Source of the DNA: Heterodontus francisci
Taxonomy: Eukaryota
Length of the DNA stretch: 64,000 nt
Reading direction: 5' to 3'
Assembly: GCF_036365525.1 (NCBI RefSeq)
Contig: NC_090391.1
Location: forward strand, 11,780,001 to 11,844,000
Within the stretch, counting starts at the first letter, position 1. Every line of letters begins with the position of its first letter. Below the pieces are notes generated by a model. The model was given only the letters and a program-made list of their open reading frames with translations. It did not search any database and was not told the origin of the DNA. Below, one piece after another: positions 1 to 64,000 of this stretch. The position numbers and the translations under genes are program-made.

Positions 1-3000
1 TTACTGTGTGTGAGAGTGGGATTAATTCTGGATCTGGCAGTGTCTGTTACAGTGTGAGAGTGTGGGATTAATTCTGTATCTGTCAGTGTCTGTTACAGTG
101 TGTGAGTGTGGGATTAATTCTGCATCTGTCAATGTCTGTTACTGGGTCTGAGTGTGGAATTAATTCTGTATCTGTCACTGTCTGTTACTGTGTGAGAGTG
201 TGGGATTAGGTCTATATCTGTCAATGTCTGTTACTGTGTGTGAGTGTGGGATTAATTCTGTATCTGTCATTGTCTGTTACTCTCTGTGAGTGTGGGATTA
301 GTTCTGTATCTGTCAGTGTCTGTTACTGTGTGAGTGTGGGATTAATTCTGTATATGTCAGTGTTTGTTACAGTGTGTGAGAGTGGCATTAATGCTATATC
401 TGTCAGTGTCTGTTACTGTGTGAGAGTGTGTGATTAATTCTGTATCTGTCAGTGTATGTTACTGTGTGTGAGTGTGGGATTAATTCTGCATCTATCAGTG
501 TCTGTTACTGTGCATGATTGTGGGAATAATTCTGTATCTGTCAGTGTCTGTTACTGTGTGACTGTGTGGGATCAATTCTGTATCGGTCAGTGTCTGTTAC
601 AGTGTTTGAGTGTGGGATGAATTCTGTATCTATCAGTGGGTGTTACAGAGTGTGAGTGTGGGATTGATTATGTATCTATTAGTTTCTGTTACTGTGTATG
701 ATTGCAGGATTAATTCTCTATCTGTCAGTGCATGTTACTGTGTGTGAGTGTGGGATTAATTCTGTATCTGTCATTGTTTGTTACAGTGTGTGAGTGTGGG
801 TTTAATTCTGCATTTGTCAGTGTCTGTTACTGTGTGAGAGAGTGGGATTAATTCTGTATCTGTCAGTGTCTGTTACTGTGTGTGAGTGTGGGATTACTTC
901 TGTATCTGTCAGTGTCTGTTACTGTGTGAGAGTGTGGGATTAATTCTGTATCTATCAATGTCTGTTACTGTGTGTGAGAGTGGGATTAATTCTGGATCTG
1001 TCATTGTCTGTTACAGTGTGAGAGTGTGGGATTAATTCTGCATCTGTCAGTGTCTGTTACTGTGAGTGAGTGTAGGATTAATTCTGCTTCTGTCAGTGTC
1101 TGTTACTGTGTGTGAGTGTGGGATTAATTCAGTATCTGTCAGTGTCTGTTACTGTGTGTGACTGTGGGATAAGTTCTGTATCTGTCAGTTTCTGTTACTG
1201 TGTGTGAGTGTGGGATTAGGTCTGTATCTGTCAGTGTCTTTTACTGTGTGTGAGTGTGGGATTAATTCTGTATCTGTCAGTGTCTGTTACTCTCTGTGAG
1301 TGTGGGATTAGTTCTGTATCTGTCAGTGTCTGTTGCTGTGAGTGAGTGTGGGATTTATTCTGCATCTGTCAGTGTCTGTTACTGTGTGAGTGTGGGATTA
1401 ATTCTGCATCTGTCAGTGTCTGTTGCAGTGTGTGAGCGTGTGATTAATTCTGTATCTGTCAGTGTCTGTTGCAGTGTGTGAGCGTGGGATTAATTCTGTA
1501 TCTATCAGTGGGTGTTACAGTGTGTGAGTGTGGGATTGATTATGTATCTATTAGTGTCTGTTACTGTGTATGATTGCGGGATTAATTCTCTATCTGTCAG
1601 TGCATGTTACTATGTGTGAGTGTGGGATTAATTCTGTATCTGTCATTGTTTGTTACAGTGTGTGAGTCTGGGTTTAATTCTGCATTTGTCAGTGTCTGTT
1701 ACTGTGTGAGAGAGTGGGATTAATTCTGTATCTGTCAGTGTCTGTTACTGTGTGAAAGTGTGGGATTAATTTTGTATCTGTTGCGTCTGTTACAGTGTGT
1801 GAGTGTGGGATTAAGTCTGCATCTGTCAGTGTCTGTTACTGTGTGTGAGTGTGGGATTAATTCAGTATCTGTCAGTGTCTGTTACTGTGTGTGAGTGTGG
1901 GATTAATTCTTTATCTGTCAGTGTCTTACTGTGTGAAAGTGTGGGATTAATTCTGTATCTATCAGTGTCTGTTACTGTTTGTGAGTATGGGATTAGTTCT
2001 GTATCTGTCAGCGTCTGTTACTGTGTGTGAGTGTGGGATTAATTCTTTATCTGTCAGTGTCTTACTGTGTGAAAGTGTGGGATTAATTCTGTATCTATCA
2101 GTGTCTGTTACTGTGTATGATTGTGGGATTTATTCTGTATCTGTCGGTGTCTGTTACTGTGTGAGATTGTGGGATTAATTCTGTATCTGTCAGTGTCTGT
2201 TACTGTGTGTGAGAGTGGGATTAATTCTGGATCTGGCAGTGTCTGTTACAGTGTGAGAGTGTGGGATTAATTCTGTATCTGTCAGTGTCTGTTACAGTGT
2301 GTGAGTGTGGGATTAATTCTGCATCTGTCAATGTCTGTTACTGGGTCTGAGTGTGGAATTAATTCTGTATCTGTCACTGTCTGTTACTGTGTGAGAGTGT
2401 GGGATTAGGTCTATATCTGTCAATGTCTGTTACTGTGTGTGAGTGTGGGATTAATTCTGTATCTGTCATTGTCTGTTACTCTCTGTGAGTGTGGGATTAG
2501 TTCTGTATCTGTCAGTGTCTGTTACTGTGTGAGTGTGGGATTAATTCTGTATCTGTCAGTGTTTGTTACAGTGTGTGAGAGTGGCATTAATGCTATATCT
2601 GTCAGTGTCTGTTACTGTGTGAGAGTGTGTGATTAATTCTGTATCTGTCAGTGTATGTTACTGTGTGTGAGTGTGGGATTAATTCTGCATCTATCAGTGT
2701 CTGTTACTGTGCATGATTGTGGGAATAATTCTGTATCTGTCAGTGTCTGTTACTGTGTGACTGTGTGGGATCAATTCTGTATCGGTCAGTGTCTGTTACA
2801 GTGTGTGAGTGTGGGATGAATTCTGTATCTATCAGTGGGTGTTACAGAGTGTGAGTGTGGGATTGATTATGTATCTATTAGTGTCTGTTACTGTGTATGA
2901 TTGCAGGATTAATTCTCTATCTGTCAGTGCATGTTACTGTGTGTGAGTGTGGGATTAATTCTGTATCTGTCATTGTTTGTTACAGTGTGTGAGTGTGGGT

Positions 3001-6000
3001 TTAATTCTGCATTTGTCAGTGTCTGTTACTGTGTGAGAGAGTGGGATTAATTCTGTATCTGTCAGTGTCTGTTACTGTGTGTGAGTGTGGGATTACTTCT
3101 GTATCTGTCAGTGTCTGTTACTGTGTGAGAGTGTGGGATTAATTCTGTATCTATCAATGTCTGTTACTGTGTGTGAGAGTGGGATTAATTCTGGATCTGT
3201 CATTGTCTGTTACAGTGTGAGAGTGTGGGATTAATTCTGCATCTGTCAGTGTCTGTTACTGTGAGTGAGTGTAGGATTAATTCTGCTTCTGTCAGTGTCT
3301 GTTACTGTGTGTGAGTGTGGGATTAATTCAGTATCTGTCAGTGTCTGTTACTGTGTGTGACTGTGGGATAAGTTCTGTATCTGTCAGTTTCTGTTACTGT
3401 GTGTGAGTGTGGGATTAGGTCTGTATCTGTCAGTGTATTTTACTGTGTGTGAGTGTGGGATTAATTCTGTATCTGTCAGTGTCTGTTACTCTCTGTGAGT
3501 GTGGGATTAGTTCTGTATCTGTCAGTGTCTGTTGCTGTGAGTGAGTGTGGGATTTATTCTGCATCTGTCAGTGTCTGTTACTGTGTGAGTGTGGGATTAA
3601 TTCTGCATCTGTCAGTGTCTGTTGCAGTGTGTGAGCGTGTGATTAATTCTGTATCTGTCAGTGTCTGTTGCAGTGTGTGAGCGTGGGATTAATTCTGTAT
3701 CTATCAGTGGGTGTTACAGTGTGTGAGTGTGGGATTGATTATGTATCTATTAGTGTCTGTTACTGTGTCTGATTGCGGGATTAATTCTCTATCTGTCAGT
3801 GCATGTTACTATGTGTGAGTGTGGGATTAATTCTGTATCTGTCATTGTTTGTTACAGTGTGTGAGTCTGGGTTTAATTCTGCATTTGTCAGTGTCTGTTA
3901 CTGTGTGAGAGAGTGGGATTAATTCTGTATCTGTCAGTGTCTGTTACTGTGTGTGAGTGTGGGATTACTTCTGTATCTGTCAGTGTCTGTTACTGTGTGA
4001 GAGTGTGGGATTAATTCTGCATCTATCAGTGTCTGTTACTGTGTGAGAGAGTGGGATTAATTCTGTATCTATCAGTGTCTGTTACTGTGTCTGATTGTGG
4101 GATTAATTCTGTATCTGTCATTGTCTGTTACAGTGTGTGAGTGTGGGATTAATTCTGCATTTGTCAGTGTCTGTTACTGTGTGAGAGTGTGGGATTCAAT
4201 CAGTATCTGTCAGTGTCTGTTACTGTGTGTGAGAGTTGGATTAATTCTGGATCTGTCAGTGTCTGTTATTGTGTGAGAGAGCGGGATTAATTCTGTATCT
4301 GTCAGTGTCTGTTACAGTGTGTGAGTGAGGGATTCATTCTGCATCTGTCAGTGTCTGTTACTGTGTGAAAGTGTGGGATTAATTTTGTATCTGTTGCGTC
4401 TGTTACAGTGTGTGAGTGTGGGATTCAGTCTGCATCTGTCAGTGTCTGTTACTGTGTGTGAGTGTGGGATTAATTCAGTATCTGTCAGTGTCTGTTACTG
4501 TGTGTGAGAGTGGGATTAGTCATGTATCGATCAGTGTCTGTTACTGTTTGTGAGTATGGGATTAGTTCTGTATCTGTCAGCGTCTGTTACTGTGTGTGAG
4601 TGTGGGATTAATTCTTTATCTGTCAGTGTCTTACTGTGTGAATGTGTGGGATTAATTCTGTATCTATCAGTGTCTGTTACTGTGTATGATTGTGGGATTT
4701 ATTCTGTATCTGTCGGTGTCTGTTACTGTGTGAGATTGTGGGATTAATTCTGTATCTGTCAGTGTCTGTTACTGTGTGTGAGAGTGGGATTAATTCTGGA
4801 TCTGGCAGTGTCTGTTACAGTGTGAGAGTGTGGGATTAATTCTGTATCTGTCAGTGTCTGTTACAGTGTGTGAGTGTGGGATTAATTCTGCATCTGTCAA
4901 TGTCTGTTACTGGGTCTGAGTGTGGAATTAATTCTGTATCTGTCACTGTCTGTTACTGTGTGAGAGTGTGGGATTAGGTCTATATCTGTCAATGTCTGTT
5001 ACTGTGTGTGAGTGTGGGATTAATTCTGTATCTGTCATTGTCTGTTACTCTCTGTGAGTGTGGGATTAGTTCTGTATCTGTCAGTGTCTGTTACTGTGTG
5101 AGTGTGGGATTAATTCTGTATCTGTCAGTGTATGTTACTGTGTGAGAGTGTGTGATTAATTCTGTATCTGTCAGTGTATGTTACTGTGTGTGAGTGTGGG
5201 ATTAATTCTGCATCTATCAGTGTCTGTTACTGTGCATGATTGTGGGAATAATTCTGTATCTGTCAGTGTCTGTTACTGTGTGACTGTGTGGGATCAATTC
5301 TGTATCGGTCAGTGTCTGTTACAGTGTGTGAGTGTGGGATGAATTCTGTATCTATCAGTGGGTGTTACAGAGTGTGAGTGTGGGATTGATTATGTATCTA
5401 TTAGTGTCTGTTACTGTGTATGATGGCAGGATTAATTCTCTATCTGTCAGTGCATGTTACTGTGTGTGAGTGTGGGATTAATTCTGTATCTGTCATTGTT
5501 TGTTACAGTGTGTGAGTGTGGGTTTAATTCTGCATTTGTCAGTGTCTGTTACTGTGTGAGAGAGTGGGATTAATTCTGTATCTGTCAGTGTCTGTTACTG
5601 CGTGTGAGTGTGGGATTACTTCTGTATCTGTCAGTGTCTGTTACTGTGTGAGAGTGTGGGATTAATTCTGTATCTATCAGTGTCTGTTACTGTGTGAGAG
5701 AGTGGGATTAATTCTGTATCTATCAGTGTCTGTTACTGTGTCTGATTGTTTGATTAATTCTGTATCTGTCATTGTCTGTTACAGTGTGTGAGTGTGGGTT
5801 TAATTCTGCATTTGTCAGTGTCTGTTACTGTGTGAGAGAGTGGGATTAATTCTGTATCTGTCAGTGTCTGTTACTGCGTGTGAGTGTGGGATTACTTCTG
5901 TATCTGTCAGTGTCTGTTACTGTGTGTGAGAGTGGGATTAATTCTGGATCTGTCAGTGTCTGTTATTGTGTGAGATTGCGGGATTAATTCTGTATCTGTC

Positions 6001-9000
6001 AGTGTTTGTTACAGTGTGTGAGAGTGGGATTAATGCTATATCTGTCAGTGTCTGTTACTGTGTGAGAGTGTGTGATTAATTCTGTATCTGTCAGTGTTTG
6101 TTACAGTGTGTGAGAGTGGGATTAATGCTATATCTGTCAGTGTCTGTTACTGTGTGTGATTGTGGGAATAATTCTGTATCTGTCAGTGTCTGTTACTGTG
6201 TGACTGTGTGGGATCAATTCTGTATCGGTCACTGTCTGTTACAGAGTGTGAGTGTGGGATGAATTCTGTATCTGTCAGTGTCTGTTACTGTGTGTGAGTG
6301 TGGGATTAATTCTGCATCAGTCAGTGTCTGTTACTGTGTGTGAGTGTGGGATTAATTCTGTATCTGTCAGTGTCTGATGCTGTGTGTGAGTGTGGCATTT
6401 ATTTTGTATCTTTCAGTGTCTGTAACTGTGAGTGAGTGTGGGATTAATTCTGTTCATGTCACTGTCTGTTACTGTGAGTGAGTGTGGCATTAGTTCAGTA
6501 TCTTTCAGCGTCTGCTCTTATGTGTGAGTGTGGGAATAATTCTGTATCTATCAGTGTCTGTTACTGTGGGTGAGTGTGGGAGAAATTATGTATCTGTCAG
6601 TGTATGTTACTGTGTGTCAATGTGGGAATAAATCTATATCTGTCAGTGCCTGTTACTGTGTGACTGTGTAGGATTAATTCTGTATCGGTCAGTGTCTGTT
6701 ACAGTTTGTGAGTGTGGGATGAATTCTGTATCTGTCAGTGTCTGTTACTGTGTGTGAGTGTGGGATTAATTCTGTTCATGTCACTGTCTGTTACTGTGTG
6801 TGAGTGTGGCATTAGTTCAGTATCTTTCAGCGTCTGCTCTTGTGTGTGAGTGTGGGATTAATTCTGTATCTGTCAGTGTCTTACTGTGTGCGAATGTGGG
6901 ATTAATTCTGTATCTGTCAGTGTCTATTACTGTGTTTGAGTGTGGGATTAATTCTGCATCTGTCAGTGTCTGTTACTGTGTGTGAGTGTGGGATTTATTC
7001 TGTATCGGTCAGTATCTGTTACTGTGTGTGAGTGTGGGATTAATTCTGTATCGGTCAGTGACTGTTACAGTGTGTGAGTGTGGGATTAATTCTGCATTTG
7101 TCAGTGTCTGTTACTGTGTGAGAGTGTGGGATTCAATCAGTATCTGTCAGTGTCTGTTACTGTGTGTGAGAGTTGGATTAATTCTGGATCTGTCAGTGTC
7201 TGTTATTGTGTGAGAGAGCGGGATTAATTCTGTATCTGTCAGTGTCTGTTACAGTGTGTGAGTGAGGGATTCATTCTGCATCTGTCAGTGTCTGTTACTG
7301 TGTGAAAGTGTGGGATTAATTTTGTATCTGTTGCGTCTGTTACAGTGTGTGAGTGTGGGATTAAGTCTGCATCTGTCAGTGTCTGTTACTGTGTGTGAGT
7401 GTGGGATTAATTCAGTATCTGTCAGTGTCTGTTACTGTGTGTGAGAGTGGGATTAGTCATGTATCGATCAGTGTCTGTTACTGTTTGTGAGTATGGGATT
7501 AGTTCTGTATCTGTCAGCGTCTGTTACTGTGTGTGAGTGTGGGATTAATTCTTTATCTGTCAGTGTCTTACTGTGTGAATGTGTGGGATTAATTCTGTAT
7601 CTATCAGTGTCTGTTACTGTGTATGATTGTGGGATTTATTCTGTATCTGTCGGTGTCTGTTACTGTGTGAGATTGTGGGATTAATTCTGTATCTGTCAGT
7701 GTCTGTTACTGTGTGTGAGAGTGGGATTAATTCTGGATCTGGCAGTGTCTGTTACAGTGTGAGAGTGTGGGATTAATTCTGTATCTGTCAGTGTCTGTTA
7801 CAGTGTGTGAGTGTGGGATTAATTCTGCATCTGTCAATGTCTGTTACTGGGTCTGAGTGTGGAATTAATTCTGTATCTGTCACTGTCTGTTACTGTGTGA
7901 GAGTGTGGGATTAGGTCTATATCTGTCAATGTCTGTTACTGTGTGTGAGTGTGGGATTAATTCTGTATCTGTCATTGTCTGTTACTCTCTGTGAGTGTGG
8001 GATTAGTTCTGTATCTGTCAGTGTCTGTTACTGTGTGAGTGTGGGATTAATTCTGTATCTGTCAGTGTATGTTACTGTGTGAGAGTGTGTGATTAATTCT
8101 GTATCTGTCAGTGTATGTTACTGTGTGTGAGTGTGGGATTAATTCTGCATCTATCAGTGTCTGTTACTGTGCATGATTGTGGGAATAATTCTGTATCTGT
8201 CAGTGTCTGTTACTGTGTGACTGTGTGGGATCAATTCTGTATCGGTCAGTGTCTGTTACAGTGTGTGAGTGTGGGATGAATTCTGTATCTATCAGTGGGT
8301 GTTACAGAGTGTGAGTGTGGGATTGATTATGTATCTATTAGTGTCTGTTACTGTGTATGATGGCAGGATTAATTCTCTATCTGTCAGTGCATGTTACTGT
8401 GTGTGAGTGTGGGATTAATTCTGTATCTGTCATTGTTTGTTACAGTGTGTGAGTGTGGGTTTAATTCTGCATTTGTCAGTGTCTGTTACTGTGTGAGAGA
8501 GTGGGATTAATTCTGTATCTGTCAGTGTCTGTTACTGCGTGTGAGTGTGGGATTACTTCTGTATCTGTCAGTGTCTGTTACTGTGTGAGAGTGTGGGATT
8601 AATTCTGTATCTATCAGTGTCTGTTACTGTGTGAGAGAGTGGGATTAATTCTGTATCTATCAGTGTCTGTTACTGTGTCTGATTGTTTGATTAATTCTGT
8701 ATCTGTCATTGTCTGTTACAGTGTGTGAGTGTGAGATTAATTCTGCATTTGTCAGTGTCTGTTACTGTGTGAGAGTGTGGGATTCATTCAGTATCTGTCA
8801 GTGTCTGTTACTGTGTGTGAGAGTGGGATTAATTCTGGATCTGTCAGTGTCTGTTATTGTGTGAGATTGCGGGATTAATTCTGTATCTGTCAGTGTTTGT
8901 TACAGTGTGTGAGAGTGGGATTAATGCTATATCTGTCAGTGTCTGTTACTGTGTGAGAGTGTGTGATTAATTCTGTATCTGTCAGTGTTTGTTACAGTGT

Positions 9001-12000
9001 GTGAGAGTGGGATTAATGCTATATCTGTCAGTGTCTGTTACTGTGTGTGATTGTGGGAATAATTCTGTATCTGTCAGTGTCTGTTACTGTGTGACTGTGT
9101 GGGATCAATTCTGTATCGGTCAGTGTCTGTTACAGAGTGTGAGTGTGGGATGAATTCTGTATCTGTCAGTGTCTGTTACTGTGTGTGAGTGTGGGATTAA
9201 TTCTGCATCAGTCAGTGTCTGTTACTGTGTGTGAGTGTGGGATTAATTCTGTATCTGTCAGTGTCTGATGCTGTGTGTGAGTGTGGCATTTATTTTGTAT
9301 CATTCAGTGTCTGTAACTGTGAGTGAGTGTGGGATTAATTCTGTTCATGTCACTGTCTGTTACTGTGAGTGAGTGTGGCATTATTTCAGTATCTTTCAGC
9401 GTCTGCTCTTATGTGTGAGTGTGGGAATAATTCTGTATCTATCAGTGTCTGTTACTGTGGGTGAGTGTGGGAGAAATTATGTATCTGTCAGTGTATGTTA
9501 CTGTGTGTCAATGTGGGAATAAATCTATATCTGTCAGTGCCTGTTACTGTGTGACTGTGTAGGATTAATTCTGTATCGGTCAGTGTCTGTTACAGTTTGT
9601 GAGTGTGGGATGAATTCTGTATCTGTCAGTGTCTGTTACTGTGTGTGAGTGTGGGATTAATTCTGTTCATGTCACTGTCTGTTACTGTGTGTGAGTGTGG
9701 CATTAGTTCAGTATCTTTCAGCGTCTGCTCTTGTGTGTGAGTGTGGGATTAATTCTGTATCTGTCAGTGTCTTACTGTGTGCGAATGTGGGATTAATTCT
9801 GTATCTGTCAGTGTCTATTACTGTGTTTGAGTGTGGGATTAATTCTGCATCTGTCAGTGTCTGTTACTGTGTGTGAGTGTGGGATTTATTCTGTATCGGT
9901 CAGTATCTGTTACTGTGTGTGAGTGTGGGATTAATTCTGTATCGGTCAGTGACTGTTACAGTGTGTGAGTGCCGGATTAATTCTGTATCTGTCAGTGTCT
10001 GTTGCAGTGTGTGAGTGTGGGATTTATTCTGCATCTGTCAGTGTCTGTTTCTGTGTGTGAGTGTGGCATTTATTTTGTATCTGTCAGTGTCTGTCACTGT
10101 GTGAGAGTGTGGGATTAATTCTGTTTCTGTCAGTGTCTGTTACTGTGTGACTGTGTGGGATTAATTCTGTATCGGTCAGTGTCTGTTGCAGTGTGTGAGT
10201 GTGGGATTAATTCTGTATCTGTCAGTGTCTGTTACTGTGTGTGAGTGTGGCATTTATTTTGTATCTGTCAGTGTCTGTAACTGTGTGAGAGTGTGGGATT
10301 AATTCTGTATCTGTCAGTGTCTGTTACTCTCTGTGAGTGTGGGATTAGTTCTGTATCTGTCAGTGTCTGTTGCTGTGAGTGAGTGTGGGATTTATTCTGT
10401 ATCTGTCAGTGTCTGTTACTGTGTGAGTGTCGGATTAATTCTGTATCTGTCAGTGTCTGTTACAGTGTGTGAGTGTGGGATTAATTCTGTATCTGTCAGT
10501 GTCTGTTACTGTGTGAGAGTGTGGGATTAATTCTGTATCTGTCAGTGTCTGTTACTCTCTGTGAGTGTGGGATTAGTTCTGTATCTGTCAGAGTCTGTTG
10601 CTGTGAGTGAGTGTGGGATTTATTCTGTACCTGTCAGTGTCTGTTACTGTGTGAGTGTGGGATTAATTCTGCGTCTGTCAGTGTATGTTACAGTGTGAAA
10701 GTGTGGGATTGATTATGTATCTATTAGTGTCTGTTACTGTGTATGATTGCGGGCTTAATTCTCTATCTTTCAGTGTATGTTACTGTGTGTGAGAGTGGGA
10801 TTAGTTCTGTATCTGTCAGTGTCTGTTACTGATGGGAGTATGGGATTAGTTCTGTATCTTTCAGTGTCTGTTACTGTGTGAGAGTTTGGGATTAATTCTG
10901 TATCTGTCAGTGTCTTACTGCGTGAGAGTGTGGGATTAATTCTGTATCTGTCATTTTCTGTTACAGTGTGTGAGTGTGGGATTAATTCTGCATTAGTCAG
11001 TGTCTGCTACTGTGTGAGAGTGTGGGATTAATTCTGTATCTGTCAGTGTCCGTAACTGTGTGTGAGTGTGGGATTACTTCTGTATCTGTCAGTGTCTGTT
11101 CCTGAGTGAGAGTGTGGGACTAATTCTGTATCTATCAGTGTCTGTTACTGTGTGAGAGTGTGGGATCAATTCAGTATCTGTCAGTGTCTCTTACTGTGTG
11201 TGAGAGTGGGATTAATTCTAGATCTGTCAGTGTCTGTTACTGTGTGAGAGTGTGGGATTAATTCTGTATCTGTCAGTGTCTGTTACTATGTGTGAGTGTG
11301 GGATTACTTCTGTATCTATCAGTGTCTGTTCCTGTGTATGATTGTGGGATTAATTCTGCGTCTGTCGGTGTCTGTTACTGTGTGAGAGTGTGGGTATAAT
11401 TCAGTATCTTTCAGTGTCTGTTACTGTGTGTAAGTGTGTGGTTAATTCTTTATCTGTCAGTGTCTTACAGTGTGAAAGTGTGGGATTAATTCTGTATATA
11501 TCAGTGTCTGTTACTGTGTATGATTGTGGGATTAATTCTGTATCTGTCGGTGTCTGTTACTGTGTGAGAGTGTGGGATTAATTCTGTATCTGTCGGTGTC
11601 TGTTACTGTGTGAGAGTGTGGGATTAATTCAGTATCTGTCAGTGTCTGTTACAGTGTGTGAGAGTGGGATTAATTCTGGATCTGGCAGTGTCTGTTACAG
11701 TGTGAGAGTATGGGATTAATTCTGTATCTGTCGGTGTCTGTTACAGTGTGTGAGTGTGGGATTACTTCTGCATCTGTCAATGTCTGTTACTGTGTCTGAG
11801 TGTGGAATTAATTCTGTATCTGTCACTGTCTGATCCTTTCTGTGAGTGTGGGATTAGTTCCGTATCTGTCAGTGTCTGTTGCTGTGAGTGAGGGTGGGAT
11901 TTATTCTGTTTCTGTCTGTGTCTGTTACTGTGTGAGTGTGGGATTATTTCTGCATCTGTTAGTGTCTGTTACAGTGTGTGAGAGTGTGTGATCAATTCTG

Positions 12001-15000
12001 TATCTTTCAGTGTATGTTACTGTGTGTGAGTGTGGGATTAATCCTGCATCTATCAGTGTCTGTTACTGTGGCAGAGTGTGCGATAAATTATGTATCTATC
12101 ACTGATTGTTACTGTGTGTGAGTGTGGGATTAAGTCTGTATCTATCATTGTCTGTTACTGTGTGTGAGAGTGGGATTAAGTATGGATCTGTCAGTGTCTG
12201 TTACTGTGTGACTGTGTGGGATTAATTCTGTATCGGTCAGTGACTGTTACAGTGTGTGAGTGCCGGATTAATTCTGTATCGGTCAGTGTCTGTTGCAGTG
12301 TGTGAGTGTATCAATTATTTTGTATCTGTCAGTGTCTGTCACTGTGTGAGAGAGTGGGATTAATTCTGTATCAGTCAGTGTCTGTTACAGTGTGTGAGTG
12401 TGGGAAAAATTCTGTATCTGTCAGTGTCTGTTACTGTGTGAGAGTGTGGGATTCATTCTGCATCTGTCAGTGTCTGTTACTGTGTGAAAGTGTGTGATTA
12501 ATTCTGTGTCTGTTGCGTCTGTTACAGTGTGTGAGAGTGGGATTAATTCTGCATCTTTCAGTGTCTGTTACTGTGTGTGAGTGGGGGATTAATTCTGTAT
12601 CTGTCAGTGTCTGTTACTGTGTGAGATTGTGGGATTAATTCTGTATCGGTCAGTGTCTGTTACTCTCTGTGAGTGTGGGATTAGTTCTGTATCTGTCAGT
12701 GTCTGTTGCTGTGAGTGAGTGTGGGATTTATTCTGTATCTGTCAGTGTCTGTTACTGTGTGATTGTGGGATTAATTCTGTATCGGTCAGTGTCTGTTACA
12801 GTGTGTGAGTGTGGGAAAAATTCTGTATATGTCAGTGTCTGTTACTGTGTGAGAGTGTGGGATTAATTCTGTATCTGTCAGTGTCTGTTACTCTCTGCGA
12901 GTGTGGGATTAGTTCTGTATCTGTCAGTGTCTGTTGCTGTGAGTGCGTGTGGGATTTATTCTGTATCTGTCAGTGTCTGTTACTCTCTGCGAGTGTGGCA
13001 TTTATTTTGTATCTGTCAGTGTCTGTAACTGTGAGTGAGTGTTGGATTAATTCTGTTCATTTCACTGTCTGTTACTGTGTGTGAGTGTGGCATTAGTTCA
13101 GTATCTTTCAGCGTCTGCTCTTGTGTGTGAGTGTGGGATTAATTCTGTATCATTCAGTGTCTTACTGTGAGTGAGTTTGGGATTAATTCTGTATCTGTCA
13201 CTGTTTGTTACTGTGTGTGAGTGTGGGATGAATTCTGTATCTGTCAGTGTCTGTTGCAGTGTGTGAGTGTGGGATTAATTCTGTATCTGTCAGTGTCTTA
13301 CTGTGTGCGAATGTGGGAATAATTTTGTATCTGTCAGTGTCTATTACTGTGTTTGAGTGTGGGATTAATCCTGCATCTATCAGTGTCTGTTACTGTGTGT
13401 GAGTGTGGGATTTATTCTGTATCGGTCAGTATCTGTTACTGTGTGTGAGTGTGGGATTAATACTGTATCTATCAGTGTCTGTTACTGTGGCTGAGTGTGC
13501 GATAAATTATGTATCTATCACTGATTGTTACTGTGAGTGAGTGTGGGATTAAGTCTGTATCTATCATTGTCCGTATACTGTGTGTGAGAGTGGGATTAAG
13601 TATGGATCTGTCAGTGTCTGTTACTGTGTGACTGTGTGGGACTAATTCTGTATCGGTCAGTGACTGTTGCCGTGTGTGAGTGTGGGATTAATTCTGCATC
13701 TGTCAGTGTCTGTTTCTGTGTGTGAGTGTGGCATTTATTTTGTATCTGTCAGTGTCTGTCACTGTGTGAGAGTGTGGGATTAATTCTGCATCAGTCAGTG
13801 TCTGTTACTGTGTGACTGTGTGGGATTAATTCTGTATCGGTCAGTGTCTGTTACAGTGTGTGAGTGTGGGATTAATTCTGTATCGTCAGTGTCTGTTACT
13901 GTGTGTGAGTGTGGCATTTATTTTGTATCTGTCAGTGTCTGTAACTGTGTGAGAGTGTGGGATTAATTCTGTATCTGTCAGTGTCTGTTACTGTGTGACT
14001 GTGTAGGATTAATTCTGTATCGGTCAGTGTCTGTTACAGTGTGTGAGTGTGGGATTCATTCTATATCTGTCAGTGTCTGTTGCAGTGTTTGAGTGTGGGA
14101 TTAATTCTGCATCTGTCAGTGACCGTGACAGTGTGTGAGTGTGGGACTAATTCTGTATCTGTCAGTGTCTGTTGCTGTGTGTGAGTGTGGCATTTATTTT
14201 GTATCTGTCAGTTTCTGTAACTGTGTGTGAGTGTGGGATTAATTCTGTATCTGTCAGTGTCTGTTACTCACTGTGAGTGTGGGATTAGTTCTGTATCTGT
14301 CAGTGTCTGTTGCTGTGAGTGAGTGTGGGATTTATTCTGTATCTGTCAGTGTCTGTTTTTGTGTGAGTGTGGGATTAATTCTGTATCTGTCAGTGTCTGT
14401 TACAGTGTGTGAGTGTGGGATTAATTCTGTATCTGTCAGTGTCTGTTACTGTGTGAGAGTGTGGGATTAATTCTGTATCTGTCAGTGTCTGTTACTGTGT
14501 ATGATTGTGGGAATAATTCTGTATCTGTCAGTGTCTGTTTCTGTGTGACTGTGTGGGATTAATTCTGTATCGGTCAGTGTCTGTTCCAGTGTGAGAGTGT
14601 GGGATTAATTCTGTATCTGTCAGTGTCTGTTACTGTGTGTGATTGCGGGATTAATTCTGTATCTGTCAGTGTCTGATGCTGTGTGTGAGTGTGGCATTTA
14701 TTTTGTATCTTTCAGTGTCTGTAACTGTGTGTGAGTGTGGGATTAATTCTGTATCTATCAGTGTTTTACTGTGAGTGAGTGTGGGATTAATTCTGTTCAT
14801 GTCACTGTCTGTTACTCTGTTATAGTGTGGCATTAGTTCAGTATCTTTCAGCGTCTGCTCTTGTGTGTGAGTGTGGGATTAATTCTGTATCTGTCAGTGT
14901 CTTACTGTGTGCGAATGTGGGATTAATTTTGTATCTTTCCGTGTCTGTTACTGTGTGTGAGTGTGGGATTAATTCTGTATCTGTCAGTTTATTACTGTGT

Positions 15001-18000
15001 TCGAATGTGGGATTAATTCTGTATCTGTCAGTGTTTGTTACTGTGTATGAGTGTGGGATTAATTCTGTATCTATCAGTGTCTGTTACTGTGGGTGAGTGT
15101 GGGATTAATTATGTATCTGTCACTGATTGTTACTCTCTGTGAGTGTGGGATTATGTCTGTATCTATCATTGTCTGTTACTGTGGGTGAATGTGGGATTAA
15201 TTATGTATCTGTAGTGTCTGTTACTGTGTGAGAGTGCGGGATTAATTCTGTATCTGTCAGTGTCTGTTACAGTGTGTGAGTGTGGGATTCATTCTGCATC
15301 TGTCAGTGTCTGTTACTGTGTGTGAGTGTGGGATTAATTCTGTATCTGTTGCGTCTGTTACAGTGTGTGAGTGTGGGATTAATTCTGCATCTGTCAGTAT
15401 CTGTTACTGTTTGTGAGTGTGGGATTAATTCTGTATCTGTTGCGTCTGTTACAGTGTGTGAGTGTGGGATTAATTCTGCATCTGTCAGTGTCTGTTACTG
15501 TGTGTGAGTGTGGGATTAATTCAGTATCTGTCAGTGTCTCTTACTGTGTGTGAGAGTGGGATTAGTTCTGTATCGATCAGTGTCTGTTACTGTTTGTGAG
15601 TAAGGGATTAGTTCTGTATCTGTCAGTGTCTGTTACTGTGTGTGAGTGTGGGATTAATTCTTTATCTGTCAGTGTCTTACTATGTGAAAGTGTGGGATTA
15701 ATTCTGTATCTGTCAGTGTCTGTTACAGTGTGTGAGTGTGGGATTCATTCTGCATCTGTCAGTGTCTGTTACTGTGTGCGTGTGTGGGATTAATTCTGTA
15801 TCTGTTGCGTCTGTTACAGTGTGTGAGTGTGGGATTAATTCTGCATCTGTCAGTATCTGTTACTGTGTGTGTGTGTGGGATTAATTCAGTATCTGTCAGT
15901 GTCTGTTACTGTTTGTGAGTATGGGATTTGTTCTGTATCTGTCAGTGTCTGTTACTGTGTGTGAGTGTGGGATTAATTCTGTATCTATCAGTGTCTGTTA
16001 CAGTGTATGATTGTGGGATTAATTCTGTATCTGTCGGTTTCTGTTACTGTGTGAGAGAGGGGGATTAGTTCTGGATCTGGCAGTGTCTGTTACAGTGTGG
16101 AGTGTGGGATTAATTCTGTATCTGTCGGTGTCTGTTACAGTGTGTGAGTGTGGGATTAATTCTGCATCTGTCAATGTCTGTTACTGTGTCTGAGTGTGGA
16201 ATTAATTCTGTTCTGAAACTGTCTGTTACTGTGTGAGAGTGTGGGATTAGGTCTATATCTGTCAGTGTCTGTTACTGTGTGCGTGTGGGATTAATTCTGT
16301 ATCTGTCAGTGCCTGTTACTCTCTGTGAGTGTGGGATTAGTTATGTATCTGTCAGTGTCTGTTGCTGTGAGTGAGTGTGGGATGTATTCTGTTTCTGTCA
16401 GTGTCTGTTACTGCGTGAGTCTGGGATTAATTCTGTATCTGTCAGTGTCTGTTACAGTGTGTGAGTGTGGGATTAATGCTATATCTGTCAGTGTCTGTTA
16501 CTGTGTGAGAGTGTGGGATTAATTCTGCATCTATCAGTGTCTGTTACTGTGCATGATTGTGGGAATAATTCTATATCTGTCAGTGTCTGTTACTGTGTGA
16601 CTGTGTGGGATTAATTCTGTATCGGTCAGTGTCTGTTACAGTGTGTGAGTGTGGGATTAATTCTGCATCTGTCAGTGTCTGTTGCAGTGTGTGAGTGTGG
16701 GATTAATTCTGCATCTGTCAGTGTCTGTTACTGTGTGTGAGTGTGGGATTAATTCTGTATCTGTCAGTGTCTGTTACTGTGTGTGAGTGTGGCATTTATT
16801 TTGTATCTGTCAGTGTCTGTAACTGTGAGTGAGTTTGGGATTAATTCTGTTCATGTCACTGTCTGTTACTGTGTGTGAGTGTGGCATTAGTTCAGTATCT
16901 TTCAGCGTCTGCTCTTGTGTGTGAGTGTGGGAATAATTCTGTATCAATCAGTGTCTGTTACTGTGGGTGAGTGTGGGATAAATTATGTATCTGTCACTGA
17001 TTGTTACTGTGTGTGAGTGTGGGATAAATTCTGTATCTGTCAGTGTCTGTTGCAGTGTGTGAGTGTGGGATTAATTCTGTATCTGTCAGTGTCTTACTGT
17101 GTGCGAATGTGGGAATAATTCTGTATCTGTCAGTGTCTATTACTGTGTTTGAGTGTGGGATTAATCCTGCATCTATCAGTGTCTGTTACTGTGTGTGAGT
17201 GTGGGATTTATTCTGTATCGGTCAGTATCTGTTACTGTGTGTGAGTGTGGGATTAATTCTGTATCTATCAGTGTCTGTTACTGTGGCTGAGTGTGCGATA
17301 AATTATGTATCCATCACTGATTGTTACTGTGTGTGAGTGTGGGATTAAGTCTGTATCTATCATTGTCTGTTACTGTGTGTGAGAGTGGGATTAAGTATGG
17401 ATCTGTCAGTGTCTGTTACTGTGTGACTGTGTGGGACTAATTCTGTATCGGTCAGTGACTGTTGCCGTGTGTGAGTGTGGGATTAATTCTGCATCTGTCA
17501 GTGTCTGTTTCTGTGTGTGAGTGTGGCATTTATTTTGTATCTGTCAGTGTCTGTCACTGTGTGAGAGTGTGGGATTAATTCTGCATCTGTCAGTGTCTGT
17601 TACAGTGTGTGAGTGTGGGATTAATTCTGTATCGTCAGTGTCTGTTACTGTGTGTGAGTGTGGCATTTATTTTGTATCTGTCAGTGTCTGTAACTGTGTG
17701 AGAGTGTGGGATTAATTCTGTATCTGTCAGTGTCTGTTACTGTGTGACCTTGTAGGATTAATTCTGTATCGGTCAGTGTCTGTTGCAGTGTGTGAGTGTG
17801 GGATTAATTCTATATCTGTCAGTGTCTGTTGCAGTGTTTGAGTGTGGGATTAATTCTGCATCTGTCAGTGACCGTTACTGTGTGTGAGTGTGGGACTAAT
17901 TCTGTATCTGTCAGTGTCTGTTGCTGTGTGTGATTGTGGCATTTATTTTGTATCTGTCAGTTTCTGTAACTGTGTGTGAGTGTGGGATTAATTCTGTATC

Positions 18001-21000
18001 TGTCAGTGTCTGTTACTCACTGTGAGTGTGGGATTAGTTCTGTATCTGTCAGTGTCTGTTGCTGTGAGTGAGTGTGGGATTTATTCTGTATCTGTCAGTG
18101 TCTGTTTTTGTGTGAGTGTGGGATTAATTCTGTATCTGTCAGTGTCTGTTACAGTGTGTGAGTGTGGGATTAATTCTGTATCTGTCAGTGTCTGTTACTG
18201 TGTGAGAGTGTGGGATTAATTCTGTATCTGTCAGTGTATGTTACTGTGTGTGAGTGTGGGATTAATTCTGCATCTATCAGTCTCTGTTACTGTGTATGAT
18301 TGTGGGAATAATTCTGTATCTGTCAGTGTCTGTTTCTGTGTGACTGTGTGGGATTAATTCTGTATCGGTCAGTGTCTGTTCCAGTGTGTGAGTGTGGGAT
18401 TAATTCTGTATCGTCAGTGTCTGTTACTGTGTGTGCGTGTGGCATTTATTTTGTATCTGTCAGTGTCTGTAACTGTGTGAGAGTGTGGGATTAATTCTGT
18501 ATCTGTCAGTGTCTGTTACTGTGTGACTGTGTAGGATTAATTCTGTATCGGTCAGTGTCTGTTACAGTGTGTGAGTGTGGGATTCATTCTATATCTGTCA
18601 TTGTCTGTTGTAGTGTTTGAGTGTGGGATTAATTCTGCATCTGTCAGTGACCGTTACTGTGTGTGAGTGTGGGACTAATTCTGTATCTGTCAGTGTCTGT
18701 TGCTGTGTGTGATTGTGGCATTTATTTTGTATCTGTCAGTTTCTGTAACTGTGTGTGAGTGTGGGATTAATTCTGTATCTGTCAGTGTCTGTTACTCACT
18801 GTGAGTGTGGGATTAGTTCTGTATCTGTCAGTGTCTGTTGCTGTGAGTGAGTGTGGGATTTATTCTGTATCTGTCAGTGTCTGTTTTTGTGTGAGTGTGG
18901 GATTAATTCTGTATCTGTCAGTGTCTGTTACAGTGTGTGAGTGTGGGATTAATTCTGTATCTGTCAGTGTCTGTTACTGTGTGAGAGTATGGGATTAATT
19001 CAGTATCTGTCAGTGTATGATACTGTGTGTGAGTGTGGGATTAATTCTGCATCTATCAGTCTCTGTTACTGTGTATGATTGTGGGAATAATTCTGTATCT
19101 GTCAGTGTCTGTTTCTGTGTGACTGTGTGGGATTAATTCTGCATCGGTCAGTGTCTGTTCCAGTGTGTGAGTGTGGGATTAATTCTGTATCTGTCAGTGT
19201 CTGTTACTGTGTGTGATTGCGGGATTAATACTGTATCTGTCAGTGTCTGATGCTGTGTGTGAGTGTGTCATTTATTTTGTATCTTTCAGTGTCTGTAACT
19301 GTGTGTGAGTGTGGGATTAATTCTGAATCTATCAGTGTTTAAATGTGAGTGAGTGTGGGATTAGTTCTGTTCATGTCACTGTCTGTTACTCTGTGTGAGT
19401 GTGGCATTAGTTCAGTATCTTTCAGCGTCTGCTCTTGTGTGTGAGTGTGGGATTAATTCTGTATCTGTCAGTGTCTTACTGTGTGCGAATGTGGGATTAA
19501 TTCTGTATCTGTCAGTGTCTGTTACAGTGTGTGAGTGTGGGATTAATTCTGCATCTGTCAATGTCTGTTACTGTGTCTGAGTGTGGAATTAATTCTGTTT
19601 CAGAAACTGTCTGTTACTGTGTGAGAGTGTGGGATTAGGTCTATATCTGTCAGTGTCTGTTACTGTGTGAGTGTGGGATTAATTCTGTATCTGTCAGTGC
19701 CTGTTACTCTCTGTGAGTGTGGGATTAGTTCTGTATCTGTCAGTGTCTGTTGCTGTGAGTGAGTGTGGGATGTATTCTGTTTCTGTCAGTGTCTGTTACT
19801 GCGTGAGTCTGGGATTAATTCTGTATCTGTCAGTGTCTGTTACAGTGTGTGAGTGTGGGATTAATGCTATATCTGTCAGTGTCTGTTACTGTGTGAGAGT
19901 GTGTGATTAAGTCTGTATCTGTCCGTGTGTGTTACTGCGTGTGAGTGTGGGATTAATTCTGCATCTATCAGTGTCTGTTACTGTGCATGATTGTGGGAAT
20001 AATTCTATATCTGTCAGTGTCTGTTACTGTGTGACTGTGTGGGATTAATTCTGTATCGGTCAGTGTCTGTTACAGTGTGTGAGTGTGGGATTAATTCTGC
20101 ATCTGTCAGTGTCTGTTGCAGTGTGTGAGTGTGGGATTAATTCTGCATCTGTCAGTGTCTGTTACTGTGTGTGAGTGTGGGATTAATTCTGTATCTGTCA
20201 GTGTCTGTTACTGTGTGTGAGTGTGGCATTTATTTTGTATCTGTCAGTGTCTGTAACTGTGAGTGAGTTTGGGATTAATTCTGTTCATGTCACTGTCTGT
20301 TACTGTGTGTGAGTGTGGCATTAGTTCAGTATCTTTCAGCGTCTGCTCTTGTGTGTGAGTGTGGGAATAATTCTGTATCTATCAGTGTCTGTTACTGTGG
20401 GTGAGTGTAGGATAAATTATGTATCTGTCACTGATTGTTACTGTGTGTGAGTGTGGGATAAATTCTGTATCTGTCAGTGTCTGTTGCAGTGTGTGAGTGT
20501 GGGATTAATTCTGTATCTGTCAGTGTCTTACTGTGTGCGAATGTGGGAATAATTCTGTATCTGTCAGTGTCTATTACTGTGTTTGAGTGTGGGATTAATC
20601 CTGCATCTATCAGTGTCTGTTACTGTGTGTGAGTGTGGGATTTATTCTGTATCGGTCAGTATCTGTTACTGTGTGTGAGTGTGGGATTAATTCTGTATCT
20701 ATCAGTGTCTGTTACTGTGGCTGAGTGTGCGATAAATTATGTATCTATCACTGATTGTTACTGTGTGTGAGTGTGGGATTAAGTCTGTATCTATCATTGT
20801 CTGTTACTGTGTGTGAGAGTGGGATTAAGTATGGATCTGTCAGTGTCTGTTACTGTGTGACTGTGTGGGACTAATTCTGTATCGGTCAGTGACTGTTGCC
20901 GTGTGTGAGTGTGGGATTAATTCTGCATCTGTCAGTGTCTGTTTCTGTGTGTGAGTGTGGCATTTATTTTGTATCTGTCAGTGTCTGTCACTGTGTGAGA

Positions 21001-24000
21001 GTGTGGGATTAATTCTGCATCTGTCAGTGTCTGTTACAGTGTGTGAGTGTGGGATTAATTCTGTATCGTCAGTGTCTGTTACTGTGTGTGAGTGTGGCAT
21101 TTATTTTGTATCTGTCAGTGTCTGTAACTGTGTGAGAGTGTGGGATTAATTCTGTATCTGTCAGTATCTGTTACTGTGTGACTGTGTAGGATTAATTCTG
21201 TATCGGTCAGTGTCTGTTACAGTGTGTGAGTGTGGGATTCATTCTATATCTGTCAGTGTCTGTTGTAGTGTTTGAGTGTGGGATTAATTCTGCATCTGTC
21301 AGTGACCGTTACTGTGTGTGACTGTGGGACTAATTCTGTATCTGTCAGTGTCTGTTGCTGTGTGTGATTGTGGCATTTATTTTGTATCTGTCAGTTTCTG
21401 TAACTGTGTGTGAGTGTGGGATTTATTCTGTATCTGTCAGTGTCTGTTTTTGTGTGAGTGTGGGATTAATTCTGTATCTGTCAGTGTCTGTTACAGTGTG
21501 TGAGTGTGGGATTAATTCTGTTTCTTTCAGTGTCTGTTACTGTGTGAGAGTGTGGGATTAATTCTGTATCTGTCAGTGTATGTTACTGTGTGTGAGTGTG
21601 GGATTAATTCTGCATCTATCAGTCTCTGTTACTGTGTATGATTGTGGGAATAATTCTGTATCTGTCAGTGTCTGTTTCTGTGTGACTGTGTGGGATTAAT
21701 TCTGTATCGGTCAGTGTCTGTTGCAGTGTGTGAGTGTGGGATTAATTCTGTATCGTCAGTGTCTGTTACTGTGTGTGAGTGTGGCATTTATTTTGTATCT
21801 GTCAGTGTCTGTAACTGTGTGAGAGTGTGGGATTAATTCTGTATCTGTCAGTGTCTGTTACTGTGTGACTGTGTAGGATTAATTCTGTATCGGTCAGTGT
21901 CTGTTACAGTGTGTGAGTGTGGGATTCATTCTATATCTGTCAGTGTCTGTTGCAGTGTTTGAGTGTGGGATTAATTCTGCATCTGTCAGTGACCGTTACT
22001 GTGTGTGAGTGTGGGACTAATTCTGTATCTGTCAGTGTCTGTTGCTGTGTGTGATTGTGGCATTTATTTTGTATCTGTCAGTTTCTGTAACTGTGTGTGA
22101 GTGTGGGATTAATTCTGTATCTGTCAGTGTCTGTTACTCACTGTGAGTGTGGGATTAGTTCTGTATCTGTCAGTGTCTGTTGCTGTGAGTGAGTGTGGGA
22201 TTTATTCTGTATCTGTCAGTGTCTGTTTTTGTGTGAGTGTGGGATTAATTCTGTATCTGTCAGTGTCTGTTACAGTGTGTGAGTGTGGGATTAATTCTGT
22301 ATCTGTCAGTGTCTGTTACTGTGTGAGAGTGTGGGATTAATTCAGTATCTGTCAGTGTATGTTACTGTGTGTGAGTGTGGGATTAATTCTGCATCTATCA
22401 GTCTCTGTTACTGTGTATGATTGTGGGAATAATTCTGTATCTGTCAGTGTCTGTTTCTGTGTGACTGTGTGGGATTAATTCTGCATCGGTCAGTGTCTGT
22501 TCCAGTGTGTGAGTGTGGGGTTAATTCTGTATCTGTCAGTGTCTGTTACTGTGTGTGAGTGTGGCATTTATTTTGTATCTGTCAGTGTCTGTTACTGTGT
22601 GTGAGTGTGGGAATAATTCTGTATCTATCAGTGTCTGTTACAGTGGGTGAGTGTAGGATAAATTATGTATCTGTCACTGATTGTTACTGTGTGTGAGTGT
22701 GGGATAAATTCTGTATCTGTCAGTGTCTGTTGCAGTGTGTGAGTGTGGGATTAATTCTGTATCTGTCAGTGTCTTACTGTGTGCGAATGTGGGAATAATT
22801 CTGTATCTGTCAGTGTCTATTACTGTGTTTGAGTGTGGGATTAATCCTGCATCTATCAGTGTCTGTTACTGTGTGTGAGTGTGGGATTTATTCTGTATCG
22901 GTCAGTATCTGTTACTGTGTGTGAGTGTGGGATTAATTCTGTATCTATCAGTGTCTGTTACTGTGGCTGAGTGTGCGATAAATTATGTATCTATCACTGA
23001 TTGCTACTGTGTGTGAGTGTGGTATTAAGTCTGTATCTATCATTGTCTGTTACTGTGTGTGAGAGTGGGATTAAGTATGGATCTGTCAGTGTCTGTTACT
23101 GTGTGACTGTGTGGGACTAATTCTGTATCGGTCAGTGACTGTTGCCGTGTGTGAGTGTGGGATTAATTCTGTATCTGTCAGTGTCTGATGCTGTGTGTGA
23201 GTGTGGCATTTATTTTGTATCTTTCAGTGTCTGTAACTGTGTGTGAGTGTGGGATTAATTCTGTATCTATCAGTGTTTTACTGTGAGTGAGTGTGGGATT
23301 AGTTCTGTTCATGTCACTGTCTGTTACTCTGTGTGAGTGTGGCATTAGTTCAGTATCTTTCAGCGTCTGCTCTTGTGTGTGAGTGTGGGATTAATTCTGT
23401 ATCTGTCAGTGTCTTACTGTGTGCGAATGTGGGATTAATTCTGTATCTGTCAGTGTCTGTTACAGTGTGTGAGTGTGGGATTAATTCTGCATCTGTCAAT
23501 GTCTGTTACTGTGTCTGAGTGTGGAATTAATTCTGTTTCAGAAACTGTCTGTTACTGTGTGAGAGTGTGGGATTAGGTCTATATCTGTCAGTGTCTGTTA
23601 CTGTGTGAGTGTGGGATTAATTCTGTATCTGTCAGTGCCTGTTACTCTCTGTGAGTGTGGGATTAGTTCTGTATCTGTCAGTGTCTGTTGCTGTGAGTGA
23701 GTGTGGGATGTATTATGTTTCTGTCAGTGTCTGTTACTGCGTGAGTCTGGGATTAATTCTGTATCTGTCAGTGTCTGTTACAGTGTGTGAGTGTGGGATT
23801 AATGCTATATCTGTCAGTGTCTGTTACTGTGTGAGAGTGTGTGATTAAGTCTGTATCTGTCCGTGTGGTGTTACTGCGTGTGAGTGTGGGATTAATTCTG
23901 CATCTATCAGTGTCTGTTACTGTGCATGATTGTGGGAATAATTCTATATCTGTCAGTGTCTGTTACTGTGTGACTGTGTGGGATTAATTCTGTATCGATC

Positions 24001-27000
24001 AGTGTCTGTTACAGTGTGTGAGTGTGGGATTAATTCTGCATCTGTCAGTGTCTGTTGCAGTGTGTGAGTGTGGGATTAATTCTGCATCTGTCAGTGTCTG
24101 TTACTGTGTGTGAGTGTGGGATTAATTCTGTATCTGTCAGTGTCTGTTACTGTGTGTGAGTGTGGCATTTATTTTGTATCTGTCAGTGTCTGTAACTGTG
24201 AGTGAGTTTGGGATTAATTCTGTTCATGTCACTGTCTGTTACTGTGTGTGAGTGTGGCATTAGTTCAGTATCTTTCAGCGTCTGCTCTTGTGTGTGAGTG
24301 TGGGAATAATTCTGTATCTATCAGTGTCTGTTACTGTGGGTGAGTGTAGGATAAATTATGTATCTGTCACTGATTGTTACTGTGTGTGAGTGTGGGATAA
24401 ATTCTGTATCTGTCAGTGTCTGTTGCAGTGTGTGAGTGTGGGATTAATTCTGTATCTGTCAGTGTCTTACTGTGTGCGAATGTGGGAATAATTCTGTATC
24501 TGTCAGTGTCTATTACTGTGTTTGAGTGTGGGATTTATTCTGTATCGGTCAGTATCTGTTACTGTGTGTGAGTGTGGGATTAATTCTGTATCTATCAGTG
24601 TCTGTTACTGTGGCTGAGTGTGCGATAAATTATGTATCTATCACTGATTGTTACTGTGTGTGAGTGTGGGATTAAGTCTGTATCTATCATTGTCTGTTAC
24701 TGTGTGTGAGAGTGGGATTAAGTATGGATCTGTCAGTGTCTGTTACTGTGTGACTGTGTGGGACTAATTCTGTATCGGTCAGTGACTGTTGCCGTGTGTG
24801 AGTGTGGGATTAATTCTGCATCTGTCAGTGTCTGTTTCTGTGTGTGAGTGTGGCATTTATTTTGTATCTGTCAGTGTCTGTCACTGTGTGAGAGTGTGGG
24901 ATTAATTCTGCATCTGTCAGTGTCTGTTACAGTGTGTGAGTGTGGGATTAATTCTGTATCGTCAGTGTCTGTTACTGTGTGTGAGTGTGGCATTTATTTT
25001 GTATCTGTCAGTGTCTGTAACTGTGTGAGAGTGTGGGATTAATTCTGTATCTGTCAGTGTCTGTTACTGTGTGACTGTGCAGGATTAATTCTGTATCGGT
25101 CAGTGTCTGTTACAGTGTGTGAGTGTGGGATTCATTCTATATCTGTCAGTGTCTGTTGTAGTGTTTGAGTGTGGGATTAATTCTGCATCTGTCAGTGACC
25201 GTTACTGTGTGTGACTGTGGGACTAATTCTGTATCTGTCAGTGTCTGTTGCTGTGTGTGATTGTGGCATTTATTTTGTATCTGTCAGTTTCTGTAACTGT
25301 GTGTGAGTGTGGGATTAATTCTGTATCTGTCAGTGTCTGTTACTCACTGTGAGTGTGGGATTAGTTCTGTATCTGTCAGTGTCTGTTGCTGTGAGTGAGC
25401 GTGGGATTTATTCTGTATCTGTCAGTGTCTGTTTTTGTGTGAGTGTGGGATTAATTCTGTATCTGTCAGTGTCTGTTACAGTGTGTGAGTGTGGGATTAA
25501 TTCTGTATCTGTCAGTGTCTGTTACTGTGTGAGAGTGTGGGATTAATTCTGTATCTGTCAGTGTATGTTACTGTGTGTGAGTGTGGGATTAATTCTGCAT
25601 CTATCAGTCTCTGTTACTGTGTATGATTGTGGGAATAATTCTGTATCTGTCAGTGTCTGTTTCTGTGTGACTGTGTGGGATTAATTCTGTATCGGTCAGT
25701 GTCTGTTCCAGTGTGTGAGTGTGGGATTAATTCTGTATCGTCAGTGTCTGTTACTGTGTGTGAGTGTGGCATTTATTTTGTATCTGTCAGTGTCTGTAAC
25801 TGTGTGAGAGTGTGGGATTAATTCTGTATCTGTCAGTGTCTGTTACTGTGTGACTGTGTAGGATTAATTCTGTATCGGTCAGTGTCTGTTACAGTGTGTG
25901 AGTGTGGGATTCATTCTATATCTGTCAGTGTCTGTTGCAGTGTTTGAGTGTGGGATTAATTCTGCATCTGTCAGTGACCGTTACTGTGTGTGAGTGTGGG
26001 ACTAATTCTGTATCTGTCAGTGTCTGTTGCTGTGTGTGATTGTGGCATTTATTTTGTATCTGTCAGTTTCTGTAACTGTGTGTGAGTGTGGGATTAATTC
26101 TGTATCTGTCAGTGTCTGTTACTCACTGTGAGTGTTGGATTAGTTCTGTATCTGTCAGTGTCTGTTGCTGTGAGTGAGAGTGGGATTTATTCTGTATCTG
26201 TCAGTGTCTGTTTTTGTTTGAGTGTGGGATTAATTCTGTGTCTGTCAGTGTCTGTTACAGTGTGTGAGTGTGGGATTAATTCTGTATCTGTCAGTGTCTG
26301 TTACTGTGTGAGAGTGTGGGATTAATTCTGTATCTGTCAGTGTATGTTACTGTGTGTGAGTGTGGGATTAATTCTGCATCTATCAGTCTCTTTTACTGTG
26401 TATGATTGTGGGAATAATTCTGTATCTGTCAGTGTCTGTTTCTGTGTGACTGTGTGGGATTAATTCTGTATCGGTCAGTGTCTGTTCCAGTGTGTGAGTG
26501 TGGAATTAATTCTGTATCGTCAGTGTCTGTTACTGTGTGTGAGTGTGGCATTTATTTTGTATCTGTCAGTGTCTGTAACTGTGTGAGAGTGTGGGATTAA
26601 TTCTGTATCTGTCAGTGTCTGTTACTGTGTGACTGTGTAGGATTAATTCTGTATCGGTCAGTGTCTGTTACAGTGTGTGAGTGTGGGATTCATTCTATAT
26701 CTGTCAGTGTCTGTTGCAGTGTTTGAGTGTGGGATTAATTCTGCATCTGTCAGTGACCGTTACTGTGTGTGAGTGTGGGACTAATTCTGTATCTGTCAGT
26801 GTCTGTTGCTGTGTGTGATTGTGGCATTTATTTTGTATCTGTCAGTTTCTGTAACTGTGTGTGAGTGTGGGATTAATTCTGTATCTGTCAGTGTCTGTTA
26901 CTCACTGTGAGTGTGGGATTAGTTCTGTATCTGTCAGTGTCTGTTGCTGTGAGTGAGTGTGGGATTTATTCTGTATCTGTCAGTGTCTGTTTTTGTGTGA

Positions 27001-27700
27001 GTGTGGGATTAATTCTGTATCTGTCAGTGTCTGTTACAGTGTGTGAGTGTGGGATTAATTCTGTATCTGTCAGTGTCTGTTACTGTGTGAGTGTGTGGGA
27101 TTAATTCTGTATCTGTCAGTGTATGTTACTGTGTGTGAGTGTGGGATTAATTCTATATCTGTCAGTGTCTGTTGCAGTGTTTAAGTGTGGGATTAATTCT
27201 GCATCTGTCAGTGTCTGTTACTGTATGAGAGTGTGGGATTAATTCTGTATTTGTCAGTGTCTGTTGCTGTGTGTGAGTGTGGCATTTATTTTGTATCTTT
27301 CAGTTTCTGTAACTGTGTGTGAGTGTGGTATTAATTCTGTGTATATCAGTGTCTTACTGTGTGCGAGTGTGGGATTAATTCTGTATCTGTCAGTGTCTTT
27401 TACTGTATGTGAGTGTGGTATTAATTCTGTATCTGTCAGTATCTGTTACTTCTCTGAGTGTGGGATTAATTCTGTATCTGTGTCTGTTACTGTGTGTGAG
27501 TGTGGTATTAATTCTGTATTGTCAGTTTCTGTAACTGTGTGTGTGTGTGGGATTAATTCTGTATATGTCAGTATCTGTTACTGTGTGTGAGTGTGGGATT
27601 CAGTCTGTACCTATCAGTCTGTGCTACTGTTTGAATGAGGGATCTGTCATTCCCTGCTCCTGTGTGTAAGCATGTGATTCATTCTGTCCCTGTCTGCCTG
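1..27700. repeat. 46-bp satellite array (~600 monomers), consensus GTGGGATTAATTCTGTATCTGTCAGTGTCTGTTACTGTGTGTGAGT; runs off left edge
   Basis: GGGATTAATT recurs at 64 and 110 (46-bp period; 44/45-bp variants occur). Continuous to ~27,600, then decays. All Cys/Val/Ser-rich ORFs in this span are repeat translations. Confidence 0.98.
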
Positions 27701-28219
27701 TGGTACTGGATGAGCCTGTGAGATTTAGTCTGTATTTGTCAGTCTCTTGTATGTTTGTGAATCTGGTGTTCATTTGTCTGATGATTTTCATTTGCAACTC
27801 ACTTCTGGTCTCTGAAATAATATATTTAACATTAATAGCTCAATCTACAGTGATGGAATTGACAATGTATCTTTCAGTTTGAAATGGGATGTCATGTGTA
27901 GCTCTGGACTGAAAACAATTGATACTGTATCTTGCAGCTGCATAATGTGGATGAATGCTGAACTGTGATCAAAGTTGTCCCTCGGGGTGTCACTATTTTA
28001 CAGCATCACTCCGTCTGATACTGCACAGAATATTGGACTTGCATCTAAGCTTGGTGTGAGGTTACACGACTAGGATGAATGTTGTTTAAACTCATACTGC
28101 AGGTGAAATGGGTGACATTTTAATTTGTGTCCTGGAGCATCTTCCTGGTATGAATTCTCTACCTCTCAACCGGGTACATGTCTCAGATCTGTCTAATATT
28201 TAATTTGTAGCTCAAGCTG

Positions 28220-29155
28220 CACGGAGTCTATTTCAAAATTTGCTGACAGCACCAAACATGGAGGTGAGGTAAATAGTGAGGATGATATGAACAGCCTGCA
28301 ACAGGACATAGACAGGGAAGTAGAATGGGCAGAGAGGTGGCTGATGGAATTTAATACTGCCAAATGTGAGGTGATACATTTTGGTAGAAGGAATAGGGAG
28401 AGGCAATATATACATAATGGCACAGTTCTAAAGAGTTCACAGGAATACAGGGTTCTGGTTGTGCAAGTGCACAGACCTTTGTCGCTGGCAGGACATGTTG
28501 AGAGAGTGGTTAGTAAAGCATATGGGATATTGGGCTTTATAAACAGAGACATTGAGTTCAAAATCAGAGAAGTTATACTGAACCTTTATAAAGCTCTGGT
28601 TAGATCCCAACTGGAGTACTGTGTCCAGTTCTGGTCACCATACCTCAGCATGGATGGGAGCGTCCTTGAGAGGGTGCAGAGGAGATTTACCAGAATGGTT
28701 TCAGGGATGGAGGATTTTAGTTACAAGGTTAGACTTGAAAAGCTGGGCTTGTTCTCCTCAGAACAAAGGAAATTGAGGTGAGATTTAACTCAAGTGTGCA
28801 AGATATTAACAGGGAAGCTAGAAAGGGAAAAACTGTTCCCATTAACAAATGGTACAAGGACTAGGTTACACAGATTGAATGTTTTTGACCAGAGAATTCA
28901 GGGGGAATATGAGGAAACACTGTTTTACACAGGGGGTGGTAATGACCTGGAACTCACTGCCCACAAGGGAGGTGGAAGTGGAGACAATCACTGACTTCAG
29001 TAGGATGTTGGATGGTCACCTGAGAGAAATAGACTTGCAGGGCTATGGGGATCGAGCCGGGGAATGGGACTGACTGTATTCCTTTGTGGAGAGTAAACAT
29101 GCAGTCAATGGGCCGAATAGCCTCCTCTGTGCTGTAAATGACTCTATGACTCTGT
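28220..29155 (+). mobile_element. CR1 LINE 3' fragment (RT C-terminus + 3' UTR)
   Basis: ORF 28287-28781 has CR1 motifs (WAERWLMEFNTAKCEVIHFG, LYKALVRSQLEYCVQFWSP, LERVQRRFTRM). Ends in the short tandem tail gactctat-gactct at ~29,140-29,155. Confidence 0.93.
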
Positions 29156-29378
29156 TTAAATCTGAGAGTTGACCTGGGATTCATGTGGCTACCTGTCAGC
29201 AGTACTGAATTGGGTTGAACTGGAAACAATGTCTGTCTCTCCTGCTCTCTTTACCTTGTTGGGATTGAAAATATGTGTCTGGATCTTGGGATCAGTGTGA
29301 GACTGATTCCATCTGGTGTGCCTGACAGTGGAACTGGTGAGCTGTCTGTGCCTTTACACGCTGGGAATGATCACGTAC

Positions 29379-29449
29379 CTGCTGTGTGTAAGAAGGAGCT
29401 GGGCTGCACGGTTCCTTGGTCCTGGGAAACATCACATCGATTCCAGTTC
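29379..29449 (-). other. Putative internal (apparently non-coding) exon, copy 1
   Basis: Minus strand reads cttctcctttgtgcAG|gaactgg...cacagcag|GTacgt. A homologous exon with the same splice-site arrangement lies at 50184-50267. Confidence 0.55.
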
Positions 29450-29619
29450 CTGCACAAAGGAGAAGTATTCCTTGTAAGACTAGAACAGGTGAGGGTTAGA
29501 ACTTTACAGTTTCATCATTGTCATTTCCACAGTGGGAACCCGGTGATACAAAGTGTCAGTGTTGGACAGCACTGCAGTACAGCAGCACAGTTTTGTCCCC
29601 CCTTACCCTGAACACAGCA

Positions 29620-30300
29620 CAAGAACATAAAAACTAGGAACAGGAGTAGGCCATTCAGCCCTTTGAGCCCTCTCCACCATTCAATGAGATCATGGTTGAT
29701 CTGCTTCAACAACATTTTCCTGCACTATCCATGTAACCCTTGATGTTTTTAACATATAGGGACGAAGCAATCCCCATCTTGAACATACTGAAAGACTGAA
29801 TCTCCACAGCCCTCTGGGGTAGAGAATCCTGAAGATTCACCATCCTCTGAGTGAAGAAATACCTTCTCATCTCAGTCCTAAATGGCCTGCTCCTCATTCT
29901 GAGACTGTATCCCCTGGCTCGAGATCCCTAGTCAGGGGAATCATCCTTCCTGCATTTACCCTCTTGAGCCCTGCAAGAATTTTGTCTGTTTGAATGAGAT
30001 CACCTCTCATTCTTCGAAACTCCAGAGAATAAAGGCTCAGTCTGTTTAATCTTCCCTCATCACGCAATCCTTCATCCCAGGAATTAGTTTGGTGAACCTT
30101 CATTGCACTCACTCTATGACAAGTCTATCTTTTTATAGGTAAGAGACCAAAACTGCACACAATACTGCAGGTACAGTCTCAACAAGGCTCTATTTCATTG
30201 CAGCAAGACATCTTTACTCCTATACTCATCCTCTTGCAATGAAGACCAACATAACACTTACCTTGATAATTGCTTGCTGTACCTGCAAGTTACCTTCAGT
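29620..30300 (-). mobile_element. CR1 LINE 3' fragment
   Basis: Minus ORFs contain LNRLSLYSLEFRRMRGDLIQ and FRTEMRRYFFTQRMVNL. 3' tail ggcctactcctgttcct...ttatgttctt. Confidence 0.9.
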
Positions 30301-30350
30301 GAAAGGAAAGATTAATTAATTGAAAAAATGACAGATTAGATAGCAGGCTT

Positions 30351-33300
30351 TCTCAGTGCTGTCTGATCATTCGTCTACAGTACTGCAGATCCCCACTGCT
30401 GACAGATCATTAGTCGACAGTACAGCAGAATCCCAGTGCTGTCAAATCATTAGTCTTCAGTACTGCAGATTCCCGGTGCTGTCTGATCATTAGTGCACAG
30501 TACTGCAGATCCCCGGTGCTCTCTGATCATTAGTCCACAGTACTGCAGATTCCCAGTGCTGTCTGATCATTCGTCTACAGTCCTGCAGATTCCCGGTGCT
30601 GTCTGATCATTAGTCGACAGGACTGCAGATTCCCGGTGCTGTCTGATCCTTAGTCTCCAGTACTGCAGATTCCCAGTGCTGTCTGATCATTAGTCTACAG
30701 TACTGCAGTTTCCCAGTACTGTCTGATCATTAGTATACAGTACTGCAGATCCCCACTGCTGACTGATCATTAGTCTACAGTGCAGCAGACTCCTGGTGCT
30801 GTCTGATCATTAGTCTTCAGTACTGCAGGTTCCTGGTGCTGTCTGATCATTAGTCTACAGTACTGCAGGTTCCCAGTGCTGTCTGATCATTAGTCTACAG
30901 TACTGCAGATTCCCGGTGCTGGCTGATCATTCGTCTCCAGTCCAGCAGATCCCCTGTGCTGTCTGATCATTAGTTTACAGTACTGCAGATTCCCGGTGCT
31001 GTCTGATCATTAGTCGAGAGTACTGCAGATTCCCGGTGCTGTCTGATCATTAGTCTTCAGTACTGCAGATTCCCGGTGCTGTCGGACCATTAGTCTACAG
31101 TACTGCAGATTCCTGGTGCTGTCTGATCATTAGTCGACAGGACTGCAGATTCCCGGTCCTGTCTGATCCTTAGTCTCCAGTACTGCAGATTCCCAGTGCT
31201 GTCTGATCATTAGTCTACAGTACTGCGGTTTCCCAGTACTGTCTGATCATTAGTATACAGTACTGCAGATCCCCACTGCTGACTGATCATTAGTCGACAG
31301 TGCAGCAGACTCCCGGTGCTGTCTGATCATTAGTCTTCAGTACTGCAGGTTCCTGGTGCTGTCTGATCATTAGTCTACAGTACTGCAGGTTCCCAGTGCT
31401 GTCTGATCATTAGTCTACAGTACTGCAGATTCCCGGTGCTGGCTGATCATTAGTCTTCAGTACTGCAGGTTCCCAGTGCTGTCTGATCATTAGTCTACAG
31501 TACTGCAGGTTCCCAGTGCTGTCTGATCATTAGTCTACAGTACTGCAGGTTCCCAGTGCTGTCTGATCATTAGTCTACAGTACTGCAGGTTCCCAGTGCT
31601 GTCTGATCATTAGTCTACAGTACTGCAGGTTCCCAGTGCTGTCTGATCATTAGTCTACAGTACTGCAGGTTCCCAGTGCTGGCTGATCATTAGTCTACAG
31701 TACTGCAGGTTCCCAGTGCTGGCTGATCATTCGTCTCCAGTCCAGCAAATCCCCTGTGCTGTCTGATCATTAGTTTACAGTACTGCAGATTCCCGGTGCT
31801 GTCTGATCATTAGTCGACAGCCCTGCAGATTCCCAGTGCTGTCTGATCATTAGTCTACAGTACTGCAGATTCCCGGTGCTGTCTGATCATTAGTCGAGAG
31901 TACTGCAGATTCCCGGTGCTGTCTGATCATTAGTCTTCAGTACTGCAGGTTCCCAGTGCTGTCTGATCATTAGTCTACAGTACTGCAGATTCCCGGTGCT
32001 GTCTGATCATTAGTCTACAATACTGCAGATTCCCGGTGCTGTCTGATCATTAGTCTACAGTACTGCAGATTCCCGGTGCTGTCTGATCATCAGTCTACAG
32101 TACTGCAGATTCCCAGTGCTGTCTGATCATTCGTCTCCAGTCCAGCAGATCCCCAGTGCTGTCTGATCATTAGTCTACAGTACTGCAGATTCCCAGTGCT
32201 GTCTGATCATTAGTCGACAGTCCTGCAGATTCCCTGTGCTTTCTGATCTTTAGTCGAGAGTACTGCAGTTTCCCGGTGCTGTCTGATTATTAGTCGAGAG
32301 TACTTCAGATTCTCGGTGCTGTCTGATCATTATTCTACAGTACTGCAGATTCCCGGTGCTGTCTGATCATTTGTCTACAGTACTGCAGATTCCCGGTGCT
32401 GTCTGATCATTAGTCTACAGTACTGCAGGTTCCTGGTGCTGTCTTATCATTCGTCAACAGTGCTGCAGATTCCCGGTGCTGTCTCATCGTTAGTCTACAG
32501 TCCTGTAGATTCCCAGTGCTGGCTGATCATTATTCTACAGTACTGCAGATTCCCTGTGCTGTCTGATCATTAGTCTACAGTACTGCAGATTCCCAGTGCT
32601 GTCTGATCATTTGTCTACAGTACTGCAGATTCCCGGTGCTGTCTGATCATTAGTCTACAGTACTGCAGATTCCCAGTGCTGTCTGATCATTAGTCTACAG
32701 TACTGCAGATTCCCGGTGCTGTCTGATCATTTGTCTACAGTATTGCAGATTCCCGGTGCTGTCTGATCATTAGTCTACAGTACTGCAGATTCCTGGTGCT
32801 GTCTTATCAGTCGTCGACAGTACTGCAGATTCCCAGTGCTGTCAAATCATTAGTCCACAGTACTGCAGATTCCCGGTGCTGTCTGATCATTTGTCTACAG
32901 TACTGCAGATTCCCGGTGCTGTCTAATCATTAGTCTACAGTACTGCAGATTCCCGGTGCTGTCTGATCATTAGTCTACAGTACTGCAGATTCCCTGTGCT
33001 GTCCGATCATTAGTCGACAGTACTGCAGTTTCCCAGTACTGTCTGATCATTCGTCTACAGGACTGCAGATTCCCAGTGCTGTCTGGTCATTAGTCTACAG
33101 TACTGCAGATTCCCGGTACTGTCTGATCATTAGTCTACAGTACTGCAGATTCCCGGTACTGTCTGATCATTACTCGACAGTACTGCAGATTCCCAGTGCT
33201 GTCTGATCATTAGTCTGCAGTACTGCAGCTTCCCAGTGCTGTCTGATCATTCGTCTCCAGTCCAGCAGATCCCCTGTGCTGTCTGATCATTAGTCTACAG

Positions 33301-36168
33301 TACTGCAGCTTCCCAGTGCTGTCTGATCATTAGTCTGCAGTACTGCAGCTTCCCAGTGCTGTCTGATCATTCGTCTCCAGTCCAGCAGATTCCCAGTGTT
33401 GTCTGATCATTAGTCGAGAGTACTGCAGATTACCGGTGCTGTCTGATCATTAGTCTTCAGTACTGCAGATTCCCGGTTCTGTCGGACCTTTAGTCTACAG
33501 TACTGCAGGTTCCCAGTGCTGTCTGATCATTCGTCTCCAGTCCAGCAGATCCCCTGTGCTGTCTGATCATTAGTCTACAGTACTGCAGATTCCCGGTGCT
33601 GTCTGATCATTAGTCGACAGCCCTGCAGATTCCCAGTGTTGTCTGATAATTAGTCGAGAGTACTGCAGATTCCCGGTGCTGTCTGATCATTAGTCTTCAG
33701 TACTGCAGATTCCCGGTTCTGTCGGACCTTTAGTCTACAGTACTGCAGGTTCCCAGTGCTGTCTGATCATTCGTCTCCAGTCCAGCAGATCCCCTGTGCT
33801 GTCTGATCATTAGTCTACAGTACTGCAGATTCCCGGTGCTGTCTGATCATTAGTCTTCAGTACTGCAGATTCCCGGTTCTGTCGGACCTTTAGTCTACAG
33901 TACTGCAGGTTCCCAGTGCTGTCTGATCATTCGTCTCCAGTCCAGCAGATCCCCAGTGCTGTCTGATCATTAGTCGACAGTACTGCAGATTCCCGGTGCT
34001 GTCTGATCATTAGTCGACAGCCCTGCAGATCCCCAGTGCTGTCTGATCATTAGTCTACAGTACTGCAGATTCCCGGTGCTGTCTGATCATTAGTCGAGAG
34101 TACTGCAGATTCTCGGTGCTGTCTGATCATTAGTCTTCAGTACTGCAGATTCCCGGTTCTGTCGGACCTTTAGTCTACAGTACTGCAGATTCCCGGTGCT
34201 GTCTGATCATTAGTCTACAGTACTGCAGATTCCCGGTGCTGTCTGATCATTAGTCTACAGTACTGCAGATTCCTGGTGCTGTCTGATCATTCGTCTCCAG
34301 TCCAGCAGATCCCCAGTGCTGTCTGATCATGAGTCGAGAGTACTGCAGATTCCCGGTGCTGTCTGATCATTAGTCGAGAGTACTGCAGATCCCCAGTGCT
34401 GTCTGATCATTAGTCGAGAGTACTGCAGATTCCCGGTGCTGTCTGATCATTAGTCGAGAGTACTGCAGATTCCCGGTGCTGTCTGATCATTAGTCGAGAG
34501 TACTGCAGATTCCCGGTGCTGTCTGATCATTAGTCGAGAGTACTGCAGATTCCCGGTGCTGTCTGATCATTAGTCGAGAGTACTGCAGATTCCCGGTGCT
34601 GTCTGATCATTAGTCGAGAGTACTGCAGTTTCCCGGTGCTGTCTGATCATTAGTCGAGAGTACTGCAGATTCCCGGTGCTGTCTGATCATTCGTCTCCAG
34701 TCCAGCAGATCCCCTGTGCTGTCTGATCATTAGTCTACAGTACTGCAGATTCCCGGTGCTGTCTGATCATTAGTCTTCAGTACTGCAGATTCCCGGTTCT
34801 GTCGGACCTTTAGTCTACAGTACTGCAGGTTCCCAGTGCTGTCTGATCTTTCGTCTCCAGTCCAGCAGATCCCCAGTGCTGTCTGATCATTAGTCGACAG
34901 TACTGCAGATTCCCGGTGCTGTCTGATCATTAGTCGACAGCCCTGCAGATCCCCAGTGCTGTCTGATCATTAGTCTACAGTACTGCAGATTCCCGGTGCT
35001 GTCTGATCATTAGTCGAGAGTACTGCAGATTCTCGGTGCTGTCTGATCATTAGTCTTCAGTACTGCAGATTCCCGGTTCTGTCGGACCTTTAGTCTACAG
35101 TACTGCAGATTCCTGGTGCTGTCTGATCATTCGTCTCCAGTCCAGCAGATCCCCAGTGCTGTCTGATCATTAGTCGGGAGTACTGCAGATTCCCGGTGCT
35201 GTCTGATCATTAGTCGAGAGTACTGCAGATCCCCGGTGCTGTCTGATCATTAGTCGAGAGCACTGCAGATTCCCGGTGCTGTCTGATCATTAGTCGAGAG
35301 TACTGCAGATTCCCGGTGCTGTCTGATCATTAGTCGAGAGTACTGCAGATTCCCGGTGCTGTCTGATCATTAGTCGAGAGTACTGCAGATTCCCGGTGCT
35401 GTCTGATCATTAGTCGAGAGTACTGCAGTTTCCCGGTGCTGTCTGATCATTAGTCGAGAGTACTGCAGATTCCCGGTGCTGTCTGATCATTTGTCTACAG
35501 TACTGCAGATTCCCGGTGCTGTCTGATCATTAGTCTACAGTACTGCAGGTTCCTGGTGCTGTCTTATCAGTCGTCGACAGTACTGCAGATTCCCAGTGCT
35601 GTCAAATCATTCGTCAACAGTGCTGCAGATTCCCGGTGCTGTCTCATCGTTAGTCTACAGTCCTGTAGATTCCCAGTGCTGGCTGATCATTAGTCTACAG
35701 TACTGCAGATTCCTGGTGCTGTCTTATCAGTCGTCGACAGTACTGCAGATTCCCAGTGCTGTCAAATCATTAGTCGACAGTACTGCAGATTCTCGGTGCT
35801 GTCTGATCATTATTCTACAGTACTGCAGATTCCCGGTGCTGTCTGATCGTGAGTCTACAGTCCTGCAGATTCCCGGTGCTGTCTGATCATTAGTCTACAG
35901 TACTGCAGATTCCCGGTGCTGTCTGATCATTAGTCTACAGTACTGCAGATTCCAACTACTGTCTGATCATTACTCGACAGTACTGCAGGTTCCCAGTGCT
36001 GTCTGATCATTAGTCGACAGGACTGCAGATTCCTGGTGCTGTCTGATCCATAGTCTACAGTACTGCAGATTCCCGGTGCTGTCTGAGTATTAGTCTACAG
36101 TACTGCAGATTCCCAGTTCTGTCTGATCATTCGTCTACAGTACTGTAGATCTACAGTACTGTTTGATT
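30351..36168. repeat. 40-bp satellite/minisatellite array (~145 units), consensus GTCTGATCATTAGTCTACAGTACTGCAGATTCCCGGTGCT
   Basis: Exact 40-bp period. Units stay in register with the 10-bp print blocks across the whole array. Confidence 0.98.
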
Positions 36169-36809
36169 GAAGACTTCTGGTTGATCAGCATACACATAAT
36201 GGCACACACTTCGAATAGCCTGCAAAGGCAAACAAAGCATATATGATAATGTTGACATGGTAGGTTGAACAATTTCTAGCATTGACATTTAATACAATTT
36301 TACATAATGGTACCTGTCACTTTTTTAAAGAAGAATATTTTTTACGCCAAATTCCTTGATGTCATTAGTGAATTTCAACTCTGAAAAGCTTTCAGAGGGT
36401 TCATCTATCCATTGAGATCTTTGTTTATCTGGCAGTGCCACAAAAACATACAATCTAAATGAGTTGGTTCAAAGGTGAAGATTGGAGCCACAATGTCAGT
36501 GATTGTTTGGTCATGAGTTAAACAGAAACCCATGGAGTTGTGCCCAGACAGGTTGTCCCACACTGTACCAGTATCGTATTGCTTAAAATAAACACAGCAA
36601 TTGCCAGAAGGTTCAGTAAATGTGATTATACATTATGTAAACTCCTGCTTTTCAGGTTGAAATACTTGCCGCAAGTTTATCCAGTGAGGAGCTGAGATGC
36701 AGAGAGCAGGAAGGTCCGGAATAATTAATTATTATAAAATATGCAGTATTTGTATTAAAAATATAACCTGTTCACTGTCAGGACTCTAGTCTACACACAC
36801 ACACAGTAC

Positions 36810-37142
36810 CTGACCGAACCACAGCGGACCCGAGCCCAACCCGATCATTCCTTTACTTCCCTTCCTGACACCCAACCTGCAAGATGCTACACCGCATGCG
36901 TAATGACGGCAAAGTGCCGGCACCGGCTCACTGCGCAGACTCAATTCCGACCCGGACTCCCATCTCCGGTCAGTTATTTTAAATTTCAATTCTGACCAGC
37001 AGAGACTGACTGAGTGTGTCCGACCCGAACCCGAACTGGACTCGAACGCGAAAGCCGGAGCCGCAAGCTGGGCTCGAGCCGAGGCGGACACATGTGCTCG
37101 GGTCCCGCTCGGTTTGGACTCGAGTCTCCAGGCCTCGAGTGT
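36810..37142. mobile_element. Possible non-autonomous DNA transposon/MITE remnant, CpG-rich
   Basis: Imperfect inverted repeats ccgaaccacagcggacccgagc (~36813) and gctcgggtcccgctcggtttgg (~37096), plus internal CCCGA repeats. Not seen in the paralogous region near 51,250. Confidence 0.35.
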
Positions 37143-37260
37143 CCATTCCACACAGTCCGCGACTCCCGCTGAACTTCCCGCTATTCAATGTTAATCTCTG
37201 AACACATCTGCAGACTCGCTCCCAAACCTGGTGTTGCTGCTTTAAGCAGATGTTGTTTGT

Positions 37261-37425
37261 TCACTTACCCCGGGACGCGGATGTCTCTATTCGCAGCTGA
37301 TTTAAACAATCTTCCACTCACTCACTGAATGACGCTCAGAGACAGTGTTGGGGGGAAGAGGAGCGCATGCGCTCTTCTCAGTATGATGAAGAAAAGTGGG
37401 CGGGGCTACACCGCGCGTGCGCATA
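37261..37425 (-). promoter_or_regulatory. CpG promoter and first exon with splice donor, copy 1
   Basis: NRF1-type palindrome GAGCGCATGCGCTC at 37361-37374, GC box GGGCGGGG at ~37398, second GCGCGTGCGC at ~37413. Minus-strand donor G|GTAAGTGA (GT at 37268-37267). Paralogue at 51,255-51,590. Confidence 0.55.
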
Positions 37426-38919
37426 TCTCTGCAACAAAACTCAATGGGAACTTTCGCCATTTCACCCTCATCAATGTGTGAACAATGAAACTGAACATGG
37501 GGTTAGGGTGGAGGGAGGGTGGGGAGGGGTGGAGGGAATCTATAACCTAGAAAGCCGGGAGCTGATCCCATTTAGATGTTCAAATTGCCGTCTCTCCCTG
37601 CAGGGTGTTTGTTATTATTGAGACCCTCCTCTCAAAACAATCCGACAGAAACATGGGAGGAAGGAGGGAGTCGCTGTGTTTGCTGGGACCTTGTAGAATT
37701 CATTTCAGCCAGAAAAGGTTTGTCCAACCGGAGTGAAACCCGCGGTCAATGTGAGTAATACCGAATGGCGAACTTCATCGTTTCAATCTAAACAAGAGAC
37801 ACGGAGCTGCCGCGATTATACCGGACATACAAAAACAGTGACAATAGAGCCCATACCAGAGTTTCAGCTCCCGGCTGTTAAATGTCCTCATCTGCACAGT
37901 CTTTTCAGGGCTCAGTTGCCGATGTCTAGTCCTGTATCCCTGAAACACTCGGAACCAGGAGATCCTCGAACTCCCTGTTGAAAGATTTTTGGACAGGAAT
38001 TTTTCCAGCCTTTGGTCCAGTCGATCATAACCTGCTGTTCAAACATAGTATTATTCAAACAATTAATGTGAAATTCTGTTAACTACTCAGGCCTTGAACT
38101 GGGTTTGAGCAGAGCAACTCCTGAAAGATTCAGCATCTTTCCAGATATTGCAGCCATGCTGGATAGAGGGACTCAGGGTTTAATCCTGCACACACACAAC
38201 AGAAGGAGTGACAGTCACACAGGGATGGGAACTGGTATCATTTCTGTCGCCTACTCACCCAACAGGCAGAGTTAGAAACTGATTAAACATCCAACCCAGT
38301 GTAATTCAGTACTGGAGAAATACAGAGGCTCTTCCACTCCATCCTTCCCTCCCATACACACGGCAGATTGACAGCACAAGGCCTTTCAGGTATCATTTCT
38401 GTGACCACGAGTTTCACTCCGATGATATTAAACAGAGACTATCAGATGTTTATCCTTCATCCTGGAAATATTCGGACTCACTCTTACACTTCTACCAGAA
38501 TGTTTTGGCCAAATGAGGAGCCGCCCCTGCACCCGCTCTCCTGTCTTATTCAGACAACCTTCCAGTCTCAACGTCACACACGTTAACAATAATTTGCTTT
38601 TGATCAATATGACTCAAAGATTGTTTGCAGCGCCAAATATTTGGACAAATATCCCAAATATTTGTACAAATATCCCATATCCTCGACATCACCATGATTC
38701 CAACCAGGCAGAATAGTGAGAGTGCAGGTAAAAAACAAAACATGTTTCTAAAAGAGTATAAGATAATATTAATGAGTAGCAACCAAGAGAAACAAAAATA
38801 ATTTATAAGTAAACAAAAATGCAAAATGATAGTGCAAGAAATTGCGGAGCTATTCGGAATAAAGAAATGAAATTTCCTTGTGTTGGAAAAGGTAATGAAT
38901 GACAGCGTTATATGTCTGA

Positions 38920-39560
38920 TCACACAAACAAGGATGAAGTTAATGTCCCAGTAGAGGAGGGGTGCAGAGATATTGGATAGAATGAAAATAGACAGAAAGG
39001 AGGTTCTCAATAGATTGGCATCACTTTAAGTTAATGAGTCCAGATAGAAAGCATCTCAGATTGCTGAGGGAGATAGCAGAAGTCCTGACGACAATGTTTG
39101 GATACTGAAGTAGTTCCAGTCGACTGAAGGATGGCAAATGTTACACTCCTGTTCCAGAAATGGGAAGGAAAAAGCTGGTGACTACAGACCAATGAATTTA
39201 GTCATCAGTGGTCAAAAACAATTGGAAACAAGTGTCAACGATCAAATAAACTTCAACTTGAAGAATAATGAGTTAATAAGGGACAAGCAGTACCGATTTG
39301 GTAAGGACAAATCATGTGAGACTAACCTGATTGAATTCTTGTGATTGACTTTGCTGAAGGTAGTATTACAGATATTGGATATCTGCTTTTTGAAAGGCAT
39401 TCGATCAAGTTGTGCATAACAGAGTTACACATAAAATAAAAGTTCATGTTAAAAATTGATACTGGTATGCTGAGATAGTAGTTGGCTAAAGGATAGGAGA
39501 CAGAGTGTCGTAGTGAACTGATGTCTTTTTAATGCGAAGATGTATTCAGTAGGGTGACAC
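38920..39560 (+). mobile_element. Degraded CR1 LINE fragment (RT N-terminal part)
   Basis: GDYRPMNL and FGKDKSCETNLIEF match CR1 NYRPVSL and GF.KG.SCLTNL.EF motifs. Confidence 0.75.
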
Positions 39561-40129
39561 AGAAATTTTTATTAACAACATTGCTTTTATAGAGACCATA
39601 ATTTGGAAGGTTGAGGAGGGCAAAATACATAGCAATGTATGTAAATAGTAAAGAGCTGTAAGTTTGAGGTAGATGTTACCTGAACAGAGGTGAGACAGAG
39701 GATACCCAACCTGTCTCACCTTGAGATTCTGGACCAAGATGGACCTACAAGGTACAGAGTCAAGTTCTGTGATCAGGTCAGAGAGTTTATTGGGCTTAAC
39801 TAAGATGCACAAAGTTAATCCTTAACAACAGCAATAAGTATACCGGAACACTCTATACTGGTTCTTGCTTCTGAGCTTGCTGGGACATGGACTTCTCTCC
39901 TTCTTCTTCTCTTGCTGTGTTGACCATAGTCTATCTTCTCCTTCTAAGTGTGCCAACAATGTGCTGTTCACCGCTTGCTAAGTGTACCGATAATATTCCC
40001 TATCACCATTTCTTTTACCCTTCGTGGGGTGTTGGGATCTGACAATATTAGGTTCTGAATTGTTCGGGGTATCCTAATTGGTTCAATCTATACACTTCAC
40101 AGATGCTTCCTGTGTCTTTCACTTTCAGC

Positions 40130-40560
40130 AAGGATCCTTGTGTTCCCTGGTTCTAGTCTATCTCATAAGGGGAAACATCCTCTCAGTATCCACCCGGCGA
40201 AGTGCTCTCAAGATCTTATACGATTTCAATAAGATCACTTCTCATTCTTCTAAATTCTAATGGATACAGGACAACCTGTCCAACCATTTCCCAGAAAATA
40301 AGCCTTCATCCGAGCAATCTGTCGAGTGAATCGTCTCTGAACTGCTTCGAATGCAATTTCTTTGTTTTCAACAGTAAGGAGACCAAAACTGTACAAATTA
40401 TTACAGATGCAGTATCACCAATACCCTGGACAACTGTAGCAAATCTTCCTTACTTTAATAGTCCATTCCCCTTGCAATAACTGACATCATTCCATTTGCC
40501 TTCCAAAACTCATGTTGTACGTGCCAACCAACTTTTTTGTGATTCATGTACCAGGATACC
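40130..40560 (-). mobile_element. CR1 LINE fragment
   Basis: Reverse complement of CR1 RT C-terminal DNA (aagatcacttctcattcttctaaa, gagaccaaaactgtaca), similar to 29,900-30,280. Confidence 0.75.
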
Positions 40561-40787
40561 CAACTCTGTCGCGTTGTTTTACTGTATATTTCTGTTCCAT
40601 GTTGAGTCAGTGCGTCAAGAATTAAACGGTTGTATTTGATAATAAATTCTTGAGGGCCGATTCAAACTGTGTTGACAGACAGTGGGGGATCTCAGACGAA
40701 ATAAATGAAACCACAAAAGCTCAGATTTCATAATTCTTCAGGCCAAGTTAGATTTTTTTACTCTTTACATTGTTTTCTCATCGGAAA

Positions 40788-41425
<638 letters not shown>

Positions 41426-41468
41426 ACGCATCCTGCCCCAAACTGAGTTTGGCATCAAATAACACAAC

Positions 41469-41512
41469 GGCTCTTTTAAGAGCCACCAAATCGGCAAAAC
41501 AAAGAGCTGCGA
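41469..41512 (+). terminator. Histone 3' stem-loop and downstream element (H3-A)
   Basis: GGCTCTTTTAAGAGCC at 41469-41484; purine-rich AAAGAGCTG at ~41501. Confidence 0.92.
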
Positions 41513-41715
41513 TCTCCTGTCATCGATTCCAGCAGAGAAAACTGTGCTCCAGAACAGATCATTTTATTAGAGCTTCAATCATTTGGGGACTCAACAAAAG
41601 CTTTATTTGTGCATAAACCCTAGAATTGTTAAAATGCCGAATAAATATCTCCAGAGGCAAGCGGCTAAATCCCGTCTCTCAGACAGTCACCAGCTCTTTC
41701 TCAGATAAAGTGGGT

Positions 41716-41983
41716 GTCTCTGAAAAGAGTCTTTGGGCCAGCTGGTGATGTCTGGGGATGATGCGGGTCTTCTTGTTGTCCGGGGCCGCGTTACCGGCCA
41801 GCTTGCGGATTTCAGCTGTCAGATACTCGAGCACAGCAGCCAGAGAACCAGGGCTCCGGCTCCCCTACGCTCAGCATAGTTCCCCATTCTCGGGATATAG
41901 TGAACACGGCCCACCGGGAACTGCGGTCCAGCCCGGGAGGAGTGAGACTTGGCCTTGGCCCAAACTTTCCCTCTTCCAGACAT
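41716..41983 (-). pseudogene. H2A: Histone H2A pseudogene, truncated
   Basis: ATG at 41983-41981 (ATGTCTGGAAGAG). Colinear with H2A at 57376-57765 but has small deletions and lacks everything after about codon 86. Fused to a mutated stem-loop (GACTCTTTTCAGAGAC, 41716-41731). Confidence 0.9.
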
Positions 41984-43944
41984 CCCCCTCCCCCCAAAAA
42001 AATAGATTCTTCATAAAAATCTATAAAAACTACAATTCAAAACAGTTCAGGAAGAATGATCAAATCCGTCCACCTTTACCTTCTGGATGAATGATCGTGA
42101 GGACACTGGTGATTGGTCACTCTGTGCAGCTTCTCATTGTGTTGTTCGTGTGACCAATCAGATAGTTGCTTAGTTCACCAATCCGGAGACATCACTTCAA
42201 TAGGGCGGAAAATAACTGCTCCGGATTGGCAGACTCCAAACCGTTTCTTTTTCAAATTTGAAAGGCCTGCCAACAGATTTGTAAAACAAGGAGCGGCTTC
42301 ACTCGATATCACGTTAACAGATCATATAGCCTTACGACAGGGATGTAAAAATATCCCCTATATTGTATTGTTTCACATTTTCTCAAAAGTTCCAGATTCG
42401 CTTTTCCAATCCGGCATCTATTCGGATTCATTCTCTGTCCTGTTTTAAAACAGTCTGTAACCGGCAGGCAAAGAAGCCTCATTCACAGCATTCTGTAACC
42501 GGATACATTTCTGATCAATGTGAAAAAAACACATCACACATTATAAATTGGTTCCTATTCGTGGGAGACAAAGGAGGACTGTCCATTTTCAGTGTGAGGT
42601 GTTAAAGAGTGAGACTGAGGGTTCCTACACCACCGGGGTTTCTAAATAATGTACTTATTAATTATTGAAGCTAAACGTATGGGAGTCTGGGCCTTTCCCT
42701 TTATCTGTTAGTGTCCGATATGTGAATTTGGAGTTTAATCTGTACCTGTCAGTTTCTGTTATGGAAGGTTGTTTGATTTTGCCTCTGTACCTGTTAGTCA
42801 GTAATATGTTTGTGTAGCTTTACACTGCACATGTTAATTGATGATGTGTCAGTGTTGTTTTCACTCTACATGTCAGTCTCTGGTTTGCAAGCCTCGACTG
42901 CATTCTGTACCGATCAGACGTCTACACATGAGGGTGGGTTTTAACCTGTTCCTGCCAATCTGTTTTATGTCAGTACTGTTTATTATCTGGATCTGTAAGT
43001 TTCTGATGAATGAATGTGGACTGTATTGTATCCCTGTCAGTGATCATGAAGAGTTATTTTACACTGTAACTGCCAGTATCTGAAATCCGAGTGTGGGTTG
43101 TGATCTGCATCTGCCTGTTTCTGGTATGTGACATGAGCATTGTTTTCCCTTGGTGTGTGTGAGCCTCACGTGTCAGAAGCTGGGTTTAATTGTACATCTC
43201 ACTCTCTGCTGTCTGGTTGTGGATTTTCATCTGGAAAGTTAATTTCTGATATGCGCGTGTGAATTTTATTCTGTGTGCCAATTTCTGGGATGTGAGTGTG
43301 TGTTCTTTCTGTTCCTGTCAGTTTCTGACATGTGAATATGGATTTCCCTCTGTTCTGGTCAGTTACTGCAATGAAAGTCGCTCCTTTATTCTGTGCCTGT
43401 CAGTTTCTGGTCTGGAAGAAAGATTTTTATTCTTTACCTTTTATATACTGACAAGTGAATGTGAGCTCACCCTGTATCTGTCAGTTTGTGACAGTTACTG
43501 TGTCTTTTACTCTTCACCTGTCAGTTTCTGATATGTGAATGTGGATTTTATTCTGTACCTGTCAGCTGCTGCAAAGCAAGTATGTATTTTATTCTGTACC
43601 TGTATGTTTCTTGGAATTGATCGGAGCTTTTACTCGATATCTGTCAGTCTCTGGAATGTGAATGTTGCTATTACTCTGTGTCTGTCGGTGTCTGACTTGT
43701 CAGCAAGTGTTTTACTTTCCCTTTCTGTTCCTGACATATGAATGTGGATTTTACTATGTATCTCTCAGTTACTGATATGTGATTGTGGATTTTATTCTGT
43801 ATGCACAAGCCTATGATTAGTGATTGTGGCTTCTGTCCTAGACCTGTCACTATCTTGTTTCATATGTCCATTATTCTGTGCATGTTACTTTATGGGGAAT
43901 GACTGCAGGCTTTATACATTTCCTGCCATATTACCACTATGACT

Positions 43945-44530
43945 TCAAGAGCTGGTCAGAAGCCGGAGATTCTGTGGTTAGTAACTCACGTCCTAACTCC
44001 TTAAAGACTTTCGACCACTGACAAGTCACAAGTCAGAAGTCTGATGTATTACTGCCCACTTGCCTGGATGTGTGCACCCCAAACAACATTCAAGAAACTC
44101 TATACCATCCAGGACAAAGCAGCAGGCTTGATTGGCTGACCATTCACCAGATTAGCTTTTTACTCCCTCCACCAACAGTGCACAGTGTGGACCATCTACA
44201 AGATGTACTGCATCAACCTGAGGAAGCACCGTGAACAGAACCTTTCAAACATCTGCTACCAAGTAGAACATGGGCAGCAAACGTATGAGGACATTATCAC
44301 CTGCAAGTACATCTCCAGTTCATATGTCATCCTGACTTGAAAATATAACACTATTCCTGCATCATCACTCAGTCCAAATTCTGCAACTCCCTACCTAACA
44401 CCACTTTGGGTGTACCTACACTACAGAGACTGCAGGGAGCAAGAAGGCCGCTCGACACCATCTTCTAAAGGGCAATGAGAGATGGACAACAACTACTCTC
44501 CTTTCTACAGATGCTCACATCCCATAAACA
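43945..44530 (+). mobile_element. Non-LTR retrotransposon 3' end (L2/CR1 superclade)
   Basis: Degenerate RT C-terminal DNA (acaagtcacaagtcagaagtctgatgtattactgcccacttgcctggatg; accatccaggacaaagcagc) followed by a 3' UTR. Interrupts the degenerate repeat field. Confidence 0.7.
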
Positions 44531-45112
44531 TACACTACAAATAATCATAAAGGTGTGTATATGAATAACATTCGTTCTGTGTCTGTTCATCACTGGTACA
44601 GTATGAGTGTGGAAGTCATTCTCCATCTGTCACTCTGAAAGACAGGATCTGTTTGTTTATATTTAAGGAACAATGATGGAACTCTTACACAGCTAGATCT
44701 GTCCAACTATCTGTCTCTCTTTGTTTGGTTTGAGAGGTGAGGGATTCATTCTTTATCTCAGAATGTGGAATGTGACTGTGGGTTTTTCTCTTTATCTGTC
44801 AATTACTGATAAACAGATGTGGGTTTTCCACTGTACCTGTCTACATCTGATGTGAGTGTGGTTTTAACTCTTTTCTGTTAGTATCCGATGTATGAGCATG
44901 TGCTTCAATCTACCTGCCAACTTCTGATGTGAGTATGGGTTTTATTATTTATCTATCAGCTTCTGGTATGTAAGTGTTGGTTTTGTCATGTACCTGTCAG
45001 TTTCTGCTGAAGTGAACAGTGGTTTTGGTTTGCATCTCTCACTATCTGTTATGTGATAATGAGTATTGTTTTGTCCTTGTCAATTTCTGGAATAGCAGAA
45101 AGCACATAATAC

Positions 45113-45318
45113 AAAGCAAAATATTGTGAATGCTGGAAATTAAAAACAGAAAATGCTGTAAACACTCAGCAGGCCTGCCAACAACTGTGGAGACAGAAAC
45201 AGAGTTAACCTTTCAGGTCAATGGCCGTTCATCAATGATCTGAAATGTTAACTGCCTCCCTCTCTCCACAGGTGCTGCCAGACTTGCAGAGTATTTCCAG
45301 CATTTTCTGCTTTCATTT
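45113..45318. mobile_element. Palindromic Penelope-like terminal-repeat element
   Basis: Left arm aaaacagaaaatgctg...ctgtggagacagaaacagagttaac is the imperfect reverse complement of right arm gttaact...ctctccacag...tccagcattttctg. The same family occurs at 50365-50482. Confidence 0.65.
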
Positions 45319-48300
45319 ACACTGTACCTTTTATATTCTGGCAAGTGAATGTGGGATCACTCTTCATCCTTTCATTTCTGATGTGTGAATGTGGATTTTA
45401 CCCAGCATGTTGTCATTTACTGCAATGCAAATACCTGTTTTATTCTGTACCTTTTTGTTTGTGGTAATTGATTGTGGGTTTTACCCTGCATTTGTCAGTC
45501 TCTGTAATGTGAATGCCGCTATTACTCTGTATTTGTCTGTGCATGATTTGTGAGGATATGTTTTACTTTCGCTGTCTGTTTCTGGCATGTGAATGTGGAT
45601 TTTGCTATGTACCTCTGAGTTACTTTATGTGTATGTGGGTTTTATTCTGTTTCTGCATGTCTCTGACAAGTGTAACGTTTTCCCTGTACCTATCGATATC
45701 ACACTTGTCAGTGTGGCCATTATTCTGTACGTGTTGCTTTATGGTAGTGCTTTTCCTGTCAATATCTGATATGCTACTATACATTTTATTCTGTACTTGT
45801 CAGATTCTGTGACGTGATATTGTTTTTCTCTGTCTATGTGTGTCTGGTATGTCATCATCAGTTTTACTGTGTACCTATTAGCTTCTAGTATCTGAGTATT
45901 AGGTTCACATTGTATATTTCAATTTGTTCTGTGAATCTGCTTCGGCCTTGAACTGACAGTTTCTATTCTGTGACTGGTCATTGAAAGGATGATTGTTAAT
46001 TTCTGCTCAATAGGTATTTATTTAACTCTGTTCATGTCAGTCTCTGCAATGGGAATTTGTGATTTATGCTGAATCTGCCATTTGTTTATCTTGATGGCAT
46101 GCTTAATTCTGTTCCTGTCAGTCTCTGTTTTTAAGGTATTTTTTCTGAGTATTTGTCAGTCTCTGACGTGTGAGTGTGGGATTTCCTTTGTGGCTGTAAG
46201 TTTTTAATGTGAATGAGAGGTTTTTAATTCTGTACATGGCAATCCTGAAAAACGAGCATGGGTTTTACTCTGTAACCCTCATACTCTGGTATTTGTGTTT
46301 GTGTCTTGTTCTTCTCATTACCTGTCTGTTTCTGAAAAGTTTGTTTGAATTTTACTTTGTACCAGTTACATACTGATCACTGTTTGTGGAGTGTACTCTG
46401 CACCTCTCACTTTCTTATGTGATTGAGATTTATATCTGTACCAGTCAATCTCTGGTATTTGCATCTAGATTTTACTCCACATCAGTCTAACTCAGAATTG
46501 TGAGTGTTGTTTTTTAGCTTGTTTCCTTTGTACTTTGCAGTATGGATCTGTAATTGTCACTTTCTGGTATTTGTGTGTAGCTTTTCTTTCATGTCTCTCA
46601 GTCTCTGTTGTGTTTTTCTGTATTGGGCGGGGGGTGAGTGGGTTTGCTTCATGCCTGTCAGTTTCTATATGTTAGTGCAGTTTTATTTTCTAGTGGGTGA
46701 GTGTTTTTTTTTCACTTCTTTTGCTGTATTATTCAGTTCCTTGGATACGGGTGTAAGTTTCACTCGATGTCTCTCTATCCCTCGTCTATAGTTTATCTCT
46801 GTCAGTTTCTGATTTTGAGTGTGGTTTTATCTGTACCTGTCACTTTGTTTTATGTGAGAAACGTTTTATTCTGTATCTTTCAGTTTCTGATGTTTGTTTG
46901 TGTGTCTTGAACTTCTGCCCCTCAGTTTATTGCATGTGAATGTGGGTTTGACTGTTAATCTAACACTCACTTGTATATGAGTGCTGTTTACTCTTCATCT
47001 TTGATTGTCTGGTTTGTAAATTTAAGTTTTAACCTGTTCATTTAAATTTCTAATGTGCAGGTCTGGTTTTTAACCTGTCTATGTCATGTTCTGGTATACA
47101 AGTATGTGTTTCAGTCTGGCTTTTGAGTCTGGATTGTACACCACATCTCTACATTCTCTAGAATATGGGTGTGATTTTTAATCTGTGAGATTTACTTTGT
47201 ACATTTCATTCTCTGGTCTGTGACTGCTGAATTTATTCTGTATCTGTCAGTTTATGTTATGTGAGTGTGAGTTTTAGTCTGTATCTGTCAGTATCTGGTA
47301 TATAAATCTTCTTAATTATGTGTGAGTTTTAGTCTGTATCTGTCAGTTTATGTGATGTGACATTGAGTTTTAGTCTGTATCTGTCAGTATCTGGTATATA
47401 AATCTTCTTAATTATGTGTGTGTTTTATTCTGTATCTATCAGTATATGTTATGTGAGTGTGAGTTTTAGTTTGTATCTGTCAGTATCTGGTATATAAATC
47501 TTCTTAATTATGTGTGTGTTTTATTCTGTATCTGTCAGTGTGTGAAGTGCAAGTGTTGGGTTTTCTTTGTACCTGTCAGTTATGGATGAGAGATCTTCAC
47601 TCTCTAACAGTAAATTTCTTGGAATTCACTGTGGATTTCACTCTGTGTCTGTCATTCTCTGGTGGTTGAGTGTGGCTTTTAGACTGCATTTGCTATTTTC
47701 TGATATGTCAATGTAGATTTTAATCTTTAGCTGTTATTTTCTAGTATGCGAGTCTGGGTGTCAATCTGTCACTGTCAGTTTCTCATATGTGAGGGAGGCA
47801 GTTATTCAACACCTGTTACTTTCTGAAATGTATGAAGGTTTTTATCTTTCCCTGTCAGTTTCTGGTATGTGATTGTTGCCTTTGTTCTGTCCCTATCTGT
47901 TTCTGTGAATGGAATGTGGGTTCTGTTCCTGTCAGTTTCTGGTATGTGATTGTTGCCTTTGTTCTGTCTCTATCTGTTTCTGTGAATGGAATGTGGGTTC
48001 TGTTCCTGTCAGTTTCTGGTATGTGAATGTGGGTTTATGCTGTATCTTTCAATCTTTGGAATTTGATTATGTGCTTTCTGCAGCACCTTTTAGCTTCTGT
48101 TAAGTGAATGAGATGTTAATTCTGCACCTGTCCATTGATAGTATATGAATGTTTATTTTACTTTGTACCTGTCAGTTTATGGAACATGAAAGTGTTTCCC
48201 ACCCCATCCCCCGCCCCGCTCCCCCCCCGCCCCCCACCCGTCAACTTCCAATATGTGACTGTTGTTTTATTCTATACCTGCCATTTTCTGTATATGATTC

Positions 48301-48889
48301 TGGTTTTTGATCTTTACCTGTCAGTTTCTCTTACTTGAGTGAGTTTTACTTTGCACCAGTTGGTTTCTGGAATGTGTCACTTTTAAGCTGCACCTGTAAA
48401 GTTAAGATATAACACTGTGGGTTAATTCTGTATCTTTCAAACTCTAGTGTGTGATATGGGGATTTTCTCTGAACCTTTCGATTTTTGGTCTGTGTGTTTT
48501 AATCTGCAGCTTACAGTTCCTGATAGGTGTGTTTGCACATTTTCTTTTTTTCTGCAGCTATCAATGTCTACTACACAAGTATGTGTGTTCTTCCTATCAT
48601 TCAATTTCTCTTATTGGAGAATTGATTTTTCTTTGTCCCTCTTAGTCTCTGGTATGTGTCCATGTGTCTTACGTGGTAACTGCAGTTTCAGTTAGGTGAC
48701 TCTGGTGTTATTCTCTATCTGACAGTCTCTTGCATGTGAGTGGTTTTATTTTCTTCTCTGTAGCTGTCAGTCTCCCTTCTGTGGCTGGAGGTTTTAATTT
48801 TTACTTTAACTCTTTAATAGTTTGTAAATGTGAATTTTACTCTGTCTGTCTGTTTACTGTATATGGGTATGTTTTTTGAAATCATCAGT

Positions 48890-49890
48890 TTCATAGAATC
48901 ATAGAAAGTTTAAGGCACAGAAAGAGGTCACTTAATCCCACCTTCCAGGATTTGTTCCTGAACCCTGTAGCTTATGGCACTTGAGGTTCATATTCAGAGT
49001 AGTTTTGAACCAGTTGAGGGTTCCTGCCTCAACTATCCTTTCAGGTAATGACTTCCAGACCCCCAACACCCTCTGGGTGATTTTCTTTCCCTCATCTCCC
49101 CTGCAATTTTTCTACCAATCAAAACAAAAGAACAAAGATAATTACAGCACAGGAACAGGCCCTTCGGCCCTCCAAGCCTGCGCCGATCCAGATCCTCTCT
49201 CTAAACATGTTGCCCATTTTTTAAGGTTCTGTATCTCTTTTCTTCCTGCCCATTCATGTATCTGTCTAGATACATCTTAAAAGACGCCATCGTGCCCGCA
49301 TCTACCACCTCCGCTGGCAATGCGTTCCAGGCACCCACCACCCTCTGCGTAAAGAACTTTCCACGCATATCCCCCCTAAACTTTTCCCCTTTCACTTTGA
49401 ACTCGTGTCCTCTAGTAATTGAATCCCCCACTCTGGGAAAAAGTCTCTTGCTATCCACCCTGTCTATACCTCTCATGATTTTGTACACCTCAATCAGGTC
49501 CCCCCTCAACCTCCGTCTTTCTAATGAAAATAATCCTAATCTACTCAACCTCTCTTCATAGCTAGCGCCCTCCATACCAGGCAACATCCTGGTGAACCTT
49601 CTCTGCACCCTCTCCAAAGCATCCAAAGCATCTATGGCCCTCATCAATGACCTCTCTGTTCAGACCCTTCACCTCCACTCTGTCCAGGTCCCTCAAAATT
49701 CTGTACATTTCAATCAGCTCTTCCCTCAGCCTTCACTGCTCCAAAGAGAATATTCCCAGCCTATCCAATCTTTCCTCACAGCTGCATTTTTTCAGTTCTG
49801 GCAACATCCTCAGAAATCTCCTCAGTACCCTCTCTAGTGCAATTGCATCCTTACTGTAATGAGGTGACCAGAACTGGACACAGTTTCAGG
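48890..49890 (-). mobile_element. Older CR1 3' fragment interrupted by a younger CR1
   Basis: Tail catagaatcatagaaa at 48,892. The element resumes at ~49,645-49,890 (ctggcaacatcct, aggtgaccagaactggacacag). Confidence 0.8.
49121..49640 (-). mobile_element. Young CR1 LINE 3' fragment (nested)
   Basis: Uninterrupted ORF 49201-49647: LERVQRRFTRMLPGME...LGLFSLERRRLRGDLIEVYKIM...FFTQRVVGAWNALP. Separate 3' tail. Confidence 0.92.
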
Positions 49891-50183
49891 TATGTGAGGG
49901 TGAGATTCAGTCTCTATTTTACTGTATCCAGGATGTGTCTCTCTTGTGAGATTGATATCGTGCCTTTCAATCTGATCATGGGTGTGCTTTTGAATTGAGA
50001 TTGATGTACCTAACATTCAGCAGTACAGAATTGGAATGGATTAGAAGCAATGTATGTCTCTTCTGCTTTGTTTGATTGCTGTATTGAAAATATGTCTCTG
50101 AACTTGGGATCAGCGAGAGTTTGACTACTTGTGCTCCATGTGACTCTGGAATTAACTGATGGCCTCCAGGAGTGATAACATAC

Positions 50184-50267
50184 CTACTCTATGTTGTAAG
50201 GAGCTGACTGCACATTTCCTTGTGCCTGGGAATCATCACATTCATTCTGTTCCCTTGAAGTATTTGC
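50184..50267 (-). other. Putative internal exon, copy 2
   Basis: Minus strand reads ttcttcctttctgcAG|gcaaatac...atagagtag|GTatgt. Homologous to 29379-29449, including the flanks. Confidence 0.55.
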
Positions 50268-50361
50268 CTGCAGAAAGGAAGAACAATATCTCTTGTAACT
50301 GAAGATCAGTTGAGGTGGAAGCTTAAGAGATAAATGTAACATTTCAATTAATAATCATTAT

Positions 50362-50482
50362 TACTGACCCGGAACGATAACTCTGCTTCCTTTCCACAGA
50401 TGCTGCCAGACCTGCTGAGTGGTTCCAGCATTTCTTGTTTTTATTTCAGATTTCCAGCATCCGCAGTATTTTGCTTTCATTA
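50362..50482 (+). mobile_element. Penelope-like terminal fragment flanked by 37-bp direct repeats
   Basis: ccacagatgctgccagacctgctgagt...tttccagcatccgcagtattttgcttt. Direct repeats at 50325-50361 and 50483-50519. Confidence 0.65.
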
Positions 50483-50726
50483 AAGAGATTAATGTAACAT
50501 TTCAATTAATAATCATTATGACTAACCACAAATACTCACCAGAAATACAAAGAATGTCAATGTCTGATTTCACTGCAGAATAAAGCATCTGCTGACCAGG
50601 TGTTTTGACCGATTTACAGCAATTTAGTGACATCCAGAAACAAGCCAACATCTGCACTGCTCCAAGATTGGGATTACCTGAGGGATGTTTGTGTAGATCA
50701 GGTTTCTATTTCCACCTGACATTATA

Positions 50727-51040
50727 ACATAAGAACCTAAGAAGTAGGAGCAGGAGTAGGCCATTCAGTCTCTCGAGTCTGATCGGTCGTTCAATAAGAT
50801 TATGGAGGATCTAATCGTGGATTCAGCTCCATTATCCTGCCTGCTCCCAGAACACATTACTCCCATGGAGATCAAAAGTTTAACTGATCCTTGAATATAT
50901 TTAACAACCCAGCCTCCACTGCTCTTTGAGGTAGAGAAGTCCAAAGATTAATGACACTTTGAGAGAAGAAATTCCTCCTTCCCTCCGTCTAAAATGAGGG
51001 ATCTCTTATTCTGAAACTGTGCGCCCGACATCTTGATTCC
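50727..51040 (-). mobile_element. CR1 LINE 3' fragment
   Basis: Tail aagaacctaagaagtaggagcaggagtaggccattcag, same subfamily as 29,620. Confidence 0.8.
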
Positions 51041-51160
51041 CCTATTCACTGTACACTCACAGTAAACAGCGTGAAACAGGAGTTAAACCACCAACATGTA
51101 TTACAGAACTGAGGCGAGGATCAGCAAAGATTTTCAACAGCAGCTTAATCACGTTCTGTC

Positions 51161-51540
51161 TCACTTACCTAGTGCACACACAGGCCGAGAAAGGCCTCTC
51201 CATTCCGCCGCTCACTCCATGTTCCGGGAGCAGTTCATCCTCCACATTGCCTCTCACAAACAGCCCGCGACTCCCCCTGAACTTGCCCCGGAGTCAATGG
51301 TGATCTCTGATCCAGACTGCGGACAGGGTCCCAAAGCAATGTGCTGCTGGAAGCAGATTGCTGTTTGCTGCCTTCCCCCTAGGCCGTAATATCTCCATTC
51401 ACTCCTTTAAAAACAAACTCTTTCCGCTCACTGAGTAGATGGTGTTCAACAGATTTGCTGGAGGAGTGGAGCGCGCATGCGTACATTCGCTCATTCACAA
51501 TCAGCGGGAGGGGCGGGTTAATACCGCGCATGCGCCGCAA
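51161..51540 (-). promoter_or_regulatory. CpG promoter and first exon, copy 2
   Basis: GCGCATGCG at 51473-51481, GC box at ~51510, GCGCATGCGC at 51526-51535. Donor AG|GTAAGTGA with GT at 51168-51167. Aligns to 37,150-37,460. Confidence 0.55.
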
Positions 51541-52049
51541 TCGGCAATAGTTTGAAAAACAAAAATCAATCGGAACTTTCTCCAGTTCAGTTTTATCTGA
51601 TTTTGAGCAATGGAACCGGGACTGTGGGCAAGATTAGAGAAGGTTTCCAGCTGGGAGATTACCCCTTTACCAAGCTCAACTTGAGATCATTCTCTGCACT
51701 ATCTTTGCTGTTCATTAGCTCGAATTCTCAAAGTGATCCTCCGAGGGAGTCGATGTGTTTGCCGGAATGGGGCAGGAGTTAATATATGACAGTTACAGTC
51801 ACAGATCAATTTAATCAGATTGAAACTGTCTGTCACTGAGAGTCAGAGCGAAGGGTTTGAGCTGAAAGATTACAGAGTGTTCAACAGGACGGAGAAAGTT
51901 ACATTTGGGACATTGTATGCCTCACTCTCTGACACTTTCCCGGTCTGTGAGATTAATAATGTGTCTTTCTCTGGCACCATATCAGTGAGAGATGAGATTG
52001 TAACGTCTGTTTCCCCTTTCGAGATAAAACGAATCATACATTTCAGCCG

Positions 52050-53100
52050 AAAACTCAATAATTACAGGCCAGTCAGTCTAACCTCAGTATTGGTCAAATT
52101 ATTGAAATGTATTCTGAGAGACAAGATAAACTGTCACTTAGAAAGGCACATACCAACTGAATTGAATTTTAAAAAGGATGATAGATGAGGGTAGTGCAGT
52201 TGATGGATTCTACATAAATTTTAGCAAGGCTTTTGACAAGGTCCCAAAATACAGAATCTTTAAAAAATAGCATCTCATGAGATCCAGGGAAATGCAGCAA
52301 AGTGGATGTAAAATCGGCTCAGTGGCAGGAAACAAAGAGTCATTGTTGACGGCTGCTTTTGAGACTGGAGGGTTGTTTCCAGTGGTTTTCCTCAGGGCAC
52401 AGTAATGGGTCCCCTGTTTTTTTGATGATCTACATGAACAATTTGGGCATAAATGTTGAGGAACACGATCAAGAAGTTTACAGACGACACCAACATTGGC
52501 CATGTGGTAGATAGAAAGGAGGATTGCTGTGGGCTGGAGGAAGATGTTTATGGTCCGGTCAAAAGTGCAGAAAAGTGGCACATAGAATTCAACCTGGAGA
52601 AGTGTGATGTGATGCACTTGGGGAGGTCAAACAATGCAAAGGAATACAGGATTAATGAGAAAATACTGAGAGGTGCAGAGGAGGTGAGGGACCTTGGAGT
52701 AAATGTTCACAGATCCCTGAAGGTAACAGGGCAGGGTGATAATGTGGTTAAGACGACATATGGAATCCTTTCCTTTATTAGCCGAGGTATAGAATATAAG
52801 AGGAGGAAGGGTATGCTGGAACTTTATCATCATTGGTTCGGCCAGAACTTGAGTACTGTGTGCAGTTCTGGTCACCTCATTACAGAAAGGATGTAATTGC
52901 ACTAGAGAGGGTACAGAGGAGATTTACGAGGATATTGCCAGGACTGAAAAATGCAGCTATGAGGTAAGATTGGATAGACTGTGGTTGTTCTCCTTGGAAC
53001 AGAGAAGGCTGACGGGAGATCTGATTGAAATGTACAAAATGTTAACGGGCCTGGATAGAGTGGAGCTGAAGGGTCTATTTACCACAGCAGGGAGATCAAA
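52050..53100 (+). mobile_element. CR1 LINE RT fragment with internal deletions
   Basis: NYRPVSLTSV, KFTDDT (FADDT), KWHIEFNLEKCDVMHLG. Confidence 0.9.
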
Positions 53101-53567
53101 ACCTGTCCTGGGAACTCTACATTTAGCGAACAGTTTAACATGAGAGTGTGCAGATGTGAATATTGTGTAAGGGAGAGTGTATTAAAGGTGCAGGCGAGTT
53201 AGTCTAATGTCACTGTGTTTGTGGGTCCGGACACATCGCCGGATTTTCGAGTGTCTCTTGTGTCAAGTAACAAGATTTTGCAGTCAAAGAAGCACATTGC
53301 TCCCCTTCCCATCCCCAAAGTGGGAATTCAGTGCAGTTTCTTTATTGATTTCAAGATTTCAGTCGAAAAGTCGAGAACATGTCAGTTTTCGGGGGAGTGA
53401 GCGCCATCAGTGCAGCAATAAAACAGGTTTCAGTCAAAAATGGAGTTTTTACTTCAAGTGCAAACTTTTCGACAGCAAGCATTCTGATGTCAGAGACAGG
53501 AAGGATCTAGTCTGGGACTCTGCAGTCCCCGAATTTCAGTGGAATTGGAGAGTTTAGGACCAGAGAG

Positions 53568-53645
53568 AAACACAGAGAGGCAGCAGGAGCCGGGAGTTGA
53601 CAGCAGGTTGTCTCCGCCCCCGTCCGCTCACTGCCTTTAAGTTGC
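53568..53645 (+). promoter_or_regulatory. H1 promoter (H1/AC box, GC box, TATA-like)
   Basis: AAACACA at 53568-53574, CTCCGCCCC at ~53612, TTTAAG at ~53636. Confidence 0.65.
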
Positions 53646-53719
53646 TCAGTGCCGCCACCACCGGCTTCAGTTCTGACCCAGTCCTGACTGACAGACAGAA
53701 TTTGTGCAGTGTCCCGGAC

Positions 53720-54470
53720 ATGACTGATACAGCAGCCGCCGAAACGGCTCCTCCAGCTGCCGCCGCTCAAGTCAAGACTCCCAAGAAGAAGAAAGCGGCT
53801 CCACGGAAGAAGTCAGCCGGTCCCACATTGAGCGAGCAGATCCTCAGGATTGTGGCGGATTGCACCGATCGCAGGGGGACCTCACTGCCCGCCATAAAGA
53901 AGGCTCTGGGTCGGAGCGGTGTCGATGTGGGGAAGTTCAGGACCCAAATCAAGCAAAGTATCAGGCGGAATGTGAACAAAGGCTCCCTGGTGCAGAGCAG
54001 CGGTACGGGCGCCTCCGGCTCCTTCAAAATCCCTAAGCAGGGAACCAAGGGAAATGTGGGAAAGAAAGTGAAGTTCGGAGCAGGCAAAATACCTTTAGTG
54101 GAGAAAACAGCTGGTAAGAAAGTGACAGCAAAGAAATCAGCAGCCAAGAAATTACCAGTCAAGAAACTAGCAGCCAAGAAATCGGCAGCGAAGAAAACAG
54201 CAGGCAAGAAAGTGACCAGTAAAGAAAGTAGCAGCCAAGAAATCGGCAGTGAAAAAAACAGCAGGCAAGAAAGTGACCAGTAAGAAGGCGGCAACGCCAA
54301 AGAAATCCCCAGGGAAGAAAGCAGCGCTTCCGAAAAATTCTCCTGTGAAGAAGGCCAAAAATCCCAAGAGTGCCACGGGCGGAAAGGCGCTCCAGAAAGT
54401 TCAAACATCAAGGGGCAAGACCAAGCCGAAAGCAGCAAAGGCTCAGAAAGCAGCCCCTGGAAAGAAGTGA
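53720..54470 (+). pseudogene. H1: Histone H1 with a +1 frameshift in the C-terminal tail (truncated gene or sequencing error)
   Basis: MTDTAAAETAPP..., winged-helix domain ending GTGASGSFK, Lys/Ala-rich tail. An extra A at ~54221-54223 shifts the frame (stop at 54283). The true tail continues to TGA at 54468-54470. Confidence 0.88.
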
Positions 54471-54506
54471 AACTGCACGGGAAACTTGTAGACATCTGAA
54501 CCCAAA

Positions 54507-54548
54507 GGCTCTTTTCAGAGCCACCCACATCTCTCAGGAAAGAGCTGA
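54507..54548 (+). terminator. Histone stem-loop and HDE (H1)
   Basis: GGCTCTTTTCAGAGCC-ACCCA at 54507-54527; GGAAAGAGCTG downstream. Confidence 0.93.
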
Positions 54549-55144
54549 TCCCCCGATAAAATGATCCCTGTCCTGCCGCCGTGTGCACATTTCACATGGA
54601 AATGATGGGAAGTAAATGCAGGATCCCTGGTGACTCGCTGGCATGCACTACACTCAGCCCTTCCCCCACTCTCTGCAACAAAACAGAGGGATGTCCCGGC
54701 CTTACTGTAACTGGGGATCTGTTCAGTACAGTCTCAGTTCATGCTCGATTCACTAATTCAGGGTGAGAGGCTGTAACACAGGAATACTGGCGAGAAACCC
54801 ACGTCACAACTCAAACCCCAGTACATGAGTTTATCTAATTCAGCTGGGGTAAGGTGTTAGTAAACTGATCAATCCGTCTGGGAGGGGAGGTGTGTGGAAA
54901 CGGGTTAACTTGTGATCGGAAGCACTGTACTTAGGCGGATATATGATCAACTTTTAATTGTTACAGATCCTTATTTAAATGCTCCGGGTTTCTGTTATCT
55001 TTGACTATAAAGGCCGAGTCTGGAAGTTTTGTGCTGAGCTCTGTTGTTGAGCAATGTTTTTTTTGAATTGGCGGTTCGAGCAAGTGGGTGGCGAAGCTGG
55101 AGGATGAAAGACGTTTCTCTGCTCTGTCTGTCACTCAGTTTCCT

Positions 55145-55206
55145 CCCCGCCCCGCCTCTCGCTGTCTGTCCCTTTTTCAGTCAGGTCCAGCGGGCTGTAT
55201 GAAAAA
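55145..55206 (+). promoter_or_regulatory. H4 promoter (GC boxes, H4 subtype GGTCC element, degenerate TATA)
   Basis: CCCCGCCCCGCC at ~55145, TTTCAGTCAGGTCC at ~55175-55188, TATGAAAA at ~55198. Confidence 0.6.
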
Positions 55207-55251
55207 GGCAGCAGAAACAGCTCGTTTCTCATTCAGCAACGATTTGAGTGA

Positions 55252-55572
<321 letters not shown>

Positions 55573-55592
55573 GTAAATCCACCAAACACAAA

Positions 55593-55636
55593 GGCTCTTC
55601 GAAGAGCCACCCAAAGACTCACAGAGAGAGCAGTGA
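55593..55636 (+). terminator. Histone stem-loop with aberrant loop (H4)
   Basis: GGCTCT-TCGA-AGAGCC-ACCCA; HDE-like AGAGAGAGCAG. Confidence 0.85.
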
Positions 55637-56253
55637 CCTTGCAACTTGAATTAATAAGATCCAGTTATCTGTATAATGTTTATCTTTTTCAACAACTGCT
55701 ATTATACATCATTACATTCTCTCAGTAAATTTACAGATCGCAGAATTTTCACTGACTTTTTCTCTTCATTATTTATCGAACGCGTCATGAATTAAACTGT
55801 TGCATTAGATAATTTATATGTGAGGGTCTGAACTGCCGGCACGAAGCGGGATTTACTGCCGTTAGAGTAAGAAATGACTGGCGCTTTATTCCCGCCAGAG
55901 AACACTATTCAAACTGTGTTGTAAGACACAGAGGGGGATCACGGAAGAAAGAAATAAAGCTACAAGGAGTGAGATTTTATAATTCTTCCCGCCAAATTCG
56001 GTGTTTTATCATCTTTGCCTTGTTTGCTAATCTGAAATTGGCGGGCTTTTTGAAATTGATTCAATTTCAGTTTCAGCTACAGTTCAACCAATCAGGGCCC
56101 AGCATTTCCCGCAGCCCTTTGACTTTCCGGAACTGGTTTCAAATTGACTGATGGACGGGGCTGCATCCAATCACAACACTAGGGCGGTCCCTCTACTGTC
56201 TTAAATAGACAGTCCCTGAGCAGCCTCAACATTTACAGTGTCTTTGTTCCTGA

Positions 56254-56676
<423 letters not shown>

Positions 56677-56719
56677 ACTCACTCTGCCCGGAACTGAGTT
56701 TGGCATCAAATAACACAAC

Positions 56720-56735
56720 GGCTCTTTTAAGAGCC
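56720..56735 (+). terminator. Histone stem-loop (H3-B)
   Basis: GGCTCTTTTAAGAGCC. The 3' flank is AGCAA rather than ACCCA/ACCAA. Confidence 0.88.
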
Positions 56736-56909
56736 AGCAAAATTGGCAAAACAACGAGCTGCGATCTCCTGTTGTCAGAGAACTTTGGTCCAGAGCAGAT
56801 CATTTTATTAGAGAGCCGTTCGTTGTGTAAAAGCTTTCGTTTGTGTAAACGGTAGATTTGCTAAAATCCCTGACAAATATCGCGAGATTCGAGCAGTTAA
56901 ATGCCCGAA

Positions 56910-57280
56910 TCCAGAAGGGAGAAGGCAGAGGGGAGATCTGATTGAAATGTGCAACATTTTGGCGGGCCAGGAGAGAGTGGAGGTGAAGAGTCTTAGCAGA
57001 GAGCTCAGCGACTATGGGGCATATGTTTAAAGTGATAGGTAGAAAAATTAGAGGGAAAACGAGAATTTTATTATCCTCTCGAGCGTGATGGGAGTCTGGA
57101 ACTCACTGCCTGAAAGGGTAGATGAGGCAGAGACCCCCAACTTACTCAAAAGGAACCTGGATATGCATCTCGAGTGCTGTAATCTTCAGGGCGACGGACT
57201 GAAGACTGGAAGGTGGGAGATGAATCGGTGAATCACTTTTCTGCCGGCAGCGACACGATGGGCCAAGTGGCCTCTTATAA
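56910..57280 (+). mobile_element. CR1 3' fragment between H3 and H2A
   Basis: agaaggcagagggagatctgattgaaatg..., tggaactcactgcctgaaaggg, cacgatgggccaagtggcctc. Absent from module A. Confidence 0.8.
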
Positions 57281-57329
57281 AATTGCCGCCTGTCAGACAG
57301 CAAGCAGCCCTTTCACAGATAAAGTGGGT

Positions 57330-57345
57330 GGCTCTGAAAAGAGCC
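57330..57345 (-). terminator. Histone stem-loop (H2A)
   Basis: Minus strand GGCTCTTTTCAGAGCC-ACCCA; HDE GTGAAAGGGCTG. Confidence 0.93.
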
Positions 57346-57375
57346 TTTGTGTTGGCAGATTTAAGTCAGGCCGCA

Positions 57376-57765
57376 TCACTTGCTCTTGGTACTCGGAGCG
57401 CTGGTTTTCTTGGGGAGAAGCACGGCCTGGATATTAGGCAGCACCCCGTCCTGAGCGATGGTCACCCCTCCCAGCAGCCTGCTGAGCTCCTCGTATTTGC
57501 GGACGGCCAGCTGGAGGTGTCTGGGAATGATGCGGGTCTTCTTGTTTTCCTGGGCCGCGTTGCCGGCCAGCTCGAGGATTTCAGCTGTCAGATACTCGAG
57601 CACAGCAGCCAGATCGACCGGGGCTCTGGCACCCACACGCTCAGCATAGTTCCCCTTTTTAAGGAACCTGTGAACACGGCCCACAGGGAACTGCAGTCCC
57701 GCCCGGAAGGTGCGAGACTTGGCCTTGGACCGAGCTTTCCCACCGGTCTTCCCGCTTCCAGACAT
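57376..57765 (-). CDS. H2A: Histone H2A, divergent; probably decaying
   Basis: 129-aa [13 protein letters not shown]...[14 protein letters not shown] with the true start at 57765. Substitutions at conserved sites include R3S, S19F, G46R, Y50D, R71Q, N89K, D90Y and G105D. Confidence 0.92.
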
Positions 57766-58697
57766 TTCCACAATCTGACAAACACTTTCAGGAAGAATAC
57801 CCACAATAATCCCATTTACACCTTCGGGAGGAATGGTTTCGGGGGCACAGGGGTCACTCTGCACTGGGTGTCATTGTGCTCTTCATGTGACCAATCAGAG
57901 AGCTGCTGAATTCATCAATCCGGAGACGCCAAGGAGATGAGGGCAGAAAATAACGGCGCGAAATTGTCAGACTGCAAAAGATTTTTCACATTTGAAAAGC
58001 CCGCCAATATATTTGTAAAACACAGAGCGGCTTCAATATAGATCATCACATTTATAGGTAACTTGGTTTTACCGCAAATATTTTAAAATCTTTTTCATAT
58101 TGTATTATTCTACATGTGGTAACAATTCCAGATTCGCTTTCACATTCCGCCATTTATTCGGGTTTACTCTCTATCCGTTTTGAAACATTCTATAACCAGC
58201 GGACAGAAAGGCTCTTTCACAGCATTCTGTAACCATTTCAGCTCAATGTTCCTTATGATACCGCATCACTGATTATAGATTGATCCCTATTGGTGAGAGA
58301 CAACAGCGGAGTGTATAATCTTAGTGTCAGGTGTCAAAGAGTGAGACTGAGGGTTACCACACCACCGGGGTTTCTAGATAATGTACTGATTACTTATTGC
58401 GGACAAACTTGATCTCGGGATATGAGTGACTGAGAAATGATGCCTGTGCGTTAAATCAGATTTTATTATCGAAATACAGCAAAGGGGTCGAATATGAACG
58501 CGTCCAGGAACAAAGCTCACAAATGGTCAGTAATTAATGATCGGAACATTATTAAGTGGAGACAGGAAGATCGTACGGGCAGTCAAACTGTATTAACCAG
58601 AATCTGTGGGATTAAAACAGAGATCACAAAGACAGTTAGAAAATACAAGTTACTTGATAAAAATATCAAAACAAATTGATATTATAGAGATAATGTT

Positions 58698-58862
58698 GTA
58701 GCTTTTTCAGAGACGTTGTGGGTGGCTCTTAAAGGTGGGAACTCGCATTTTATACACATCCCCAGTGCTCGATGTTAATGAAGGACGGATGAAAACCATG
58801 TTCGTGATTGGCTGGTTTACAATGATGTCAATTCTTGAGATTCTCTATTTATCTGATTGGTT
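58698..58862 (-). pseudogene. Histone gene remnant (probably H2B): promoter fused to half stem-loop, CDS deleted
   Basis: Minus strand: CCAAT (58856, 58807), octamer-like CTTCATTAACAT (~58772-58783), TATAAA (58749-58754), then TTTAAGAGCC-ACCCA and HDE-like GAAAAAGCT. Confidence 0.6.
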
Positions 58863-58915
58863 ACTTTAGATGACCAACCAAATTTAGTGTTCGGCGAAGC
58901 CACAACATTTCACAG

Positions 58916-59472
58916 CAGTCAGCTCAGTCCATTGCTCTTGCCTGTCACCTATCCACCGATATCCCTGACTTTCTCACTCCCTCAGTTACTGTCTCTTCAA
59001 CTGTTTCAATTTTATTGGCACCAGACCGTCACCTTTTTCATTCTGCACGGATCATTCCTCCGCACTTCAGCTTACTCACAGAAGACAAGGTGGCCGAGTG
59101 ATTAAAACGATGAACTGCTAATCTGTTGTAATCTGCATGCATGGGTTTGAATTCCATACTCCTTGTTTCTGAATGTTTAAAATAAGAGCACCGACTTCGT
59201 GTTCCATCCGAGTGCGCTGGTTCTTTCTAAACAAGAAATAAAGATGTGTAAAATAAACACAGTGACGGTGTTTTCGAGGAGTATTGCATCCAGTTCTGCT
59301 CATTTGAGGGTACAGAGGATATTTATCAGACTGTGTGAAGTCAGTGGAGATGGGTTTGTTCTGCATTGAATCAACAACATTGAAACAGTTGAAGAGACAG
59401 TAGTAGAGGGAGTCAGAAAGTTAGGGATATTGGTGGATAGGTGACAAGCGGGATCAGTGGACGAGCTGACTG
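58916..59472. repeat. ~100-bp inverted repeat pair enclosing the tRNA pseudogene
   Basis: 58916-59017 (cagtcagctc...tgtcacctatccaccgatatccctgactttctcactccct...actgtctcttcaactgtttcaat) is the near reverse complement of 59372-59472. Confidence 0.85.
59084..59165 (+). tRNA. tRNA-Ser(GCT) pseudogene
   Basis: 82 nt colinear with vertebrate tRNA-Ser-GCT (GACGAGGTGGCCGAGTGGTTAAGGCGATGGACTGCTAATCC...). Anticodon GCT is intact, but there are mismatches in the D loop, stems and B box (GGTTTGAATT). Confidence 0.88.
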
Positions 59473-59474
59473 AA

Positions 59475-59825
59475 GGGAGATTTACAACAAGTGTGAAACA
59501 TCATGACAAGTGAGACAAGGAAAAACAGTTCCCATTAGCTCATTGTACAAGGACATAGTGACAGAAATTGAGGATTTTGGGCAGGAGATTTCGGGCGAAT
59601 ACGGAGTGAGTGGTGATGATCTGGAACTCACTTCCCACAAGGGTGCTGGAAGTAGAGACAATCAATTACTTCAAGAGATTATTGACACAGCATTTGAAGG
59701 AATTAAACTTGCAGAACTACAGGGATCGAGCGGTGGAGTGAGTGTGACTGGATTGCACTGTGGAGAGCTGTCATGGACTCGATTGGCCAAATAGCCTCCT
59801 TCGCTGCTGTAAATAACTCTATGTT
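59475..59825 (+). mobile_element. CR1 3' fragment
   Basis: Colinear with 28,780-29,150, including the tail ggccaaatagcctcct...gctgtaaataactctatg. Confidence 0.82.
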
Positions 59826-59989
59826 TACTATTTGTTTCTGACTGAAAAATGATCAGTTTAAAGGCTATTTTAAATCTATATTTATTCAAAAAATGATAAA
59901 TTTACGGGAGACGTACATGGATGATGAGAATCATTTTATAAATTGCATTGACTTTTTCGGTTTTAAAACTGTTTTTTTTTTATATTTTG

Positions 59990-60940
59990 GCTGTGTGTAG
60001 CTTGTACTCTGTCCCCATCAGTTCCTGGTCTGTGAGTGTGAGTTAACCTCTTTATCTTTCATTCTCTGTTATATCAGTGTGGGTCCAATCTTTACCCAGA
60101 GCACTGTTTTTGAACTGAACTTTACCTATCTCCCTTTTTATGATTGTTTAACAGAGATCTGCACTCTTGTTGCTGACTGAGAACTCATTTATTAGTTTGA
60201 AGGACATGTCTTGTTTAACATAGATTTCATTAAAAGAAAATTGAAGTTCAGCATTGTGGGAGATGCACATGGATGATGAGAGTCTTTTGTAAGTTTTAAT
60301 TTGGAAATCACATTGATCATTTTTAAGTTATAACATGAAGCTGCATGATACCAGAATTGAGGTCTGACCTGCAGTAGAGAACTCATGTCAACTGCTTGGA
60401 AAGCAGATATTCTCAGCACTATAGCACCATCACTATGTGAGTTTAATGCAGGTAAATAAGTACGTTATTCTGTAACATTTATTTTCTGTTATGTGACTAT
60501 TTCTTTTTCCACTTCATCATGTCAGCCTCTGGTACTCTGTATGAGGTGGGATTAATGTGGTGTATGTCAGTTTCTGGTACTGCCTGTGATTGTCAATATA
60601 CTTCTGCATCCATCAGTCTCTAAAACTGAATGTGAGTGTGGATTAATTCATTTTTCAGCTGTATCTGGAACTGACAGTGAGAATGTGATTCATTCAGTTT
60701 CTCACTGTCTCTGGTATTGTATCTGAATGTGTTGTTTATTCTGTGTATTTTTGTGACTGGTAGAGTTTGTGAGTGTGGCATTCATTCTGTACCTGTTAGG
60801 AAATATTATTGAATGGTATTGTGGACTCTGTTTTTTAGGCACTACTATTCTATGTGAATCAGATTAGTACTGTGTCTGTCTGTTTCACGTCATGTAATTG
60901 ATTTTGGGATGCATTATATAGCTGTCAGTCTCTGGCTGTG
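59990..60940. repeat. Third degenerate field of the 46-bp-like repeat
   Basis: tgtgagtgtggattaattc, gtgagtgtggcattcattctgtacctgt and gtgggattaat motifs. Confidence 0.6.
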
Positions 60941-60963
60941 ATAGACAGATAGATAGATAGATC

Positions 60964-61026
<63 letters not shown>
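60940..61026 (+). repeat. (GATA)n microsatellite
   Basis: About 21 GATA units with GACA and GATC variants. Confidence 0.97.
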
Positions 61027-61424
61027 TTTTGATCTGCAAGGTAGTAAAGGGTTATTGGGACAGCCAGGAAAGTGAAGTTAAGCACAAACAGATCAGACAG
61101 AATCACAGAATCATTACAGTGCAGAAGGAGGCCATTTGGCCCATCGTGTCTGCACCGGTTCTCTGAAAGAGCAACTCCCTCAGTTCCATTCCCCTGCCTT
61201 CTCCACATAACCCCACCAAATTCTTGACCTTTCATACAACTTTCCAAATCCCTTTTGAATACTTCAGTCAAACCTGCCTCCATCAAATTCTCACCCAGTG
61301 CATTCCAGATCTTAACCACTCGCTGCATGAAAAAGATTTTCCTCATGTACCTTTTGCTACTCTTAGCAAATACTTTAAATTTGTGCATTCTCGCTCTCAA
61401 TCCTCTCATGAGTGGGAACAGTTC

Positions 61425-61774
61425 AATTTAGTTTAGAGATGTAGCACTGAAAGAGGCCCTGCGGCCCACAGAGTCTGTGCTGACCATCAACCACCCATTT
61501 ATACTAATCCTACACTAATCCCATATTCCTCCCACATCCTCACCTGTCCCTATATTTCCCTACCAGCTACCTATACTGGGGGCAATTTATAATGGCCAAT
61601 TTACCTACCAACCTGCAAGCCTTTTGGCTGTGGGAGGAAACCGGAGCACCCGGAGAAAACCCACGCAGACACAGGGAGAACTTGCAAACTCCACACAGGC
61701 AGTACCCAGAATTCAACCCAGGTCGCTGGAGCTGTGAGGCTGCGGTGCTAACCACTGCGCCACTGTGCCGCACC
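61425..61774 (-). mobile_element. tRNA-derived V-SINE (HE1-like)
   Basis: Minus strand head gcggcacagtggcgcagtggttagcac (A box)...gggttgaattc (B box). V-domain tgtgtggagtttgca...gcgtgggttttctccgggtgctccggtttcctccca. CR1-like tail ending ctaaactaaa. Confidence 0.88.
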
Positions 61775-62749
61775 CAGATATTCTCTCTACCTACTCTACC
61801 CAGACACCTCATGATTTTGAATACCTCTATCAAATCACCTCTCAGTCTTCTCTTCCCCAGGGAAAACAGTCCTAACTTCTCCAATCTATCTTCAAAACTG
61901 AATTCCCTCATCCCAGGATACATCCTCATGAATCTTCTCTGTACTCTCTCCCATGCCGTCAGGTCTTTCCTCAAGTGAGGTGCCCAGAATTGGACATCAT
62001 ACTCCAGCAGAGGCTGAATTAGTGTCTTACAGAAGGTCAACATAACTTCCTTGCTCTTGTACTTTATTCCACTATGAATGAAGTCTAGGATGCTGTATGT
62101 TTTATTAAACACACTCTGAACCTGTCCTGCCACTTTCAATGACTTATGCGCATACACACCTCAGTCCATCTGCTCCTGCTCCTCGAATTATACCCTTTAT
62201 TTCATACTGTTTCTCCATGTTCTTACGAGTAAAATGAATCACCTCACATTTCTGTGCATTGAACTTCATCTGCCACCTGTCTGTCTATTTCACCAACTTG
62301 TCTATGTCCTTTTGAAGTTCTACACTATCCACCTCACAGTTCACAATGCTTCCAAGTTTCGTATCATCTGCATACTTTGAAATTGTGCACCATGGTCTAG
62401 GTGATTAACCTATATCAGGAAAAGCAAGGGTCCAAACACGGATCCCAGGGAAACTCCATCACAACCTTCCTCCAGCCAAAAACATCCATTAACCACTGCT
62501 CTTTGTTTCCTGTAACTCAGGCAATTTCGTATCTAGTTGCGACTGTCCATTTTATTGCACGAACTACAGGTTTGCTCACAAGTCTGTTGTTGCACTGTAT
62601 CAAACACCTTTTGAAGGTTCATGTGCAGCACATCAACAGCATTACCCTCATCAACCCTCTCTGTTACCTCCTCAAAAGACTTCAGCTATTTGGTTAAACA
62701 TGATTTTCCCTGAAGAAATCCATGCTGCTTCTCCTTAATTAACTCACAT

Positions 62750-63140
62750 TTAGAGTCATAGAGTTCTACAGCACATAAATAGGCCCTTCGGCCCATCATG
62801 TACATGCTGGCCATCAGGTACCTAAGTATTCTAATACCATTTTCCAGCACTTGGTCAGTATCCTTGTATGCTATGGCGGTTCAAATGTTCATCTAAATAC
62901 TTCTTGAATGTTGTGAGGGTTTCTGCCTCGACCATCTCTTCAGGCAGTGTGATCCACATTCCAACCATCTTCTGGGTGAAAACATTTTTCCTCAAAGCCC
63001 CTCTAAACCTCCTGCTCCTAACCTTAAATCTATGTCCCCTGGTTATTGACATCTCTGCTCAGGGAAAACAAATCGTCCTATCTGTGCTTCTCATAATTTT
63101 GTTTCCCTCAGTCAGGTCCCCCCTCAGCCTTCTCTACTTT
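62750..63140 (-). mobile_element. Second CR1 3' fragment nested in the long CR1
   Basis: Own tail tagagtcatagagttctacagcac. ORF ITRGHRFKVRSRRFRG...FTQKMVGMW...FKKYLD. Confidence 0.85.
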
Positions 63141-64000
63141 AATAGTCCCTGTGACTATTGATTTTGCCCCTAATTATTTTTTCTCGATGTTTTCCCAACA
63201 CTGAATTTAAACTAACTGGACTGTAGTTAATGGACTTATATTTACACACTTTTTTGAAAAATTCTGCAGTTCTTTATCACCACCCGCGAGTCTAAGGAAG
63301 AGTGGAAAATTATGGGCAGATCCTCTGTGATTTCCACCCTCACTTCCCTCAGTTTCCTTAGATGCATCTCATCTGGCTCTGGTACTTTATCCACTTTAAG
63401 TACAGACAGACTATCTAACATTTCTTCTTTATCAATTTTAAAACCCTTTAATATCTGACTTACCTCCTCTTTCAACATTACCAAGGAAGAAGATGCAAGC
63501 CAGCCAAAGACAGATGCAAAGTATTCCTTTAGTACCTCAGCTATGCCCTCTGCCTCCATGTGTAAATCCACGTTCTGCTCCCTAATCGGCCACTCATCCT
63601 TTTACCACCTTTTTACTATTTAGATGCTTATAGAAAACGTTGGGATTTCTTTTAATGCTAGCTGGCCGTCTCTTTTCATTTTCTCTCATTGCTTCTCCTA
63701 TTTGTTTTTTCACTTCCACTCTGGACCTTCAATATTCTGCCTGGCTCATACTAATATTTTCGACCTGGCATCTCTCAGAAGCACACTTTTTCTTCTTTAT
63801 CTTAATCTCTACCTCTTTTGCCATCCAATGAGTTCTGGGTTTGTTTGCTTTAATTTTCTGTTTCAAGGGAACATACATCGACTGTGCCCGAACTATCTCT
63901 TCTTTGAAGGTAACCCAATGTTCATCTATCAGTTTTACAGCCAGCTTTTGACTCCAATTTATTCGCCCCAGCTCCATCCTTACCCCATTGAAGTTGACTT

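What the first reader, a model, noticed from the sequence alone, without database searches (positions are those of the whole stretch)
29180..51600. Duplicated, unannotated minus-strand spliced transcription unit paired with each histone module
Seen in sequence: two non-TE segments are paralogous (29,180-29,500 with 50,000-50,320, and 37,150-37,460 with 51,255-51,590). Each pair keeps functional-looking signals on the minus strand: a twin NRF1-type GCGCATGCGC/GC-box promoter, a GTAAGT donor, and a short exon with a polypyrimidine-CAG acceptor and AG|GTA(C/T)GT donor (71 and 84 bp). These signals persist although the surrounding sequence has diverged. Each unit points away from the histone genes to its right. 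No coding exon is visible in the window. Inference: this is a gene family (lncRNA, or the 5' UTR exons of a gene whose CDS lies elsewhere, such as a C2H2 zinc-finger gene) co-duplicated with histone modules. Copy 2 would run toward the H2A pseudogene in sense and H3-A in antisense.
Basis: partly seen in the sequence, partly recalled or inferred. Interest (0 to 1): 0.7.

Follow-up and report, generated by a model that had tools for sequence, protein, structure and literature searches.

The report
Spliced noncoding unit in histone arrays
In this likely shark genome a promoter with short spliced, non-coding exons is copied hundreds of times, mostly among histone genes; its exons drift about as fast as neighbouring repeat debris while one promoter site stays nearly fixed, so it likely acts through promoter activity rather than through its RNA.

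Summary
The two segments are real paralogues and belong to a large family: 473 exact matches to one family motif, mostly in histone arrays. Splicing is shown for the copy-2 type. Likely-RNA contigs of two organisms join exon A to exon B at the predicted 51169/50267 boundary, and two independent intron-less copies in the genome carry the same junction, which points to germline transcription. The copy-1 junction (37269/29449) is unconfirmed. No zinc-finger or other coding exon follows; the exon has no codon signal. Most units run into an A/C-rich 41-46 bp repeat tract on their own strand. The claim that splice signals are specially preserved fails: exon, splice sites and repeat motifs diverge about as fast as intronic repeat relics, and the two GTAAGT donors are not homologous. 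Only the proximal NRF1-type site stands out. Best reading: a non-coding transcription unit co-amplified with histone modules, whose promoter is the likely selected part. The exon downstream of exon B was not found. The histone genes in this window are decaying, and there is no H2B. The scan noted this family before on other DNA of this genome.

The parts
51473..51535 (-). Copy 2 promoter core: two NRF1-type sites around a GC box, CpG-rich
   Evidence: CpG o/e 0.75 against 0.16-0.19 in spacers; proximal site 0.5 changes per column against 2.13 overall; motif labelled NRF1 in PMC3575792; binding not tested
51169..51413 (-). Copy 2 exon A; start approximate; early donor dead, late GTAAGT donor after 51169
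   Evidence: contigs cover 51175-51413 and depth is 0-1.3 over 51422-51715; junction letters; contigs cannot fix a start
50540..50580 (-). Optional small exon, GTGAGT donor after 50540; 5' edge not determined
   Evidence: loose end of one organism-B contig at 50268 matches this stretch (one search read)
50184..50267 (-). Copy 2 exon B, 84 nt, non-coding
   Evidence: intron-less genomic copies; no codon periodicity
49856..50183 (-). Read-through block past the exon B donor, shared by the family
   Evidence: present in the C26 processed copy and in contigs; aligned across 66 copies
42753..48771 (-). Degenerate 41-bp repeat tract, A/C-rich on the unit's strand, broken by mobile-element pieces
   Evidence: low contig cover over 47600-48775
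37363..37422 (-). Copy 1 promoter core: variant distal and intact proximal NRF1-type site, GC box
   Evidence: CpG o/e 0.95
37269..37306 (-). Copy 1 exon A, predicted; early GTAAGT donor after 37269; start inferred by alignment to copy 2
30356..36150 (.). 40-bp satellite (145 copies) inside copy 1's predicted intron
   Evidence: only a short array or none in C45 copies
29379..29449 (-). Copy 1 exon B, 71 nt, predicted
   Evidence: 40 of 40 scored genome hits at 94-100%
29169..29378 (-). Copy 1 post-exon block, homologous to that of copy 2
1..27774 (-). 46-bp satellite, A/C-rich on copy 1's strand, related to the 41-bp tract; the array runs 66 kb in all
41015..41971 (.). Context: decayed H3 (+, 41015-41425) and H2A pseudogene (-, about 41736-41971)
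53720..57765 (.). Context: H1, H4, H3 (+) and H2A (-), carrying many substitutions; no H2B

Best explanation
Both segments are copies of one spliced, non-coding transcription unit that was amplified together with the histone-array spacers, and the promoter is likely the part under selection, predicted to act locally on histone-array chromatin rather than through the RNA. Shown: the family, its anatomy, the exon A/exon B splice for the copy-2 type, the lack of coding signal, and near-background divergence of exons, splice sites and repeat motifs. Inferred: NRF1 binds the conserved site and keeps the CpG-rich promoter unmethylated; polymerase II starts about 60 nt downstream; exon A is joined to exon B, and the RNA then either reads into the A/C-rich repeats or splices to an exon not found here; intron-less copies in the genome imply germline transcription. 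Untested: any effect on histone genes. This window's own module looks like a decaying outlier of the family.
For: Junction letters at window 50268/50272 are exon A ends of paralogues, in runs of organisms A and B; one maps to a single-copy locus with GT-AG edges. Processed copy on C26: 29 nt of exon A joined exactly to exon B, 97.3% over 413 nt to C45 copies, followed by a LINE-like tail. A 31-nt junction piece on C49, one event copied 12 times. 473 motif matches; the first 100 listed lie on five contigs and none on C1-C20. 30 of 32 promoter-bearing units in 834 kb lie within 25 kb of a histone gene. Proximal NRF1-type site: 0.5 changes per column against 2.13, 3 of 421 windows as low; 27 of 33 promoters keep at least one intact site. 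Between subfamilies exon A is 79-83%, exon B 86-90%, repeats 80-88%, intronic repeat relics 81-85%. Precedent for promoter- and splicing-based local effects: 10.1101/050948 (abstract and opening).
Against: No test of function exists here; the cis role is by analogy. The promoter alignment was gathered by similarity to the promoter, and columns are not independent, so the NRF1 signal may be inflated; another 10-mer inside exon A is as well kept. 11 of 43 exon copies had no promoter within 9 kb. Four type-1 sites on C21 have no intact histone gene in the 30-40 kb fetched around each. The acceptor AG is lost in 10 of 58 aligned copies and in 6 of 12 copies of the subfamily with the highest contig depth. 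The runs are only guessed to be RNA, are unstranded contigs, and differ from the window's copies, so expression of these two copies is not shown. Contigs end at the exon B donor with an unseen continuation, so a downstream exon that changes the reading may exist.
Confidence: 0.45

Rival explanations
1. Neutral passenger: the 5' end of a lost gene was trapped in the histone spacer, rides along with segmental duplications, and still fires without a role.
For: Exon, splice sites and repeat cores show no constraint above intronic relics; promoter-less and acceptor-less copies are common; a SINE-like piece sits inside exon B of an expressed copy.
Against: The proximal NRF1-type site, CpGs included, is far better kept than other promoter columns (0.5 changes; other CpG columns 2.7); the unit occurs in all eight histone-bearing stretches assembled, across 25-30% divergence.
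Confidence: 0.3
2. Distal spliced leader for H2B or H2A, giving a message independent of the S-phase promoter.
For: The first downstream histone gene is H2B or H2A on the same strand for 17 of 32 promoter-bearing units; the highest-depth subfamily lies 13-17 kb upstream of H2B and its contigs stop at the exon B donor.
Against: Same-strand is automatic because the modules' end genes point inward (27 of 27). No H2B in 264 kb around the window or 200 kb of C45. Copy 1 leads into satellite, copy 2 into an H2A pseudogene. The AG 12 nt before the H2B start is absent in the C35 and C21 copies, and one of four C45 H2A copies lacks the matching AG. Human spliced histone messages splice at the 3' end (PMC5100578, passages).
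Confidence: 0.12
3. Repeat-scaffold RNA: the product is the A/C-rich repeat transcript, which binds many copies of an RNA-processing protein at the histone locus.
For: 24 of 29 repeat blocks have a same-strand unit as nearest 5' feature; read-through past exon B is seen in contigs and in the C26 copy; contigs cover the tract.
Against: Repeat cores differ between subfamilies as often as non-core bases (41/315 vs 150/1155; 62/357 vs 192/1113; 47/307 vs 192/1163); tracts vary from none to 66 kb; no conserved structure in the exon or post-exon block.
Confidence: 0.1
4. 5' UTR of a zinc-finger gene, or a transposable element.
For: Promoter and short-exon anatomy fit a 5' UTR; copy number is high.
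Against: No C2H2 array downstream; no Pfam hit for the two longest frames; copies cluster on few contigs; intron-less copies are rare (13 matches, two events).
Confidence: 0.03

Closest known systems
lncRNA loci that act through promoter, transcription or splicing (10.1101/050948; abstract and opening paragraphs seen)
   Same: Spliced non-coding transcript with little sequence constraint and a better-kept promoter next to regulated genes.
   Different: Those are single-copy mouse loci with measured cis effects; this is a family of hundreds of copies inside histone arrays, with no effect measured.
Read-through transcription of histone-locus satellite DNA in newt and Xenopus oocytes (seen only as cited in PMC11602149, passages)
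   Same: Histone clusters interleaved with satellite DNA that is transcribed, with a germline link.
   Different: There transcription starts at histone promoters; here a separate CpG-rich promoter with spliced exons points into the repeats.
Spliced, polyadenylated human histone messages HIST1H2BC, BD, BK, HIST1H2AC (PMC5100578, passages)
   Same: Spliced RNA from within replication-dependent histone clusters.
   Different: Those use the histone promoter and a donor after the stop codon; here the exons lie upstream and no link to a histone coding sequence was found.
Repeat-rich scaffold RNAs such as Drosophila hsr-omega (named in earlier finding e1-9817747; otherwise recalled, not read)
   Same: Spliced 5' part followed by a tandem-repeat tract on the sense strand.
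   Different: Here the repeat motif shows no constraint and the unit is multi-copy.

Membership tests
Spliced long non-coding RNA | GT-AG spliced transcript over 200 nt | tested here: met
   Copy-2 type only: exon A about 245 nt plus exon B 84 nt; junction in contigs and in two processed copies
Spliced long non-coding RNA | No protein-coding capacity in the known exons | tested here: met
   Changes by codon position 54/60/61; 17 of 66 copies have a stop in the frame examined; exon lengths include 71, 91 and 92 nt; no Pfam hit
Spliced long non-coding RNA | These two window copies are themselves transcribed from the minus strand | tested here: inconclusive
Spliced long non-coding RNA | Cap, poly(A) tail and complete exon chain | not testable with these tools
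   No raw or long reads were listed; exon after B not found
5' UTR of a C2H2 zinc-finger gene | Zinc-finger array downstream on the same strand | tested here: not met
   Only isolated single motif hits in 834 kb plus 20 x 9.9 kb
Upstream leader of H2B/H2A | Intact same-strand H2B or H2A downstream | tested here: not met
   For the window: no H2B in 264 kb, H2A is a pseudogene; met for other subfamilies
Upstream leader of H2B/H2A | Conserved acceptor before the histone start and a junction to it | tested here: inconclusive
   Weak, variable AG sites; no junction seen, but the data could not show one
Transposable element | Dispersed insertions across the genome | tested here: not met
   First 100 of 473 matches lie on five contigs, none on C1-C20
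Transposable element | Match to a curated consensus | not testable with these tools
   No Dfam or Repbase library on hand
snoRNA host or structured RNA | Rfam match or conserved fold | tested here: not met
   Only histone stem-loops in window 27000-64000; 0 hits at E <= 1 in 3 loci; SCI 0.03-0.12, mean z about 0 for 14 representatives
Repeat-scaffold RNA | Tandem repeats on the sense strand downstream of the spliced part | tested here: met
   24 of 29 repeat blocks
Repeat-scaffold RNA | Repeat motif under constraint | tested here: not met
   Core and non-core differences equal in three comparisons, p 0.66-1.0
Repeat-scaffold RNA | Nuclear retention and protein binding | not testable with these tools
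   Needs fractionation, FISH, pull-down

The most novel reading that the evidence does not exclude
Shark histone arrays carry a dedicated, distributed regulatory system: hundreds of NRF1-driven spliced units that keep the arrays open outside S phase and in the germline, with head-to-head pairs reading into inverted satellite arrays to make fold-back RNA, and some subfamilies feeding a leader onto H2B.
Probability: 0.15. Interest if true: 0.75.

Novelty: new variant of a known kind. Interest (0 to 1): 0.42.

Why it matters
Replication-dependent histone clusters are usually described as intron-less genes in inert spacers. Here the spacers hold hundreds of separate spliced transcription units, active in the germline by the evidence of processed copies. 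If their promoters help run the arrays, this is a second control layer for histone genes and a natural many-copy test of the idea that some non-coding loci work through promoter and splicing, not RNA sequence. If they do not, it is a clear case of a live promoter multiplied as a passenger, which matters for annotating large fish genomes.

Tried and rejected
No RNA holder was listed as on record; the seven runs are guessed RNA with word shares of 0.04-0.12. The first lay was swamped by mobile-element contigs and its joint table showed none of the exon joints. Searches for processed copies that would reveal the exon after B found only genomic copies with a G-to-A donor change (2 hits, read: 5 hits, all at places already listed); exons starting with G were not searched. 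The first junction pattern was one base off and gave 0 (corrected). The copy-1 junction pattern gave 0. 12 of the 13 junction matches are one duplicated 31-nt piece, counted as one event (9 of 12 fetched). '27 of 27 first downstream histone genes are same-strand' was rejected as a geometric artefact. A 92-105 residue frame from an ATG in exon B was rejected: not kept across subfamilies, no Pfam hit, no candidate among proteins of 57-184 residues (longer ones not searched). C/D and H/ACA snoRNA readings were rejected. AATAAA excess on the sense strand (21 vs 0) is near what 41% A gives (about 15 by my arithmetic). A giant satellite intron on C21 32 Mb was sampled and not supported. A look-up of earlier findings by sequence gave nothing.
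Full report
Setting. The window is G000:C21:11,780,001-11,844,000 of a 6.0-Gb genome; 'shark' is my inference from genome size and repeat types and from earlier notes. Bases 1-27,774 are a 46-bp satellite and 30,356-36,150 a 40-bp satellite. The histone genes are decaying: the two H3 frames differ from the majority by 4 and 10 residues and H2A by 12, while 9 of the 10 other full-length H3 copies examined differ by none.

Observation. The coordinates, exon lengths and motifs are as stated and the paralogy is far above chance. Two claims do not hold. First, the signals do not stand out from their surroundings: between the two copies the exon is 78% identical, the post-exon block 74%, and two intronic stretches 68% and 75%; those stretches are high-copy repeats by contig depth, and I take them for old mobile-element relics. 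Second, the two GTAAGT donors are different sites. The family has an early and a late donor; copy 1 keeps the early one, copy 2 has lost it and keeps the late one.

Family. Exon B of copy 2 gave 726 first-look candidates and that of copy 1 gave 442, 40 scored each. A 26-27 base family motif has 473 exact matches; the first 100 listed lie on C21 (29), C26 (1), C28 (10), C35 (29) and C45 (31), none on C1-C20. In eight contiguous stretches (834 kb, chosen around hits, so not a random sample) there are 65 histone loci and 43 strong exon copies; 32 have a promoter upstream and 30 of those 32 lie within 25 kb of a histone gene (7 weaker or short hits of 50 dropped). Of 70 listed motif sites on C21, C28 and C45, 47 lie within 35 kb of a listed match to one H4 motif, which misses some H4 variants. 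Four C21 sites of the copy-1 type had no intact histone gene in the 30-40 kb fetched. The pairing is strong but not strict.

Anatomy. Promoter, exon A, sometimes a small middle exon, exon B, a shared block of about 330 nt, then often a tract of 41-46 bp repeats that is A/C-rich on the unit's strand. Of 29 repeat blocks, 24 have a same-strand unit as nearest 5' feature. Copy 2 runs into the decayed tract at 42,753-48,771; copy 1 runs into the 46-bp array, which extends 66 kb and ends at a broken inverted partner. No zinc-finger array follows any unit examined.

Splicing. Seven runs were listed, all guessed RNA, two studies, all contigs; five were laid. Depth is 0-1.3 over 51,422-51,715, upstream of the contig starts, and rises over exons A and B. 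Loose ends at 50,268-50,272 are exon A ends of paralogues in organisms A and B; one matches a single locus on C45 whose exon edges are GT-AG and whose exon B holds a SINE-like piece seen in both organisms. Several contigs end at 50,183-50,184, the exon B donor, and in runs X1 and X3 the unspliced continuation has depth about 8 against 16-780 for the exon pieces, so an alternative continuation likely exists; its letters were not shown. One organism-B contig reads through that donor. The highest-depth letters match a 31-copy subfamily on C45, not this window. Independent of the RNA guess, C26:11,899,971-11,900,411 holds 29 nt of exon A joined exactly to exon B and 328 nt of read-through, 97.3% identical to C45 copies, followed by a LINE-like tail. 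A second event left a 31-nt junction piece, with this window's allele at the exon A end, duplicated 12 times on C49. Such copies imply spliced RNA in the germline (inference).

Constraint. On a tree of 66 distinct copies, exon columns change 2.08 times on average and post-exon columns 2.0-2.6. The acceptor AG changed 7 times against a mean of 4.85 for 40 other AG pairs; the donor GT 3 times against 4.89 for 18 others, 5 of which were as low. Between subfamilies, exon A is 79-83%, exon B 86-90%, repeat tracts 80-88% and intronic relics 81-85%; repeat cores differ as often as non-core bases. Exon B is thus at most slightly better kept. There is no codon periodicity, and 17 of 66 copies carry a stop in the frame examined. 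No Rfam family or shared fold. The exception is the proximal NRF1-type site: 0.5 changes per column against 2.13 in 33 promoters, with 3 of 421 windows as low, and promoter CpG o/e of 0.75-0.95 against 0.16-0.19 in spacers. The NRF1 label for this 10-mer is from PMC3575792 (passages); that NRF1 binding goes with unmethylated DNA is recalled.

Mechanism. I commit to a non-coding unit whose promoter is the likely selected part and which would act locally on array chromatin (0.45). The neutral-passenger reading is close behind (0.3). A leader for H2B or H2A (0.12) cannot apply to this window, which has no H2B within 264 kb and only an H2A pseudogene downstream, but is not excluded for the C45 subfamily upstream of H2B. 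The observation that all 27 first downstream histone genes are same-strand carries no weight, because module end genes point inward. A repeat-scaffold RNA (0.1) lacks motif constraint.

Known systems and novelty. It works most like lncRNA loci with promoter- or splicing-based local effects (10.1101/050948, abstract and opening). It differs from newt histone-satellite read-through, which starts at histone promoters (PMC11602149, passages), and from human spliced histone messages, which splice at the 3' end (PMC5100578, passages). Five library searches listed no description of such a family; a 2025 shark and ray genome preprint mentions histone clusters beside tRNA loci and has no occurrence of 'lncRNA' or 'satellite' in its main text (10.1101/2025.06.08.657570, passages; its supplements are closed and could bear on this). 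PMC2114352 was seen as abstract and one reference line only. The library lacks most subscription journals, and public gene annotations could not be checked.

Verdict. Real, spliced, non-coding and multi-copy; function not shown. New variant of a known kind; interest 0.42.

Noticed in passing
window 1-27774 and G000:C21:11,741,094-11,809,522; also C45:17.555 and 17.694 Mb, C21:30.72, 32.71, 37.09 Mb: Copy-1-type units sit head to head in inverted duplications centred on the 46-bp array; in the window the array has grown to 66 kb (17 motif hits on the left unit's strand, 1267 on copy 1's). Read-through would give fold-back RNA.
   Followed up: partly
window 41015-41971 and 53720-57765: All histone genes of the window carry many substitutions or frameshifts, unlike the C45 copies; near-identical unit copies lie at C21:4.2 and 5.1 Mb, C2265 and C175.
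   Followed up: partly
G000:C21:11.68-11.94 Mb and C45:17.53-17.73 Mb: These histone modules have H1, H4, H3 and H2A but no H2B in 464 kb, whereas C45:8.7-11.2 Mb and C35 modules have H2B.
   Followed up: no
L121:9971-10000 with L122:1-860: Chimeric processed copy: the unit's RNA is joined to a LINE-like 3' tail at a point where the transcript itself holds an old LINE piece, which suggests a template switch.
   Followed up: partly
L126:1502-1850: A 31-nt spliced-junction piece abuts the head of a SINE-like element and was duplicated 12 times across 5 Mb of C49.
   Followed up: partly
L089:2520-2610: A SINE-like fragment inside exon B of a single-copy, expressed paralogue, present in contigs of both organisms.
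   Followed up: partly
L104-L113 (C35:20.51-20.61 Mb): Thirteen exon B copies in 100 kb, in both directions, outnumber the eight histone loci; two tRNA-Met genes lie among them; an H2B and an H2A appear cut at the 5' end next to retrotransposon pieces.
   Followed up: no
window 60520-60799: A further short patch of the 46-bp repeat lies right of H2A, downstream of a third promoter just outside the window at C21:11,845,112-11,845,453.
   Followed up: no
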